A stretch of 64,000 bases of DNA from contig NWBO01000165.1 in assembly GCA_002633275.1 (NCBI GenBank), forward strand, positions 11,015 through 75,014, given 5' to 3'. The notes below the pieces were generated by a model. The model saw only the letters and a list, made by a program, of their open reading frames with translations. It had not been told where the DNA came from and made no database searches. The DNA comes from Bacteroidales bacterium Phil12. Lineage in GTDB: Bacteria; Bacteroidota; Bacteroidia; Bacteroidales; P3. A program made the translations under genes and the position numbers. Positions 1-64,000 of the stretch are shown here, one piece after another (position 1 is the first letter of the stretch; every line of letters begins with the position of its first letter).

Positions 1-1224
1 TTTCTCGCTATGCAGGATGCGCTCCTTGTACATCAGACAGGTGGCCGCATCTCCTAAAGTGAGGAAACGGTCATACTCCGGATTCATGCCGTAACAGTTG
101 CCGGGAAAGGAATTGACGAACAGTTCCAACTGGTTATAGGCTCTCTTGGATATGTGGATACCCATCCTCGAAAAACTGTTCTCCTGATGGTTCGTGCATT
201 TGTGGATGTCGGTCTTTGCAGATATGGTTACCACAAGGTTGTAGTGGGTATATACCAATTGCTTGCTCTCTCGTGCCACCACTTCCTGCACACGCTTGAT
301 GTCCTCGACTGCCATCTGGTTGCCGGGATTGGGCATACTCGCATGGAGGTTTTTCTTTTTGTCAAGCAAGGCCAGCTCTCTCTTTTGGTTGGGAATGAAT
401 ATCATCTGGTTATACACCACGGCTTCGGCGTTGGGTATGGATGATACCGCAGATACCAAATCCATTGGCATACTGCTGTTGTTGACTTCCACATTCATGT
501 AAGGACGGATGACGGAAGGTAGGCTTACGCTATCCACATCCACAAGGCTATATACCTTGCAACGCTTGTCGCCCATGGAGATACATTCGTCATCCACTTT
601 GAAATTGGTCATGGAGACTACCTTGTCTCTGAAATTCATAGCGAAGTAGCGGTCTGCATAGTCACTGACTTCCTGTTTGCCCAGAAACTTTATCTGAACA
701 CCTGCATCACGCAACTGGTCATGCACCTTGCGTATCTTCACAAGGAAATCACGCCATTTCTTGCTGTCGTATGAAAACAGGCTGCTCTTCTTGGATTCCT
801 GTGTGATGGTCAGATAACATTCGCTGTCGGTGTAGGGTCTGCCGTTGAAGTAACGGAAATAGGACAAAGAGAGAAATTCACGTTCCTCACCGTTCATTCC
901 CTCAAAGCTCTTTTTTACAAAAATGTCCTGCTTGTGCAGAGCATATCCTTCTCCCAATGTCTGTGCTATGGCGGTAAAGAGTTGGGTGAACTCGTAATAG
1001 GCATCGATGTTGGCACAATACTTCTGCACCGGATTCTCCACTTTCAGCACAGCGGAGTATTCGCCTGTCTTGGTATATATCACACCGATCCCGTCCGCAT
1101 CTTCCACGGAGAAATAGATGTCCTGGAATATCCGTTTCCGTTTGCCTCCCGTGCCGAAGGCATAGATCAAAATGGCCATGCCTGCGCAAATGGCAATAAA
1201 AATCAGGAAGATGTATGTAATCAT
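1..1224 (-). CDS. traG: TraG-family (VirB4-like) conjugative-transposon ATPase, N-terminal 408 codons; the gene continues beyond the window start
   Basis: Own translation of the minus strand; the ORF is absent from the track because it runs off the edge. ATG at 1224, open through position 1: MITYIFLIFIAICAGMAILIYAFG...GYALHKQDIFVKKSF...MNPEYDRFLTLGDAATCLMYKERILHSEK. No competing long ORF in this span. It lies directly downstream of traE/traF, as in CTnDOT-type tra operons. Confidence 0.8.
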   Translation of the reverse strand, partial: MITYIFLIFIAICAGMAILIYAFGTGGKRKRIFQDIYFSVEDADGIGVIYTKTGEYSAVLKVENPVQKYCANIDAYYEFTQLFTAIAQTLGEGYALHKQDIFVKKSFEGMNGEEREFLSLSYFRYFNGRPYTDSECYLTITQESKKSSLFSYDSKKWRDFLVKIRKVHDQLRDAGVQIKFLGKQEVSDYADRYFAMNFRDKVVSMTNFKVDDECISMGDKRCKVYSLVDVDSVSLPSVIRPYMNVEVNNSSMPMDLVSAVSSIPNAEAVVYNQMIFIPNQKRELALLDKKKNLHASMPNPGNQMAVEDIKRVQEVVARESKQLVYTHYNLVVTISAKTDIHKCTNHQENSFSRMGIHISKRAYNQLELFVNSFPGNCYGMNPEYDRFLTLGDAATCLMYKERILHSEK

Positions 1225-1322
1225 TCGGTTAGTTACAATTAAGGGAAGGCTGACCTAATCAAAGGACAAGCCTACCCACGTTCAACATTCAATATATCCA
1301 TTCATGGTCAAATGGTTTTCTG

Positions 1323-1619
1323 TTACATTTTCTTGGAATAGGCATAGATGAACACTCCTCGTTCCTGTCGTTTGCTGTGCAGCCCCTTGCGCTGCTTGAA
1401 CAGAATCAGTCCGGCACCGCCTGTTACGGTAACTGCCAGTACAATCAGTGCGAGAATGAATCCTGCCAGACAGTAGGCTATGATAAAGCCGACTATGGCA
1501 ATGCCTATCGTAGCTGCCGCCCAATAGATGTATCGTCCTTGAATACCCATAAATTCAAGGGGACGTTGAAGCCCCTTGAACAATGGATAATCGGGATAGT
1601 GTTCCTCTCTGCCGTCCAT
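1323..1619 (-). CDS. traF: Small two-TM conjugal transfer protein, TraF/DUF4133 type
   Basis: 98-aa ORF MDGREEHYPDYPLFKGLQRPLEFMGIQGRYIYWAAATIGIAIVGFIIAYCLAGFILALIVLAV... The ATG lies 12 nt after the traE stop, and the gene sits between traE and traG. Confidence 0.75.
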   Translation of the reverse strand: MDGREEHYPDYPLFKGLQRPLEFMGIQGRYIYWAAATIGIAIVGFIIAYCLAGFILALIVLAVTVTGGAGLILFKQRKGLHSKRQERGVFIYAYSKKM

Positions 1620-1631
1620 ACCGCCTGTGCT

Positions 1632-1839
1632 TTAAGAGAGACCGAAGAACAGAGGAAGTGCCTGGGCTGCCACGATGAGGAAGATACAGGCTCCGACCAC
1701 CATCATGATCTTCTTCTTGACATCCTGCTCCTCGTTGTTCATTGCGATGTAAACCGAGATTGCACCCACTACGGCAACCACACCGGCAATGGCGTAGCAC
1801 AGTTTTACCACAATGGGAACATACTTGGCGATTTCCTCG
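1632..1839 (-). pseudogene. traE: traE (DUF4134, VirB2-like) 3' fragment, cut off from its 5' part by the nested element
   Basis: The frame ends at TAA (1632-1634) and reads ..HEEIAKYVPIVVKLCYAIAGVVAVVGAISVYIAMNNEEQDVKKKIMMVVGACIFLIVAAQALPLFFGLS. There is no start codon; the frame is closed by TAA at 1848-1850 inside the element's terminal repeat. It aligns with the C-terminal half of the paralog at 15253..15585. Confidence 0.85.
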
Positions 1840-1840
1840 T

Positions 1841-1850
1841 GATTATTTTA
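1841..1850. repeat. Left terminal inverted repeat of the nested element (GATTATTTTA), preceded by the duplicated target TTCCTCG at 1833-1839
   Basis: Exact reverse complement of 15031-15040. Confidence 0.8.
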
Positions 1851-2263
1851 TTTCTTTATAAACCTCTGAAACACAATACGTTTATAAAATCATTCAAAGT
1901 TCAATGTTCCCAAAAAGTGACAAAGGCCAAATCTGATGTAGTTCGTTAACATGAACACTTGCAGATTGAAAGCAAAAGCGTAAAATAGGAAATATTCGTT
2001 AAAGGTTTGTTAACACAAAATAGGCACCCATGTTGCAAATTAGCTATTGAAAACAAGCTGCTCTACAATCTTACAGGGTGCTTTCAGGGATAAGCGATGT
2101 AAAGCAGTTTTTCATATCGATGTATTATCATAGATAATACTATAAAGGGCTATTATGTTCTTGTGATAACATGATAGGTGGACACTATGAAATAAGGGAA
2201 AGAAAATTTTGTGTTACCTGTTGAATATCAGTATTTTTACTTGCATATCTGAAAATATTTTCG

Positions 2264-2271
2264 TAAATTTG
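2264..2271 (+). promoter_or_regulatory. Candidate Bacteroidota -7 box TAAATTTG (TAnnTTTG)
   Basis: Exact match to the TAnnTTTG consensus, about 35 nt upstream of the small ORF at 2306. Confidence 0.3.
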
Positions 2272-2305
2272 AAGTAGATTTACAGACTCACTTAAAACTA
2301 TTGAT

Positions 2306-2425
2306 ATGGAAAATTTAGAAAATCTATTTCTCGTTATTTTGTTCTTCTGGGCTCTGAAAGCCTTGTTTTTGGGTTGGTGTAAAGGATTTGGTAAACCTCG
2401 CAAGAAAGAATGGTGGGAACCATGA
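2306..2425 (+). CDS. Speculative 39-aa hydrophobic peptide with a basic tail
   Basis: ATG..TGA found by hand and too short for the ORF track: MENLENLFLVILFFWALKALFLGWCKGFGKPRKKEWWEP. One predicted TM segment. Preceded by a TAnnTTTG box. No other support. Confidence 0.2.
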   Translation: MENLENLFLVILFFWALKALFLGWCKGFGKPRKKEWWEP

Positions 2426-2787
2426 CCTCACGAAATGTTAGGTCAACTGAATAATGATGCCATGTTTCAAGAGCCATATTTTAGGGCAGCGTGGATAAGG
2501 CGTTCTGTTTTGGTACACCCCTGGCGATTACTGCTACCATGTTTCGTGGTAACAGCCTTAATCGGAATGTCGTGTTTCTCGACATCATTCTTTGTTATGA
2601 CTTAATGCCTGTGCTACAATCCTCGCTCGGCGAGGTCAACGATAAATACCACTTCCCTTATTTTGCCAATTTCTATAGTGTGCAATCTAGATGAGATTGC
2701 AATAGATTATCATAACAAACTAGTAATCAGATATTGATATCCAAGATTACATTATAATGTTCCTATTTTGTAGAAATATAGCTGTTA

Positions 2788-2871
2788 GTTGACAATTTAT
2801 GACAACATTTTTGGCAAATAATTTGGAAGTCTCATTTTATTGTATTAATTTTGTTGTCAAATATAGTCAAC
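2788..2871 (+). promoter_or_regulatory. Pair of inverted 19-bp operator-like sites in front of the XRE gene
   Basis: Site 1 is GTTGACAATTTATGACAAC (2788-2806). Site 2 is GTTGTCAAATATAGTCAAC (2853-2871). The reverse complement of site 2 matches site 1 at 16/19 positions. Site 2 ends 2 nt before the ATG at 2874. Confidence 0.45.
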
Positions 2872-2873
2872 AG

Positions 2874-3185
2874 ATGCCAAATATGAAATTTACTGAAAAA
2901 ATAAAGACACTAAGAGAAGCTGGAGGATTGACGCAACGTCAACTTTCTGCCAATCTTAGTATTGATGTTGCTTTGTATAATAGATTCGAAAAAGGTGAAC
3001 GTTTGATGAAACGTGAGCTCGTATGCAAATTAGCAGAGATATATGGTCAAGAACCAGACGAACTTATTAAGTATTGGTTGGCTGATAAAGTCTACTCAAT
3101 ATTAAATGATGAAAATACTGCCGGTCAAGTAATTGAGATGGTAGCAGAGGATATACCTGAATACGTAAAACGCAGTTCTATTTGA
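2874..3185 (+). CDS. XRE-family helix-turn-helix transcriptional regulator
   Basis: MPNMKFTEKIKTLREAGGLTQRQLSANLSIDVALYNRFEKGERLMKRELVCKLAEIYG.. is a classic HTH_3 pattern. The track ORF starts at 2799, but its first 25 codons overlap operator site 1 and look non-native. ATG at 2874 (or 2883) is preferred. Confidence 0.75.
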   Translation: MPNMKFTEKIKTLREAGGLTQRQLSANLSIDVALYNRFEKGERLMKRELVCKLAEIYGQEPDELIKYWLADKVYSILNDENTAGQVIEMVAEDIPEYVKRSSI

Positions 3186-3187
3186 AT

Positions 3188-4051
3188 ATGGAGATAAAAG
3201 AATCTTTGAGATTGCTTGTAGAAAGATTTCAACAAGCAAAAGCAAATGGAGGTTTAGATTTGTCTTCGGAAGCTACAATGCGTGCCTGGATTGACGAACT
3301 CTTGGCACTCTTCGGCTGGGATGTACAAAACACACACCAGGTATTGACCGAGCACACATTAGGGAAGCAGGAACGCAAGAAGCTCCATGAAATTGGCTCA
3401 ACAAACACTTGCCCCGACTACACATTAGTTAACGGTAATGTCGCGTTAGCTTTTGTTGATGCTAAAAGTCTTGATGTTGACATAGAGAATGACAAAAGTG
3501 TTTCTTTTCAAATTCGTTCTTATGGCTGGTCTGTAGGGGCACAATATTCTATCGTGACAAACTTTAACACATTGTCAATATATGATTGTCAGTGGATGCC
3601 ACGTATAGATGATGAAGCAAATAGTGCTCGACTCTATTTCTACAACAGCACTGAATATGTAGAAAATTTCGAAATTCTACGTATGTTCTTACTTCGTGAG
3701 AATATCATTAAAAAGCAATTGGTCTTTTCACATAGTGAGCAAGAGTCTCTTGATTACAACTTTTCTAAATTTCTTGGTGAAATAAGAATAAAATTGGCAG
3801 AGTCCATAATTCGCAACAATGAGTATGACGATTTGAATTTGGTCAGTTCTTTTGTGCAAACTATAATCAATAGAATCCTTTTTATCAGAGTATGCGAATC
3901 CAATAATTTTTATGCTTATGCAAAGAATTATGTAAAGAACTTTGGTATATATCCGATGTCAAAAGAACAAAAGAATACATTATTAGGTTTACAGTCAAAA
4001 GAGGAGATAAATCGATATGTTGCTGATTTGTATCAGTTACGTATTTTTTGA
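3188..4051 (+). CDS. PD-(D/E)xK nuclease-like protein resembling the HsdR_N / type IIG (Eco57I/PglX-type) N-terminal region; no methyltransferase module follows, so it is either standalone or a truncated remnant
   Basis: SEATMRAWIDELLALFGWDV..CPDYTLV..ALAFVDAKS..QIRSYGWS..IVTNFNTLSIYD, then ..IINRILFIRVCE, as seen at the start of the helical linker of type IIG enzymes (recalled from memory). The ATG lies 2 nt after the XRE stop (the track's TTG at 3182 was rejected). Confidence 0.45.
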   Translation: MEIKESLRLLVERFQQAKANGGLDLSSEATMRAWIDELLALFGWDVQNTHQVLTEHTLGKQERKKLHEIGSTNTCPDYTLVNGNVALAFVDAKSLDVDIENDKSVSFQIRSYGWSVGAQYSIVTNFNTLSIYDCQWMPRIDDEANSARLYFYNSTEYVENFEILRMFLLRENIIKKQLVFSHSEQESLDYNFSKFLGEIRIKLAESIIRNNEYDDLNLVSSFVQTIINRILFIRVCESNNFYAYAKNYVKNFGIYPMSKEQKNTLLGLQSKEEINRYVADLYQLRIF

Positions 4052-4085
4052 TTGTAAGCATCCAAATATCAAGTATAATATAAAT

Positions 4086-4901
4086 ATGCAAACACGAGTC
4101 ATACCAGAACATATACTGGAAAATATTTGCGACATTATAGGTGAAACGTCTACTGGACTAACAGGGACAAAAATAAGCAAATATCTTAAGGCATCAAATA
4201 TTGAAGAATATACTCCCCAAGGCGTGATGCTTGCCAAGAGAAAGATTCTGTATCATTCTTTATCAGAAAAACAGAAGAATGATAAATGCTCAAACAATGT
4301 GTTGACATTTATCTCTACAGTTATGTCTCCTGCGAATTTTGTTAACAATATAAGCTTATTTGAAGAATGGAAAATAAACATTAATAAGCAATTAGCTTTT
4401 GTTGGTTACGAGCTTCAAGATGACTCGTCATATAAAGAAATCCAAAAAGCATCTACTATATTAGATGTCAAAATAAAGACAGAAAACTTAAAGAAAGAGT
4501 TAGAATCAAGAAAAGCTCATCCGCAAATTTTCAACTATTGTAAAGAAGAGTTGTTACAAAACAACTACTTCCATTCTGTTCTTGAAGCCAATAAAGGCCT
4601 ATTCAAAAGAATCCGAGAGCTTTCTACATTAGAAAAAGATGGGCAAAACCTAATAGAGCAAGTATTTAGTGATAGCAATCCAATTGTTATTATCAATAAC
4701 TATCAGTCCCAGTCAGAAAAAAACGAACATCGGGGGTTTAGAAGTCTGCTTATAGGGCTATGTGCAATGTTTCGAAATACAACAGCACACGAGCTAAAGG
4801 TTGATTGGCCAATTCAAGAGCAGGACGCACTAGAAATATTGGGTATCATTTCTTATTGTCATGGACGTCTAGATCAAGCTCAAAGAATAAGAAACGTTTA
4901 A
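4086..4901 (+). CDS. TIGR02391 (Hypoth_Ymh)-type protein with an unknown N-terminal domain
   Basis: The C-terminal half HPQIFNYCKEELLQNNYFHSVLEANKGLFKRIRE..DGQNLIEQVFS..NEHRGFRSLLIGLCAMFRNTTAHEL..QDALEILGIISYCHGRLD matches the remembered TIGR02391 signature. ATG at 4086 was chosen because the track start at 4017 overlaps the upstream gene. Confidence 0.65.
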   Translation: MQTRVIPEHILENICDIIGETSTGLTGTKISKYLKASNIEEYTPQGVMLAKRKILYHSLSEKQKNDKCSNNVLTFISTVMSPANFVNNISLFEEWKININKQLAFVGYELQDDSSYKEIQKASTILDVKIKTENLKKELESRKAHPQIFNYCKEELLQNNYFHSVLEANKGLFKRIRELSTLEKDGQNLIEQVFSDSNPIVIINNYQSQSEKNEHRGFRSLLIGLCAMFRNTTAHELKVDWPIQEQDALEILGIISYCHGRLDQAQRIRNV

Positions 4902-4954
4902 GATATAATTCTGGTAAAAATATCACGGAGGTCTGGCACATAAATTTAGAGAAT

Positions 4955-5548
4955 ATGATTTACGTTGTATCGAAAAGGAGAAAACTTGATAGCATAAAGA
5001 CACAATATCCCAATGCTATAATCTGCGATGTAACAAGTACATCGCCAAATTCTCTCGTCAAACTTAGTCCATTTTATCCTCATATGAACATCCCCATACC
5101 ATTCTCACCAGGTTACACAGGCGCATCTGTCGAAGGTATTTGGCAAGGACTTAAAGTATTTGTTGGTGAAGATATTGACATTGATTCCTTCACCAACACA
5201 TCCATGAAAAATATCAAAAGAACTTGTAAGACTCATGGCAAAGTGTTGGGACATAGAAAAGGTATACATGGAATCGAAATATTAGACTACAACTCTGCCA
5301 AGTTGAACATTTACATTCCTTCATATAAGTGGGTGATAGAAAATGTGGTAAAAGATTTAATTAATAAAATGCGTAAAGTCCACAAGACAAAAGATTTAGT
5401 TCTGTTAGATTACAACACATGTCAAAATGTTCTTGATGACTCCAAACCTCTATCTCATGCTTACCTAATAAAAGCATATATATTGGGATTATATCCATAC
5501 AATACTGATAATCAACAATTATCTTTTTTTGACAATGAGACGTTCTAA
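4955..5548 (+). CDS. 197-aa protein of unknown function, translationally coupled to the DarT-like gene. It has a weak NADAR-like motif and is a candidate antitoxin or reversing enzyme.
   Basis: First ATG of the ORF; the track start at 4805 is a TTG overlapping the previous gene. LSPFYP..(18 aa)..ASVEGIWQGLKVF resembles the NADAR/YbiA pattern (LSNF.. then ..SxEHyfQaxKF). The stop overlaps the next gene's ATG by 14 nt. Confidence 0.55.
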   Translation: MIYVVSKRRKLDSIKTQYPNAIICDVTSTSPNSLVKLSPFYPHMNIPIPFSPGYTGASVEGIWQGLKVFVGEDIDIDSFTNTSMKNIKRTCKTHGKVLGHRKGIHGIEILDYNSAKLNIYIPSYKWVIENVVKDLINKMRKVHKTKDLVLLDYNTCQNVLDDSKPLSHAYLIKAYILGLYPYNTDNQQLSFFDNETF

Positions 5549-6428
5549 CTGGTTGAATTTTGATAGAACACTAAAACAGTTTGGAGTAGATCGGTTATAT
5601 CATTTTACAGACCGAGCAAACCTACCTTCGATTATAAAAAATCGAGGTTTACTCTCATGGGCTGATTGTGATGAAAAAGGAATAAAAATAGCAGCACCAG
5701 GTGGTGATTGTTCGTCTCGCATGTATGATAAAAGGGACAATCTACATCATTATGTGCGATTAAGTTTTACAAATAAACATCCTATGATGTTTGTCGCTAT
5801 GCGTGAAGGTAGAATTAAAACCCCGGTAGTTTTAGAAATTGACACAAGTATTATCTTTGATGACACCACTCTCTTTTCTAACATGAATGCTGTTAAAAGA
5901 GAAGCGTCCATAGGTGGTTCCTTATCTGATTTTAGTAAAATTCATTTTGATGCAGTAACGCGCAGGACTCAGTTCGATTTATCTTCTGAAGAACAAAAAT
6001 ATTTTCAAGCAGAGATACTTGTGAAGAATTTTCTGCCTCTTGAATATATATCTAATATAACATCATTCAACATTCCATTGCCATCTGATATAGAGTTAAA
6101 AAATTATTATGGCAAGCACAACTATGTGTATGATAGAGAAGCCGTAGAATTGCTTTCTGACTGCTTATGGAAATTAAGCCATACAACATATTTGCAAGGT
6201 GTTAATCTCTCCGAAATGATATTTGAGATGCTTGATAATGACAACTCTCTACAAATACATATCCGTGGAGTTCTAGATTGCGAAGGTACTTTTCACCTGG
6301 TAGTATCACAAGGTTATACTTGTGGAATGTGTTCTATTGCATTAGAACATTTTATAAATTTGTTGACCCCATTAGGAATGTTTGATGATGGCATGAAACA
6401 TAAATTATCTATTTTAATCAATCAATAA
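5535..6428 (+). CDS. DarT-like (DUF4433) DNA ADP-ribosyltransferase with an uncharacterised C-terminal extension of about 110 aa
   Basis: RLYHFTDRANLPSIIKNRGLLSW (His motif), HHYVRLSFTNKHPMMF (Tyr motif), LFSNMNA, and KYFQAEILVKNFLPLEYISNI (catalytic Glu in a QAE[FIL]LV context) match remembered DarT sequences. Residues from about 185 to 297 resemble nothing I recognise. Confidence 0.7.
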   Translation: MRRSNWLNFDRTLKQFGVDRLYHFTDRANLPSIIKNRGLLSWADCDEKGIKIAAPGGDCSSRMYDKRDNLHHYVRLSFTNKHPMMFVAMREGRIKTPVVLEIDTSIIFDDTTLFSNMNAVKREASIGGSLSDFSKIHFDAVTRRTQFDLSSEEQKYFQAEILVKNFLPLEYISNITSFNIPLPSDIELKNYYGKHNYVYDREAVELLSDCLWKLSHTTYLQGVNLSEMIFEMLDNDNSLQIHIRGVLDCEGTFHLVVSQGYTCGMCSIALEHFINLLTPLGMFDDGMKHKLSILINQ

Positions 6429-6429
6429 T

Positions 6430-7413
6430 ATGGACGTATTAAGTTTATCTAAAATCAGAACGCAAGTCTTGCAGCAGGTTCTTCCTTCGGGTGAAGAACC
6501 TATAGATATTGCATTCTGCATGATTGGAGACAATCTTACAATGTCTCCAATTGAAGTTAATGGAGACTTTTCTCCATCAAAGAAGCGTGATATGCGCTTA
6601 AAAGTTCTGAACTTGTTTCTCAACAAGGAGAATCCTGATTTACGGCAAGCAGCTGAACTTGTGTATTTCTCGTTCGATCCTGTGATGAATGTTGACTACT
6701 GTTTCCAAATTTTTCCAAACAGCAGGAATACAAATCTATTTGTTTTCTCATCTACAGGCAAAAAAATTAGTGCTTTTACACCTTACAATACCACAATAGA
6801 CGAAAGAACAGAAATTGAACGTGCCATTAAAGCTTGTGCCGGAAAAGAAAGTTCATTTGCCTCCTTACGTAGTAAGTTTTCTAAACTTCTTAGTATGTCA
6901 AAGCCTGAACAGCTAAAAGTAATTCCTAGTGCTAACTCTATCTCTATAGATTTAAGCAAAGCAAATCAAAAGTCAGAAAATTCCGAAAACAAAACAAAAA
7001 CTCAAGTTGTGAAAGAATCCAATAATGGTGGAAAAACTCCATTTGAAAGATTTGCTATAGACACAATCATAAGGTTAAACAGTCCTCAATTTGATGAAAT
7101 GCGTGATAAAAAGCAGGGGCCAGTAGCTATCAGAGAGACTCTTTCTGCCTTTACCAAACAAATGATAGAACAGTTCCCTGAGTGGGATGGACTGTTTGAA
7201 TTTCTTCCACAAGATAACCACGTTTGTATTTCGTTATCAAAAGGCTTTGATGATGAAACAACGATGCAGGCAATTCCATGCCTTTGGAGAAGAAAGTCTT
7301 TTGTTGAAAATTGCATTTTGTTTGGCGTACTTAAATTCGTTTTCCTTGACAAGGTTCACAACACTTTTGATGTATTGGACTTAACAAAAATAGATCCATA
7401 TAAGTTGCCTTAA
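6430..7413 (+). CDS. 327-aa protein of unknown function; third member of the DarT-like module
   Basis: The ATG lies 1 nt after the DarT-like stop. A low-complexity Lys/Asn/Ser/Glu linker (KANQKSENSENKTKTQVVKESNNGGK) separates two unrecognised domains. The gene is followed by a terminator. Confidence 0.55.
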   Translation: MDVLSLSKIRTQVLQQVLPSGEEPIDIAFCMIGDNLTMSPIEVNGDFSPSKKRDMRLKVLNLFLNKENPDLRQAAELVYFSFDPVMNVDYCFQIFPNSRNTNLFVFSSTGKKISAFTPYNTTIDERTEIERAIKACAGKESSFASLRSKFSKLLSMSKPEQLKVIPSANSISIDLSKANQKSENSENKTKTQVVKESNNGGKTPFERFAIDTIIRLNSPQFDEMRDKKQGPVAIRETLSAFTKQMIEQFPEWDGLFEFLPQDNHVCISLSKGFDDETTMQAIPCLWRRKSFVENCILFGVLKFVFLDKVHNTFDVLDLTKIDPYKLP

Positions 7414-7434
7414 GGCAATGATTTTTCGAAGTAG

Positions 7435-7459
7435 AGGGATGCCCCAACGGAGCATCCCT
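7435..7459 (+). terminator. Stem-loop terminator at the convergent junction between the cargo operon and the mob module
   Basis: AGGGATGC (7435-7442), 9-nt loop, GCATCCCT (7452-7459), followed by TTTCATTT. It lies between the stop at 7413 (+) and the stop at 7461 (-). Confidence 0.55.
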
Positions 7460-7460
7460 T

Positions 7461-8327
7461 TCATTTCGTCTTGTCCCGAAGTCGTTTCTGTCTGACCTCT
7501 TGAACACGTTTCTTGTAGTAGTCAAGCACATAGTCAAGACCATACTCCTCAATATTCCTATCATTGGCTTGCAGGAACTCATATCCTCCAGAGTCGGCTT
7601 CAAGCGCATAGCGGAAGATCTGCACTCGCTTGTCAAGTTCGTCCGCTCTCTGCTTCTGCTCCCACCATAGGAATGTACCAAAAGCAATAGCAAGCGAGGC
7701 GATATAATAGGCAAATGTTTTCCAAAAACAAGAGATTATATCAAGCCAGATGCGATGGAGAAAATAGCCAAACTTTGACCGCTTTACATTTGATTTAGGC
7801 TTCGCTGTTGGCTCTATTGGGCTATCATCTTTGAAAGGATTGGCTGGTATCTGAGGATTGTCATCAACTGCCAGGATAATATCATCACCAACCTTGACCT
7901 CCTTATAGCCGTTGAGTTTCAGCAAAGCCTTGTGGAATTTGATGAACCAATTATTCCAAGGTTGGGTGACAGTCTCGAACAGATGCTTGTTGCCTTCGAG
8001 AAGACTCTTCGTATCAATGGGCACAGTCTGCTTACCAAGGTCAACCTTTGGTGGATTCTCTTTGAATTTTTCAAGCACAGCATTTGCGAAGGTGTCGACA
8101 TCCATCGTTTGGGTAGTGGCAGGAGTTGATACTGCCTGATCTCCCGACTGTAGTCCCAACTTGGGAATATCGGTGTTGTCGCTCTCCATGAAATAATTAC
8201 CTTCATCACTCAATGAGAACCCCAGCCGCTCAGCAATCGTTTTGAGTGCCTGCCACAGTTTATCCTGGTTTGACTTTACTTCACCAACATTTGTGATGAT
8301 GGTGTCAAGTTTATCTATCTTGGCCAT
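7461..8327 (-). CDS. Mobilization-module accessory protein of unknown function, with one TM segment
   Basis: 288-aa ORF directly downstream of the relaxase (3-nt gap). It has the hydrophobic segment FAYYIASLAIAFGTFLWW. No recognisable catalytic motif. Confidence 0.55.
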   Translation of the reverse strand: MAKIDKLDTIITNVGEVKSNQDKLWQALKTIAERLGFSLSDEGNYFMESDNTDIPKLGLQSGDQAVSTPATTQTMDVDTFANAVLEKFKENPPKVDLGKQTVPIDTKSLLEGNKHLFETVTQPWNNWFIKFHKALLKLNGYKEVKVGDDIILAVDDNPQIPANPFKDDSPIEPTAKPKSNVKRSKFGYFLHRIWLDIISCFWKTFAYYIASLAIAFGTFLWWEQKQRADELDKRVQIFRYALEADSGGYEFLQANDRNIEEYGLDYVLDYYKKRVQEVRQKRLRDKTK

Positions 8328-8330
8328 ATT

Positions 8331-9524
8331 CTATAAACTCCTTCCTTTTCTGCGTTGTCCCAACATGGAACGATTATACTTGAATCTGAACTTCCACTTG
8401 TCTTTGTCATCGTCATCCTTGTAGCCATTACTATTGCTGGAACCGCCGCCACCTCCACAGCTGCACTGCTCAATGGGCGTGGTGTAAGGTGCCAGTGCCA
8501 CTGCTATCATCAAGCCAAGAGGGATGAAGCCTGTCTGAGCATCCTTTGATGGGATGTACTCATCAGCATCATAGTCCACATAGTGATGCTCGCTGTTGGA
8601 CTGATAATCCATCAGAGAGAAGGCATTGGGCAATTTGGCGATTGCTTTCTCGACAGGATATGTGACATCAAAATCCGGGAAGGCTTTCATGATGGCAGAA
8701 TGATAACGAGTGTCATTTATCCATAGTAACGACTCTACCTTCTGGTCATAGTAGTTCTTCACATTCTCATGTGCCAACTCATGCACATCACCAAACTTCT
8801 CAGCGAGCCGGGCATAGACAAGCGAGTTGTCGAGATGCTTGCCGCTGCACGAATATTTGCCATCAGCGAACGACACACCCATCAGCTCACGGGTGACATT
8901 GTTGTAGTGGAACTTCAACTTGATGCCTTGGTTCTTCAGTTGGTCCTCAAACTGCTTCCAATCTTCCGACTTGTCGCGAGCTATGATGACCTTATCCATC
9001 ATCTCCTGACGAAGCTTGACTGTTCCTTTCAGGCATTCCTTGTTGACCGCTTCCTTGCATTTCGATTGATGTAGTTCATATTTCTGATTGAGAGCCTTGA
9101 ACACCTCAATGTTGCGTCTGCGCTCATTGGCATTACTGATGACTTTGCCCTTTCTGTTGACCCTTGAAGCCACGATATGGCAGTGAGGGTGCTCTTTATC
9201 AAAGTGTCGATAGATGACAAACTCAGTGTCGCTGTAGCCCATCTGAGCCATGTAGTCGGTGGCAACCTTATGCATGAAATCATCGGTCAGTTTCTCCTTG
9301 TCGGCTTTGTGGAAGTTCAAAGAGATATGTTTGAAAGGCTGCTTCAAGTTATGGTCTCCAAGCATGGATGCTGCCTCAAGGCAAGCCGCAATGGTCTTGT
9401 TGTCCGTAGGGAGTACTCCGCTGCTGTGCATAAGCAGTTGCGTTTTCTTGTCCTCCTCACGAATTGCCATGATGTAGTCAACGGCAAATTTACAATTATG
9501 GGGTTGAGTAAGGTTTGCTACCAT
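8331..9524 (-). CDS. Relaxase/mobilization nuclease (MobA/VirD2 superfamily)
   Basis: FKHISLNFH..YSDTEFVIYRHFDKEHPHCHIVASRVN (HxDxxxPHxH histidine triad). It sits downstream of a MobC-family gene. Confidence 0.85.
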   Translation of the reverse strand: MVANLTQPHNCKFAVDYIMAIREEDKKTQLLMHSSGVLPTDNKTIAACLEAASMLGDHNLKQPFKHISLNFHKADKEKLTDDFMHKVATDYMAQMGYSDTEFVIYRHFDKEHPHCHIVASRVNRKGKVISNANERRRNIEVFKALNQKYELHQSKCKEAVNKECLKGTVKLRQEMMDKVIIARDKSEDWKQFEDQLKNQGIKLKFHYNNVTRELMGVSFADGKYSCSGKHLDNSLVYARLAEKFGDVHELAHENVKNYYDQKVESLLWINDTRYHSAIMKAFPDFDVTYPVEKAIAKLPNAFSLMDYQSNSEHHYVDYDADEYIPSKDAQTGFIPLGLMIAVALAPYTTPIEQCSCGGGGGSSNSNGYKDDDDKDKWKFRFKYNRSMLGQRRKGRSL

Positions 9525-9581
9525 AGGCTGTGTAAATGATTAAAGTTATTACTGGCATTCATTGAATAGGATGTATAACGG

Positions 9582-9977
9582 TCAGCTGGCAACAGTCAGG
9601 TCACCGCCTCTGACCACACGCTTGACGAGCTCAGAGAGTCGGCCAACAGTATCCTCGGCCAGAGTCTTGATAGAGACAAGTCCGCCCGGGTTGGCACGCT
9701 TGGCTATCTGATTTATATTGTTGCCCATATTGGCGATGTTCCGCACCAATATCACTTGCTCATCATTGATGTGGGATTTGACATTTGCAGAGAGAGCTGC
9801 GTCATGAATGTAGTGCAGAGGACGCTTGCCTGTCTTGTCCGCTTTCATGTGGACGATGTCACTCTCAGACTGATTGAAGCTGACAGTCCATCGTTCCGCA
9901 ATCTTCTCATCTTCATCTTTGGGAGGTATACCTCCCTTTTTTCGTTCTGTGTCTATAGTTTTGGGGGTATAACTCAT
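9582..9977 (-). CDS. MobC-family relaxosome accessory protein
   Basis: ..LVRNIANMGNNINQIAKRANPGG.. is the typical MobC (NxNQiAr) motif. The gene lies immediately upstream of the relaxase. Confidence 0.75.
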   Translation of the reverse strand: MSYTPKTIDTERKKGGIPPKDEDEKIAERWTVSFNQSESDIVHMKADKTGKRPLHYIHDAALSANVKSHINDEQVILVRNIANMGNNINQIAKRANPGGLVSIKTLAEDTVGRLSELVKRVVRGGDLTVAS

Positions 9978-10153
9978 ATAGATTGTTTTAAGATTTGTAA
10001 TAGAGGGGAAAAGGTAGCGAGGCGAACGCCTGAGGGCATCCGAAGGCTTTCATGCAGGGCGAATGCCCGTTGCAGCAGAGGAGAAGTCAGACTGCCTGAA
10101 AGGAGGTCTGGCAGCTCCGAGTTTTTGCACAAAAAACACAACCTCGCTTCCTC

Positions 10154-10184
10154 AAAAACGTGAGATTTCAAACCACACGTTTTT
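10154..10184 (-). terminator. Bidirectional-looking hairpin AAAAACGTG-N13-CACGTTTTT
   Basis: Perfect 9-bp arms at 10154-10162 and 10176-10184, 28 nt downstream of the stop of the minus-strand gene 10212..10838. Confidence 0.5.
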
Positions 10185-10211
10185 ACCGCTTTTCCGAGTG
10201 TCGAAGACGCG

Positions 10212-10838
10212 TTACAGCTGTTCCTCCATGCCGTCAAACAGCGTTTGGCCAGCTTGATGGGACTGCTGTTCGTTAGGATTATAAGAGGTGTCAGAAGCCT
10301 TACCTTCGGGTGAAACAGAAGCCTGTGGAGATGGATCTGCAGTGACTTTAGGAGCCGTAGTTCCAGCAGCGCAGTCAGCTTCCGTGGAGCCAGGAGGCGT
10401 GGCTTCGGGAGTATCGCCATGAGAGTCAGGCTGTGCGTCATTCTGATGCTCTGCCTGTCTCTCGTCAGTTGGCGGTCTAGAAGAGGAAGGCTCATCAGGG
10501 AGGCAGTCAGAGACAGCTGCCATGGTGAGCACAGAGCGAAGCTTATTAGCGTCTCGTTTGATGAGCCCCAGTTGTTCCATTTCAGACATGAGTCTGGTCA
10601 TGACCTTGCGGCTCATGTTCCAACGCTCGCTAAAAGAGTTAGCTGATGCTTCGACTTCAAGAGGCTTTAATGGGACATCAATGCCTCGTTTGCGGTCGGT
10701 ACATCCAGTGACAGACATCCCATACAACAGGTCTTTGTAGATGGTCAGATGAGGTATGCCACAGGTTATCCCATACTTGGGTGTCAGGAACAGGGTGATG
10801 GCAGAGAACTGCGCTTCTGAGATAGATTTCTTGTCCAT
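10212..10838 (-). CDS. Hypothetical protein with a putative winged-helix segment and a long acidic, Pro/Ser/Thr/Ala-rich, probably disordered tail
   Basis: 208-aa ORF. ..FSERWNMSRKVMTRLMSEMEQLGLIKRD.. looks like a wHTH. The ATG lies 1 nt from the stop of the upstream gene. The overlapping ORF 9974..10495 is judged spurious. Confidence 0.5.
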   Translation of the reverse strand: MDKKSISEAQFSAITLFLTPKYGITCGIPHLTIYKDLLYGMSVTGCTDRKRGIDVPLKPLEVEASANSFSERWNMSRKVMTRLMSEMEQLGLIKRDANKLRSVLTMAAVSDCLPDEPSSSRPPTDERQAEHQNDAQPDSHGDTPEATPPGSTEADCAAGTTAPKVTADPSPQASVSPEGKASDTSYNPNEQQSHQAGQTLFDGMEEQL

Positions 10839-10839
10839 A

Positions 10840-11169
10840 TTAGTGTCTGTTAAGGTGAGTAAAATGTTTGTCTAATTGTTGTGCGATGTTGGGCGCCGCG
10901 ATGGTAGTTATTTCACGCAAGACATCACCCAGTCTATCACGAGGAATGCTCTCCATGTAGAGATACACAATAGCCATCGCAGCTCCGTAACGTAATGAAT
11001 CGTGGGCCAGTTGGCTAATAGGAGTATCATCTGATGCCTCTTTGTCAAAAGCAAAGTCGAAGAAGGTTTCCATGCGAATTTTCATAGCTTCGAGATTTTT
11101 GTTGGTCTGCGCCCATTCAATCATTGAGTTGATGGCTGCATTTTTCATGTTTACAATAGGATTGTTCAT
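10840..11169 (-). CDS. Hypothetical 109-aa protein, paralog of 11433..11738
   Basis: Shared pattern with 11433..11738: AINSMIEWAQTNKNLEAMKIRMETFF versus AVDAAVHWAKTGQGYFAMRNRVEEYF. Confidence 0.5.
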   Translation of the reverse strand: MNNPIVNMKNAAINSMIEWAQTNKNLEAMKIRMETFFDFAFDKEASDDTPISQLAHDSLRYGAAMAIVYLYMESIPRDRLGDVLREITTIAAPNIAQQLDKHFTHLNRH

Positions 11170-11432
11170 TTTTTATAGATTATAAAATATGTTAGTAATT
11201 TCTGTTGCCCTGCCCGGTGATTTACCAAGCAGCGCACAGATTGTTATCCTGAAAGTCATTGATATATAACAGTCCATCATAGACAGTGCTTGATTGGAAA
11301 GCCTCGAAACCTGCCACGACCAACTGACCATGCAATAGTCAGCGGTCATGGCGAGGTGAGGATCATCCCTTAATCAACATCTATGAAAGAAACAAGTAAC
11401 ATCTAAAAGGGGTCAATAGATAAAGGCTTCGG

Positions 11433-11738
11433 TCAGCGATGAACTTCACGCACCACATTATTGGGCAAGTCGGAGGCGATGTCCCGGATCTCACAATCGA
11501 GTTTGGAGAGTTCGGCAGGGCTCAGGGGCATGATGCACTTCGTCATCAGACTGTGCATTGCCAGCTTCCGACTGTTGTTCACAAACCAGAGACTTGGGTC
11601 TTTGTCGGGAGTAGAGGCAACAAAGTATTCTTCGACTCTGTTCCTCATGGCAAAGTAGCCTTGGCCCGTCTTCGCCCAATGTACTGCCGCATCCACTGCT
11701 GATTTCAACAGGTTTTCACGTTGAGTATCGTTATCCAT
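11433..11738 (-). CDS. Hypothetical 101-aa protein, paralog of 10840..11169
   Basis: See the paralog entry. Several antisense ORFs in the track overlap this gene and are shorter. Confidence 0.5.
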   Translation of the reverse strand: MDNDTQRENLLKSAVDAAVHWAKTGQGYFAMRNRVEEYFVASTPDKDPSLWFVNNSRKLAMHSLMTKCIMPLSPAELSKLDCEIRDIASDLPNNVVREVHR

Positions 11739-11789
11739 AAGCGGTATAAGATTTCAAGGTTATCTAATATGAGGGACAAGAGAATGGGG

Positions 11790-12089
11790 TCATCGCTGCC
11801 TGAGGATGTTGTCAATATCCGACTTGGCATAGAGTCTGCAACGTCCCATCTTGGATGGAACCAGGTAGCCGGACTTCGCCCACGATGCCAGTGTGCCAGG
11901 GCTCACATGACACAACTTTGCTGTCTCTTCTGCAGTGAGCCATTGCTCGTCCGTGTTGGCCTGCTCCTGTTTGTGGGCATCCATTTCTCTTGTCTTCTCA
12001 ATCAGCTTCTCTGCAAACTTGACAAGGTCTTCGGCGGAGACTTCAAGCTTCACTCGACCGCCTGCTTCAATTACGCTGTATAAATCCAT
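11790..12089 (-). CDS. Excisionase-like HTH (HTH_17/MerR-type) DNA-binding protein
   Basis: ..WLTAEETAKLCHVSPGTLASWAKSGYLVPSKMGRCRLYAKSDIDNIL.. The gene is located just downstream of the integrase genes. Confidence 0.65.
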   Translation of the reverse strand: MDLYSVIEAGGRVKLEVSAEDLVKFAEKLIEKTREMDAHKQEQANTDEQWLTAEETAKLCHVSPGTLASWAKSGYLVPSKMGRCRLYAKSDIDNILRQR

Positions 12090-12171
12090 TTATTCTATGA
12101 TATTATTTAAGGTCTGTGTAAATAGACTGGTTTTGTTGTCCTGAAAATGTGTTATCCTGAATGCAATCTTT

Positions 12172-13485
12172 CTATTGAATGAGTCCGATGAGATTCTTCT
12201 TCATGTCATCGTCAATGGTTCTGTAGCGGGCGAAAGCCTTACTACCGTTGACGTGACCAGACATGGAGGCAATCAGATTGGGGTCTTGCACCTGCTTGTA
12301 CAGATTGCCGATGAAGGTTCTTCGAGCCATGTGACTGCTGGCAATCTCATTGATAGGGTGTTGCTCCTCCAACTTGGTGAGATAGTTGATGACAGTCACC
12401 ATACGTGTGACTCCGGCACGGGGCAGGCACTCACGGATGGCATCATTGTACTTATTTATGGGATAGATGGGGAAGATTGCTTTTGTTGGCCTGTCCTTGA
12501 ACTTCTCATAGATGGCGATGCACTTGTCATTGAGCGGAACACGAACCACCTTTGCCAGACGATGGATGGTCTTGTGCGGAATGTATTCCAACACTCCATC
12601 AATCACGTTGGCTGGAGTAAGGCGCAACAAATCACCGAAACGACAGCCAATCATGCACTGGAAGATGAACATATCCCGGAACATTTCAAGATGTGGCTCG
12701 GCTGACAGGTCGAGCTCGACAACCTTGTTTCGCTCCTCTACATCTATGAAGTATGGTGTGCCGTAAATCTCCTGAGGAAACTCAAAACCCTTAAAAGGGT
12801 TGTTGGCCGTTATTCCTTTGTCGATGCACCAATTGACAACCGTTCTCAGTCGTGTGAACACGCTCTTTAGAGTGTTGTCGCTGCGTGGCTGAGTGGGCAT
12901 CTTACCACGCTTCTTGTAGAGTTTAGGATAGTCCTTGGCATACTGATGCTCATTGACAAGATAAATGTAGAACTCCTCCAAATCCTTGCGGGTTACTGTG
13001 TCGATATTCATAGAGTAAGCCTTTACGCCCTTGACGTGCTGCTTATACATCTGGAATCGTTCAATCTTGCCAACAGTGCCAAGGTTCACACAAGCCTGAC
13101 GCTTGTCAAAGTCCTTGCTCTCAACATATTGATGGATGAGTGCGGTAAGTTTGGTCTCCTGACAAACCTCTCCCATGAGCTTATAAGCATTGGGATGGTG
13201 GAATACGAAGATAATCTTCTTCAACCATTCGCTGTCGGCTCCTTTGTAGTACTCGGCTGCCACCTGACGAGTGAGGTCAATGATGGCATTGTTGAACTTC
13301 TGACGGTCAGCCTCTCTGACAAGTGCCACCTTGGGTCGGTAGCCTTGACGCCGTGCGTCCCAGTATTTGGGGTTGATGGACAGCTCGGTAGCTGCCTTGA
13401 GGTCACAGTTCTCGTCACGCACTCTGATATAGATGCGTCCGACCTCTCTGTCATTGGTCTTGCGGATATATGCTGTAACTTTCAT
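12172..13485 (-). CDS. Tyrosine site-specific integrase (intact)
   Basis: 437 aa. The C-terminal catalytic region reads ..GCRFGDLLRL..HMARRTFIGNLYKQVQDPNLIASMSGHVNGSKAFARYRTIDDD (R..HxxR..H..Y). Confidence 0.9.
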   Translation of the reverse strand: MKVTAYIRKTNDREVGRIYIRVRDENCDLKAATELSINPKYWDARRQGYRPKVALVREADRQKFNNAIIDLTRQVAAEYYKGADSEWLKKIIFVFHHPNAYKLMGEVCQETKLTALIHQYVESKDFDKRQACVNLGTVGKIERFQMYKQHVKGVKAYSMNIDTVTRKDLEEFYIYLVNEHQYAKDYPKLYKKRGKMPTQPRSDNTLKSVFTRLRTVVNWCIDKGITANNPFKGFEFPQEIYGTPYFIDVEERNKVVELDLSAEPHLEMFRDMFIFQCMIGCRFGDLLRLTPANVIDGVLEYIPHKTIHRLAKVVRVPLNDKCIAIYEKFKDRPTKAIFPIYPINKYNDAIRECLPRAGVTRMVTVINYLTKLEEQHPINEIASSHMARRTFIGNLYKQVQDPNLIASMSGHVNGSKAFARYRTIDDDMKKNLIGLIQ

Positions 13486-13509
13486 ATCTATCTGTATTAA
13501 TGCATTTTA

Positions 13510-14822
13510 CTATTGTATCTTATTCAAAATTTCACGCTTCAAGTCATCATCGATAGTGCGGTAGCGTTCAAAGGCTACGCTGTTGGCTGCATGACCTGTC
13601 AGCGAGGCGACAAGTGCCTGGTCTTTGACCTGCTTTAAAGGTTTCCTACAAAGGTCTTTCGGGCGGTGTGCGTGGTGGCAACCTCATAGAGAGGGTGTTG
13701 TTCCTCTTCTCTCGTCAGAGGGTTGAGAATCGTCACCATTCGGGTGATGCCAGCCATCTGTAAGCAGCATCTGATGTAGCTGCCGTAGCCATGCTTATCA
13801 AAATGAGGGAAAAGGCGTTTGCCGAGTCCTTCATATTTGGCGATTATGGCCAGAGCCTTGTCGGCAAGAAGCACACGCACAAGCTCGCTGCGATTATTCG
13901 CCAGGTTCTTGCCCGGTACATATTCAAGCCATCCGTCTTTGATATTGTCTCTTGTCAGTCGGAAGAGGTCTCCCTGACGGCATCCGACAAAGCACTGAAA
14001 TACAAAGATGTCACGCACAAGGTCTATCTGTGGAACATAGGAAAAGTCGTACTCATAGAGTTGGTCACGCTCCTCAATGCTGAGATAGTATGGTGTCCCA
14101 TATATACGCTGCTCGGTTGGTATATCTCTGAATGTCAAGTCTGTGTCATAACCATTCTTGACCGTCCAATTCAAGAAGGCCTTGAGTCTCTGACAACAAC
14201 TGCTTATAGAATTCTTTGATGATGGCACTATCGTGCGTCTGTACAGTGTGAACTGCTGATAGAACTCAGGATAGTGGCAGAAGTAGTCGTGTTCATTATA
14301 ATGGTAGTGAAGAAAGTCATCAAGCATATCACGACCAAAGTCTTTCAATGTGAGCTTGAACTCCTCGTTGCCTTCCATCTGCTGCCGCCAAGCCTCATAT
14401 CGGCGAAGGCGGCGACCGATTGCGATGATGCCTGTGGCATTCTCATGCACTGGTTTCTCCTTGGCAATGTAGTCTTCAAATATATCAAAGAACTCCGTCA
14501 ATTTTTTGGACCTGCGCCCTCGCTTCTTGGGTGAGTTATCGGGATGGACGAAGTTCTTAACCTCATCTGTGAACCATAAGAGGTCGCATCCGTTCACATA
14601 CTCATCTTTGATATGTGCTATCACATCGATGAGCTTCTTGTTTGTACTCTCTCTTACTTCTTTGGGAACCTCTGGCACATCTTTGTAACCTGGTATCGTT
14701 GGGTCGAAGTACATGGGCTCAACTCTTATACCGGTGGAAACCTTCCAGTCGATTTCTCTGCCATCACGAAGTCTGATATAGACGAGTGAATTGGACTTTC
14801 TAATTGTTGCTATAACTTTCAT
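13510..14822 (-). pseudogene. Second tyrosine integrase, paralog of 12172..13485, disrupted by a 1-nt deletion
   Basis: The ORF stops at ..HTARKTFVGNL* (13635). The -1 frame continues KQVKDQALVASLTGHAANSVAFERYRTIDDDLKREILNKIQ* to 13510, colinear with GNLYKQVQD..GH..RYRTIDDD of the intact paralog. Only 2 nt (TA) remain where a Tyr codon is expected at 13636-13637. Confidence 0.8.
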
Positions 14823-15030
14823 AGAAAAATTGAATTTTGATTTAATTTTGGTACAAAGTTAATTTGGTTCCCACAAATATTCCCAAAGAAATCATATTTA
14901 CTTCATCCTTGTTAGATTTAAATAACACTTACGATTTTTATCCAAATACCCTAAATTAGAGCAATTTACAAGCATTGTTAGTATGATTTAACACAGTTAG
15001 CAATAGTCTGATTTAGGTATTAAAAACGGC

Positions 15031-15040
15031 TAAAATAATC
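15031..15040. repeat. Right terminal inverted repeat of the nested element (TAAAATAATC), followed by or overlapping the duplicated target CTCCTCG at 15040-15046
   Basis: Exact reverse complement of 1841-1850. The adjacent 6-bp TCCTCG is identical at both junctions. Confidence 0.8.
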
Positions 15041-15201
15041 TCCTCGCTCACTTGGGTCAATGCCGCTGTACCGGCCGAATAGTCTCCTGCGGTGGTCTGT
15101 GCCATCATTGCGGTTACACCACACACCATCATCAGGCAGGTCATCTGCGCTTTCTTGGAGGTCGCAATCTTCTTTGCGAATCGTTTTACTTTTTCAAACA
15201 T
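15040..15201 (-). pseudogene. traE: traE 5' fragment (start codon, signal/TM region, first 54 codons)
   Basis: MFEKVKRFAKKIATSKKAQMTCLMMVCGVTAMMAQTTAGDYSAGTAALTQVSEE. The frame then reads through into the element end (IILAVFNT*, track ORF 15013..15201). Confidence 0.85.
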
Positions 15202-15252
15202 GCTTGTTTCGTTTTAATTGGACTTTAATTATTGTTTTACACTCGTGATTTT

Positions 15253-15585
15253 CTAAATTCGGTAGCCGAAGAATGCCGGGAATACGATGGATGCCCCGAT
15301 AATGAAGAGGCAGGATCCTACCAGCGTGAAGATATGCTTGGTGATTCCGTCTTCGCCCGTGTTCATCTTGATGTATATCTGGAATGCGGCTATGACCGCA
15401 AAACCTCCTGCAACCGCATAAATGATATACTGGACGTACATCATCATCGTTACGACAAAGTCGTGCATCGAAGCCAATGCGTCTGCGCCCCAGGAGTAAT
15501 TCACGCCGCCGCTCTTTGCGAAGACCGCACAAGGCTGCAGCATGAAGATTGGAGTTATTGCTTTTTTGATGTTCCATCCTGTCAT
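15253..15585 (-). CDS. DUF4134-type (TraE-like, VirB2-like) small membrane protein
   Basis: ..YVQYIIYAVAGGFAVIAAFQIYIKMNTGEDGITKHIFTLVGSCLFIIGASIVFPAFFG aligns with reconstituted TraE ..CYAIAGVVAVVGAISVYIAMNNEEQDVKKKIMMVVGACIFLIVAAQALPLFFG. Confidence 0.65.
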   Translation of the reverse strand: MTGWNIKKAITPIFMLQPCAVFAKSGGVNYSWGADALASMHDFVVTMMMYVQYIIYAVAGGFAVIAAFQIYIKMNTGEDGITKHIFTLVGSCLFIIGASIVFPAFFGYRI

Positions 15586-16028
15586 AGTTCGTCTATTGCC
15601 GGTTTTATGGTTACACCTCCGTTGGATGGGGAGTTGCCAAGACCTTTTCCCATCATCAATTTGTATAGCTCTGCGGAATTGTAAGGGTTGAAGAAAGTGG
15701 CATGGGTCTCTTCCATTTTTTCATCAATCCTGTGGTTGATTGCTTCAACCACATCCTGCTTGTGCTTTTCGCTCTCCGGTTCTTTATCGTCCGACACAGA
15801 CTGCGTTTCATCAACGTAGTGTGTCTCATACTCGTTGTCCCCGACATTGAACCCCTTGTCGTTCTCCACCACGCTGACACTTTCTTCAGCATCAAATTCG
15901 CTCACGTCGAACTCTTCTTCCTCGGATTTCTTCTTTTCACCGTTTTCGTGAAGGTCTTTGGTTATTATTACCGCATAATATACGATGTATGCTACGGTCA
16001 GCACAAGGACGAAAATGAAGTATGCTTT
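15582..16028 (-). CDS. Small N-terminally anchored, highly acidic protein; first gene of the tra block
   Basis: The preferred start gives MKAYFIFVLVLTVAYIVYYAVII... (the track ORF extends to 16076). Its stop overlaps the next ATG (ATGA). Confidence 0.45.
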   Translation of the reverse strand, partial: KAYFIFVLVLTVAYIVYYAVIITKDLHENGEKKKSEEEEFDVSEFDAEESVSVVENDKGFNVGDNEYETHYVDETQSVSDDKEPESEKHKQDVVEAINHRIDEKMEETHATFFNPYNSAELYKLMMGKGLGNSPSNGGVTIKPAIDEL

Positions 16029-16286
16029 CATATTTTTATAGTCTGAATTTAGAATATGATTAAAATATGAATGCAAAGGAAATACAATATTTTCATACTC
16101 TGAAAAATATCTGAGAAAACAGGCAGAATCTTAAATATTTTTTGGTAAAAACCTAAAATCATACTCAAATATCATACTTTGAATGAATTTTCAGACGTTT
16201 TACGAGTGCATATAAACACGAAAAGCCCTCCTTGTTAGGGAGAGCCTTCTATGGGTTGTGGTATGCTATCAGAGGGAATACAAAGA

Positions 16287-17175
16287 CTAACGCCTTTTTC
16301 CCCTCAGATAGTCATTCAGGTCTTTGTAGTTGTAGTAGTTTTTAAAGTGGTCGATTACCTTTATCCTGTAAAGTCCGGCAATGGTCTCGACGGTCTTTTG
16401 CCCGGCGAGGTCGTTATCCAGATAACAATGGATGAAAATATATTGCTCCAGCTCCAGAAGACACTTTTTCAAGTTGCTTACGGAGTTCATCACAAGAAAA
16501 TCGGTCGGGATGTCAACACATACGTGGTAATCTCCCTTTTTATGCAACATTAGATAAGAGAGGAAATCCACAAACCCCTCAAAAACGCAGACGTGTCTTT
16601 GGATGACATCCCTGTTGTATCTGATGACGGATATGTCCTTGCCTTTGATACATCCTTTTATAATAAGGATTGCGGACTTCGTAACCGCCCTTGATGTTCT
16701 CAAAGGCTATGGCAAAATAGTGCCGTTTGCGCAGTTCATAGTGTATCTCCTTACAATAGGTTCTGCCGACTTCTTCACTTATGCCCCTTGAACGCAGATA
16801 AGAGAGCAGGGCGTAGTGGTTCAAATCCACCACTTCCACATTCTCCATCTCATCTTCGACAGGGCAGGGTCGGACGGTTCGGCTCTGCAACTGTTGTCCC
16901 GGCACACCAATGGCATTCTCGCTGATACGCAGCAGTACCGTACTTACATTGCTTGTTTTATAGAGGTATTTCCCAAGTTCTATGATGTCCCCACCGGCAG
17001 AAAGTCCAAAGTCGTACCATTCGTTGAGATTGTCATTGACTTTGAAAGACGGGGTGCGTTCCTCCCTTAGCGGCGAGAGATACCAATACTGATAGCCCCT
17101 GACATTGACAGGGTGGTGGCCGGCTATACGCAGATATTCCACAAGCCGTATTTGTTTTGCTTCGTTGATGTTCAT
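16287..17175 (-). pseudogene. Toprim-domain DNA primase-like protein with a +1 frameshift
   Basis: ORFs 16579..17175 and 16287..16703 overlap in different frames. Removing one base from the T4 run at 16656-16659 (A4 on the coding strand) gives ..GGYEVRNPYYKGCIKGKDISVIRYN..VFEGFVDFLS..YLDNDLAG (toprim DxD). Confidence 0.7.
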
Positions 17176-17304
17176 TTTAGTATGGTTTACTTATATATAC
17201 CCACAAACTAAACCATACCGGTTAGAGGTGGAATGAAGGATTATAGGAATAGGTACGGCCGTTTTTTTTAATGGCATGATGTTCCAACAGAAATTTACAC
17301 AAGT

Positions 17305-18294
17305 TTACCAGTGTGTTTCTTCCTCGTGAATACCCAATGCTCTCGTATCCTTTTTTAGAGCCTCAAGCAGAGACTGATAGCCATATTCCGCACTTTCTGC
17401 GAAGGTTGACTCCAGGGCAGTTCGGTGTTGCTGCTCGGTCATATCTGTATAGGAAGTCAGTCTGTCCATTTTGTTCTTTTTGAATTGGTGTTCTTTTACC
17501 AGGTGCGGGAGGGAGTCTTCTCCAATTTCAAAAGCAAAAGGTGTAAATTCCCGGTCTCTTATGTGCATGGCTCTTACCTCACTGATTTTCCCATTTTCAT
17601 TGTTTTTTGATATTTGCAAGATAGTCTCGGCCTTATTGTTCAGTTCTGTTCCGATATGCCCTCTAGTATTGTCATCCCCTTTGTTTAGGTGTAACACGGT
17701 GTGGATGTGCAGCTCGTAATAACTTGACCATCTCATCAGTTCGTTGATAATGTCAAGAGATTCACTGGGACTGTTTATGTCATGGATCAGATCACGGATG
17801 CCGTCAATGATTACGAGTCCTATGTGTTGTTCTTCGTGGAGTGCCCATCGTATAATGTCTCTCCTTTGGTCAGGAGTGTATTCTCGCAGAACCAGAAACT
17901 GGATATTGTCGTTTTCTTGGTCGGTAGGCAGTCCTGCCAGTTTAAGGATTCGATGAAGCACTTTGTGGCAATGGCACTTGCTTTGTTCTGTGTCGATGTA
18001 TAAGATTCTATTCTTGCAAGATGGCAGTTCTGCTTTGTACTTCAGAATCTCCTTTCCGGAAAGAGCCGATGCGACAATGGCACTGACATTGAATGTCTTT
18101 TTGCTTTTGGGTTTACCGGTGGAAGCACTGAAATTTCCTATCGTGGCAACGGTAACACCGTCTATTTGTCCGATTTCCTGTGGAAACTCATACTTTTCGG
18201 TAACACTCAGCCGGAGCCGGATATATTTCAGCAAAGACTTGTATTTTGCTTCGTCTATCCGGTAATTATGGGGTTGCATCATATCTGCTTGCAT
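17305..18294 (-). CDS. AAA/RecA-like ATPase (RepA/DnaB-like, AAA_25 type)
   Basis: ..NFSASTGKPKSKKTF (Walker A-like) ..GLVIIDGIRDL (Walker B) ..HIHTVLHLNKG. It lies adjacent to the primase. Confidence 0.7.
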   Translation of the reverse strand: MQADMMQPHNYRIDEAKYKSLLKYIRLRLSVTEKYEFPQEIGQIDGVTVATIGNFSASTGKPKSKKTFNVSAIVASALSGKEILKYKAELPSCKNRILYIDTEQSKCHCHKVLHRILKLAGLPTDQENDNIQFLVLREYTPDQRRDIIRWALHEEQHIGLVIIDGIRDLIHDINSPSESLDIINELMRWSSYYELHIHTVLHLNKGDDNTRGHIGTELNNKAETILQISKNNENGKISEVRAMHIRDREFTPFAFEIGEDSLPHLVKEHQFKKNKMDRLTSYTDMTEQQHRTALESTFAESAEYGYQSLLEALKKDTRALGIHEEETHW

Positions 18295-18740
18295 TATTTT
18301 CGGCCTCCTTTTGTTGGTTTGTTCTTATTCTTCTTATCCAAGGCATAAGCAATGATATTTGCTTGCCTTTCAATCTCGCTATTGGAGAAGGAAGGGTTGC
18401 GTTTTATACATTGATTCAGGTCGTCTCTGAGAATGAAGATATTTTTCCCATTTGGTTTATATACGGTAAGCTCTTTTAGCATGGTCAGCTTATAAACGTA
18501 CCCTTTGGACACTTGTAGATAAGCTGCCACTTCGTCTATATTGAGAAAATCTTTTGCCGTATAAGCGATTTTCTCCACATTCCCAAGATGGGTTAGCAAT
18601 TCGTCCAAAGATCCGAATCGTTTCAGGAAATTTTCAACTCTCAATATTTCTTGCTGGAAGTTTTCCAAGGAATTGTCTTCAAGGAGCGATTTCAGTCCCT
18701 CCATGCGAGAGAGTAATAAATCTATTTCTTTTCTGTTCAT
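18294..18740 (-). CDS. Xis-like HTH_17 DNA-binding protein
   Basis: ..IDEVAAYLQVSKGYVYKLTMLKELTVYKPNGKNIFILRDDL.. The start at 18740 (MNRKEID) forms an ATGA overlap with the upstream paralog's stop. Confidence 0.6.
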   Translation of the reverse strand: MNRKEIDLLLSRMEGLKSLLEDNSLENFQQEILRVENFLKRFGSLDELLTHLGNVEKIAYTAKDFLNIDEVAAYLQVSKGYVYKLTMLKELTVYKPNGKNIFILRDDLNQCIKRNPSFSNSEIERQANIIAYALDKKNKNKPTKGGRK

Positions 18741-19132
18741 ATTTTTTCTCCTGTTATAGTGGCTGGTTGTCCGACTGTTTGTACTTGATTTCTCATTGCC
18801 CATTCGCAAAGTTCTTTTCGATTGAAATACATCAATTTGCCGTTGGGCTTGTAATGCGGTATTTGTTTGAGTGAAGTGAGCTTGTAGATATAGCTTTCGG
18901 ACAAACCGAGATAAGCGGAGGCTTCAGCGGTAGTCAGCACCTCTTTGACAGCCCAAATACGTTCTTTCAACTGTATTATGTAATTCTCGATGGTTTGGAT
19001 TTTATCCACTTCGTTAATCTTTTGTTCCAACGTCTGGAGCCGTTCAAAGGGTTTCTCCGATGCCATCATGGAAATCATGTTCTCCATCTTGGAGAGCATC
19101 TTGTTTTCATTTGCCGTTCTTCGATGTCTCAT
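18737..19132 (-). CDS. Xis-like HTH_17 DNA-binding protein, paralog of the previous entry
   Basis: ..TAEASAYLGLSESYIYKLTSLKQIPHYKPNGKLMYFNRKEL.. Confidence 0.6.
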   Translation of the reverse strand: MRHRRTANENKMLSKMENMISMMASEKPFERLQTLEQKINEVDKIQTIENYIIQLKERIWAVKEVLTTAEASAYLGLSESYIYKLTSLKQIPHYKPNGKLMYFNRKELCEWAMRNQVQTVGQPATITGEKI

Positions 19133-19290
19133 TGATTGATGTTGTTAAATTTGACAATAGGAGGTATACCCTCCGTGGGTAATCGATTGCGGAGGGCAAA
19201 GGTAGATAAGTGTATTTACTTGATTATGTTGAGATTATTGAGTATCAACACAACTCTCAATACTATTCTCAACAAACCGTCATTCCTTTG

Positions 19291-19884
19291 TTACACTTCT
19301 CTGCTTTTGATTAGAACGATGTACTTGTCTATGGTTGCCAAAAACTGCTTGTCAGCGACATTTGGGGTCGTGTCTTTTATGCGATTGAGGGTGGACGACA
19401 TATCGTGCTGGGTCAGGTGTTTCTTTCCTGAAGAACTGATGATAAGTCGTTTCCTGGCAATTACGGACTGCCAATTATAGCTTATCACATCGTGTGAAGC
19501 CAGTTTGTCCAACAGCAATACCAACCTGGTATTGTTCTTGGAGGCTACAGTCAGTAAGGTGTCTTTTGCATAACGGCCGGCAACATCGTCTGCATTCAAG
19601 ACCTCCTTAAACAAACAGACCTCATTGGCGAGTTGCACAATGAGGTCAAGGGTATGTCTGTCAAGCAATGGCTCAGTAGAAAAATTGAAATCACTCAATA
19701 CCGAAATTCCCGAACTGGTTTGGTTGGGTTCAATAGGTGTAATGGTATTCTGCAGGTCAGCGGTATAAAAATCGTCAAGAAGCATCGAGAAACCGCTTTG
19801 AATGGATAAAGTCAAGCACATAACGCCTGTAACTTTTTTGTCGTGTTGCGACTTCTTCCTTGTAAGATACTTGGGCTTGTTCAA
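19291..19884 (-). CDS. Hypothetical protein
   Basis: 197-aa ORF. The track start is a TTG; the first ATG is at 19821. No motif recognised. Confidence 0.4.
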   Translation of the reverse strand: MNKPKYLTRKKSQHDKKVTGVMCLTLSIQSGFSMLLDDFYTADLQNTITPIEPNQTSSGISVLSDFNFSTEPLLDRHTLDLIVQLANEVCLFKEVLNADDVAGRYAKDTLLTVASKNNTRLVLLLDKLASHDVISYNWQSVIARKRLIISSSGKKHLTQHDMSSTLNRIKDTTPNVADKQFLATIDKYIVLIKSREV

Positions 19885-20097
19885 CCAACCAGAATAGCCC
19901 TTCTTTATCGGTCTGCGCTGGTGTTCCTTGAAAACCGCGCATCGCTCTTTTCAAAAAGAGAGAGGTGCAAAGATAATTTCTTTGTCATAAAATAATGTAT
20001 TAAGTACTAACGCTAACCTCCATGGAGGATGCTGTATCTTTTTCCTTGCTACTAAGATAGTTGTCTGCAATGGTCTTTAAGCGGATGTCGTATGTTT

Positions 20098-21532
20098 CTA
20101 ATAATCCTTTTTTTTTACGATAAAACGGAAATTGCTATCCATACTCTCTCTGTTAGGTGCTTTACCGTTTTGCAAACGGAAACAATTCATGCACTTCACC
20201 CATACATCATAGGGATTGTGTGGCTTAAAGGCCAAATGAACGAAGTACATAAGTCGAGACTGGGTCTTCATCCATACTATCGGTCGCTCAAATTCTGTTT
20301 CATCAAAAAATCCCTTTGAATGCGGCAAATGTCGTATCGGCAGCAATATATCCGCCATCAAGCAGTGCAGAGAACATTGAATGTATCTCTTCTTCGCTAT
20401 TTGGTGTATGGAATACAACTTTACTCGTATGTATAAGCCGTTCATCTGTAGCTTCTTCATCAGGTGTATTTTCGATGTGATTGAATTTGTCACAAATAGC
20501 TTTTAATTGGACATCATACCTATCCAGCCATCCTGCTCGCTTAATCGAACTATAACCCGACACAAAACAAGCTTTGTGCGGAGTGCGTCCATTTATACTG
20601 AAACAACATTCTCCTTTTATCCACAAGTCTTTCTTGTTGAATTTGTAGAATGCCTGATAGACAAAAAAAGATAACTGCCGTTGCGTTTTCATCCATTCTA
20701 CAGGCTTACAGAATTTTGCCTTGTCGAAGATGCCGGCAAATGTTTCAATTTCAGTCTCTGAAGCAATGTATTTATTATATTTTATCAAGTCCCGGTACAG
20801 TTCTTTTATATCTTCTTCATCTTGCGGTGTATAGAAAGTTCCCGTCTTGTGTACAGGCTCAAATTCAGTAAAGTCAACTTCCGGATAGAGGGCTTTAGTC
20901 GTTTCGTAAAGTCTCGTATTGTACCTCGGAACACGCCAAGTGCTGAATCGCTTTCCATTTTCCCTTTTCCATTGTTTTTCAAAATAGACGTATGTGTTGG
21001 GAAAACTGCATATAGTAGATACGGCATAGGCGATTACTTTCAGTTGTATCGGTTTCGTTTGCGGTTCCGGCTGATAGTGTTCATCCAAGAGACCGGCACG
21101 TATGGCTCTTTTTAATAATGTAGCCACCTGTTCATTGGCCAAAGGCTCTATCAAATCTTTATATTCGCCTTTCAACTCTTCTTCTTGTCTTTCGCAAAGC
21201 GACAGCAAAGATTGCATATTTTCCGCATAACAGTCCATTATCTTGACGTATGCAGAATCGATTTCCTGCCTGTGGCTTTGTACATAGTTTACCACCGGGG
21301 TAGTAAATTCGTTGTTTGCGATAAGGCCGGCCAAAAGAGGAGAGGGGGCTTGTTCCATATATTGACAGATCTCTTCCGCCCATTTCCCGATATTCGTCCA
21401 CGAAGAGTCAAGTGCTTCAAATTCTATTTCATCATCCAGATCCAGCTGGCTTTTCATTTCGCCTACGATTCGGGTAATCTTCGTTATCTTTATAACGGTT
21501 TCTTGTCTTGTCATAAGCGCAGGTTTAATCAA
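20098..21532 (-). pseudogene. Hypothetical ~478-aa protein with two copies of a ~100-aa module, interrupted by a +1 frameshift
   Basis: ORF 20303..21532 ends ..AAFKGIF*. ORF 20098..20493 continues ..FDETEFERPIVWMKTQSRLMYFVHLAF.., colinear with the internal copy ..ETFAGIFDKAKFCKPVEWMKTQRQLSFFVYQAF.. The frames rejoin if one base is removed from the A6 run at 20305-20310. Confidence 0.55.
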
Positions 21533-22685
21533 TGTTAGGAATCAACGATACAGCATTCTGCTTGTTTTTGTCAAGTACCTTTGCGTAAATTTGTGTTGTG
21601 GCCAGCTCTTTGTGTCCTAAAAGTTTTGATACGGTGTAGATGTCTGCACCCAGGTCAAGCATAAGCACGGCGAAGATGTGCCGCCCGCAGTGGAAGGTCA
21701 AATTCTTATTGATGTTGGCAGCCATACTCCAACGCTATAATTCCAATGAAGTCCAAGCTCCGTATGTAAATCCGGTAAAGACAGGATCTTCCGGGTTGCC
21801 TCTTTCGCCAAGGTATTTTTCTGCTTGTGGGGAGATGTCAAGATACTCCTGTCCGCCTGTCTTTTTCTGCTTGAATACGATTCGCGTATAGTCTCCGAAT
21901 TTTTGAACCTCGCTCCACGTGAGCTTCTGGATATCGCTTTTACGAAGTCCTGTCAGGCACGAAAAGAGAAAGGCTCTTTTAAGAATGGGATAACGGCATG
22001 GGGTGGCAGCCAACTGTTTTACCTCTTCCAAAGTCAGGTAGTCCCGTTTGACTTCCGCTGCTTTGAATCCCTCGATCCCACGCAGGGGATTTACCGGTAT
22101 AATCCTTTCATCGTATGCCTGGTTGATGCAGGCACGGAGCTTGTTGAAATAAGAGACCTTTGAATTTTGGGACAAACCTTGGAACACGTCTCTTTCCCTA
22201 CGTGGACCGGTTCGCTTGTGAGTGTCTTTCTCCACGTTGTTCAAAAAATCCTTGAAGCCGTTTATAAACTCCGGAGTAATGTCTTTGAATGTGGTTTTCT
22301 CATCACAATATATCTCAAGATAACGCAAGCAACTTCTCCAGTTACCCCAGTTGCCCTCAGATTCCGGATTCTTGTGTCTGTCTTCAACCATTTTGCGATA
22401 GTATTCCAAAAAAGGAGTGTCCTCTTTGAATTGGTGGGTAAAAGAATACTCACCGTTCTGCATTTCAATAAGCCGTTTGGATTTGATTGCCTGTGCAGTT
22501 GCCAATGTTTGTTTGTTCTGCTCACGCTCCATGGGAGTAGTGGCTTCGATCAGATAAAGTTTCAAATACTCTTTCTGACGTTTCCCATTCCTGTAGATGT
22601 CGAGATACAAGCTCACGTTACCGTTTGCCAACTTCTTTTCCCGTAGTTTTACAGGTTCTTTTTGGATTGTTGTTTTTTTAGTCAT
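21525..22685 (-). pseudogene. IntDOT-like tyrosine integrase of the CTn with an in-frame TAG
   Basis: 21735..22685 (316 aa, ..YGAWTSLEL*) and 21525..21725 (MAANINKNLTFHCGRHIFAV..LLGHKELATTQIYAKV) are in the same frame. They are separated only by TAG (21735-21737) plus RWS. The catalytic HxxR, H and Y all lie after the stop. Confidence 0.85.
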
Positions 22686-22740
22686 AGCCTGTTCCTATTT
22701 TAATGAGAAATGTGATTTATTGTCTCCGGGGGACGGAATT

Positions 22741-22780
22741 TTGTCCCTCGTGTCCCTTACGGGGGACAATCTGGGGACAA
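22741..22780. repeat. Nested inverted repeats TTGTCCC/TGTCCC ... GGGGACA/GGGGACAA upstream of the CTn integrase
   Basis: TTGTCCC (22741-47), TGTCCC (22751-56), GGGGACAA (22762-69), GGGGACAA (22773-80). A further TTGTCTCC-GGGGGAC lies at 22720-22733. Confidence 0.6.
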
Positions 22781-22822
22781 AAATACAAAAAAATATGAAA
22801 ACAGGCAGAAAATACGAAGAGA

Positions 22823-22888
22823 AAGAGAAAATATAAATTCTCTGAAAGTTATTGATTTTACACACTTTATAACTTTATATTTTCTCTT
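22823..22888. repeat. Perfect 14-bp inverted repeat AAGAGAAAATATAA / TTATATTTTCTCTT with a 38-bp spacer, at the CTn-chromosome transition
   Basis: Arms at 22823-22836 and 22875-22888. It lies between the CTn integrase promoter region and the mnmE stop (22912). Confidence 0.5.
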
Positions 22889-22911
22889 TTTATGCTTTTC
22901 TTTTCTCTGGG

Positions 22912-24381
22912 TTACTTGCCGATGCAAAACTTATCGAATATGTTGTTTAGTATGTCGGTGTCGGTGATTTCGCCGGTGATTGTACCGATATGGTGCATTG
23001 CACAGCGAATATTCTCGCTTATTAAATCCGATGAAATGCCGTCAAGTGCAGCACGCCTTGCCTCAATAACCTCTTTCAAGGCGTTGTTCAACGCATTGTA
23101 GTGTCTGATATTGCTAACAAAAACCTTTGAATTTACATCGTTCGCAACGAAATCTTTCGTTATCGCATCGAAAATATCCTCAATACCCTGAGAGTTCTTT
23201 GCACTGATAAACACAGCCCCTTTATTTCTCAACGTATCTTTGTCTTTAACGCTTAAATTAGATATATCCTCCTTGTTAATTACAAGAATTACTTTCTTAT
23301 CTTTTCGATTTATACTCTCAATTTCATTATTTACTGCCTCGCTATCGCAATCTATCTCTTGCTGCAAAAACTTCAACTGATAATCTATCGACGCCATATC
23401 GTCCAACGAAGAATCCACAAGATACAAAACAACTTCCGCCCTTTGTATTGCTTGAAACGAACGCTTTATTCCCTCCTGCTCTATCTCATTATCGCTTTGC
23501 CTGATGCCGGCCGTATCAATAAACCTCACCGCTATGTCATTCACATTAATAGTTTCTTCAACCGTATCGCGAGTTGTACCCTCTATTGCCGACACAATAC
23601 TGCGGTTGTCCTTTAATATAGCGTTCATCAACGTGGATTTGCCACTGTTGGGCTTACCTGCAATAGCCACCGGCACACCTTTACGAAAAGCATTGCCTTG
23701 CGAAAACGTGGCAACCAACATCTCCAATCTCTGCCGGGCTATATCCAATTGGCTAATCAAATCTTTTCTATTCACAAACACTTCATGTTCTTCCGAAAAG
23801 TCTATCTCCAACTCCAACAACGAAGCAATCTTCAAAAACTTCTCACGTAATGCTTTCAACTCCTCATTATATCCGCCCCTCAATTGATTTATCGCCAAAT
23901 CATGCGAAGAAACATTACCCGACTGAATTAAATCGGCAACTGCCTCGGCTTGCGACAAATTCATCTTGCCATTAAGAAAAGCTCTCATAGAAAACTCGCC
24001 TTTGTCCGCCATTCTTGCACCTTTGTCAATGAGAAGTTGAAGAATTTCTTGTCTTATAAACAAACTGCCATGATGTGATATTTCAATCGTATCTTCGCCG
24101 GTAAATGAATGCGGAGCCTTAAAAACACTGACCACCACCTCATCAACAATTTTTTCTTCCTTATATATAGTGCCAAAATACAGAGTATTTGCCTTCGCAA
24201 TATCCTTAAACATCGCTTGACTGTTGTTAAACATTATTTTTCTCTTATTAAACGGCACAAAAACCTCATTAGCAATATCCAATGCCCTTTGCCCTGACAT
24301 CCTTATCACGCCTATTGCCGAAACTACATTGCCTGTTGCAGGTGCAACTATCGTATCTTGTAAATTCATCGCCTTTATCAT
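22912..24381 (-). CDS. mnmE: tRNA uridine-5-carboxymethylaminomethyl modification GTPase MnmE
   Basis: DTIVAPATGNVVSAIGVIRMSG.., G-domain AIAGKPNSGKSTLMN..DTAG.., and a C-terminal ..FDKFCIGK. The TAnnTTTG box at 24396-24403 supports the 24381 start. Confidence 0.9.
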   Translation of the reverse strand: MIKAMNLQDTIVAPATGNVVSAIGVIRMSGQRALDIANEVFVPFNKRKIMFNNSQAMFKDIAKANTLYFGTIYKEEKIVDEVVVSVFKAPHSFTGEDTIEISHHGSLFIRQEILQLLIDKGARMADKGEFSMRAFLNGKMNLSQAEAVADLIQSGNVSSHDLAINQLRGGYNEELKALREKFLKIASLLELEIDFSEEHEVFVNRKDLISQLDIARQRLEMLVATFSQGNAFRKGVPVAIAGKPNSGKSTLMNAILKDNRSIVSAIEGTTRDTVEETINVNDIAVRFIDTAGIRQSDNEIEQEGIKRSFQAIQRAEVVLYLVDSSLDDMASIDYQLKFLQQEIDCDSEAVNNEIESINRKDKKVILVINKEDISNLSVKDKDTLRNKGAVFISAKNSQGIEDIFDAITKDFVANDVNSKVFVSNIRHYNALNNALKEVIEARRAALDGISSDLISENIRCAMHHIGTITGEITDTDILNNIFDKFCIGK

Positions 24382-24395
24382 AAACTATTTCAAGG

Positions 24396-24403
24396 CAAAA
24401 TTA
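24396..24403 (-). promoter_or_regulatory. -7 box TAATTTTG for mnmE
   Basis: The reverse complement of CAAAATTA matches TAnnTTTG. It lies 15 nt upstream of the ATG. Confidence 0.45.
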
Positions 24404-24515
24404 CGAAAAATGCCCGTATTGGCTTTGCTTGGCAAGAGAATTTTCATTTATTTCCTTTCATTTATTAAAATCAAAATACTTATATATGAGTATTGGCTAT
24501 ATAATTTTAATATCT

Positions 24516-24523
24516 TACTTTTG
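24516..24523 (+). promoter_or_regulatory. -7 box TACTTTTG for the permease gene
   Basis: TAnnTTTG match followed by C, 30 nt upstream of the ATG at 24554. Confidence 0.45.
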
Positions 24524-24553
24524 CAAATTGAAAATTTTATAGGAACAATCATC

Positions 24554-25834
24554 ATGAACATAAATGAATTTTTCTCCTCGTTTCTTATGATTATAAACGA
24601 GATGAGCCCATATCTTTTGTTGGGCTTTTTGATTGCAGGCATTCTGCACGTATTTGTACCGAAGAAGTTCTACAAAAAATATCTTTCCTCTAACAATAAA
24701 TTCTCCGTGCTTTGGGCTGCTATACTTGGCGTACCGCTTCCGCTCTGCTCGTGCGGAGTTATACCAACCGCTATCGGACTTAAAAACGAAAACGCCTCCA
24801 AAGGTGCAGTCGCTTCCTTTCTTATCGCAACCCCACAGACAGGTATTGATTCCATATTGGCTACTTTCTCCGTTATGGGCTTAGGTTTTGCAATCATACG
24901 TCCCGTTGCCGCCCTTATCACCGGCATCTGCGGCGGCTTGCTCATAAATAAGTATGTTACAACCTCATCTTCCGCTTCATCTGCCCCTACTTCTTGCTCC
25001 ATATCCACCGAAAAACATAGCGAAAAAGCCGATAACATCTTACGAAAACTCTACAAAGTGTTTCGATATGCTTACTTTGATATGATACAAAACATAGGTT
25101 TGCGTTTAATCATCGGACTTTTACTCGCTGCGTTGATAAATATCGCCATTCCCGATGAGTTTTTCTTACATTTTGGTTCGCAACCGCTGTTGCAGATGCT
25201 TATCATCTTGCTTATCGCAGTGCCGATGTATATCTGTTCAACGGGAAGCATACCCGTTGCAACGGCATTAATACTCAAAGGCCTTTCCCCCGCAGCGGCG
25301 TTAGTGATGCTTATGGCAGGCCCTGCCGTCAATCTCGCATCCATACTCGTAGTAAAAAAATCCTTAGGCGGCAAATTCACTTGGATATACTTGCTTACAA
25401 TCATCATCGGCTCAATTTTCTTCGGTTTCCTTATAGATATTATCGGCATAACGCCGCAAATATCCGTTGGCGACGCCTCTTGCTGCACAGATATGGGACA
25501 AACGACACATCAGCCTTACATTTGGAGAACTTTATGCTCAATATTGTTAGTTATATTCATAATCTACGCTTTGACGATGAAGTTTTTGGATAAATTCAAG
25601 ACTACAAAAACATCTTCCACCGAAGCCAACGCACCAAAAGTAACGATATACAATGTTGATGGTATGCACTGCAATCACTGTAAGCGAGCAGTAGAAGAAG
25701 CCGTTCTTAAAGTCAAAGGGGTGCAAGAGGTGCAAGCAAATGTTTCAGCCCACACTTTAACCGTTACAGGCAATGCCAAGGCAAAGGATGTACAGCAAGC
25801 CGTTGAAAGTGCCGGTTTTGATTTTTTGTCTTAG
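24554..25834 (+). CDS. Multi-pass permease (DUF318/ArsP-like, SO_0444-type putative metal transporter) with a C-terminal heavy-metal-associated (HMA) domain
   Basis: ..GVPLPLCSCGVIPTA.. and ..MYICSTGSIPVATAL.. permease repeats. The C-terminus has IYNVDGMHCNHCKRAVEEAV (MxCxxC). The track start at 24224 overlaps mnmE antisense and was rejected. Confidence 0.8.
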   Translation: MNINEFFSSFLMIINEMSPYLLLGFLIAGILHVFVPKKFYKKYLSSNNKFSVLWAAILGVPLPLCSCGVIPTAIGLKNENASKGAVASFLIATPQTGIDSILATFSVMGLGFAIIRPVAALITGICGGLLINKYVTTSSSASSAPTSCSISTEKHSEKADNILRKLYKVFRYAYFDMIQNIGLRLIIGLLLAALINIAIPDEFFLHFGSQPLLQMLIILLIAVPMYICSTGSIPVATALILKGLSPAAALVMLMAGPAVNLASILVVKKSLGGKFTWIYLLTIIIGSIFFGFLIDIIGITPQISVGDASCCTDMGQTTHQPYIWRTLCSILLVIFIIYALTMKFLDKFKTTKTSSTEANAPKVTIYNVDGMHCNHCKRAVEEAVLKVKGVQEVQANVSAHTLTVTGNAKAKDVQQAVESAGFDFLS

Positions 25835-26042
25835 AGACGTGCGACACATCTTGAAATTAGCGTGATTTATACAAAAACATAAGTATCTTTAACGCTAACT
25901 TCAAGCGAATAAATGCAAATCTAAGGCGGCAAGCCCAAAAGTTCAAAATAGAAATACAAATTTATAGGTATCGTTCAGATTGAGCATTGAAAATATTTAA
26001 TTTTCATTGGCAGAGGATTTGTTTTTTCGGCAGCGAATTTCA

Positions 26043-26169
26043 GAAAGTCGGCTTGTAATTTCGGAAACATCAATGCGGACTACTCAAAAAAGCCCCTTTT
26101 TTACCTCAAAAAACCACCTTTTTTACCCTAAAAAAGCCCCTTTTTTGACATCTCCGAAGCCGACTTTTC
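26043..26169. repeat. Composite structured element: imperfect inverted repeats flanking three tandem 22-bp A6-N5-T6 hairpin units
   Basis: Units are CTCAAAAAAGCCCCTTTTTTAC (26083-26104), CTCAAAAAACCACCTTTTTTAC (26105-26126) and CCTAAAAAAGCCCCTTTTTTGAC (26127-26149). The flanks are GAAAGTCGGCTT (26043-54) and AAGCCGACTTTT (26157-68). Confidence 0.7.
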
Positions 26170-26218
26170 AAAATTACAACTGATTTCTCCAAATTTCAGA
26201 GAAGTCATATCTTTTTTT

Positions 26219-26262
26219 ATCATAAAAATCTTGGCTTTTCATCACAAAAAGTTTTGGCTTTC
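26219..26262. repeat. Two tandem 22-bp units ATCATAAAAATCTTGGCTTTTC / ATCACAAAAAGTTTTGGCTTTC
   Basis: Direct inspection; adjacent to the composite element. Confidence 0.6.
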
Positions 26263-26353
26263 CATTGTCTCTTGCTCTGTCTTAATTTTCGTCGAACTCA
26301 GGTTAATTTACTAAGGTCTAGTAATAAAAATTTCAATTTTTTATAATAAAAAC

Positions 26354-27487
26354 TTATTTTTTGTTCTTACTAATCAACACTTCGGTCGCACCCACGCCGT
26401 ATTTTCGCATTGAAGCAGGGAAGAAATGCAAGAAAGAATAACGGTTCAACTCTTCTTCAATATTGTGTTTCAACACGCCCTGCCCTACTCCGTGTATAAA
26501 AACAATCTTATCTAAGTTCATCTCTATCGCTTTGTCCAAACACTTACGAAAATAATCCAATTGAATGTTTAACATATCGGCTGCCGAAAGATTGGCATCG
26601 CTATCGGTAAGTTCTTCGATGTGTAAATCCACTTCGGCTTCGCCTTTGGCAACTATATGTTTGTCGAAAAAAGATGTAGGTTTGGCTTGCTGAACCTTGA
26701 CAACAACGCTCTCGGCTTGCATATCTTGAAGTCTCTTGGCTTGCGCTTGTATCTGTGCCGATGTTTTCTCATACTGTGCCGCAATATCGTGGGTAGAAAG
26801 ACTAACAATAGGAACTATCAACGCTTTTTCAACGAACAAACCGCTTTGTTCAAAGCAACCTTCTTTGAAAAATTTCGACGTGCGTATCTTTATCTCGTAA
26901 TTGGCAGGCATAAGCACAGTCTTGGAAGCGTCTTTATGAAACAATAATTGTATAACTCCCGATGTCCATTTCTCCAACTCTTTATCCTCTATCGTTGCCA
27001 AAAGCAAACGCGATTTTTCCTCAACGCTGCCGTAATCTTCTCCCTTGAAACAATTGTTTTGCTCATCTTTAAGGAATAGGGAATAAAGAAGAGTGTAATC
27101 GGAGTTATTGACTAAATACACAAAGTACTCTCCCGACATCATCCATTTCTGATCGCAAGGCACAAAGGCAAGATAAACGCCTTTGTCTTTCTCTTGTCCT
27201 TTGCGGGAAAGGTAGAGGCGTTCCATACGGGTGTCGTCGTAAGTATCGAAAGACACATCATCGTTTTCGTCATAGACTGCCGAAAGATTGTTGTCTTCGG
27301 GCTTTGAGCAAAACATCTTGCCAGCCTTGTCTTCGACAAAATCCAACACAATCTCTTTTGTAAGGGTGGGGATTTCAAAGCCATCGACTTCAACATTAAC
27401 CAAACTCGGCGAAACAATCTTGGTGATAACGCCGCCGCCTTCGGCGTCAAGAAATTTAACTCTATCCCCTACTTTGAAAGTTCTCAT
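26354..27487 (-). CDS. Smr (MutS2 C-terminal-like) domain protein
   Basis: C-terminal EVDLHIEELTD..QLDYFRKCLDKAIEMNLDKIVFIHGVGQGVLKHNIEEEL is an Smr-domain pattern. Confidence 0.75.
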   Translation of the reverse strand: MRTFKVGDRVKFLDAEGGGVITKIVSPSLVNVEVDGFEIPTLTKEIVLDFVEDKAGKMFCSKPEDNNLSAVYDENDDVSFDTYDDTRMERLYLSRKGQEKDKGVYLAFVPCDQKWMMSGEYFVYLVNNSDYTLLYSLFLKDEQNNCFKGEDYGSVEEKSRLLLATIEDKELEKWTSGVIQLLFHKDASKTVLMPANYEIKIRTSKFFKEGCFEQSGLFVEKALIVPIVSLSTHDIAAQYEKTSAQIQAQAKRLQDMQAESVVVKVQQAKPTSFFDKHIVAKGEAEVDLHIEELTDSDANLSAADMLNIQLDYFRKCLDKAIEMNLDKIVFIHGVGQGVLKHNIEEELNRYSFLHFFPASMRKYGVGATEVLISKNKK

Positions 27488-27494
27488 ATCTATG

Positions 27495-28853
27495 TTATTT
27501 TATCAATTTATCTGCTAATAAGTTTAAATTTAAGCCATCGAAATTGCCACTTGAAGACATAAGCAAACAAGTGTTGTCGTAATGTTCGTTAGTTAAAATA
27601 TTCAACAATTCGTCTATATCGTTTGTTACAATCAAACCCTCTTTACCGAAAGCCTTATAAACATCGTCTTTGTTCAAATCGGGCAGACGTTTCAAGGCAA
27701 GGGCGTGAGGATTGTAATAGACAACAGCCTTATCGCTCAAATCCATAGTTCCTTTGTACTGTTTAAGGAAGTCTTGTGTCAAGGAAGAATAAGTGTGTAA
27801 CTCCATAACGGTGATAAGTCTTCGTGAAGGGTATTGTTGTTTGACTGCCGAGATAGTGGCTTTGAGTTTGGAAGGAGAGTGAGCAAAGTCCTTAAACATT
27901 ATTGCTTCGGGAGTCTTCTTTATTGTCTCCAATCTTTTTGATGCGCCCTCAAAGGACTGCATAGAAGTTAGAAATATATCATTTGAAATACCCGCTTTTT
28001 GACATGCAACCATCGCTGCGTGCATATTTAACAGGTTATGGTCACCGAAGATTTGCAGACGGTATTCTTTGTTGTTGTGATAAACGTAAGTTACTTCGTC
28101 TTTAACCTTGTGGCTAAGCACATCGTAAGGCAGTTTTTCTATATCAGAGCGGGAGGATTGGGCTACGTCGCACACGTTCTTGTCTTCGCTGCAATAGATA
28201 AGCGTTCCGCCATGCGAGATTTTGTCTGCAAAGATTGAGAATTGCTCTTTATACTTTTCAAACGTAGGAAAGACATTGACGTGATCCCACTCTATGCCTG
28301 TGATTATGGCGATATTTGGCATATAAAGATGAAACTTCGGTCGCAAATCTATCGGGGAAGTAAGGTATTCATCGCCCTCTAAAACCATAAACTTGGCTTC
28401 ATCGCTCATCTTTACCATTACGTCAAAACCTTTAAGTAAAGCCCCAACCATATAATCCGTTTCGATACCTGCAAACTTAAAGGCGTGGAGTATCATTGCT
28501 GTCGTAGTAGTTTTTCCGTGTGAGCCGCCAACGACTATACGTGTCTTATCTTTGGACATTTGATAAAGAAATTCGGGATAAGAATAAATCTTTAAGCCCA
28601 ATTCCTTTGCTTTAAGCAATTCGGGGTTGTCTGCCTTGGCATGCATTCCGAGTATAACGCAATCCAAGTCGGAAGTAATACGTTCTATATGCCAACCAAG
28701 AGTGTCGGGTAATATGCTATATTGTTCCAAACGCTCCTTGGCAGGAGAGAAAATCTCATCATCAGAACCTGTTACTTCGTATCCTTTTTTCTTTAATGCA
28801 ATCGCCAAATTGTGCATCGCACTTCCCGCGATTGCTATAAAATGTACTTTCAT
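27495..28853 (-). CDS. mpl: UDP-N-acetylmuramate:L-alanyl-gamma-D-glutamyl-meso-DAP ligase (Mpl; Mur ligase family)
   Basis: MKVHFIAIAGSAMHNLAIAL..VTGSDD.., GGSHGKTTTTAM, EGDEY, DHVNVF, GDHNLLN, DFAHSPSK. Colinear with E. coli Mpl as remembered. Confidence 0.8.
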   Translation of the reverse strand: MKVHFIAIAGSAMHNLAIALKKKGYEVTGSDDEIFSPAKERLEQYSILPDTLGWHIERITSDLDCVILGMHAKADNPELLKAKELGLKIYSYPEFLYQMSKDKTRIVVGGSHGKTTTTAMILHAFKFAGIETDYMVGALLKGFDVMVKMSDEAKFMVLEGDEYLTSPIDLRPKFHLYMPNIAIITGIEWDHVNVFPTFEKYKEQFSIFADKISHGGTLIYCSEDKNVCDVAQSSRSDIEKLPYDVLSHKVKDEVTYVYHNNKEYRLQIFGDHNLLNMHAAMVACQKAGISNDIFLTSMQSFEGASKRLETIKKTPEAIMFKDFAHSPSKLKATISAVKQQYPSRRLITVMELHTYSSLTQDFLKQYKGTMDLSDKAVVYYNPHALALKRLPDLNKDDVYKAFGKEGLIVTNDIDELLNILTNEHYDNTCLLMSSSGNFDGLNLNLLADKLIK

Positions 28854-29061
28854 ATCAATGTTATGTATTATATTCTAAAACTCGCACTCAAACGTTTGGC
28901 AAAAGTAATATATTTTGAGCAAACAAAGTATATTTTTCTTTATATACAAACCACAGTTCGCTTATCTTAGAAAAGGAAAACAAAAGCACAAAAGAAAAAA
29001 CTCAAATCATTTGCTCCTTACCTTTATATAGTTGTATCAAATTCTTGTCGTGAATCGAGAA

Positions 29062-29142
29062 AATAATATTAGTGAGTAATAAAATAATGTGAGTAATTGG
29101 CAATTTAATGTGAGTGATTAATAAATTAATCACTCACATTAG
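29062..29142. repeat. 21-bp-period repeat array A (4 units; the last two are head-to-head and form a 36-bp palindrome at 29106-29141)
   Basis: ..TTAGTGAGTAAT.., ..TAATGTGAGTAAT.., TTAATGTGAGTGATTA, then TAATCACTCACATTA, followed by G+T6. It lies 58 nt downstream of the sprA stop. Confidence 0.8.
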
Positions 29143-29199
29143 TTTTTTCTCTGAACACAAAGGAATAATAAATAGTAAAAACAATCTAATTTCCTCTTA

Positions 29200-32100
29200 T
29201 TACAATATGACTTTGATTGAAAAGCCACCTTCTGTCGTGGAGTTAGGATAAGAAGAGGATATATATGGAGTATTGATAGTCATATCGAAAAAGGCTTTCA
29301 ATATTATCTTTTCCGTCAGTGAGTACTCGCCAGAAATATTCAACGTCGTAACCTTTGTTCCTGCTGATATTAGATTAACATCTTGGTCTATCTTTCTAAG
29401 AATTGTCTTGTTGCTGGTTATGGATAAATCGGCTTTCAAAAGAATATCGCTCTTAAATTCTCTCGAATTACCACCGCCCGTTCTCACTGTAACCCTTACG
29501 TCCTTGAAACGATAACCGCCACCGGCAACAATACTGTTTCGCTGAACTTCCGTTAATTGGTTGTTGGAGAATGATAGATTTAGGTTTCTCTCTTTTCGTA
29601 TCTCAAAATTCAATTGGAATGAGTTTTTCAAGTTAATATCAATCTTCAAAAGCGGAGATAACTGCTCTGCAATAGCAACTTGGTCTATGGACTGCTTTGG
29701 TACAAAATTGCTGTTTAATGTATTTCTCACCCACTCCGTTCCATAATCGTACGAAGAAACATCGGGTACGGAAGTATTGGTATAGAATGAAGTAATATTG
29801 TAGTTACATGTGTAGTTGGAAGATAATGTTATGGAGTTCGCCCATTTCTTCACCCATTCCAATTTACCAAGACCTGTCCAAGTAATCCGCCAATTAGGCA
29901 TAGGCATCTTTATGAATGGCGAAAGGCTTTGCGAAGAAGCGTCTTTGTTAAGATATGCCGCCAAAAAGGCCGGTAACAACACCTGCTGTGATGATGAGCC
30001 GTAGCCATCTGGCCAATACTGATTGGAAGCCGTATCCCAAACGTCCATTCCCGAATAATCACTGTTGGCAGCCATATTCTTATCCCTTAAACGATTTGCA
30101 ATAATGTGTCGATTGGACATAAATTTCTCGAAAGTTTCACTTACATTGTTCTTGTCGGTTTTGCTAAACAATGTTCCTATTGCCACAACACTTATAGAGA
30201 ATGTTCCGTTTCTGTATGCGGATAATGGTCCTTGTATTTCGTTATCAATATTGCTGAATTTATAATAAGCAGAATACTGCTCGGTCATCGTTCTTTTGAA
30301 ACTCAAATCAATATTAAAGTCCTTGGCAGGTTCAACTTTGATTTGGGCTGTTATGTTTTCCGAATGCTTTTGTACCAATGCGGAATTGAACATAGTATCT
30401 CTTGTCAGCCAACCATTGGCTATTGCATCAGGCATAATATCTTTTTGCGAGCCAAGTATAAATCCTACACCCGGAGCCCACTTGTCTCTATCCGACATTC
30501 CAAAAAATCTTGCGCGAGGCATAAAGCCCGGAATATATGTTCCGTCATTCAAAGAATATGTTATAGAGGCACTCTTGATAGATGTAAGCAACCTTATGGA
30601 GAAATACAACGCTTCTTTGAAATAGTTCTTTTTCTCAATGGTGTCTGTCGAATCTTTTACGGTGTCTTTCTTTAATTTGATGTTGTCTGCACCTTTAAGT
30701 TGTTTAGGTGCAAACTGAGGCAATTTTTTCTTATCCCTTGCATCGTAAGCCGTTTTGATAAACGGCACTTTATTATACAAAGTAGTGAATGTCATTCCGC
30801 CGGTTGCGTTCAAACGTCTTGAATTTTCAATAACATTACCCAACGATTCTGTTGCATTGGTTGAGCCTTGGAATGTATATTGAGCATTGTAACTACCATT
30901 CAAACGAACCCAGTTAAGTATTGGTATTTTGTTTATCGGCACATTGTAATTCAAACGAACATTCTGTGTGAATTGCATCGCCTTACCAAGTTCCATTATA
31001 CTCTGACGAACAGAATCGCGTTTCTCCTTAGTGTCTATTCTTCCGCGAGGCTCTTCTATCAAAGCGTTCATCGTAGCAGAATATTCCATACGTAAAGAAT
31101 TGGTTATATCGTACTTTACGCCGTATTCCCTATTCCAATAAAAATTCTTATAATAATATGGCTCCATTATCACCAATCCTGCACTTTTACTACGCATCAA
31201 TGTTTCTTGATAGTCGCGAAGCATATCACTCTTGAAGATTATGTTCTTTGGTATATAATTCAAAGTAAAATCTCTCAATATCGCCCATTGTTTTCCCTTA
31301 AATAGAGGTATTTTGCTGAATGGTTTAAGACCTTTTGTTTGAGAATCGTATTGATAATTCAACAGCAATCGGCTTTGAATTTGATTATTGTATTCTATAT
31401 CTGTCGTTCGACGGAAAATCTTGGAATAAGAATAAGACAAAGAGAAGTTCTCCACATCATAGAAATGACGTCGTAACGATGAAGTTCCCATACGCTCTTT
31501 TCTAAAATTCATAATAGAGAAATTTGTTATAGAGGTATAGTCTTGAACCATATGACGAATAGAATCTCTTTCCCTTTCCGTACGATAAGACAACAAATCG
31601 TCTTTCAATAATACATCAGGGTCTAACGGATTATATCTCGGATTGCTAACAGTTCTCGAATAATCGAAATGAAAAGGTATTCTCAGGCCAAAATTGCTCG
31701 GGAAGAATTTGCCAAACTCCAAATTAGTTGCAATATCAAACGAACCGACATTGTCTTGCGAAATAGTAGAAATCTTTTGTTCTATTGTACCAAAGCCGGC
31801 ACTTCTATACGAACCGCTCAAAGCCAAATCGCCCAAATCCGCTAAATTAGCACGCATCGAACCTCTTGCAGCCCAACCTGCTTTCTTATTAAAATCAGTA
31901 AGACGTAATTCATTAACCCAAAGTTCAACACTTTTAGGTAACATATCATCGTCATCGGCTGCGCTTTGCTTCTTAGGATTTCTAACGCCAATCATAAAGA
32001 CTTTTACTTCGGCGATGTTAGGATTTCCCAAAACGGTAATCTTTCTATTGCCTTTATATTCTGTATATAATGTATTATTAGAATAATCCATATTTCCCGA

Positions 32101-35100
32101 ACGAACAAAAGCGTTTCGTCTTTCCTTGACTTTTACAAGGGAATCCAATTGAATTTCTATTTCATTATCCGAAGGCCAAATAACATCTCTATCCAATGCA
32201 GAAGCATACCAAGGAGTAAATTTAATCGGCATTTCATATTCGTAATAATTGGAAACAAAGTCAGCCCCCAAACGAATGAATAACGAAACTTCTCCGTCCT
32301 TATATGAATCGTTTTCGTTTATCTTTTCGCCATGTACAAAAAGTTTTAGTTTTTTATACTGACGCATATCATATTCCATTGTCTTATAAACAGCACGAGC
32401 ATCACCATCGCCCAAATTGGCAACTTTCAAACTCATAGCCTGTTCGTTTTGTTGTGTTGCCGAAGTAGTAGAATACATAAGTTCTCTATCTATTCCAGGA
32501 GGTAAAACGTAAGGTACAGGAGAGCGTTTGCCATTCTCTTCAATATTTACCGTACCAACGGTAAAGGTGGTATTTTCATCATGTATGGACGGATTGTATG
32601 CACCATTTGAAAGCAAGTTATCATCGTATTTTCTCCACTCGGCACTAACCAATTCCAATGTAGCAAAACGAAGAATAACCGGCTGCTCAAATCCTCTTAA
32701 AAATGTACGCATAAAACGTATGGATTGATAACCATTTATCGTTCCCACCTTACGACTTGGTTCTCTTACCGGGATTCGGAATTGATACCATTTACAATCT
32801 GTTTTCTGTCCGTTTGATAATGTTATGTTTCTCGCTGTTTGAATATCTGTAATATAATTCTCTCCCACTATCATCTTATCGGGACGCAGTTCTATCTCAT
32901 ATTCATAATAGTTTTCGGCTTCACTCAATGTGTTGTCTTGGTTAATATCTTCCACGTTTGGCAAAGAAGAACTTTGAGTACTCTCGCCAGAATTGGTTAC
33001 AGCAGAATTGCCTTCCGGATTATTATAACGCTTGTAGCGATCAGTAACTTTAACATTCTGTCTATCGTAATCAGTGGAACGAAAATACGAATAATCATCG
33101 TTTGAAGGGTCGTTCAATATTTTCAAGAACTCTTCATCTCTTACTTGTCCCCTAACCTTATTAAGAAATGTCTCAAAGAAAGACTGCTCATCAGAAGAAT
33201 TTAATCCATCGTAACCAATATCTTGGTATTGGCGACTGTTGTCTTCGTTGCTAAACGCATTGACAACCGCTTGTAACTTCGGAACACGTCCCCACATAGT
33301 GGTATCAACATTGACAATCTCCGCCGATGTCGGAAGTCCGTTTTCGTATGATTTTCTGCCGTCCCTAAGAATATCTTCACTAATATCACCTAAATTAAAA
33401 TAAAGTCTGCCCCCCTCACTTTCATCATTATCAATAAAAGGATCCATAAGCCAAAACTCTATATATTCAATATTGGCAGCATCAAAGTCGGTAGCATCTA
33501 TTTTACGCATTATACCTCCCCAACGACTTTGCGGATTATTCAATTTACCTTCTTCGCTCAAACCCGCACTCCACATCGAAAGCGTATCATAATTATAAGG
33601 TCCTCTTTCTTCTGGATAAAAAGCAATATCAAACGTATGCAAATCCGTAGGATTGCCTTCGATAATATCTTTATTCGGATAAATCTCGCTTTGTCTTACC
33701 AAACGGGCATAAGGTTTGGAAATATCGTCTTTGGTTATATTGGACGGAGCGGCTCCATTGTAAAAGTTATCGTCAATAACATACCAGGCAATCTTTGCTC
33801 TATTGAAACCGTATGCAAGTCCCGAATTTTTGAATGTTTCAGGGAACATAGAGTTTGCGGTATTGAAATCCTGTGGCGTAGAAGCCAAACACCAAGAATA
33901 AGGAGATTTCAAATCATAAGAGCGTTTAGATGTTTCAAAGTCGTCAATATATGCTATACCTTGTCTGCCTATAGCCGAAGAATTTCCAGGTAAGAATACT
34001 GCCATTTCGCCTTCAAAAACCAATGTGCTTTGTGCTTTGGTATCATAGAAAGGCAACCAGTTCAAAAGTTTGGTAATAAATGGAATGGAACGTGTTAAAT
34101 GTACATCAAAGCCTGCCAATGTGTTATTGATAGGTTCTTCTCCGTAATTTACTTTTGTTGTCAATGGACTTTCGTGCAAATTCATTATCGTTGCACCTAT
34201 TGACAACTCCGGCGAAACGGTATATGTTCCTCTAACACCCATCATTCTCTTTGTAACCATTGAAAACGTTGTATTGCTTTCGGTTGAGACCGTGATTGGC
34301 GTTCCCGAAGAAAGATAAGCGGAGTTGATTATCCTTACACGTCCCATTGCATAATCCACCGTGTAATCCACACCCTCTTGCAGCTTGATACCTCCCGCCA
34401 TAACGGACACACTGCCCTGCGGCACATTCACTGCTCCCAACGAAATCTCTCCACCCGTTGAAGAAGAGCGGTAACGTCCCTCCAAATAGAATTTATCTTT
34501 CTGTGTGTATTGCATTGCTTGGGATTTGGTCAAGGTATATAAGGAATCAAAGCAATATTTATCCGCCAAATCATCATCATTTAATTTCTCTCGCAAATCC
34601 TTACCGAATGGCTCAACGGTTGGAAAATAAATCAATCCTCGTGAAGCATTAACCGTACCTGCACCAATCTCTGCACCGGTTACAAAATCAAAAACTCCGT
34701 CGGGATACATATTTTGTTGGTTATCCATTCTGTCCAATCCGAATACTTGCAACAACGGAACACCTTTATAATCTCCTTCCGTAAAATATCCGGTTTGAAC
34801 ACCGGTCTCATCACTCAAATACAAAATATTTAATCTAAAATCCTCTTGTGCTATCTGTGAAGAACCTATCCAATAAACATTTTTCATCATAAGTTTCCAC
34901 ATAGGATTTTTGGTATTCAAGGTTGAAGACTTCAATAATTTAACGACCAAAGTATTTGGATCTGCCACACCGTCATCACTAAACTCCCCGACTTGATACA
35001 CCGTCGTGTCGCCCACTATTTGATATTGAAAAGCCACAGCCAAAACCTGATCATTACTCAATCCTTGATTTAACGATATGAAACCAAGTTTTTCATTGAC

Positions 35101-36552
35101 TGTATATTCGCTTGGATTTAATCGTCTTGCACTTTCAACCTTTTCAAAATTCTGCCCCGACACAAAGCCCATACCTTGTAAATATGAACTTACACTGTTT
35201 ATACTTCTTAAAGAATTTTTATCAACAACATTAAACAAATTATTGGATAGATAATTGTCGGGTAATTCGCTACCTTCTATATTCGTTATATATGGAGTTG
35301 TACCGTAGGGTTTATTTTCTCCCAAATCGGCAAAAGCAATTATATTTCTGTTGTTATTGACTGCACTACCAACGTTAGTTCTCCATACTTCAACTTTGGT
35401 GATTATTATATTGGTGTTTAACACCGGAAACGTAGAAAGTGCTTTATTGTAATTATCGTAAAAATACTGCGCCAAAAAGAAATGTTTGTTGTCCTCGTAT
35501 TCATCGGCCTTGAAATTAAATTCTTGACTTTGCGCTCCATTTTGAACAGTAATGGTACTGCTTTCACTCTTCTGTTGAGAAAAAACTGCATCCAACAACA
35601 AATTACCAAACTTGAATTTACCTCTTATTCCAAACAAATTTTGGACACCTGTAATCAATGTCGTAGGCAAAGAAAAAGAGACATTACCTGCTTCCAACAA
35701 CTGAACGATATCGTCTTCCTTGCCTTCGTATTTTAGTTTGAAAATCTCTTTTTCAAAATCGAATGTCGCACCTGTATTATAGTTTAAGTTGAAATTTATC
35801 GCCGTTCCAACCTGTGCTTGCACGTTCAATTGAATATCTTCATCGAAATCAAAAGATGTGGTACTTCTTCGGTTTTCGCTTAAAGCCATATTCTCGTTGC
35901 GATTATTGACAATAGCGAATTTCAAATCCAACGAACCGGACGGCACTATGCTTATTTCCTGACCTCCAAAAATGGTCTCAAACAAATCGCTATTAACCCT
36001 CATTGCAGGTATCAACGAACTCAATGAACCATCGGATTTTGAAGAAGTGGAACTCGTTGCAACTGATGATGATTTGGTTTTCCAATAAGACGAAATCATC
36101 TTGTCCATATCATAATTCTGATACTCCTCAAAGGTCAAAGCTCTTTGTTCCAATACAACGTCTCCGATTTTCTTAACCAAAACATATTCGTTCTTTGCTG
36201 CGTCATATTCGACAGTTTCGGTTATATTGTCAGGGTCTTTCAAATAAAAAGGCGATTCAACAGAATCTTTGACTGGAAAATGTAAGGAATCGGGATTTGT
36301 TAAATTAAAAAAACTCTGCGAAGGATTTACATTAATAAACAAAGGTTTTTCTTTACGAAAATCTATTTTCGCACCCTTATAACCAAAAGAATTTTTATTG
36401 AAATCAAATCCTAAAAGACCGTTGTTTGAATAAGTTTTGCTAAAATAAGTATCGAATGAATTATACAAAGAAAAATCTGCCCTAACCTTTAGAGTTAAAA
36501 CACAAAACAATAAAACTAACAGTGTTATTATCGATATTCTTTTCTTTGTCAT
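29200..36552 (-). CDS. sprA: T9SS translocon / gliding-motility protein SprA (Sov)
   Basis: Uninterrupted 2450-aa ORF with a signal peptide and beta-rich composition. Its size and sequence are typical of Bacteroidota SprA. All overlapping antisense ORFs are short. Confidence 0.9.
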   Translation of the reverse strand: MTKKRISIITLLVLLFCVLTLKVRADFSLYNSFDTYFSKTYSNNGLLGFDFNKNSFGYKGAKIDFRKEKPLFINVNPSQSFFNLTNPDSLHFPVKDSVESPFYLKDPDNITETVEYDAAKNEYVLVKKIGDVVLEQRALTFEEYQNYDMDKMISSYWKTKSSSVATSSTSSKSDGSLSSLIPAMRVNSDLFETIFGGQEISIVPSGSLDLKFAIVNNRNENMALSENRRSTTSFDFDEDIQLNVQAQVGTAINFNLNYNTGATFDFEKEIFKLKYEGKEDDIVQLLEAGNVSFSLPTTLITGVQNLFGIRGKFKFGNLLLDAVFSQQKSESSTITVQNGAQSQEFNFKADEYEDNKHFFLAQYFYDNYNKALSTFPVLNTNIIITKVEVWRTNVGSAVNNNRNIIAFADLGENKPYGTTPYITNIEGSELPDNYLSNNLFNVVDKNSLRSINSVSSYLQGMGFVSGQNFEKVESARRLNPSEYTVNEKLGFISLNQGLSNDQVLAVAFQYQIVGDTTVYQVGEFSDDGVADPNTLVVKLLKSSTLNTKNPMWKLMMKNVYWIGSSQIAQEDFRLNILYLSDETGVQTGYFTEGDYKGVPLLQVFGLDRMDNQQNMYPDGVFDFVTGAEIGAGTVNASRGLIYFPTVEPFGKDLREKLNDDDLADKYCFDSLYTLTKSQAMQYTQKDKFYLEGRYRSSSTGGEISLGAVNVPQGSVSVMAGGIKLQEGVDYTVDYAMGRVRIINSAYLSSGTPITVSTESNTTFSMVTKRMMGVRGTYTVSPELSIGATIMNLHESPLTTKVNYGEEPINNTLAGFDVHLTRSIPFITKLLNWLPFYDTKAQSTLVFEGEMAVFLPGNSSAIGRQGIAYIDDFETSKRSYDLKSPYSWCLASTPQDFNTANSMFPETFKNSGLAYGFNRAKIAWYVIDDNFYNGAAPSNITKDDISKPYARLVRQSEIYPNKDIIEGNPTDLHTFDIAFYPEERGPYNYDTLSMWSAGLSEEGKLNNPQSRWGGIMRKIDATDFDAANIEYIEFWLMDPFIDNDESEGGRLYFNLGDISEDILRDGRKSYENGLPTSAEIVNVDTTMWGRVPKLQAVVNAFSNEDNSRQYQDIGYDGLNSSDEQSFFETFLNKVRGQVRDEEFLKILNDPSNDDYSYFRSTDYDRQNVKVTDRYKRYNNPEGNSAVTNSGESTQSSSLPNVEDINQDNTLSEAENYYEYEIELRPDKMIVGENYITDIQTARNITLSNGQKTDCKWYQFRIPVREPSRKVGTINGYQSIRFMRTFLRGFEQPVILRFATLELVSAEWRKYDDNLLSNGAYNPSIHDENTTFTVGTVNIEENGKRSPVPYVLPPGIDRELMYSTTSATQQNEQAMSLKVANLGDGDARAVYKTMEYDMRQYKKLKLFVHGEKINENDSYKDGEVSLFIRLGADFVSNYYEYEMPIKFTPWYASALDRDVIWPSDNEIEIQLDSLVKVKERRNAFVRSGNMDYSNNTLYTEYKGNRKITVLGNPNIAEVKVFMIGVRNPKKQSAADDDDMLPKSVELWVNELRLTDFNKKAGWAARGSMRANLADLGDLALSGSYRSAGFGTIEQKISTISQDNVGSFDIATNLEFGKFFPSNFGLRIPFHFDYSRTVSNPRYNPLDPDVLLKDDLLSYRTERERDSIRHMVQDYTSITNFSIMNFRKERMGTSSLRRHFYDVENFSLSYSYSKIFRRTTDIEYNNQIQSRLLLNYQYDSQTKGLKPFSKIPLFKGKQWAILRDFTLNYIPKNIIFKSDMLRDYQETLMRSKSAGLVIMEPYYYKNFYWNREYGVKYDITNSLRMEYSATMNALIEEPRGRIDTKEKRDSVRQSIMELGKAMQFTQNVRLNYNVPINKIPILNWVRLNGSYNAQYTFQGSTNATESLGNVIENSRRLNATGGMTFTTLYNKVPFIKTAYDARDKKKLPQFAPKQLKGADNIKLKKDTVKDSTDTIEKKNYFKEALYFSIRLLTSIKSASITYSLNDGTYIPGFMPRARFFGMSDRDKWAPGVGFILGSQKDIMPDAIANGWLTRDTMFNSALVQKHSENITAQIKVEPAKDFNIDLSFKRTMTEQYSAYYKFSNIDNEIQGPLSAYRNGTFSISVVAIGTLFSKTDKNNVSETFEKFMSNRHIIANRLRDKNMAANSDYSGMDVWDTASNQYWPDGYGSSSQQVLLPAFLAAYLNKDASSQSLSPFIKMPMPNWRITWTGLGKLEWVKKWANSITLSSNYTCNYNITSFYTNTSVPDVSSYDYGTEWVRNTLNSNFVPKQSIDQVAIAEQLSPLLKIDINLKNSFQLNFEIRKERNLNLSFSNNQLTEVQRNSIVAGGGYRFKDVRVTVRTGGGNSREFKSDILLKADLSITSNKTILRKIDQDVNLISAGTKVTTLNISGEYSLTEKIILKAFFDMTINTPYISSSYPNSTTEGGFSIKVIL

Positions 36553-36558
36553 AAATAG

Positions 36559-37149
36559 TTACATACGACGCAATGCTTCCCTTACGAGATTTTCGACACT
36601 CATCGTATTGTTGTCTTTTAATAGTTTGTCTAACGTTTTCTCGATAATAACTTTATTAAATCCTAATGTCTGCAATGCTAATAACGCTTCGGTACGGTTT
36701 TTATTGTCTGAAACAGATGCAATAGAAGAATCTTTCTCGTCAAATTCCCATTTTTTCAGTTTGTCATGCAAATCCACAATAACCCTTTGCGATGTTTTTG
36801 TACCTATCCCCTTTACTTTGTTGATAGAAGAACTGTCTTCATTTACTATTGCCCTAACCAATTCATCAACACCCAATGAAGACAACATCATTCTTGCCGT
36901 ATTGGCTCCTATCCCACTTACGGTTATCAGATGACGAAACAATTCTCGTTCTCTACTTGTTGCAAAGCCATAAAGAGTTTGAGCATCTTCTCGTACAGAG
37001 AAATGAGTATATATTTTTCCTTCTTTTTTTTCTTTTAATTCAGAGTAAGAAGTAAGCGAAATCTCCACCATATAACCTACCCCACTACAATTGACAACAA
37101 CAAAAGACGGCGTTACTTCTTCAAATTTTCCTTCAAGAAATTCATACAT
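36559..37149 (-). CDS. ruvA: Holliday junction branch migration complex subunit RuvA
   Basis: MYEFLEGKFEEVTPSFVVVNCSGVGYMVEISL..LITVSGIGANTARMMLS..VKGIGTKTSQRVIVDL (two HhH motifs). Confidence 0.95.
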   Translation of the reverse strand: MYEFLEGKFEEVTPSFVVVNCSGVGYMVEISLTSYSELKEKKEGKIYTHFSVREDAQTLYGFATSRERELFRHLITVSGIGANTARMMLSSLGVDELVRAIVNEDSSSINKVKGIGTKTSQRVIVDLHDKLKKWEFDEKDSSIASVSDNKNRTEALLALQTLGFNKVIIEKTLDKLLKDNNTMSVENLVREALRRM

Positions 37150-37175
37150 TGTATCAGTAGTTTTATTTAGTGGTG

Positions 37176-37183
37176 CAAAGTTA
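37176..37183 (-). promoter_or_regulatory. -7 box TAACTTTG for ruvA-sprA
   Basis: The reverse complement of CAAAGTTA matches TAnnTTTG. It lies 27 nt upstream of the ruvA ATG. Confidence 0.45.
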
Positions 37184-37230
37184 ATATATTATTTCCTTTT
37201 ATTTACCGATATTATATTAATTTTAATAAC

Positions 37231-37275
37231 TAATAAAATAATGTTTAACAAAAATTTATTAGTGTTTAACACTAC
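37231..37275. repeat. 21-bp-period repeat array B (2 units)
   Basis: TAATAAAATAATGTTTAACAAA / AATTTATTAGTGTTTAACACTAC. Confidence 0.6.
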
Positions 37276-37292
37276 TATCGTAGTTTCCCACG

Positions 37293-37342
37293 AAAAAATA
37301 TTTCTGAAAGCAGTCGTTAAATCGCTTTCAGAAATATTTTTT
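37293..37342 (-). terminator. Bidirectional intrinsic terminator
   Basis: AAAAAATATTTCTGAAAGC (37293-37311), 12-nt loop, GCTTTCAGAAATATTTTTT (37324-37342). Perfect 19-bp arms including the A6/T6 tracts. It lies 55 nt downstream of the stop at 37397. Confidence 0.8.
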
Positions 37343-37396
37343 ATTATTAATGATTTCACTCTTTTTTCTACACTAAGCAGACAAAAGAATAGTCGT

Positions 37397-38818
37397 TTAT
37401 CTTTCAAGGAAAGACAATCTTTGAGACACATCTTCGGATTGCGGCTCTACGTTTGTCTTACTTGCTTTTTTATCTCTAAGCAAAAAGTTGCAACCCACAT
37501 AAAGATTCATACCAGAAGTCTTTGCCAAATTGTAAGAAGATGCAACCGATGCACCGATATAAAAACCGCCCAAACCTACATACACCGTAGGATTGAAAAA
37601 CTTGTATTTGAAAGTATTTCCAACAGCCACCTGCAACGGACCACAACTATAAGCATAACTCAAAGTCAAAGCATTCTCGTACGAAGAGTTGATAATTCTT
37701 CCGCTATACAAAGCCTGCAACTGCATATTGGTATAGAAATCCCAAGTATAACCTACATAAATCTTTGTTGGCACACCTGTCTTGTAACTTGCAATATCGG
37801 TAATTTCCAAATCAAAAGCATCTTTCAAACTATCCGCCATATCATTGAAATAATTGTCAAAATCGTTGCCTATGTTATCGTAATCGGTATCAACACCCGA
37901 GAAATTAATTTTTTGTCCCGGATTACGGCTTTTGATTTTATTACCTTTTTTCCATTTAATGCTACCGAAATCAACAACGGAGACAGAAAACTGCATATCA
38001 TTATATTTGTATATTGCACCGATATCAACTCCAAAACCACGATTATTCATAGCGTTGGAAATATAATCCGAAACGTTGTCATAAGACTCAAACTTAAAAT
38101 CTCCGTCATTAACTACGCTATTCACAGGTGCCAAATAACCCATAGCCAATGACATATCAATATCGAAATCACCATAAGCTTCAATAGAATTTTCATCAAA
38201 TCTGCAATTTACAATACTTTTATTGGTATGAACATTCGCTATACCATTATACATTTTCAATCTTGCACCAACTGTTAATTCATCTGTAATTTCTCTTGCA
38301 TAGCCGATATAGGTTGTCAGATACGCCGACAAGGCAAGTATATCTCTATCCAAAATATCGACATTGTTGGAAGCCATTCCTGTTCCATGTACCAAGAAAT
38401 CAAAGAAAGATTTGGAGAAAGACAGTTTGGATTCGATATTCAAACTCTCGCCAATCGAAAAATAATTCTTTCCTATTTTGAATCCTACACCCAATATATC
38501 GAAACTTGCTGTCAGGCTCAAATTGTTTGATTTTTTCAATTTGCCTAAGAACCCATTCACATCGATACGTAAAGAATCGGGATAGACAGGACTTTGGTTT
38601 ATCAAATCATTCCATGCAAAACCGGAAGTATTCAAACCGAAGTGCGTTTTACCGACAACCGGTAGAGTTACAAACGCTTTATATTTTGCGTTAAATGCCG
38701 GGTTAAAAGAAATCGATTGAGGCTGATTAGAAAAATACAACGCCACGTTTTCCTGTGCCTTTGACGATTGTGCGAATAACAATATCGCCGTCAAAATAAC
38801 TATATATATTTTTTTCAT
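37397..38818 (-). CDS. Putative outer-membrane beta-barrel protein of unknown function
   Basis: Signal peptide MKKIYIVILTAILLFAQSSKAQ. Gly/Tyr/Asn-rich alternating beta-strand pattern throughout. The large antisense ORF 37091..38152 was rejected. Confidence 0.6.
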   Translation of the reverse strand: MKKIYIVILTAILLFAQSSKAQENVALYFSNQPQSISFNPAFNAKYKAFVTLPVVGKTHFGLNTSGFAWNDLINQSPVYPDSLRIDVNGFLGKLKKSNNLSLTASFDILGVGFKIGKNYFSIGESLNIESKLSFSKSFFDFLVHGTGMASNNVDILDRDILALSAYLTTYIGYAREITDELTVGARLKMYNGIANVHTNKSIVNCRFDENSIEAYGDFDIDMSLAMGYLAPVNSVVNDGDFKFESYDNVSDYISNAMNNRGFGVDIGAIYKYNDMQFSVSVVDFGSIKWKKGNKIKSRNPGQKINFSGVDTDYDNIGNDFDNYFNDMADSLKDAFDLEITDIASYKTGVPTKIYVGYTWDFYTNMQLQALYSGRIINSSYENALTLSYAYSCGPLQVAVGNTFKYKFFNPTVYVGLGGFYIGASVASSYNLAKTSGMNLYVGCNFLLRDKKASKTNVEPQSEDVSQRLSFLER

Positions 38819-38848
38819 TTTATTACCTATTTACAAAATTCGACAAAC

Positions 38849-40501
38849 TTAGAATTTAATCACTGTATGCGCTCTAACGCCTAATTTAACTTTCATTTTT
38901 TCGTTACCGGTAAATTTAACAAATGGCTTTGTTGCACCGGTGCCGCTTGTATTGAACGTTGCACGAATAAGAACGCTTTGAGCATCTTTAAGTCTTTGAT
39001 AACTTTCTTGTGTTATGGAAATTTCTTGTGTATTAATTGATGCAGCCGTTACATTACCATTGTTATCAATTTCTGCCGAAACGACATCGACACTATTAGC
39101 CAACAAAGGCATTACTTGTCCCGAAGCATCTTTTGTAAATAAGTCTATTTTCAATGCAGCAGGGAAAGAATTTTCCAAACCTACTTTCAAAATAACGCTA
39201 TCAATATAATCGCCGACACCGTCTTCGGAATTTAGAAAATCCAACGCATCGGTTTCTTTTTCACTTACAAAATCATTAACCCTTAACGACAAAGGAATAT
39301 CCAATATAGTATGAACATCTACATATTTCTTGTTAGGATAGATAAATCCTCTCTGCGTTCCGTCGCCAAAGATAGAAGCCAATTCGTAAGAGATTTGATT
39401 CGGCAAGTGAGACAAAATATCCGGGTTGATATTCAAAACATTTTGCGTTAGTTTCATTTCGCCGGGCTTATCTGCCGGATTAACTTCAAATCTTTGTTCT
39501 TTGTCAAACAAATCCGACACAATACCTTGATGATTTATAGCCTTGATTTTCGTCATATCCAAGAATAATTTTATTCCTGTATAATTCTTAACATCAACAA
39601 ACATATTGATTTTTTCCAAATTCAACATATCGGTTGATATTGTGCTATCAAAATAATCTATATCCAACACGCCTTCCATAGGAATAGACGGATTACCAAC
39701 TCTTCCGTATGCCAAATCTATATTCAAGTCTTTGCCGTCCAAAGATAACGATAAGCCATAATCACCCGGCTTTGGCGTCTGACCTGCTGTTTTGACAACA
39801 ATCTTATAACTCAAAGAAATCTTTGATGTATTGTCTTCTTGGGCGTCAAGTTTTAATGTGTAACCCGCCAAATCGATAACCTCCGAAAAATCTTTATTCG
39901 CTTTCATATTCAATACTTGCGAAAAAGCCTTACCGTCTTTAACTATCGAGTTTGTCTGTATATACACTGCGGCATCGTAAGGCAACTGAGAATGACCTGC
40001 AAAAGTAAAACTACCGGTAGCCAATACCAAACTATCAATGGCTCTGCTCTCTTCGTCTTCATCATATTTTGCGAACTCGTCAATCGATATAAGCAACGTT
40101 TGCTGGTCAAAAACAATATCGTCTGTAAATGTCTCATCGTACCAAGACGGAATAGTTATATCGTCAAGGTTAAAATCGGCAAGATGCATCTCAACGTTTT
40201 TATTAAAAAAGTCGTGAGCCAAATCGCTACCATTAACCTCAAAATCCTGCATCATTTGAAGATGTAAAACTCCGTCTTCACCATCTACAAGATGAATACC
40301 CTCTTCAAGACTCTCTATTTGTCCAAAAAAATCTCGTGCAGCAAAATCCATTGTCATTATATTCGCTTCAACCTCCGGATTAATCGTTGTTTGAGAAATA
40401 CGATTTACATCAAAATCGTCTGTATCCACACAGGAATAAAGCAACACCACACAAGCACACACAGAAATAAATAATCTGATAACTCTTTTCATAACATTCA
40501 T
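38849..40501 (-). CDS. Putative lipoprotein of unknown function
   Basis: MNVMKRVIRLFISVCACVVLLYSC|VDTDD has a lipobox-like Cys. It lies 30 nt upstream of the beta-barrel gene, so the two are probably an operon. Confidence 0.6.
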   Translation of the reverse strand: MNVMKRVIRLFISVCACVVLLYSCVDTDDFDVNRISQTTINPEVEANIMTMDFAARDFFGQIESLEEGIHLVDGEDGVLHLQMMQDFEVNGSDLAHDFFNKNVEMHLADFNLDDITIPSWYDETFTDDIVFDQQTLLISIDEFAKYDEDEESRAIDSLVLATGSFTFAGHSQLPYDAAVYIQTNSIVKDGKAFSQVLNMKANKDFSEVIDLAGYTLKLDAQEDNTSKISLSYKIVVKTAGQTPKPGDYGLSLSLDGKDLNIDLAYGRVGNPSIPMEGVLDIDYFDSTISTDMLNLEKINMFVDVKNYTGIKLFLDMTKIKAINHQGIVSDLFDKEQRFEVNPADKPGEMKLTQNVLNINPDILSHLPNQISYELASIFGDGTQRGFIYPNKKYVDVHTILDIPLSLRVNDFVSEKETDALDFLNSEDGVGDYIDSVILKVGLENSFPAALKIDLFTKDASGQVMPLLANSVDVVSAEIDNNGNVTAASINTQEISITQESYQRLKDAQSVLIRATFNTSGTGATKPFVKFTGNEKMKVKLGVRAHTVIKF

Positions 40502-40525
40502 ATTTAATTAAATTTTAATAATTTG

Positions 40526-40533
40526 CAAAATTA
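40526..40533 (-). promoter_or_regulatory. -7 box TAATTTTG for the lipoprotein/OMP operon
   Basis: The reverse complement of CAAAATTA matches TAnnTTTG. It lies 25 nt upstream of the ATG at 40501. Confidence 0.4.
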
Positions 40534-40715
40534 GGGATTTTTTCTCACATACTAATAACTTTTTAATTAATATCGAAATAAAATTGTTTGACAGTCCTAA
40601 ATCGAAACATTTTTCCCTTGAAATTTTCACTGCTAAAAAATTTCTTCGCTAACTCAAAAAATTATCTTACAGTATTGTAATAATGATAAAATATATTTAT
40701 TTCCAAATGATTTTT

Positions 40716-40723
40716 TATCTTTG
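40716..40723 (+). promoter_or_regulatory. -7 box TATCTTTG for the AraC-family gene
   Basis: TAnnTTTG followed by C, 46 nt upstream of the ATG at 40770. Confidence 0.4.
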
Positions 40724-40769
40724 CAGCCTATTACAAGAAATAATAAACTCACAAACATACATAAACGAT

Positions 40770-41684
40770 ATGAATAAGAATGAAAACATAATTGAGATTG
40801 CAATGGATAATGTAAATCTTAAACCTTTTTCAACACACTACGCTAACTTTTTCCAAATATATGACTTTGCAATAGCAATCGTAGATAACGAAGCTGTCGG
40901 ACTACATGAACAATTTCTTAAAATAAATCAGCCTTACCGCATAAAAGAAGGAAGAATTGTGATTTGTGAGAAAGGGGATGTGGATTTAACATTCAATCTT
41001 CTTCCCATGAAAGTAAAAGCGGGCAATATAGCAATAATTCCAAAAGATGCTTTAATAGAATTTAAGCATATAAGCGACGACATTGAGGCAAAGTTTATCG
41101 CTTACAACGATCGTAATAGTGATTTTTTCAAAGACTCCGCCCCTGTTTTCGATGTTAATTTCAGAAACAAAATCATTATAACCACTCCCGAGAAAGAAGA
41201 CAAACAGCAGCTAATGCAAATATTTGAATTAATTTGGCAAACAGCTCACACCGAGCCTTTACGAAAAGATACATTGATGCATTTGATAAAAGCATTTTTG
41301 TATGATATTTTGTATATAAACAACGCTCAACAAGCCGAAAATATCAATAGACATATTTCTCGTAGCGAAGAAATTTTTCAGAATTTCATTTCTCTTGTTT
41401 CAAAGCACTGTAAAGAAAGCCGACAAGTGAATTATTATGCCGACAAATTGTGTTTAACGCCAAAGTATCTCTCTTCCGTTATAACCAAACAAAGCGGCAA
41501 AAGTATTATGCAATGGATAAACGAGGCTGTGATATTGGAAGCAAAAATTCTTTTGCGATACAGCAATTTGGCAATATTCCAAGTAGCCGATGAATTGAAC
41601 TTCCCAAATCCGTCATTTTTCACAAAATTTTTCTTGCGTATGACGGGAATGACTCCAAAGGAGTTTAGAAATAAAAAAGAATAA
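40770..41684 (+). CDS. AraC-family transcriptional regulator
   Basis: C-terminal ..VNYYADKLCLTPKYLSSVITKQSGKSIMQWINEAVILEAKILLRYSNLAIFQVADELNFPNPSFFTKFFLRMTGMTPKEFR (two HTH motifs). The start was moved to MNKNENI (the track gives 40683). Confidence 0.85.
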   Translation: MNKNENIIEIAMDNVNLKPFSTHYANFFQIYDFAIAIVDNEAVGLHEQFLKINQPYRIKEGRIVICEKGDVDLTFNLLPMKVKAGNIAIIPKDALIEFKHISDDIEAKFIAYNDRNSDFFKDSAPVFDVNFRNKIIITTPEKEDKQQLMQIFELIWQTAHTEPLRKDTLMHLIKAFLYDILYINNAQQAENINRHISRSEEIFQNFISLVSKHCKESRQVNYYADKLCLTPKYLSSVITKQSGKSIMQWINEAVILEAKILLRYSNLAIFQVADELNFPNPSFFTKFFLRMTGMTPKEFRNKKE

Positions 41685-41717
41685 GTTTCCCAAAACCCAA
41701 AACACATATCATATATT

Positions 41718-41750
41718 AAAAATGGAGTGATTTTTTATCGCTCCATTTTT
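41718..41750 (+). terminator. Intrinsic terminator after the AraC gene
   Basis: AAAAATGGAGTGAT-TTTTT-ATCGCTCCATTTTT, followed by CTGTTTT. Confidence 0.65.
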
Positions 41751-41780
41751 CTGTTTTATTTATATCGCTATTCACTTTAT

Positions 41781-41843
41781 CAGTGTTTAACACTATTTTT
41801 CTAATATCACTATTTATTTTTTTAATGTTTAACACTATTTTTA
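41781..41843. repeat. 21-bp-period repeat array C (3 units)
   Basis: CAGTGTTTAACACTATTTTTC / TAATATCACTATTTATTTTTT / TAATGTTTAACACTATTTTTA. Confidence 0.75.
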
Positions 41844-42075
41844 CGAAAAAAGCATACCATAATTATATATGCACCAAAAAACATCTAAACATCAACAAAA
41901 TAAATATCGAATAATCAAAACAAATTATACAATGGCGGTAAAATTAAAATAAAATCGCCCATAAAACGACTTTTAAGACATTTACAATCGATAAAATTAT
42001 ACAAAAATTTCTTTTTTCATACCATTAGATAATTTTAATATGCTTTAAGATAATCATCAGCCCGAAATATTGGTA

Positions 42076-42083
42076 TAATTTTG
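42076..42083 (+). promoter_or_regulatory. -7 box TAATTTTG for the efflux operon
   Basis: TAnnTTTG followed by C, 24 nt upstream of the ATG at 42108. Confidence 0.45.
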
Positions 42084-42107
42084 CAAAAGCAAAAACGAAA
42101 TAAAGAA

Positions 42108-43370
42108 ATGAAAAAAACACTATTAACAATTACAATGGTTTTATATTGCAATTTGACAATATTTTCACAAAACATAACTTTGCAAGATTGTTACGACAAA
42201 GTGATGACGAATTATCCGCTTGCGAAAAATTCGGAATTTCTTACAAAAAGTAACGAGTACAATATTTCAAATGCAATCAAAGGTTGGTTGCCTGACATCT
42301 CTTTAAGCGGAAAAGCATCGTATCAAAGCGATGTTACCTCTCTTCCGATTGAAATACCTAACATCGAAATTCCACAACTAAGCAAAGACCAATACGGCAT
42401 CGTTCTCGAAGTCAATCAAACAATCTATGACGGAGGAGCAATAAACTCGGCAACAAAAGTAATCAAGGCTCAAAACAATGCTCTTGAAAGAAAACAAGAA
42501 GTTGATATGTATGCTTTGAAAGAACGAATAAATCAAGTGTTTTTCGGAATATTGGTTATAGATGAGCAGCTGAATCAAAACTCTTTATTACAGGAGGATT
42601 TGGATATTACTTACAAAAAAGTAATGGCTTGTGTGGATAATGGCGTTGCAAACAATAGCGATTTGGATAGAGTATCCGTTGCAAAAATCAATGCAAAACA
42701 ACAACGCATTCAATTAAAACAAATGCGCTCTGCTTATATCGATATTCTATCTATTTATATCAACGAACCGTTGAAAGACAATGTTACGCTGCAAACTCCA
42801 CCAAGTTTTTACATTGATAATACGCTTGAAAATTCCCGCCCGGAACTTTTATGGTTTGAGGCTCAAAACGAATTGCTGAACACAAAAGAGAAAAATTTAC
42901 AAGCATCTTATATGCCCGAACTATCTGCATTTGTTCAGGGTGGTTATGGTCGTCCGAATTTGAATATGTTGAACGATGATTTCAACTTCTATTACATTGC
43001 AGGTATTCGTTTGAAATGGAATATCCATAGTCTTTACACCAACAAAAACGATAAACATTTGATTGAAACTTCAAGAAATATCAACCAAATGAACAAAGAA
43101 AACTTTCTATTCAATAACAACGTTCAGTCCGTGCAACAACAATCAAGTATAATCACATTGGAAAAACAAATGGAGGACGACCAACAAATTATTGACTTAC
43201 GCTCATCCATTCGTAAGAGTGCAGAATTACGTGTCGAGAATGGAACGATGTCTGTTTCGGACCTGCTGACAGAGATAAACAATGAAAACATCGCCAAACA
43301 AAACCAAAAAATTCATAGAATAGAGTTATTGAAAAAACAATACGAATTGAAAACAACTCTTGGTAAGTAA
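42108..43370 (+). CDS. TolC-family outer-membrane efflux protein
   Basis: Signal peptide MKKTLLTITMVLYCNLTIFSQ and two coiled repeat halves typical of OEP proteins. It is the first gene of a HlyD/ABC operon. The track start at 42081 is a TTG. Confidence 0.8.
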   Translation: MKKTLLTITMVLYCNLTIFSQNITLQDCYDKVMTNYPLAKNSEFLTKSNEYNISNAIKGWLPDISLSGKASYQSDVTSLPIEIPNIEIPQLSKDQYGIVLEVNQTIYDGGAINSATKVIKAQNNALERKQEVDMYALKERINQVFFGILVIDEQLNQNSLLQEDLDITYKKVMACVDNGVANNSDLDRVSVAKINAKQQRIQLKQMRSAYIDILSIYINEPLKDNVTLQTPPSFYIDNTLENSRPELLWFEAQNELLNTKEKNLQASYMPELSAFVQGGYGRPNLNMLNDDFNFYYIAGIRLKWNIHSLYTNKNDKHLIETSRNINQMNKENFLFNNNVQSVQQQSSIITLEKQMEDDQQIIDLRSSIRKSAELRVENGTMSVSDLLTEINNENIAKQNQKIHRIELLKKQYELKTTLGK

Positions 43371-43405
43371 TCAATAATACAATAACATCAAAAAATTTAA
43401 TTAAA

Positions 43406-44302
43406 ATGAAAAAGATTGCATTGACAGCGATAGTTTTCGCAACGATATTAGCTTCCTGTTCAAGAAACAATAATAAATTTGACGCAACAGGAACTTTTGA
43501 AGCCACGGAAATAATAGTAAGTGCCGAAAACACAGGCAAGATACTTTCCTTAACAATAGAGGAAGGAGATAATGTTCAAAGCGGGCAGCAAATCGGGTTA
43601 ATTGATACCGTACAATTATATTTACAAAAAATGCAATTAATGAAAAATGCACAAAGTATAGACATTAATCGTCCCGATATACTGAAACAAATAGCAAGTC
43701 TGAACAACCAAATCGCACAAGCCAAGAAAGACAAGCAGCGTTTTGAAAACCTTGTTTCGGCTAATGCTGCGAACAAAAAAGATTTGGACGATATAACCTC
43801 AAAAATAAAAATACTTACTTCCCAAAAAGAAGCCATGAACTCAACTTTGGAAAAAAGCAACCGCAGTCTTCAAGCCCAAGCATCAGGTGTGGAAACTCAG
43901 GTTTTGATGATTGATGACAAATTGTCAAAAAGTCGTATTTCCTCTCCAATCAATGGTGTTGTGCTAACCAAATATTCAAACGAAGGCGAGTTTGTAACAA
44001 CGGGCAAACCGATATTCAAAGTTGCGGATATTAACAATATATACCTAAGAGCGTATGTAACCACCGAACAATTGACAAATATAAAAATCGGACAGAAAGT
44101 TAAAGTCTTTGCCTACAAAGGTGCAAAAGATTACAAGGAATATGCAGGCGTTATCACATGGATTGCTTCTCAGGCAGAATTTACTCCAAAGACCATTCAG
44201 ACCAAAGACGAAAGAGAAAACCTTGTATATGCCATTAAAATCTCGGTTAAAAACGACGGATTTATCAAACGCGGTATGTATGGCGAAGTTTCATTCCATT
44301 AA
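43406..44302 (+). CDS. HlyD-family membrane fusion (periplasmic adaptor) protein
   Basis: Lipoprotein-like N-terminus (..ILASCS). ..VSAENTGKILSLTIEEGDNVQSGQQIGLID.., a coiled-coil segment, then ..ISSPINGVVLTK..GKPIFKVAD.. Confidence 0.8.
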   Translation: MKKIALTAIVFATILASCSRNNNKFDATGTFEATEIIVSAENTGKILSLTIEEGDNVQSGQQIGLIDTVQLYLQKMQLMKNAQSIDINRPDILKQIASLNNQIAQAKKDKQRFENLVSANAANKKDLDDITSKIKILTSQKEAMNSTLEKSNRSLQAQASGVETQVLMIDDKLSKSRISSPINGVVLTKYSNEGEFVTTGKPIFKVADINNIYLRAYVTTEQLTNIKIGQKVKVFAYKGAKDYKEYAGVITWIASQAEFTPKTIQTKDERENLVYAIKISVKNDGFIKRGMYGEVSFH

Positions 44303-44398
44303 TCAGTATCAATGATTAATAAATTAATGTGAGTGATTAATAAATTAGTGTTAATGATTAGTAAATTAGTGTGAGTGATTAGCAAATTAAAATCCCCA
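44294..44398. repeat. 21-bp-period repeat array D (4 clear units from 44315 plus a degenerate leading unit overlapping the hlyD-like stop)
   Basis: ATTAATAAATTAATGTGAGTG / ATTAATAAATTAGTGTTAATG / ATTAGTAAATTAGTGTGAGTG / ATTAGCAAATTAAAATCCCCA. Confidence 0.85.
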
Positions 44399-44463
44399 AT
44401 CATTAAACCGATGTGCGAAACTATTTTAATAACAACAACAGCCAAATAAAGATATATACTGTT

Positions 44464-45366
44464 ATGATGATTGAAACCGAAAATATATGCAAGAGTTACG
44501 GAAAAATACAAGCCGTCAAGTCTTGGTCGATAAGCGTCAAGGCAAACGAAATCTACGGTTTGATTGGTCCTGACGGTGCGGGCAAAACAACATTGTTTCG
44601 TTTGCTTACAACGGTTCTTCTTCCCGATAGTGGCAAAGGCGTTGTGGCAGGGTACGATATTGTCAAGGATTTTCGACAAATTCGCAAGGAAATAGGTTAT
44701 ATGCCGGGCAGGTTTTCGCTTTACGAAGACTTGACCGTCAAAGAAAATCTCCAATTCTTTGCGACCGTTTTCTCCACAACGATAGAAGAAAATATGCACC
44801 TAATCAAGGATATTTATTCTCAACTTGAAAAATTCTCTTCTCGAAAAGCAGGTAAGTTATCGGGAGGAATGAAACAGAAACTTGCTCTTTGCTGTGCCTT
44901 GATTCATAGTCCCAAAGTGTTATTCTTGGACGAGCCTACCACCGGTGTCGATGTCGTTTCGAGAAGAGAATTTTGGCAGATGCTTAAACGATTAAAGCAA
45001 GAAGGTATCACAATCATTGTCTCCACTCCTTATATGGACGAAGCCGAGATGTGCGATTCCATTGCCTTGGTCAATCAAGGCGAATTTCTACGAATAGATA
45101 CTCCGAATGGAATTGTGTCAAGTTTTGACAAGACTCTTTTTTCTGTCAAAAGCAATAAAATGCACCAACTCCTAAATGATTTGAAGCAATACAGCAATGC
45201 TTTATCCGCCTTCTCGTTTGGAGAAAGCATTCACCTAAAAGTAAATTCGCCGACCATCAAACAAGATTTATCTTCTTACTTATCCGACAAAGGACATAGC
45301 GAATTGGAGATACAAGAAATAAAACCGAATATCGAAGATTGCTTTATGGCAATGACTTCAATGTAA
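44464..45366 (+). CDS. ABC transporter ATP-binding protein
   Basis: GLIGPDGAGKTT (Walker A), LSGGMKQKLAL (signature), VLFLDEPTTGVD (Walker B). The ATG at 44464 is preferred over the track's GTG at 44413, which lies in the repeat array. Confidence 0.9.
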   Translation: MMIETENICKSYGKIQAVKSWSISVKANEIYGLIGPDGAGKTTLFRLLTTVLLPDSGKGVVAGYDIVKDFRQIRKEIGYMPGRFSLYEDLTVKENLQFFATVFSTTIEENMHLIKDIYSQLEKFSSRKAGKLSGGMKQKLALCCALIHSPKVLFLDEPTTGVDVVSRREFWQMLKRLKQEGITIIVSTPYMDEAEMCDSIALVNQGEFLRIDTPNGIVSSFDKTLFSVKSNKMHQLLNDLKQYSNALSAFSFGESIHLKVNSPTIKQDLSSYLSDKGHSELEIQEIKPNIEDCFMAMTSM

Positions 45367-45449
45367 TAGCCAACGTTTCAAAAGTAATCTACAAAACAAA
45401 ACATATCAACTCTCAACTATCAAAGGAAAAACAAAACAATAAAACTACA

Positions 45450-46190
45450 ATGACAAACGACGATATAATACAAGTCAAGGATTTGACAAAACAATTTGGA
45501 AAATTCACTGCTGTAAATCACATCACGTTTAATGTGAAAAAAGGCGAAATATTCGGTTTTCTCGGGGCCAATGGTGCGGGCAAAACAACTGCCATGCGTA
45601 TGCTTTGCGGACTTAGTTACCCGACATCGGGAAAAGGATTGGTGGCAGGCTTTGATATTTCCAAACAACAAGAAATGGTAAAGAAAAACATAGGATATAT
45701 GTCGCAAAAATTTTCTTTATATGAGGATTTGAAGGTATGGGAAAACTTTTCCTTATTCGGTGGAATCTATGGTATGAATCGTAAAGAAATAAAAGACCGT
45801 ACGGACAAAATGCTTAAAGAACTGAATTTTGAAAATGAGAGAAATGCCATGGTTTCTTCCTTACCTCTTGGCTGGAAACAAAAACTTGCTTTTTCTCTTT
45901 CGATATTTCACAACCCGAAAATAGTTTTTCTTGATGAGCCGACGGGAGGTGTTGATCCCATAACAAGACGGCAATTCTGGGAAATGATTTATGCTGCGGC
46001 AGACAGAGGTATTACTGTTTTTGTAACAACTCACTATATGGACGAATCGGAATATTGCGACAGAGTTTCGATTATGGTCGATGGCAGAATAGATGCCCTT
46101 GACACTCCGCAAAATCTTAAAAATCTTTATTCTGCCAAAGATATGTACGATGTGTTTCTATATTTGGCTCGCACGGCAAAGCGAAGTTAA
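45450..46190 (+). CDS. ABC transporter ATP-binding protein (second ATPase)
   Basis: GFLGANGAGKTT, LPLGWKQKLAF, IVFLDEPTGGVD. The start was moved to MTNDDIIQVKDL. Confidence 0.9.
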   Translation: MTNDDIIQVKDLTKQFGKFTAVNHITFNVKKGEIFGFLGANGAGKTTAMRMLCGLSYPTSGKGLVAGFDISKQQEMVKKNIGYMSQKFSLYEDLKVWENFSLFGGIYGMNRKEIKDRTDKMLKELNFENERNAMVSSLPLGWKQKLAFSLSIFHNPKIVFLDEPTGGVDPITRRQFWEMIYAAADRGITVFVTTHYMDESEYCDRVSIMVDGRIDALDTPQNLKNLYSAKDMYDVFLYLARTAKRS

Positions 46191-46210
46191 AAAAAGGTAT
46201 GTGATTTCAT

Positions 46211-46273
46211 TAAATCAGTGTTAAACACTGATAAATTAGTATTAAACATTAATAAAATAGTGTTAAACACTAA
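46211..46273. repeat. 21-bp-period repeat array E (3 units)
   Basis: TAAATCAGTGTTAAACACTGA / TAAATTAGTATTAAACATTAA / TAAAATAGTGTTAAACACTAA. Confidence 0.85.
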
Positions 46274-46331
46274 AATTTCAAAAAACCATATGCAAAATGT
46301 ATAAAGTTCAACAAAAAAGATTAACAAAGAT

Positions 46332-47444
46332 ATGAAAACATTTATTTCATTCGTACGAAAAGAATTTCTGCATATTCTAAGAGACAAAACAACATTGTTG
46401 ATAATGTTCGCTATGCCTATTGTGATGATTATATTGTTTTCTTATGCCATTTCCACGGAAGTAAAAAATATAAGTGTTGCTGTTTTGGATTTTTCAAAAG
46501 ACGAACAAACAAATCGTATAATCGAAAAATTTAATCAAAACAAATATTTTCAAATCAAACAATATCTGACAACGAACAAAGAGATTGAAGTGGCTTTTAA
46601 GGAAAAGAAAATTAATTTGGTTATGGTTTTTTCGGAGAATTTCGCAGAAAATATGCTGCATACTCACGAAGCAAGCATTCAACTGCTCGCCGACGGAAGC
46701 GAAGCCAATTCGGGTGCGATGTACATAGGCTATGCACAAGGGGTTTTGGGTTCTTATCTTAAAGAAATAAACTCCGATGCAGGAGCAACACAATCTTTTC
46801 AAATACAAACCAATTCGACCATGCTATACAACCCTCAAAGCAAATCCGAATATAATTTTGTACCTGGCGTTATAGGTATGATGCTTTTGTTGCTTAACGC
46901 CATGATGTCGTCCATTGCAATCGTAAGAGAGAAAGAACGTGGCACAATGGAATTGTTATTGGCTTCGCCCATGCCTCCGATACAAATAATACTATCCAAG
47001 ACTATCCCTTATCTGACCTTATCGTCCATAACTCTGTTGTTGGTTTTGGTTTTTGCACATTTCGTTGTCGGCGTTCCGATTAACGGCAGTGTGGGATTGT
47101 TATTGCTATTGTGTCTGCTGTATATATTTACGGCGTTATCCATGGGGCTTTTGATTTCAACCGTTATGCAGACGCAAATATCGGCAATGTTGGTTTCGGG
47201 TATGGTGTTAATGTTGCCGACGATTATGTTATCGGGTATGGTTTTCCCTATCGAGAGTATGCCAAATATTTTACAATGGCTGTCCTGCATAGTACCTGCG
47301 AGGTGGTTTATATCTGCACTCAGAAAAATTATGATTCAAGGAGTGGATATTACAGCGGTGAGTACGGAATTTTTGATATTGATTGGTATGGTCGTTCTTT
47401 ATTTAATCATTGCGTTAAAGAAATTCAAAATACGTTTGCAATAG
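46332..47444 (+). CDS. ABC-2 type transporter permease
   Basis: 370 aa with an N-terminal TM segment, a large loop and a C-terminal cluster of five TM segments (..REKERGTMELLLASP..). Confidence 0.85.
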   Translation: MKTFISFVRKEFLHILRDKTTLLIMFAMPIVMIILFSYAISTEVKNISVAVLDFSKDEQTNRIIEKFNQNKYFQIKQYLTTNKEIEVAFKEKKINLVMVFSENFAENMLHTHEASIQLLADGSEANSGAMYIGYAQGVLGSYLKEINSDAGATQSFQIQTNSTMLYNPQSKSEYNFVPGVIGMMLLLLNAMMSSIAIVREKERGTMELLLASPMPPIQIILSKTIPYLTLSSITLLLVLVFAHFVVGVPINGSVGLLLLLCLLYIFTALSMGLLISTVMQTQISAMLVSGMVLMLPTIMLSGMVFPIESMPNILQWLSCIVPARWFISALRKIMIQGVDITAVSTEFLILIGMVVLYLIIALKKFKIRLQ

Positions 47445-47459
47445 AAAGGAGTAATTATT

Positions 47460-48572
47460 ATGTTAAAACATTTGATAATAAAAGAATTCAAACAATTGTT
47501 TCGCGGTGGATTTATCCCCAAATTATTAATATTTATGCCAATAGCAATGATAGGCATTCTGCCATTTGCGGCTAATCAAGAAATAAAACATCTGAAAGTA
47601 ACGATTGTCGATAATGACAAAAGTTCTGTAAGTGAAAAACTATGCGAAAAAGTAAGTGCTTCAAAATATTTCACATTGACAGAGGTGGGTTCTTCACACA
47701 GGCAGGCAATTAAAAGTATCGAAAAAGGCGATGTTGATTTGATTGTCGAGATACCTGATGATTTTGAAAAAAATTTAGTCAAAAACGGATTGGGTAAAGT
47801 GCAAATCAGCGTCAATAGTGTAAATGGTATGAAAGGAATGCTTGCCAACAATTATATGAATAGCATAATAAATGAGTATGCAAACGAAATGAAAGAGAAA
47901 TATTCAACGCAGCAGCCGTCATTTCACGCACAAGTATTCAGTATTAAACCTTATTATTTGTTCAACCCTAAATTGGATTACAAAATATTTATGGTTCCCG
48001 CCATTATGGTTATGCTTTTAACTTTGATGTGTGGTTTTTTACCGGCATTAAACATCGTTGGCGAGAAAGAGAAAGGCACTATCGAGCAAATAAATGTAAC
48101 ACCCGTAACCCGTTTCGCCTTTATCCTTTCCAAACTTATCCCTTATTGGATTATAGGTTTTGTGTTGTTTGGTTTTTCAATGTTTTTGGCGTGGTTATTT
48201 TACGGATTAACGCCTGTGGGCAGTGTTTTTACGATGTTTATATTCGTTATTGCGTATATAATTGCCATTTCGGGGTTTGGCCTTGTCATTTCCAATTATG
48301 CAAAAACCATGAGCCAGGCGATGTTCTTGATTTTCTTTTTTATGCTTGTCTTTATATTGATGTCGGGATTATTCACTCCTGTTGCTTCAATGCCACAGTG
48401 GGCGCAATACATTGCAGCAGCAAATCCTTTGAAATATTTTATCGAAGTTATGCGTATGATTTATTTGAAAGGAAGCGGTTTATCGGCTTTAATAACCAAT
48501 TTATTAGCTATAATAACTGTTGCAATAGTGTTAAACACGTGGGCAATCATATCATATAAGAAAACAAACTAA
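47460..48572 (+). CDS. ABC-2 type transporter permease (paralog)
   Basis: Same architecture as the previous permease (..GEKEKGTIEQINVTP..). Confidence 0.85.
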   Translation: MLKHLIIKEFKQLFRGGFIPKLLIFMPIAMIGILPFAANQEIKHLKVTIVDNDKSSVSEKLCEKVSASKYFTLTEVGSSHRQAIKSIEKGDVDLIVEIPDDFEKNLVKNGLGKVQISVNSVNGMKGMLANNYMNSIINEYANEMKEKYSTQQPSFHAQVFSIKPYYLFNPKLDYKIFMVPAIMVMLLTLMCGFLPALNIVGEKEKGTIEQINVTPVTRFAFILSKLIPYWIIGFVLFGFSMFLAWLFYGLTPVGSVFTMFIFVIAYIIAISGFGLVISNYAKTMSQAMFLIFFFMLVFILMSGLFTPVASMPQWAQYIAAANPLKYFIEVMRMIYLKGSGLSALITNLLAIITVAIVLNTWAIISYKKTN

Positions 48573-48596
48573 TCGGCAAACAACAATAATAATAAA

Positions 48597-48629
48597 AGCG
48601 GAAGGCTTAATTGTATTAAGTCTTCCGCT
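48597..48629. terminator. Hairpin at the convergent gene junction
   Basis: AGCGGAAGGCTTAAT-TGT-ATTAAGTCTTCCGCT, with 14/15 positions paired. It lies between the stops at 48572 (+) and 48672 (-) and is preceded by an A-rich tract. Confidence 0.6.
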
Positions 48630-48671
48630 GTGATAGATAACAAAAAGTAGTTATCTTATTAAAAGATTCTT

Positions 48672-51089
48672 TTATCTATTAACAACCATTTTAGTTGTAG
48701 CAGCTTTTGCGCCATTAACTTTAACTGTGCAAATATAAGAACCGTTAGCCAATTTGCTTGCATCGATATTTGCTTTGTTAGCAATACCTGCATTACGCAT
48801 ACCCTCGTTCAAAGAAAGAACCGTTCTACCCATAAGGTCAGATACCTCGATTGTAACTTTACCGCTTGTAGCCAAAGTATAATCAAGAACAGCATTGTCT
48901 TTTGCAGGGTTAGGGAATAGGTTCATAGATGCAGTGTTTTCTGTTGCGTCAGTCAAACCGCCTTTGTTTTTACCAATCATCAAACGGATAAGTGGAACAT
49001 CGTCTGTAAAACTATAAATAGAACCCCAAGCCCATTGATATTGACCTGTTGTAGGAACACCAGGAGAATAAATTACCAAGTTACCAACAGTTGCTAAGTC
49101 GTCTTCACCTTGTTCATTGACAGTAGGAATGTGAGAATAACCGATACGGAATACGTTTGTAAAAGGAACTGATTGTGCCACTTGGAATTTACCGTCTATT
49201 GCGTTTTCGTAGCAAGCGTAATAAAGAGTGTTAGGCTCTAATTTAACGCTCTGATTTTTGAAAGGAAGATAGATAGCCTTTAAGTTCTGTCCATCAACAT
49301 AAAATACTTTATTATATCTGTCTGCCTCAGGAACATCAAGCAAATCGCTTGCTTGAACTTCGTAGATTTCACTTTCAAGCATTTGATCTTCTTCACCTGC
49401 TGCATTTGTATATAAAACAGGAGCGACAGCATCGTCATTGCTTGCTGCTTCCAAATCAAGTTTCCACAAAGAAGATTTAATCATAGCACCCGGTTCATTA
49501 AACGTAAAACTGTAATCTGCCGTACTTGCTGCTGAACAATTAATAGCAGGAACAACCTCAACACCCCAAGCATACGCATCTTCCGTGAAGTTTTTAGCAG
49601 CGAAACCTAAACATACTCTGTAACCCGCAGATTCAACATTGGCTTCTCCGTAATAAACGTTATTACCAACTTGGTGATATCCATGATTGAAGTGATAATT
49701 TACTCCTGATCCAGAAGCGTCTCTTGACCAACGATAAACGCCGGCTTCTGCATCGATAGGCTCCGTAACTGAATATCTATATATAAGAGGGTCTTCCATA
49801 GTACCAGAAACATCTGCACTTATAGTTTCAGTCTTGGTTTGACCGTCTTCTTGATAATCATAAGATATGGTATTCATAACACCATAATAACCGGCACCGT
49901 CATTCAATTGATTTGTTTCGTATGCTTCCATCCACTCTATATCTCTAAGAAACATAATTGGATTATTGTTCTCATCTCTACCTTCTACTTCAAATGCATC
50001 AGTACTCAAAACGTCTTGAACACCTATGTTAGCAACAACAGCATCCGAATTAAAATCAAAATAAATGGAATCGCTACCATTATAAGATTCTCCTGGAAAT
50101 ACAACAGCCTTAACCATATTGTTCTTAACAGTTACGTTAGTAAGGTCGTTTGCACCGGAGTTATTAACTTTTACTCTTGAATAGAAAGGCTCTGCCTCTA
50201 CTATTTCAGGAAGTACTCTGTAACCACCATAGAAATCGTGATCCAAAACATCCAAGTTATATTCAGGAGTTTCTGCCCAAGCTATGTCATCAACAAAGAA
50301 TGCATAACCGTGAGGCTGTACCGATGATGCAGGAACTTTTACTCTGATACGGATATAAGTTTGCTCTCCCGGGTCCTCAGAAATCAAAGAACAATTGCTT
50401 GTGTTTGTAGGAAGAGTTATTTTCAAAGTACCAAATGTATATTCAGAAGGGTCTAACATATAATTTCTTGCATTAAATTCCATTGAATCATATACTGCAA
50501 AATCTTCGGAGTGAGACCAATCAATGTAATATTTATCCGTATTAAATCTCATACAGAACTGAGAAATATAAATATCCACACCTCTTAGTCCATAAGTGTT
50601 GATTGACTGTGTAGGTCTAATCCAAGCATTAATCACTTGATTTCCATCATTGTCTACATACTTAACGTCATACAAATTAAGATATGCAAAGCCGTTATTT
50701 GCAGACATATTAGCCCAGCCCGGATCTGTCAAAATACTCCAATTACCTGCCGAACCTAAACCAAGCAGATTTGTTATAACCCCGTTTGGCGTACCTGTCC
50801 ATACACCGGTTGTGTCAGGTCTTATTTGAAATTTAGATTCTTTTCCAGTTGCAGAATGTCCGGCTGCCGTACCAATTACATAACTGTCTGCACTTGAAAA
50901 ATCAGTTAGAAGCGTTGTTCCCGTAGGATGTGCCTTAGCAACGGCTTTCTTTACAGGAAGTGTGAAAGCGGACTGTTGTCTTACAGCCGCGTTTCCTCTG
51001 TTCATAGTTGCATTATCTTTAACATTTACCTGTGCAAAAACGCCGGTAGAAGCTAACAACAACGCAACTGCCAATAATGTTTTTTTCAT
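48672..51089 (-). CDS. Secreted protein of unknown function with a C-terminal T9SS sorting domain (Por_Secre_tail type)
   Basis: Signal peptide MKKTLLAVALLLASTGVFAQ. C-terminal ..NLFPNPAKDNAVLDYTL..GKVTIEVSDLMGRTVLS....ASKLANGSYICTVKVNGAKAATTKMVVNR. Confidence 0.8.
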   Translation of the reverse strand: MKKTLLAVALLLASTGVFAQVNVKDNATMNRGNAAVRQQSAFTLPVKKAVAKAHPTGTTLLTDFSSADSYVIGTAAGHSATGKESKFQIRPDTTGVWTGTPNGVITNLLGLGSAGNWSILTDPGWANMSANNGFAYLNLYDVKYVDNDGNQVINAWIRPTQSINTYGLRGVDIYISQFCMRFNTDKYYIDWSHSEDFAVYDSMEFNARNYMLDPSEYTFGTLKITLPTNTSNCSLISEDPGEQTYIRIRVKVPASSVQPHGYAFFVDDIAWAETPEYNLDVLDHDFYGGYRVLPEIVEAEPFYSRVKVNNSGANDLTNVTVKNNMVKAVVFPGESYNGSDSIYFDFNSDAVVANIGVQDVLSTDAFEVEGRDENNNPIMFLRDIEWMEAYETNQLNDGAGYYGVMNTISYDYQEDGQTKTETISADVSGTMEDPLIYRYSVTEPIDAEAGVYRWSRDASGSGVNYHFNHGYHQVGNNVYYGEANVESAGYRVCLGFAAKNFTEDAYAWGVEVVPAINCSAASTADYSFTFNEPGAMIKSSLWKLDLEAASNDDAVAPVLYTNAAGEEDQMLESEIYEVQASDLLDVPEADRYNKVFYVDGQNLKAIYLPFKNQSVKLEPNTLYYACYENAIDGKFQVAQSVPFTNVFRIGYSHIPTVNEQGEDDLATVGNLVIYSPGVPTTGQYQWAWGSIYSFTDDVPLIRLMIGKNKGGLTDATENTASMNLFPNPAKDNAVLDYTLATSGKVTIEVSDLMGRTVLSLNEGMRNAGIANKANIDASKLANGSYICTVKVNGAKAATTKMVVNR

Positions 51090-51305
51090 TTTACTGTTGA
51101 TTTAAGTGTTAATATTTTCTTCTGTTATAAATATACTCTATCTATTATTCAAGTTGCAAATTTACAATTTTTTTTTATCATACAAACTTTTTGTCGTAAA
51201 AAATTGCGAATATATGTTTCATTTGTCTGTTTCCCTCACCGTAAAACATATCAATAAATGTTCCAATCCGTCAATAACAAAAACAAAATGCAAAACCCAC
51301 AAATT

Positions 51306-51389
51306 AATCATTGAAACTATTTTACCAATCATTAACACTAATTTACCAATCACTGTAACTATTTCAGTGATGTTAAACACTATTTTAGC
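51306..51389. repeat. 21-bp-period repeat array F (4 units, opposite orientation to array D)
   Basis: AATCATTGAAACTATTTTACC / AATCATTAACACTAATTTACC / AATCACTGTAACTATTTCAGT / GATGTTAAACACTATTTTAGC. Confidence 0.85.
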
Positions 51390-51447
51390 GAAAATACATT
51401 AAGTTAAAACAATCAATTAAAAACAATAAAATTATTGCTTATCGGCT

Positions 51448-52626
51448 TTATTTCAAAAGGCGTTCAAGTTTCTCTGTACTTGTTTGCCAAGAGTAATTTT
51501 CTTTGACAAATTTATTTCCCGACTCTGCAATTTTTTGGCGTAATGTTTCGTCTTGCAGCAAAGACAATATATGTTCGGCAAGTTCGTTTTCATTATCTCC
51601 GACCAATACATCACGTCCATGAATCGACCTTAAAGCAGCATTGGCAAGAGTGGTCGTTATACAAGGCAGGCTCATCGCCATTGCTTCAAGCAACTTGTTT
51701 TGCAGCCCTGTACCTATCTGCATCGGGGCAATAAATATTCGGCTTTGGGCGTAATATGGTTTCATATCATCGACCCAACCCGTTACCGTAACTTTATCGC
51801 TTTGCAAAGCCAAAACTTCTTTTGTCGGATTGCTTCCCGCAAGGCATACAGTGATATTGGGAAAAGTTTTCCAAACCAACGGCATAATTTTCTCAACCAA
51901 GAACTTTGCTGCCACAACATTCGGTTTGTAGGACATATTTCCCGAAAAAATAATATCGAAAACAATATCGGCATTTTTGGGATAGGAAAAATACGATTCC
52001 TCCACCCCATTCTCCACTATTTCAATCTCGTTTCGCCTTGACGAAACCACGCAATCTCTGTCTTGCGAAGTTATTATCGTTGTGAAATCGAATATGGAAA
52101 ACATTTTGTTTTCATATTTCCGCAGCCGTTTGACTTCTTGCATCAATATTGTTTTAACGAAAAACGACGATACATTGGCACGGCGAAGCATATTCATTGA
52201 AAGACAATCTTGAAAGTCCAAGACCATTTTCGGAGTATGGTTGTCGTTGCCTTTGATATACTTGGCATATTGACCGCTTCTGACAAACTGGAAATAAATG
52301 CTGTCGGGGCGTACATAATTATAATAATGCAGGAAATTTTTCTTGGATTTATCGGTCGTAAATAGTGATACCTGCAAAGGCAATCGAGTAAATAAGTTTT
52401 TTAATAAAGACAATAACAAAGGAAACAATCGCAATTTTTCGATATGAACATCTTTACAAAAGGCTTTAACTTGTTTTATATGCTCCGTTTCAACATTCTT
52501 AAAACTCAATGCGAACAAATAAACTTCGTTGCCTTTTGCCAATTGTTTTATTTGGTTAAAGGCTCTTAGTTTATCTCCTTTGTTGAGCGGAAATGGAAAG
52601 CGTGGCAAAAAGACAAGTATTTTCAT
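51448..52626 (-). CDS. Glycosyltransferase, GT4-like (group 1)
   Basis: MKILVFLPRFPFPLNKGDKLR.. and C-terminal ..GTGLQNKLLEAMAMSLPCITT. The ATG at 52626 lies 1 nt from the upstream stop (the track start is 52659). Confidence 0.8.
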   Translation of the reverse strand: MKILVFLPRFPFPLNKGDKLRAFNQIKQLAKGNEVYLFALSFKNVETEHIKQVKAFCKDVHIEKLRLFPLLLSLLKNLFTRLPLQVSLFTTDKSKKNFLHYYNYVRPDSIYFQFVRSGQYAKYIKGNDNHTPKMVLDFQDCLSMNMLRRANVSSFFVKTILMQEVKRLRKYENKMFSIFDFTTIITSQDRDCVVSSRRNEIEIVENGVEESYFSYPKNADIVFDIIFSGNMSYKPNVVAAKFLVEKIMPLVWKTFPNITVCLAGSNPTKEVLALQSDKVTVTGWVDDMKPYYAQSRIFIAPMQIGTGLQNKLLEAMAMSLPCITTTLANAALRSIHGRDVLVGDNENELAEHILSLLQDETLRQKIAESGNKFVKENYSWQTSTEKLERLLK

Positions 52627-52627
52627 A

Positions 52628-53827
52628 TTATTGTTCCAAGAGTTTTTCGTATTCGCCAATAATATAAGAAGCGATTACGTTGGTATCATACTTTTGTTTT
52701 ATCAATTTGCAGGCGTTTTCTCCGATTTGCCTGCAATAATCCTTGTCGCAGACAAGTTTTTTTATCGCTTGGGCAAATTCTTCGGGGGTATCGGCAATAA
52801 GGATATTGACACCGTTTTCGTACATTATGCCTTCGGCAGCGATAGAAGTGGCAACAACGGTTTTTGACAAACTCATAGCCTCCAAAATCTTGATACGAAT
52901 ACCGCTTCCCGACAACAACGGCACTACCATAATCTGTTTGCTGCACATAAAAGAGGTACTGTCGGCAACTTCTCCCACGACATTGACGTTTTGCCAAGTA
53001 TTGTCAGTGAAATAAGAGGGCATATATCGTCCAGCCAAGTAAAGTTGCACTTCGGGAGTTGTTTTAATAATTTCCTGCCAAACATCGTTCAAAAACCATT
53101 TAATACCCTGCTCGTTCGGAAACCAATTCATACTGCCGATATGGAACAGAGAATTTTCTTCCAACGCAACTTCGGGCAAGTCTTCCATAACCTCAAATCC
53201 GATAGGCACGCCCTTACAAGGTTTCTTGCAACCCATATCCTTGAAATACTCGGCATCGATATCGGTCACGGGAAAAACCATATCAAAATCGTTGATATGC
53301 GATTGTTCATAGTATTTCATATTAATGGCAGTGTTATGCAAATACCAACGTTTGAAAATATTTTTCTCATTCTTGTAAATCCTTTGCCAAATAAGGTGTT
53401 CCACATTAGGACAATGGAAAGAGATTTTTGCGTTTGAATATTGACGAATAAGAGGAATATAGGAAACAAGGTTTATGCTTTCAATCTGAACTATATCATA
53501 GTTTTCTTTTTGCAGAATATCGATTAATTTGGTGCGCATTTGGGGGCTGACAAATCTTTCAACGACATAACTTCTTGCAATAAACACATAAAGCAAAGCA
53601 TCAAAGACATTAGGTTTCAGATTAACATAAACGCCTTCGGGAGAGTAAGTGTCTATATATTTTTGTGGCAACAAATCTTTCTCAAACGGCTTTTTGTCGG
53701 AATAGAATGTTAAAACCTTGACGTTATGCCCGAGATTGGTAAATCCCTGAGCCACGCTGTACATACCGATAGTGCCGCCATCAACGGCAGGATATGGAGG
53801 TTTGTAACAAAATTGGAGTATATTCAT
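52628..53827 (-). CDS. Glycosyltransferase, GT4-like (group 1)
   Basis: MNILQFCYKPPYPAVDGGTIGMY.. and ..GSGIRIKILEAMSLSKTVVAT. Confidence 0.8.
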   Translation of the reverse strand: MNILQFCYKPPYPAVDGGTIGMYSVAQGFTNLGHNVKVLTFYSDKKPFEKDLLPQKYIDTYSPEGVYVNLKPNVFDALLYVFIARSYVVERFVSPQMRTKLIDILQKENYDIVQIESINLVSYIPLIRQYSNAKISFHCPNVEHLIWQRIYKNEKNIFKRWYLHNTAINMKYYEQSHINDFDMVFPVTDIDAEYFKDMGCKKPCKGVPIGFEVMEDLPEVALEENSLFHIGSMNWFPNEQGIKWFLNDVWQEIIKTTPEVQLYLAGRYMPSYFTDNTWQNVNVVGEVADSTSFMCSKQIMVVPLLSGSGIRIKILEAMSLSKTVVATSIAAEGIMYENGVNILIADTPEEFAQAIKKLVCDKDYCRQIGENACKLIKQKYDTNVIASYIIGEYEKLLEQ

Positions 53828-53907
53828 TTCTTTATGCTTTTAGTCTTTAATTTTCTTATCAATGTTTTTTCAAACAACAATTACAAAAATTTGGTTAATG
53901 CTTTCAA

Positions 53908-55383
53908 TTATTCGTCCTTTGGTTTTGTATCGGTGGTCGATGTATCGGCAATTATCTCAGCCGTTTTGCTTTTCTTAATCTTAAACAAAGCGAAAAATTT
54001 TGCAAATAACCTTTGCCAATTTTCTGCCGATAGGACTTTGCTGTCAGTCATCGCCTTTATGGTTAAAAATATTCCGACAGGCAAAAATATTATGGACGAA
54101 AGCCACATAGCAACCAATGGAGAAAGACTGCCTGTCTTTGCAGCGGATTCCCCAATCATTCCGATAACGTAATATATTGCAAAAGCAATTATGGACACTA
54201 CGACAGGCATACCCAATCCCCCTTTTCGGATTATAGACCCGAGCGGAGCGCCAATGAAGAACAATATAACGCAGGCAATGGACAAAGTAAATTTTCGATA
54301 GAACTCAATCCAATGACGTGTGATGTATGCTTCATCAAAAGCACGTATTTCCATATTGCTGCCATATTCGTTAAACATTCCGCTCAACAAATCCCTTGCA
54401 TAGTTATCCGTTATTTTTTGTTTCGTACTATCCAATAATGAATAGTCTTTATAAAAATCGCTTTTAACGCTGGAAGTGTTTTTTATTGAGGTGTCGGCGT
54501 GATAACGCTTCATTATAAATTCCGAATAATAGGCTTGGTTTTTCGCAAAAGCGTCTTGCAAAGAATCCACGCGAGTATAAAGTTTTGTAACACCCAATAC
54601 CTTGTAAGAATCGGAGTATTTGTCTTTGTCGCTTTGCTGCATAGCAAAATCACTTACGTCGAAACGCAAAATTTGTTGCTTAAACTTAATTCTTGTCAAG
54701 GGACGCTTTCTGTAATTATCGCCTCCGACATCTTCCGAAAACACTTCGCCGTCGTAAAGTTTGAAAATCATCGTTTGATTATTCTCGGCAGAATACATAT
54801 AACCGCTGTCGGCCTTAATCATTTCGACGTTACCCATATCTTTGTTGTGATTGTAAATCAAAACGCCGTACATCTTGTTGGTTCGTTTATCTTTCTTGTC
54901 GATACGAATAACATAAGAAGATATTTGTGTATAAAACTCGTTCGGGCGGATATTGATTGCGGGTTTTTTGTCTTTGATATCTGCCGCCAATTGTTTGGTT
55001 CGCAAATCCGCAGCAGGTATCACCCAACCGGAAAAGTAAAAAGCCACACACGAAAAAACTACGGCAAGAATTATCAGCGGACGGAATATTCTCCAAAGTG
55101 ATAAGCCTGCACTTTTCATAGCTACCAATTCGTATTTCTCGCCAAAATTACCCATAGTCATTATGGATGCAAGCAGTATGCTTAACGGCAACGCCATAGG
55201 TACCATAGTCGCAGAAGCATAAGCAAATAACTCCAAAAGAGTTGTCCATTCCAAACCTTTACCTATCAATGTTTCTATTTTTCTCCATAGAAAGGTCATA
55301 ACCAATACAAACATCGATATTGAAAAAGTCAGCAACAGCGGCCCCAAAAAGGATTTTATTATAAGTTTATCTAATTTTTTCAC
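53908..55383 (-). CDS. LptF/LptG-family (YjgP/YjgQ) permease
   Basis: MKKLDKLIIKSFLGPLLLTFSISMFVLVM.. Three N-terminal TM segments, a large periplasmic loop and three C-terminal TM segments. Confidence 0.8.
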   Translation of the reverse strand: MKKLDKLIIKSFLGPLLLTFSISMFVLVMTFLWRKIETLIGKGLEWTTLLELFAYASATMVPMALPLSILLASIMTMGNFGEKYELVAMKSAGLSLWRIFRPLIILAVVFSCVAFYFSGWVIPAADLRTKQLAADIKDKKPAINIRPNEFYTQISSYVIRIDKKDKRTNKMYGVLIYNHNKDMGNVEMIKADSGYMYSAENNQTMIFKLYDGEVFSEDVGGDNYRKRPLTRIKFKQQILRFDVSDFAMQQSDKDKYSDSYKVLGVTKLYTRVDSLQDAFAKNQAYYSEFIMKRYHADTSIKNTSSVKSDFYKDYSLLDSTKQKITDNYARDLLSGMFNEYGSNMEIRAFDEAYITRHWIEFYRKFTLSIACVILFFIGAPLGSIIRKGGLGMPVVVSIIAFAIYYVIGMIGESAAKTGSLSPLVAMWLSSIIFLPVGIFLTIKAMTDSKVLSAENWQRLFAKFFALFKIKKSKTAEIIADTSTTDTKPKDE

Positions 55384-55403
55384 AACAAATATCTTTCAGA
55401 CCG

Positions 55404-55411
55404 CAAAGTTA
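55404..55411 (-). promoter_or_regulatory. -7 box TAACTTTG for the lptF/G-like gene
   Basis: The reverse complement of CAAAGTTA matches TAnnTTTG. It lies 21 nt upstream of the ATG at 55383. Confidence 0.45.
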
Positions 55412-55424
55412 CAAATATTATTTG

Positions 55425-55432
55425 TATTTTTG
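55425..55432 (+). promoter_or_regulatory. -7 box TATTTTTG for the DPP III gene (divergent promoter pair)
   Basis: TAnnTTTG followed by C, 75 nt upstream of the ATG at 55507. Confidence 0.4.
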
Positions 55433-55506
55433 CAAAAACATAAGGTAATAACTTGTTGCAAGCATAAAGGAACATCGCAAAAGTTATTCATAAATTCAGA
55501 AACGAT

Positions 55507-57459
55507 ATGACGTATTTCGCAGAAAAAAATATCAATCAAAGTAATCAAAACAACGAAAACTTCAAATTTATTATCGATGAGTTTGCCGATTGCAAAGTTA
55601 TGAGGTATCAAGTTCCTAATTGGGATACTTTGTCTTTGAATCAAAAGAAATATATTTATTGTTTATCGCAAGCCGCTCTTTGGGGCAGAGATATTTATTT
55701 CAGTCAAAATTATAAAAATAATATCATCATTCGCAAAGCCCTTGAAAACATATTACGTTCTTTCGACGGGGATAAAGACAATGACGAATGGATAGAATTT
55801 GAGATTTATGCCAAACGCTTCTTTTTCTCCAACGGCATACATCATCATTATGGCGAAAAGAAATTTTTTCCTAAGTGCAGCAGAGAATATTTTGCTTCTT
55901 TATTGAAAGGCGAAAACACAGAATTTATTCTTGACGAGATTTACAATCCAAACATCGCCCCTATTCGTAGAGACACCAGCACACAAAACGATATTGTTAA
56001 AAGCAGTGCCGTCAATTTCTACCAAGATGTTTCTCGCAAAGAAGTTGAAGAATACTACAATAATATCGATAACGATTTGCTTCACCCTGTTTCTTTGGGC
56101 TTAAACTCTAAACTTGTAAAAGAAAACGGAGAAATAAAAGAGTATGTTGCCAAAATAAATGGTATGTACTCGAAATACATAGAAAAAATAGTCTATTGGT
56201 TAAAAGAATCTCTCAATTTCGCAGAAAACGAAAAGCAAAAAGCATATACGAATAAACTTATTGAGTTTTACATTACGGGAGATTTGAAAATTTGGGACGA
56301 ATATAATATCCTTTGGTCGCAAGACAGCGAATCGGTTTGTGATTACATCAACGGATTTATTGAAACCTACAACGACCCGTTAGGAATGAAAGGCACATGG
56401 GAGGCTGTTGTTGATTTCAAAGATATTGAAGCAACCAAGCGAACCCAAATACTTTGTTCCAATGCTCAATGGTTTGAAGACCATTCGCCAATAAACCCGC
56501 AGTATCGTAAAAAGCAAGTTACGGGTGTCAGTGCAAAGGTTATCAATGTCGCAATGCTTTCGGGCGATTGCTATCCGACCTCTCCCATCGGCATCAATCT
56601 GCCGAACGCCGATTGGATTCGCAAGGATTATGGAAGTAAGTCCGTAACTCTTGCCAATATATCCGATGCTTACTTCCAAGCGTCATTGGAAAATCCTAAG
56701 AGTGCGTTAAACGAGTTCTCGTTTTCCGAGCATGAAATAGAGCGAGCAATGAAATACGGACAGTTGTCGGATAATCTTCATACGGATATGCACGAATGTT
56801 TGGGACACGGCTCGGGACAGTTATTGGAATCCACTCCCGCAAATGCCTTAAAAGAATATTCATCTACATTGGAAGAAGCACGTGCAGACCTGTTCGCTTT
56901 ATACTATTTAATGGACGAAAAAATGATTGAACTAAATCTTATCGATTCATTAGAAGTTGGCAAAGCACAATATGATGCTTATGTTCGCAACGGTCTTTTG
57001 GTTCAATTGGCACGTATTCCTCTTGGAGAGAATATAACAGAAGCTCATATGCAGAACCGCAAACTGATTTGCGAATATGCTCTTCAAAACTCCGATTGCA
57101 TTGAAAAAATCATCAAAGACAATAAAACCTATTTCGTTATCAAAGACTACGACAAACTAAGGAGTGTTTTCGGCGAGTTGTTGTATCAAATACAAGAGAT
57201 TAAATCGACAGGCGATTACGAAAAGGGTAAATATTTGGTTGAGACCTATGGCGTGAAAATCGATTCCGAAATACACAAGGAAGTTATATCAAGATACGCC
57301 GAACTTAATATCAAACCTTACGGAGGATTTATCAATCCCGATTTGCAAGAGGTTAAAAATGCCGACGGCGAGGTTATAGATATAAACATTTCTTATCCGC
57401 AATCTTTTATAGCCCAACAATTGAAATACGGCACCGAATATTCTTTCGATAATGAATAA
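55507..57459 (+). CDS. Peptidase family M49 (dipeptidyl-peptidase III-like) zinc metallopeptidase
   Basis: Contains HECLGHGSG (HExxGH) and LEEARADLF (EExRAD), the two DPP III zinc-binding signatures. Confidence 0.8.
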   Translation: MTYFAEKNINQSNQNNENFKFIIDEFADCKVMRYQVPNWDTLSLNQKKYIYCLSQAALWGRDIYFSQNYKNNIIIRKALENILRSFDGDKDNDEWIEFEIYAKRFFFSNGIHHHYGEKKFFPKCSREYFASLLKGENTEFILDEIYNPNIAPIRRDTSTQNDIVKSSAVNFYQDVSRKEVEEYYNNIDNDLLHPVSLGLNSKLVKENGEIKEYVAKINGMYSKYIEKIVYWLKESLNFAENEKQKAYTNKLIEFYITGDLKIWDEYNILWSQDSESVCDYINGFIETYNDPLGMKGTWEAVVDFKDIEATKRTQILCSNAQWFEDHSPINPQYRKKQVTGVSAKVINVAMLSGDCYPTSPIGINLPNADWIRKDYGSKSVTLANISDAYFQASLENPKSALNEFSFSEHEIERAMKYGQLSDNLHTDMHECLGHGSGQLLESTPANALKEYSSTLEEARADLFALYYLMDEKMIELNLIDSLEVGKAQYDAYVRNGLLVQLARIPLGENITEAHMQNRKLICEYALQNSDCIEKIIKDNKTYFVIKDYDKLRSVFGELLYQIQEIKSTGDYEKGKYLVETYGVKIDSEIHKEVISRYAELNIKPYGGFINPDLQEVKNADGEVIDINISYPQSFIAQQLKYGTEYSFDNE

Positions 57460-57826
57460 CACCTCAACATACAATATCGGTAAGCAGGGCGAAGACCTTG
57501 CTACCGAGTTTTTAGAAAGACAAGGATATAGGATATTGGAGCGTAATTTTGTCCATAATAAAAAAGAAATAGACATCATTGCACAAGACAAAAACACTAT
57601 TGTATTTGTCGAAGTCAAGGAACGCTCCACCGATGTTTTCGGAGAACCCTTTGAGGCTGTCAATCTACAAAAACAAAAACGCATCATTAATGTTGCCGAT
57701 AGTTATATAAGAAAGCACAATATAGATTTGGAATCCCGTTTTGATATTATATCTATCGTTAAATCACCGAATGAAGAAACGAAAATTCTTCATATCAAGG
57801 ACGCTTTTACTCCTATAATGTTTTAA
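57452..57826 (+). CDS. yraN: YraN-family (UPF0102) endonuclease-like protein
   Basis: GKQGEDLATEFLERQGYRILERNF..KEIDIIAQDKNTIVFVEVKERS. It overlaps the upstream gene by 8 nt. Confidence 0.85.
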   Translation: MNNTSTYNIGKQGEDLATEFLERQGYRILERNFVHNKKEIDIIAQDKNTIVFVEVKERSTDVFGEPFEAVNLQKQKRIINVADSYIRKHNIDLESRFDIISIVKSPNEETKILHIKDAFTPIMF

Positions 57827-57939
57827 TTAATCCTACTAATCGTTTTTTCAAGAGAAGAAAACAATTTTCTTTTTTCTGTTAGGAAAAAAGCCATTTTGCG
57901 TTTTGAGTAAATACTTGCTGAAAACAAACAACTTTCCTT

Positions 57940-57959
57940 AGAAGACTGTGTCTTCTTTT
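57940..57959 (+). terminator. Small intrinsic terminator AGAAGAC-TGT-GTCTTCT-TTT
   Basis: 7-bp stem, 3-nt loop and a T tract, downstream of yraN. Confidence 0.45.
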
Positions 57960-58006
57960 CGAAAGTCAAAAGAAATATTATGATTAAATAGTGCTTTTCT
58001 AAGGAG

Positions 58007-58080
58007 TAGCGAGGACGAGAATTGAACTCGTGACCTCCGGGTTATGAATCCGACGCTCTAACCAACTGAGCTACCTCGCC
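58007..58080 (-). tRNA. tRNA with anticodon CAT (Met; could be Ile2 if lysidinylated)
   Basis: Hand-folded cloverleaf: GGCGAGG-TA-GCTC-AGTTGGTTA-GAGC-G-TCGGA-TTCATAA-CCCGG-AGGTC-ACGAG-TTCAATT-CTCGT-CCTCGCT-A. 74 nt, with no encoded CCA. It has a G1-U72 pair and an A31-C39 mismatch. Confidence 0.85.
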
Positions 58081-58184
58081 GTTTTGAGTTTGCAAAATTA
58101 CAAATTTATATATTACCACCAAATTTTTACTCAATATTTTTTCAAACTAAGATATTAATCAACTAATAATCAATGAAATATTTT

Positions 58185-58331
58185 TACGACTAATAATCAC
58201 TCTTTTCTATCATAATATAGTTTTTTCAGTGTTTAACACTAAAAAAATAATCACTCACACTAATTTATTAATCACTCACATCAGTAAAATAATATGAGTG
58301 ATTATTTTTTTAATCGGTAAAACTATTTTTT
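58185..58331. repeat. 21-bp-period repeat array G (7 units)
   Basis: ..CAGTGTTTAACACTAAAAAAA / TAATCACTCACACTAATTTAT / TAATCACTCACATCAGTAAAA / TAATATGAGTGATTATTTTTT / TAATCGGTAAAACTATTTTTT. It lies between the tRNA and the stop of the SLT gene. Confidence 0.8.
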
Positions 58332-58400
58332 TGGTTACTTATATCAAAAAATCATCTTCAATAAAACGCCTTTTTATATGTAAAAATGCTGTTTTCTTTC

Positions 58401-59399
58401 CTACATCGATTTCACGAAATCGTAAGGTTCATCTATTTTATCCACAAGATAGTTCCAGTCGTACGAATTTTTCTTAAATATTTTCAATGTATATTTTTTT
58501 CTTTCCTTATTGGTAAGTTTTTTTGCCTGCAATTCAGGATTTGCCATCTTGAAATATTTATATTCCGTGCCTATCTGCTTTGCAAAAGCATAGAAATCGT
58601 TTATCGTTGTATCTATCACAATAGAATCATACTCCAATGGCTGGTGGCAATCTATATTACGGATATAAAAACCGTAGTCTTGCGGATTTTGCATTATGAT
58701 TTTATAGGCTATGATACGATAAACATAACGTGCGGTCTCGTTATTCAAAGCAAGATTCCAATAATTATTTACTTGTTGTTCCTTGATACGAGCCTTAATT
58801 CCGCCCTCGCCACAATTGTATGCCGCACAAGCCAACGGCCAATTACCGAGACGTGCATAACTACCTTTCAAATATTTGCAAGCAGCAATGGCGGATTTCT
58901 CCACATTATATCTCTCATCGTATTCACTATTGACTACCAGTCCGTATTCCCTTGCAGTTGCAGGCATAAACTGCCAAAAACCCTCAGCCTTAGCCGGAGA
59001 AACAGCATTATTCAAAGCACTCTCGGCAACAGCCAAATATTTCAAATCTTCGGGGACTTTTTGGGATTTTAATACTTTTTCTATTTGCGGAAAATAACGA
59101 TAAGCACGTTTTAGAATGATAAACGTCGATGCGTGTTGGTATGTAATATACGATAATTCCCTATCCAAAGCCTCACGAACGAAAGTATTGTTCAAAGGAA
59201 CCTTTTCGCCACAAAAACTAACTTCCTTAGGCATCGGAGCAGCAAAATTATGAAAATGTTCTTTTAATATTTCTCTGTATTGTTCGTCATCGCTTTTCTT
59301 GGTTGTGGCAAACATAAATATTTGTGAGATAACAGCCACACTGCTTAACACTATCGCAATGATAGATATGGTAATGGTGGAATTTTTCTTTTTATTCAT
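58401..59399 (-). CDS. Lytic transglycosylase (SLT domain, MltD-like)
   Basis: ..YLAVAESALNNAVSPAKAEGFWQFMPATAREYGL..AAYNCGEGG.. The start was moved to MNKKKNSTITISIIAIVL (N-terminal anchor); the track start is 59468. Confidence 0.8.
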   Translation of the reverse strand: MNKKKNSTITISIIAIVLSSVAVISQIFMFATTKKSDDEQYREILKEHFHNFAAPMPKEVSFCGEKVPLNNTFVREALDRELSYITYQHASTFIILKRAYRYFPQIEKVLKSQKVPEDLKYLAVAESALNNAVSPAKAEGFWQFMPATAREYGLVVNSEYDERYNVEKSAIAACKYLKGSYARLGNWPLACAAYNCGEGGIKARIKEQQVNNYWNLALNNETARYVYRIIAYKIIMQNPQDYGFYIRNIDCHQPLEYDSIVIDTTINDFYAFAKQIGTEYKYFKMANPELQAKKLTNKERKKYTLKIFKKNSYDWNYLVDKIDEPYDFVKSM

Positions 59400-59526
59400 C
59401 AGATTTTTTGTTTTTTTGAGTTTGCAAAGGTAAATAAAAACATCGGATATTCGCCCTCTAAAAGACAAATATCCGATACCAATAAAGGTTTTTCAATAAT
59501 CAAAGCATTCTTTTCAAAAGAAAAAA

Positions 59527-60003
59527 TTATCGTTTAATGGTTTTGACTGCTGTCGGCGTCCAAATCTCCAAAAATTCTTTGGCAAGTTTTTCACTATAAC
59601 CCTTACCCTCTTCCAAATATACAGAATTTTGGGTGTGAATTCTCTTACCATTTTCGTCAAGAATGACAAAAACCGGAAAACCAAAGCGTGTAGGATTGTC
59701 TAACATCGCCATAGCCTTTTCGTTCTTGTTTTTCTTGGAATAATTAACGTGGATATAAACGTAATTACTATCGATAACGTTTTTTATAGCCTCATTGGTT
59801 TGTGCCAATTCGGCAAAACGCAAACACCACGGGCACCAATTTCCTCCGACTTGCACAAGAACATATTTTTGGTCGGCTTTGGCTTGTTTTACAGCAGAAT
59901 TGATTTGCTCCACTGCGTCAATATCTTCGTTATACGGCTTATTTTGAGAAAAACAACACAAAGCAACAAACACAAAAGTAGAAAATAAAATCAGTTTTTT
60001 CAT
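59527..60003 (-). CDS. Thioredoxin-fold protein (secreted, CxxC)
   Basis: Signal peptide MKKLILFSTFVFVALCCFSQ and ..VQVGGNWCPWCLRF.. Confidence 0.75.
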   Translation of the reverse strand: MKKLILFSTFVFVALCCFSQNKPYNEDIDAVEQINSAVKQAKADQKYVLVQVGGNWCPWCLRFAELAQTNEAIKNVIDSNYVYIHVNYSKKNKNEKAMAMLDNPTRFGFPVFVILDENGKRIHTQNSVYLEEGKGYSEKLAKEFLEIWTPTAVKTIKR

Positions 60004-60078
60004 ATCATTATTTTGTTTTAATTATTCGTAGTAACGCAAAAAACAATAAAAATATTTCCTTGTGGTATTAATTTTGTA

Positions 60079-60086
60079 TAACTTTG
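60079..60086 (+). promoter_or_regulatory. -7 box TAACTTTG
   Basis: TAnnTTTG followed by C, 28 nt upstream of the ATG at 60115. Confidence 0.45.
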
Positions 60087-60114
60087 CAACATTAATCAAA
60101 AACACGTAACAAAA

Positions 60115-60828
60115 ATGAAAAACATTAATTTGAAACTTGATTTGGGTGTAATCGCTTTGGCGTTAATAATTATGGGATTTTTTATCTATAAAGGTTTGAA
60201 ATCTTTTTCCGACAACACAAGAACTGTTAGCGTAAGAGGTCTGTCCGAGAGAATTGTCGATGTGGATTATGCCAATTTGACGATAAACTATGCTGTCGGA
60301 GGAAACGATATGCAACAAATCCTTAAAGAGATTGAACAGAAAAACGCAAAAGTGAAACAATTCGCAATCTCAAAAGGTTTGAAAGAAAACGAAATAACAA
60401 TAAACGTTCCGAGTATCACCGACAAACAAAATCAACAATATGGCGGCTACGATGCCAATCTACTTTACAGATACTATGCGACAGTTGCCATTACATTTAT
60501 CAGTAACAATGTAAAAAGCGTAAGAGATTTGGAAGAAAACCAATTTGATTTGTTCAAAGAGGGTATTAATCTTATAACGCAATATTCATACAACCGCGAA
60601 AACGAATACACTTACAGTTTTACCAAACTCAACGATATAAAACCCGATATGATTAAAGAAAGTATCGAAAACGCAAAGAAAGCCGCTAACGAATTTGCCC
60701 AAAGCAGTAAATCCAAAATCAAAGATATTAAATCCGCTTCACAAGGTCAGTTTTCCATTACTCCGACCGACAATCCTTTGAAAATGAAAGTCCGTGTAGT
60801 TTCTACTATCGAGTATTTCATTAAATAA
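60115..60828 (+). CDS. SIMPL (DUF541)-like periplasmic protein
   Basis: N-terminal anchor, ..RTVSVRGLSERIVDVDYANLTINY.., and C-terminal ..ASQGQFSITP.. This recalls SIMPL-domain proteins. The assignment is from memory only. Confidence 0.55.
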   Translation: MKNINLKLDLGVIALALIIMGFFIYKGLKSFSDNTRTVSVRGLSERIVDVDYANLTINYAVGGNDMQQILKEIEQKNAKVKQFAISKGLKENEITINVPSITDKQNQQYGGYDANLLYRYYATVAITFISNNVKSVRDLEENQFDLFKEGINLITQYSYNRENEYTYSFTKLNDIKPDMIKESIENAKKAANEFAQSSKSKIKDIKSASQGQFSITPTDNPLKMKVRVVSTIEYFIK

Positions 60829-60854
60829 ATCCGCAATTTAATTATTCGCAAAAG

Positions 60855-60938
60855 CGATATGTAACACTGAAAAATTAGTGTTAAACACTAAAAAAATAAT
60901 ATTAAACATTAGTAAATTAGTGTTAAACATCAAAAAAA
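60855..60938. repeat. 21-bp-period repeat array H (4 units)
   Basis: CGATATGTAACACTGAAAAAT / TAGTGTTAAACACTAAAAAAA / TAATATTAAACATTAGTAAAT / TAGTGTTAAACATCAAAAAAA. Confidence 0.85.
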
Positions 60939-61061
60939 TAAATACGCCTGTCAATTGATTTTTGGCAGGCTTTTTAATTTTCTTTTGCATCATTATCATA
61001 ATGCAATTATATCTCTTTTGAGTTTAAGGTGTTTATACTTTTGTCAAAAGAAATATTTTTG

Positions 61062-61069
61062 TAACTTTG
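61062..61069 (+). promoter_or_regulatory. -7 box TAACTTTG
   Basis: TAnnTTTG followed by C, 20 nt upstream of the ATG at 61090. Confidence 0.45.
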
Positions 61070-61089
61070 CAACACAAAAACAAAAGGAT

Positions 61090-61761
61090 ATGGAAGATAT
61101 ACTTAATTTTCTTAGGAGTGTTCAACGCAATAACAACAGAGAATGGTTCAACGCAAACAAAGATTTATACCTTAACGCCAAACAAAAATTCGACAACATC
61201 GCCCAAGAAATTATTTACGGTGTCGGAGAATTTGATGCCTCTTGCCGCAACCTTACTCTTAAAGACTGCACTTATCGTTTTTATCGCGACACTCGTTTTT
61301 CCAAAGACAAAACCCCTTACAAGACACATTTCGGCGTTTATGTCTGTCCGAAAGGAAAGAAATCCATGTGGGCAGGTTATTATTTCCATATCGAACCGCA
61401 GGGTGCTAACTATCTCGGCACTCATATGCTTGGCTGCGGTTCTTATATGCCCGATAACTCTATGCTTAGATGTATTCGTGAAGAGATTTTCTCCAATGGA
61501 GAAAATTATTTGAGTTGCATAAAAAAGGCTAAGGACTTTTATTTGTGCAAAGAGCCTGCGCTGAAAAAACTTCCCAAAGAAATTCCAACCAGTAAGTATG
61601 ACGAATACATAAAATTGAAGACTCAGTTGTTGGAAATGGATATTGACGAAAATTTTCTTATGGATAAAAACCTTGTTAAGAATGTTGTCAAAGAGTTTAA
61701 GTCTTGTTATGATTTCGTTTCCTTTATAAACAACGCCATTTCCTTTGTAGGCAATTATTAA
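61090..61761 (+). CDS. DUF2461 (TIGR02453) family protein
   Basis: MEDILNFLRSVQRNNNREWFNANKDLY..CTYRFYRDTRFSKDKTPYKTHFG.. The start was moved from the track's 60955. Confidence 0.75.
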   Translation: MEDILNFLRSVQRNNNREWFNANKDLYLNAKQKFDNIAQEIIYGVGEFDASCRNLTLKDCTYRFYRDTRFSKDKTPYKTHFGVYVCPKGKKSMWAGYYFHIEPQGANYLGTHMLGCGSYMPDNSMLRCIREEIFSNGENYLSCIKKAKDFYLCKEPALKKLPKEIPTSKYDEYIKLKTQLLEMDIDENFLMDKNLVKNVVKEFKSCYDFVSFINNAISFVGNY

Positions 61762-61771
61762 TACCAACACT

Positions 61772-62776
61772 ATGGGCATACAGGCAATAATCCCGAAACT
61801 GAAAACACAAGAAACAATAGTGTTTCATACTTCTTTGTTTTCCTCAGAAGACAAACTGATTTTAGCACCTATGCAAAATCTGACAAGTCTGTTTTTCAGA
61901 AAAACATTTTCATACCTGTTCCCTCAGAATTTTGATTACGCCGTTTCGCCATTTATTTCCGTTTCGTCCAATGCTCAAAATCCAAATTCAATACAATACA
62001 AAGATATTTCCCCTACCCAAAACCGTAATCTTATGCCACTTGTTCCGCAAATCTTAGGTAATAAGGCGGAGGAGATTGTGGAATGTGCTAAAATATTGGA
62101 GCGTTTTGGTTACAGGGAAGTTAATCTAAATATGGGCTGCCCTAAAAAAGATATTGTATCTCGCGGAAGGGGTTCGGGATTGTTAAAAGACAAAGATGCA
62201 GTTAAACGTATTTTTGATGCGGTGTTATCAAACACGACATTGCAACTAAGTATAAAGGTGCGTTTGGGTATAAAGGATGGTTCGGAATTGGAAACATTGC
62301 TTCCGATATTAAATGATTATCCGCTCAAATCCGTTACCATTCACCCACGAACACAACAACAGCAATATTTGGGAGAAGTGAATTTGTCGGACTTCGCTTT
62401 CTTTGCAACCAAACTAAAACATACAATAATATATAACGGAGATATTTTTTCGACCAATGATTTCAAAAGATTGAAAACTCAATTCCCGTTTATAAAACAT
62501 TGGATGATTGGACGAGGAGTACTGCAAAACCCTTTTCTTGCAGCCGAAATTCGCGGCATATCTTACGACAAAAAACAGTTGCTTCCGGTTTATATTGACT
62601 TATTGCAAGAGAATTTCATCGCATCACTATATCGCTACAACGAAACAACAATCCTTAATAAGATGAAAGAATTTACCAAGTACTTATCAATCGGTTTTTC
62701 TTTCGATGCCACCGAACTTTTGCGTATGGACAGTCTTGACGAATTTAATAAGGCTTTACACAAAATTAGTGTTTAA
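61772..62776 (+). CDS. tRNA-dihydrouridine synthase family protein
   Basis: ..LAPMQNLTS..VNLNMGCPKKDIVSRGRGSGLLKD..SIKVRLG..TIHPRT.. are Dus-like TIM-barrel motifs. Confidence 0.75.
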   Translation: MGIQAIIPKLKTQETIVFHTSLFSSEDKLILAPMQNLTSLFFRKTFSYLFPQNFDYAVSPFISVSSNAQNPNSIQYKDISPTQNRNLMPLVPQILGNKAEEIVECAKILERFGYREVNLNMGCPKKDIVSRGRGSGLLKDKDAVKRIFDAVLSNTTLQLSIKVRLGIKDGSELETLLPILNDYPLKSVTIHPRTQQQQYLGEVNLSDFAFFATKLKHTIIYNGDIFSTNDFKRLKTQFPFIKHWMIGRGVLQNPFLAAEIRGISYDKKQLLPVYIDLLQENFIASLYRYNETTILNKMKEFTKYLSIGFSFDATELLRMDSLDEFNKALHKISV

Positions 62777-62829
62777 CACTGTTTCGCTAATGTTTAACAT
62801 TATTTTTTCAGTGTTAAACATTATTTTTA
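62766..62829. repeat. 21-bp-period repeat array I (3 units); the first unit contains the dus-like stop codon
   Basis: TTAGTGTTTAACACTGTTTCGC / TAATGTTTAACATTATTTTTT / CAGTGTTAAACATTATTTTTA. The stop TAA lies at 62774-62776. Confidence 0.8.
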
Positions 62830-62848
62830 GGATTTCAGCATTCGATTT

Positions 62849-64000
62849 TTATATATGATAATTCAGTCCGATACGAGCCTCAAAAGTGCTGCTATTAACA
62901 TCATTGTAATACCTGTAATATGTATCACGCAAAAAATAATATACACTCAATTCCAAATCCAATGACTTGGAAAGAAACAATTCAATCTTTGGATTGACAA
63001 CAAACAAAAACGCCGTTGATTTATCGCCTTGTGCATTCAAATATAATGGATTTACTTCCTCGAAATTGGACTGCTCATAACCTTTCCACGTGTATATTCT
63101 GTAATATTCCGCATTAAGAGTAAAAGCTCCATATCTCTCAAATTCAATATAAGTATTCAGCCTTGCCGAAAAGCCACTGCCCATATTGTAGTCTCTATCT
63201 ATGTAACGATAGTAATCACTCATACTCCCGCCAAGTAATATTGTGTTGAAAAATATTCTTTGTTGCAAACAATTTATATTACCTATCTTTGGAAATTCAT
63301 ATATAAGTCCGGTACCTATGGATGCCGCTTCGCTTATACGATACGGTACTTCCGTCGAACCGTTTATTACAGGACTTGAATCGTAGTAATTGAAGTTTTG
63401 ATACAATCCGAATTGCATTTTCATATCTGTTCCCGTTTGCAAATTCACACCCCACAATCGTCCCAACATTCTTACATGCGATATTGTAGGCTGATTTTTT
63501 GATAAGCCCGCAGTTACCTCTGCTGCAAAATAATTATAAGGTTTGTTTTCCTCCAATTCAAAAACGCTTCCGTAATTTACACCAATGGAAAAAAAGGGAT
63601 TTTGTTCTCCTTTCGTGAAATTGGAATGGTCGCATAAGTATCTACTGCCTGCGGTTAAGGACAGTATGACAGGAATAGAGTCAAAATCGTGGTATTTGTA
63701 GTATTTGTTTCTTACTTTCCACGCATCGCCATTAAGCAATCTGTTAAGACCTTTCATCGGAGAGATTGCCGTTGCGAGAAATTCCCTGAAAAAACGCTCC
63801 CAGCCAACTGTACGGTCGTCAAGGATAAGGTCGCTTAATCTGAAAGTGATTTCTCCCAAACAAATTCCGCCGATAGTTGTCGCAAACAAGTCATTGATGG
63901 CAGGTGGTTCTATCTCGCCGCAAGTTTCCCACATCAAAGAACCGAAAAACGCATAAGGAGCGGATTGAAGAAAGGAAAGACCATTGCTTCGTGCCGCATT
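62849..64000 (-). CDS. Hypothetical, probably outer-membrane-associated protein (possibly DUF3943-like); the 5' end lies beyond the window
   Basis: The frame stays open upstream of the track start (..NAARSNGLSFLQSAPYAFFGSLMWETCGEIEPPAINDL..) to position 64000. The C-terminal half is beta-rich and ends ..RIGLNYHI. Confidence 0.55.
   Translation of the reverse strand, partial: NAARSNGLSFLQSAPYAFFGSLMWETCGEIEPPAINDLFATTIGGICLGEITFRLSDLILDDRTVGWERFFREFLATAISPMKGLNRLLNGDAWKVRNKYYKYHDFDSIPVILSLTAGSRYLCDHSNFTKGEQNPFFSIGVNYGSVFELEENKPYNYFAAEVTAGLSKNQPTISHVRMLGRLWGVNLQTGTDMKMQFGLYQNFNYYDSSPVINGSTEVPYRISEAASIGTGLIYEFPKIGNINCLQQRIFFNTILLGGSMSDYYRYIDRDYNMGSGFSARLNTYIEFERYGAFTLNAEYYRIYTWKGYEQSNFEEVNPLYLNAQGDKSTAFLFVVNPKIELFLSKSLDLELSVYYFLRDTYYRYYNDVNSSTFEARIGLNYHI

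Follow-up and report, generated by a model that had tools for sequence, protein, structure and literature searches.

A dispersed, species-specific family of 21-bp repeat arrays in an uncultured rumen Bacteroidales lineage

Short tandem arrays with a 21-bp period recur among the genes of a 64,000-nt stretch of DNA (the window) from an uncultured rumen Bacteroidales bacterium. They raise the question of what such elements are: mobile repeats, sites for a DNA-binding protein, signals at transcript 3' ends or local products of replication slippage. Repeats of the REP, BOX and Rickettsia palindromic element (RPE) kind are well studied in Proteobacteria and Firmicutes. Interspersed repeats of Bacteroidota are, to our knowledge, hardly studied, with BrickBuilt as the main example. 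The arrays described here are probably a species-specific, high-copy, non-coding interspersed repeat, selfish or non-autonomous, of the same general kind as REP/REPIN-BIME, BOX, RPE and BrickBuilt. The preliminary description of the window had named a non-autonomous mobile or REP/BIME-like repeat as one alternative; abundance, gain in one lineage, position-neutral occupancy and copies inside genes now favour that reading. It had not recognised the family, and Rfam, plasmid and phage sequences and the literature provide no match either. The family looks new, no earlier description having been found in the literature or databases searched.

The repeat unit and the nine arrays of the window

The unit is a 21-bp module formed by a 15-bp near-palindromic core, TARTRTTWAAYAYTA, and a 6-bp A-rich spacer. 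It is directional, with the consensus AA(A/T)-TA(G/A)T(G/A)TT(A/T)AACA(T/C)(T/C)A-(G/A)(T/C)A, and its variation is almost solely purine for purine or pyrimidine for pyrimidine. The palindromic core TAGTGTTWAACACTA (at most three mismatches) occurs 23 times in the window against 2.3 expected, a count reached in 0 of 100 shuffles, and the asymmetric core TAATGTGAGTGATTA has 11 occurrences where 3.7 are expected (again 0 of 100), so that enrichment is about 10-fold and 3-fold, respectively. Core matches with at most two mismatches are placed at 29–63 kb, with one named exception at 48526; the CTn part of the window contains none, as previously reported. A typical element, about 60–150 bp long, opens with a degenerate head unit (TAATAAGTGATATTR), continues with three core units and closes with a palindromic tail. 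The tail is the last unit, a perfect palindrome with A's and T's on its flanks. Arrays hold 2–8 units; the commonest body has three (32 of 81 arrays), with position-specific variants, and about one third of arrays terminate in inverted units (>...<). The strict 21-bp register claimed for the family is borne out, as strong cores are spaced by exactly 21 or 42 bp in all 83 cases. Copies diverge by 2–16% with essentially no indels, and alignments between them are almost gap-free and lose similarity within about 6 nt of the array edges.

All nine arrays of the preliminary description exist. Tandem Repeats Finder returns period 21 at seven sites (A, 29060–29130; C, 41784–41842; D, 44313–44390; E, 46211–46273; F, 51306–51364; G, 58236–58293; H, 60863–60939). 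It misses B and I, the cores of which are nonetheless exactly 21 bp apart (37239/37260 and 62767/62788/62809). The sites had been placed correctly, but the extents were too short at degenerate flanking units (C begins at 41760, E begins at 46195 and H runs to 60953), and the units number nearer 40 than the proposed 35 or so. Every array lies 0–122 nt past a stop codon, in agreement with the 0–120 nt given before. Arrays A and C oppose the upstream gene, as described; under a strand-aware unit model B, which had been assigned the opposite relation, does so too.

Array A (29062..29142, + strand) has four units (>>><) of the asymmetric-core type, the last two inverted and forming a 16–17-bp hairpin. 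The array separates the sprA stop (29200, - strand) from the start of a Mur-ligase gene (28853), and its RNA fold is calculated at -20.1 kcal/mol (z -5.4). In contig L004 the array-A gap is equal in length, not identical. Array B (37218..37275, + strand) is the weakest of the nine, with only two to three units of the palindromic-core type between the stop of a DUF5723 gene (37397, - strand) and the ruvA start (37149); it is identical in three contigs from the same species. In array C (41760..41843, - strand; four units, <<<<), the palindromic core alternates with a head-type core, TAATATCACTATTTA. The array directly follows a GC-rich terminator-like hairpin (41718–41750) downstream of an AraC-family gene. 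Array D (44301..44398, + strand; four to five units, >>>>>, asymmetric-core type) begins at the stop codon (44300–44302) of an HlyD-family gene within an efflux/ABC operon. Array E (46195..46273, + strand) comprises a degenerate head unit and three palindromic-core units (>>>>), located 4–21 nt past the stop of an ABC ATPase gene and 59 nt ahead of a permease start.

Array F (51306..51389, - strand) consists of four divergent units of the AATCATTAACACTA type. Because it is T-rich on the + strand, its orientation is sense with respect to a glycosyltransferase gene on the - strand (end at 51448). The 98-aa ORF that spans this array (51106–51402) lacks a Pfam match and is probably spurious. Array G (58185..58346, no single strand) has six to seven units of mixed orientation and core type, between tRNA-Met (58006–58080, - strand) and the stop of an SLT-domain gene (58401). 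Its RNA fold reaches -36.3 kcal/mol (z -6.4). Array H (60855..60953, + strand; five units, >>>>>) sits between the stop of a SIMPL gene (60828) and the GC-rich terminator of the same gene (60946–60975). Array I (62746..62829, - strand; four units, ><<<) occupies a convergent gap and folds as a single long hairpin (RNA fold -23 kcal/mol, z -6.4). It provides the last four codons and the stop of a Dus gene (KISV*), the product of which has a C-terminus 2–5 residues shorter than those of its relatives. A minority of arrays (A, G and I) resemble bidirectional terminators.

Abundance, placement and lineage

The window belongs to the same species as the MAG "uncultured Bacteroidales bacterium RUG093" (95.9% identity over 8 kb). 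In 370 kb of RUG093 DNA plus the window, about 410 kb in all, there are 81 arrays with 347 units, or roughly one array per 4–15 kb. The family is therefore dispersed genome-wide, with further copies well beyond the window, as had been proposed, and its copy number is estimated at hundreds per genome. In 185,579 species genomes scanned with a two-unit pattern, 78 loci match, 47 of which come from the single MAG RUG093; the remaining hits are unrelated heptamer or cyanobacterial repeats. The same pattern in viral contigs finds three AT-rich repeats, likewise unrelated. An Rfam 15 scan of the whole window gives tRNA-Met as the sole match at or above the gathering score. BLAST of the consensus element against plasmids and phages matches nothing, a protein-database search with the array-encoded peptide yields no candidate, and the motif is described in no paper found. 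In metagenomes, relatives of the DUF2461 gene match at 47–56% identity at best, and no arrays are present at those loci. PARCELs are 75-bp coding repeats (PMC2996958) and unrelated.

Relatives at 64–71% protein identity have no such units in 58–80 kb, and two syntenic sites are empty in them; array H is missing from the syntenic gap of a relative at 70% identity (L168). This lineage has thus gained copies. A clade-wide 21-bp periodicity is rejected, since relatives have no more than a single weak period-21 array in 58 kb, and in distant Bacteroidota the frequency is one in 540 kb. One relative (L170) carries a 21-bp family of its own at two loci. Within the species, the few strains compared exhibit no presence/absence or unit-number polymorphism. 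The between-strain check proposed in the preliminary description accordingly came out negative: the unit number of A, B, C, G, H and an insertion in murE is constant in every strain contig that spans them. In RUG093, array G keeps its seven-unit layout with no indels, and its well-formed central units are 100% conserved.

In this species, arrays occupy 30 of 100 co-directional gaps (30%), 14 of 34 divergent gaps (41%) and 11 of 25 convergent gaps (44%). Occupation of gene 3' flanks, which had been taken as the rule from the window, does not generalise, as divergent gaps are filled and several arrays lie in frame inside genes. The rule is a small-sample effect. Equal occurrence in coding regions is nevertheless far from the case: core matches with at most two mismatches are about 32-fold denser outside ORFs (134 vs 24, in DNA that is 85% coding). 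In line with a gain of copies in this lineage, gaps that hold arrays are longer (median 228 bp) than gaps that do not (median 116 bp). Of the arrays in co-directional gaps, 26 have the A-rich strand as sense strand and 9 do not (p 0.006); 24 are nearer to the upstream stop and 9 nearer to the next start (p 0.014), the median distance from the stop being 46 nt, with 13 of 33 arrays no more than 30 nt away. Orientation has no link with GC skew, a proxy for replication direction (p 0.64). Intergenic arrays thus prefer positions close to the upstream stop, away from the promoter of the next gene.

Copies inside genes are few, only about 5 of the 81 arrays. MurE contains a four-unit in-frame insertion in a loop (LKSIDTA-KLITHIS-KIILNTD-EIVLNTN), which is also kept in a second strain. 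In 14 orthologues of other species this loop has 0–10 residues and the insertion is absent. Other in-frame arrays are found in aroC, coaX, a hydrolase gene and one that is uncharacterised. Genes can carry such copies in frame, since 21 bp equal seven codons and one frame is open. The segment that the aroC copy fills has not grown in net length, so simple insertion does not account for it. Arrays D and I each overlap a stop codon, which they supply. Together, these placements show that arrays persist where little harm is done: in any intergenic gap, at extreme gene 3' ends and in protein surface loops.

Selfish repeat, phased binding site or RNA element

The favoured account is that this lineage gained selfish repeat copies, which were kept where they are little harmful. 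Transcription would then filter their orientation, as an A-rich sense strand would avoid hairpin plus U-tract structures and would give a tolerable peptide, K-I/L-V/I-L-N-T-N/D. A protein may recognise the element as a phased, curved array, either as a mobilising enzyme or as a nucleoid protein; this is suggested by the invariant two-turn register and by A-tracts phased at 10.5 bp. Against a selfish origin stand several results. No mobilising gene was found, with no RAYT-like protein among 1,026 ORFs of the sampled 434 kb; no duplicated flanks, as IS or MITE termini with target duplications would have, are seen at 70 or more aligned boundaries, nor are long terminal inverted repeats. Presence/absence or unit-number polymorphism is lacking among the few strains compared, and the aroC copy does not fit simple insertion. 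If the element were purely selfish and decaying, its A-run spacers should also have slipped out of register; the phase is therefore under some constraint or homogenisation.

A host function for the phased arrays is possible, though we rate it as unlikely. The 21-bp unit would be the site for a dimeric DNA-binding protein, nucleoid-associated or a domesticated transposase, and with three to five such sites along one helical face of intrinsically curved DNA, binding would be cooperative and would serve to organise or insulate the chromosome, a role compatible with a selfish origin. The register is kept despite slippage-prone A-run spacers. Half-sites vary independently (Watson–Crick pairs equal the independence expectation; mutual information at most 0.07 bits), and this lack of compensatory changes fits duplex-DNA recognition better than a selected hairpin. 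The purine/purine and pyrimidine/pyrimidine variation preserves a flexible-step pattern, and A-tract centres are about 10.5 bp apart. With wedge parameters, the median bend predicted over 84 bp is 68 degrees for arrays, compared with 34 in the remaining intergenic DNA and 27 in coding DNA (p 3e-23). The curvature check proposed earlier thus gives about twice the background, by computation. However, the family is confined to one sampled species and lacking in close relatives, which is unusual for a nucleoid system. Copies within murE, aroC and coaX or overwriting gene ends resemble collateral damage, and the binding protein remains hypothetical, no candidate having been found. The cooperative protein-binding array of the preliminary description therefore retains its gap-free spacing, independent half-sites and phased A-tracts. 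Its regulatory version loses ground, as gaps with and without promoters are similarly occupied and hundreds of copies lie in one species.

From the register, A-tracts and half-sites it may tentatively be predicted that the arrays are not just debris, and that a dedicated protein binds along one face of the curved DNA. That protein would be a mobilising enzyme of a new kind, one that builds or moves exact 21-nt modules without RAYT, TIRs or target duplications, or else a host nucleoid protein that has taken over hundreds of such platforms. If true, this would be a Bacteroidales counterpart of BIME–gyrase/IHF sites, with a grammar of its own.

Still less probable is that the arrays are RNA 3'-end elements, transcribed with the upstream gene and serving as terminators or as hairpins that protect mRNA 3' ends, as REP/BIME do in enterobacterial operons. 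The stop-proximal position of all nine window arrays and of co-directional arrays genome-wide would suit such elements, as would an orientation that tracks transcription. Array H is probably transcribed, given its placement between a stop codon and the gene's own terminator. Folding is good (z between -3.4 and -6.4 in arrays A, C, G, H and I), and a three-unit array folds with units 1 and 3 as its arms and unit 2 as its tip. Yet divergent gaps are occupied as well, and the favoured orientation places A-runs, not U-runs, after the hairpins. Covariation within units is absent and that between units 1 and 3 no more than a marginal hint (214 vs 209.9 +/- 2.3, p 0.06), G-U and A-C combinations being equally frequent without strand bias. 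Rfam has no match. GC-rich terminators follow 7 of 55 genes with arrays and 16 of 115 without (p 1.0), so that arrays neither replace nor accompany them. An intrinsic terminator in the strict sense (hairpin and sense U-tract, at gene ends only) is rejected by the A-rich tails and the filled divergent gaps.

Local minisatellites, each born on site when replication slippage multiplied a short palindrome of a common sort (a terminator stem, for instance), would account for head-to-tail units of exact period but are highly improbable: units are no more alike within an array (similarity 0.745) than across loci (0.748–0.771), so the arrays have not grown by recent local duplication, and they have a common head, three-unit and tail layout, equal copy number between strains at 96% identity and entire multi-unit blocks inside conserved genes.

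The repeats remodel genes, adding seven-residue repeats to MurE, AroC and CoaX and creating new stop codons. They account for the fragmentation of MAG assemblies and for spurious ORFs like the one at 51106–51402, and serve as a species-specific marker for this rumen lineage. A full genome of this species could bring to light a new route by which repeats disperse, or else a new DNA–protein recognition system.

Comparison with known repeat systems

CRISPR is rejected, as the spacers are 6-nt A/T runs and arrays have 2–8 units. Plasmid iterons and Tn7 TnsB sites form arrays once or twice per replicon or element, beside the gene for the binding protein. They share with the present arrays three to five direct repeats of about 21–22 bp, helically phased and A+T-rich, in a geometry for cooperative binding of a single protein. 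The present arrays differ in having hundreds of dispersed loci and no associated gene. Replication-origin iterons are rejected, with nine arrays in 38 kb, and as many as 81 in the larger sample, beside unrelated housekeeping genes.

REP, REPIN and BIME are elements of Proteobacteria mobilised by RAYT tyrosine transposases. Like them, the family consists of short imperfect palindromes (a 15-bp core per 21-bp unit) in hundreds of mostly extragenic copies, often just 3' of genes, in operons and clustered as regular arrays, and its three-unit module folds as two arms and a tip, as in REPIN. Occasional REP copies also lie inside genes (PMC3733652). Unlike the alternating units of REP, those of the present family are directional and run head to tail, with a period of only 21 bp and in a Bacteroidales host. 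A GTAG/CGTC tetranucleotide is absent from the unit consensus and across unit junctions, and a phmmer search with E. coli RayT against the ORFs of the 434 kb sampled, part of the genome, gives a best E-value of 1.1.

The BOX element of Streptococcus pneumoniae has the structure boxA-boxB(n)-boxC, with modules of 45–59 bp that are not individually palindromic. Both families have a modular head, a variable number of tandem inner modules and a tail, and both have about a hundred or more intergenic copies in one species only, without a transposase of their own. Their sequences are unrelated, and the present copies also occur in frame within genes. RPE are single 100–150-bp elements with a CGTC tag. 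As palindromic selfish repeats they survive, like the present copies, between genes and in frame in conserved protein genes, the insertion missing from MurE orthologues being the example here; the difference is that here 21-bp units form arrays, few of them intragenic. RPE are cited together with REP (PMC3733652).

BrickBuilt, a minisatellite-MITE of Porphyromonas gingivalis, has a tandem 23-nt unit, leaders of up to 285 nt, tails of up to 318 nt and terminal inverted repeats, with 1–23 units per copy and only 19 copies per genome (PMC4596501). It resembles the present family in its Bacteroidales host, its species specificity, its always or mostly intergenic location and its imperfect units without unique spacers. 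A leader/tail architecture of the BrickBuilt type is rejected for the present arrays, as the head is a single degenerate unit and the alignments cover the array alone. Unlike BrickBuilt, the 21-bp family has similarity that ends at the array edge and 2–8 units per array; it is far more abundant, at an estimated hundreds of copies, and has a simple and very regular grammar.

Repeat arrays and their species range

The preliminary description placed nine arrays of 21-bp period (A–I) between 29 and 63 kb of the window, and all nine exist. Tandem Repeats Finder detects period-21 arrays at seven of these sites; at the two it misses, B and I, a core search finds cores spaced exactly 21 bp apart. The units are directly visible once the window sequence is laid out in 21-bp register. 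Small corrections were needed to array boundaries and to the size and orientation of B. The near-palindromic core TAGTGTTWAACACTA, with three mismatches or fewer, matches the window 23 times against 2.3 expected, a count reached by none of 100 shuffles. The asymmetric core TAATGTGAGTGATTA matches 11 times against 3.7 expected (0/100 shuffles). The conjugative transposon (CTn) part, the first 26 kb of the window, holds no good core match, which bears out the claim that the family is absent from CTn DNA. Nine arrays in 38 kb of the window give a density free of selection bias. A lone unit resembling the palindromic core (TAGTGTTAAACACGT, two mismatches) lies at 48526–48540, within the final 50 nt of an ABC-2 permease gene; it could match by chance or represent a solitary intragenic copy. 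Three separate tandem repeats of 22-bp period (26083–26146, 26214–26265 and 26322–26362; for example CTCAAAAAAGCCCCTTTTTTAC, 2.9 copies) sit in the 520-bp gap from the ArsP/HMA permease gene to the DUF2027/Smr gene and bear no sequence relation to the 21-bp family.

The genes of the window are those of Bacteroidota (SprA, T9SS sorting domain, DUF5723, RuvA, LptF/G), and the contigs carrying an identical RuvA are all metagenome assemblies. Among these few closely related strains, the array B gap is identical in sequence in all three contigs spanning both flanks, the array C gap in the one such contig, and the array A gap in three of four, the fourth having the same length and a non-identical sequence. 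A two-unit pattern scanned across one genome per GTDB species matches at least 78 loci, and 47 of the listed matches come from one MAG, uncultured Bacteroidales bacterium RUG093. This MAG represents the species of the window, since one of its loci is 95.9% identical to window 54150–62149. In RUG093 the unit count of array H is unchanged, and the seven-unit layout of array G aligns without indels. Scan matches in Muribaculaceae, Prevotella and Sangeribacter were rejected as heptamer repeats, and those in Nostocales as a different 21-bp repeat, GAGTGTTTAATACTCGCACAG; the rest of the listed matches outside RUG093 are chance pairs. The heptamers, found in nine MAGs of the first three groups, are tandem copies of TAATGTT, TAATACT or CAATACT that mimic a 21-bp period, some of them at contig ends. 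Four Nostocales genomes carry long tandem arrays with more than 10 copies of their repeat.

Sister-lineage contigs, found via proteins 64–71% identical to the DUF2461 and MurE of the window, contain no unit of the family in 58–80 kb. Contig L168 has a syntenic SIMPL–DUF2461–Dus block in which neither array H nor array I has a counterpart, leaving just the gene's terminator. Outside the species of the window, no general 21-bp periodicity is seen. Contig L170, from a relative with 69% protein identity, contains a dispersed element of its own with 21-bp period (unit GAAATCATTAANAAAA; loci 2764–2847 and 8206–8290, common head AAAATGTCTG), which has the 11-mer AATCATTAACA in common with array F.

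Anatomy of unit and array

The pooled set comprises the window and 46 RUG093 loci (approx. 363 kb; the locus duplicating the window was left out), and holds 347 units in 81 arrays. Because the RUG093 loci were selected for having an array, they give biased densities. An orientation-aware matrix yields the directional unit AA(A/T)-TA(G/A)T(G/A)TT(A/T)AACA(T/C)(T/C)A-(G/A)(T/C)A, in which variation is nearly all purine-to-purine or pyrimidine-to-pyrimidine. Arrays run mainly head to tail, and about one-third finish with at least one inverted unit. The distance between neighbouring strong cores is exactly 21 bp in 66 cases and 42 bp in 17, with no other value within 130 bp. Printed in register, the arrays consist of a degenerate head unit (often TAATAAGTGATATTR), core units, and a perfectly palindromic last unit with flanks AA(A/T)T...A(A/T)TT. 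Three core units is the commonest number (32 of 81 arrays), and variants are position-specific. Unit identity is 0.745 within arrays versus 0.748–0.771 between them; since within-array likeness is no higher, there has been no recent local duplication of units. When arrays are compared by BLAST with 120-bp flanks, copies are 84–98% identical with gaps almost absent, and similarity stops about 6 nt or less from the array edge.

Arrays in and around genes

Every array had been placed downstream of a stop codon. This is true in the window, at distances of 0–122 nt, and fails genome-wide. Gene calls were crude, picking long ORFs greedily with a 110-aa minimum; among the gaps of 50 bp or more that they define, an array is present in 30 of 100 co-directional, 14 of 34 divergent and 11 of 25 convergent cases. 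Read by eye, at least nine of the 14 divergent gaps are truly promoter-only, so the 3'-flank rule of the window is not valid for the genome. Of 33 arrays in co-directional gaps, 24 are closer to the upstream stop than to the following start (p 0.014), and 13 are no more than 30 nt from that stop. The sense strand in such gaps is the A-rich one for 26 arrays, versus nine with the opposite orientation (p 0.006). Array orientation tracks gene direction (p 0.016) and shows no association with local GC skew (p 0.64). The median gap is 228 bp with arrays versus 116 bp without, a difference of about one array length.

Several RUG093 arrays lie in frame inside real genes: murE, aroC, coaX, a metallo-hydrolase gene and the gene for an uncharacterised protein, this last with three asymmetric-core units (ITHTNSA). 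The murE array encodes LKSIDTA-KLITHIS-KIILNTD-EIVLNTN and has been inserted cleanly into a loop. The site holds 0–10 residues in 14 orthologues of other species, MurE measures 530 residues in RUG093 versus the typical 484–489, and a second strain retains the insertion with one substitution. In the murE of a 69% relative (L175, 10001–11533), the corresponding loop reads AATAATAAGCATATAATATCGAAAAATATTGTAAAAACG; this DNA looks like a head unit together with a single decayed core unit and may be a decayed copy, due either to a hotspot or to an insertion that is older and shared. The aroC array (L027, gene 3781–4848, array 4284–4340) encodes KLVLNIS-EIVLNTD-KIMLNTN together with head and tail units. 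This segment of about 35 residues precedes a conserved GDS-x-GG-like motif and can be aligned to native residues with no net gain in length over orthologues; native sequence seems to have been replaced by the array, not plainly interrupted by an insertion. At gene ends, array D starts at the stop codon of an HlyD-family gene, and array I codes for the final four residues and stop of Dus, whose C-terminus is 2–5 residues shorter in the window than in three relatives. A 98-aa ORF spanning array F (51106–51402, plus strand; no Pfam match) is probably spurious, a product of the open frame through the repeats. RUG093 ORFs also show false N-terminal extensions, such as VLNINKIILNTNK... ahead of a lipoprotein signal peptide.

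Interpretation of the family

The evidence best supports a selfish interspersed repeat: the family is species-restricted with a very high copy number, is added DNA occupying every gap type, survives within protein loops and at the ends of genes, and is oriented and placed as transcription and promoters allow. Simple decay does not account for a register that is perfectly conserved and almost free of indels, which leaves room for a second reading, in which the arrays may form a phased, curved protein-binding platform. A-tract centres lie approximately 10.5 bp apart in every unit. A wedge model gives arrays a predicted median bend of 68 degrees over 84 bp, compared with 34 degrees elsewhere in intergenic DNA and 27 in coding DNA (p 3e-23); these figures are indicative only.

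The weakest of the three readings makes the arrays dedicated 3'-end RNA elements. Arrays A, C, G, H and I have predicted RNA folding z-scores of −3.4 to −6.4, and in three-unit arrays unit 1 is predicted to pair with unit 3, where the pairing excess is marginal (p 0.06). Between the half-sites of a unit there is no covariation: Watson–Crick pairs occur as expected under independence, and G–U and A–C combinations are equally frequent. Genes with arrays are followed by a GC-rich terminator as often (7/55) as genes lacking them (16/115). Array H lies between a stop codon and the gene's own terminator, and array C after a terminator. Conventional GC-rich hairpins with T-runs occur next to or near arrays at window 60946–60975, 41718–41750 and 48597–48632. 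As the genome has such terminators, the organism is not dependent on arrays for termination.

For the family as a selfish repeat, known interspersed elements provide the comparison. The unit matrix contains no GTAG or CGTC tag, the sampled DNA no RAYT, and the BLAST-compared arrays and flanks no conserved leader or tail; no target duplications are seen at the edges of arrays printed in register. The family works like the REP/REPIN–BIME, BOX, RPE and BrickBuilt elements but falls short of defining features of each.
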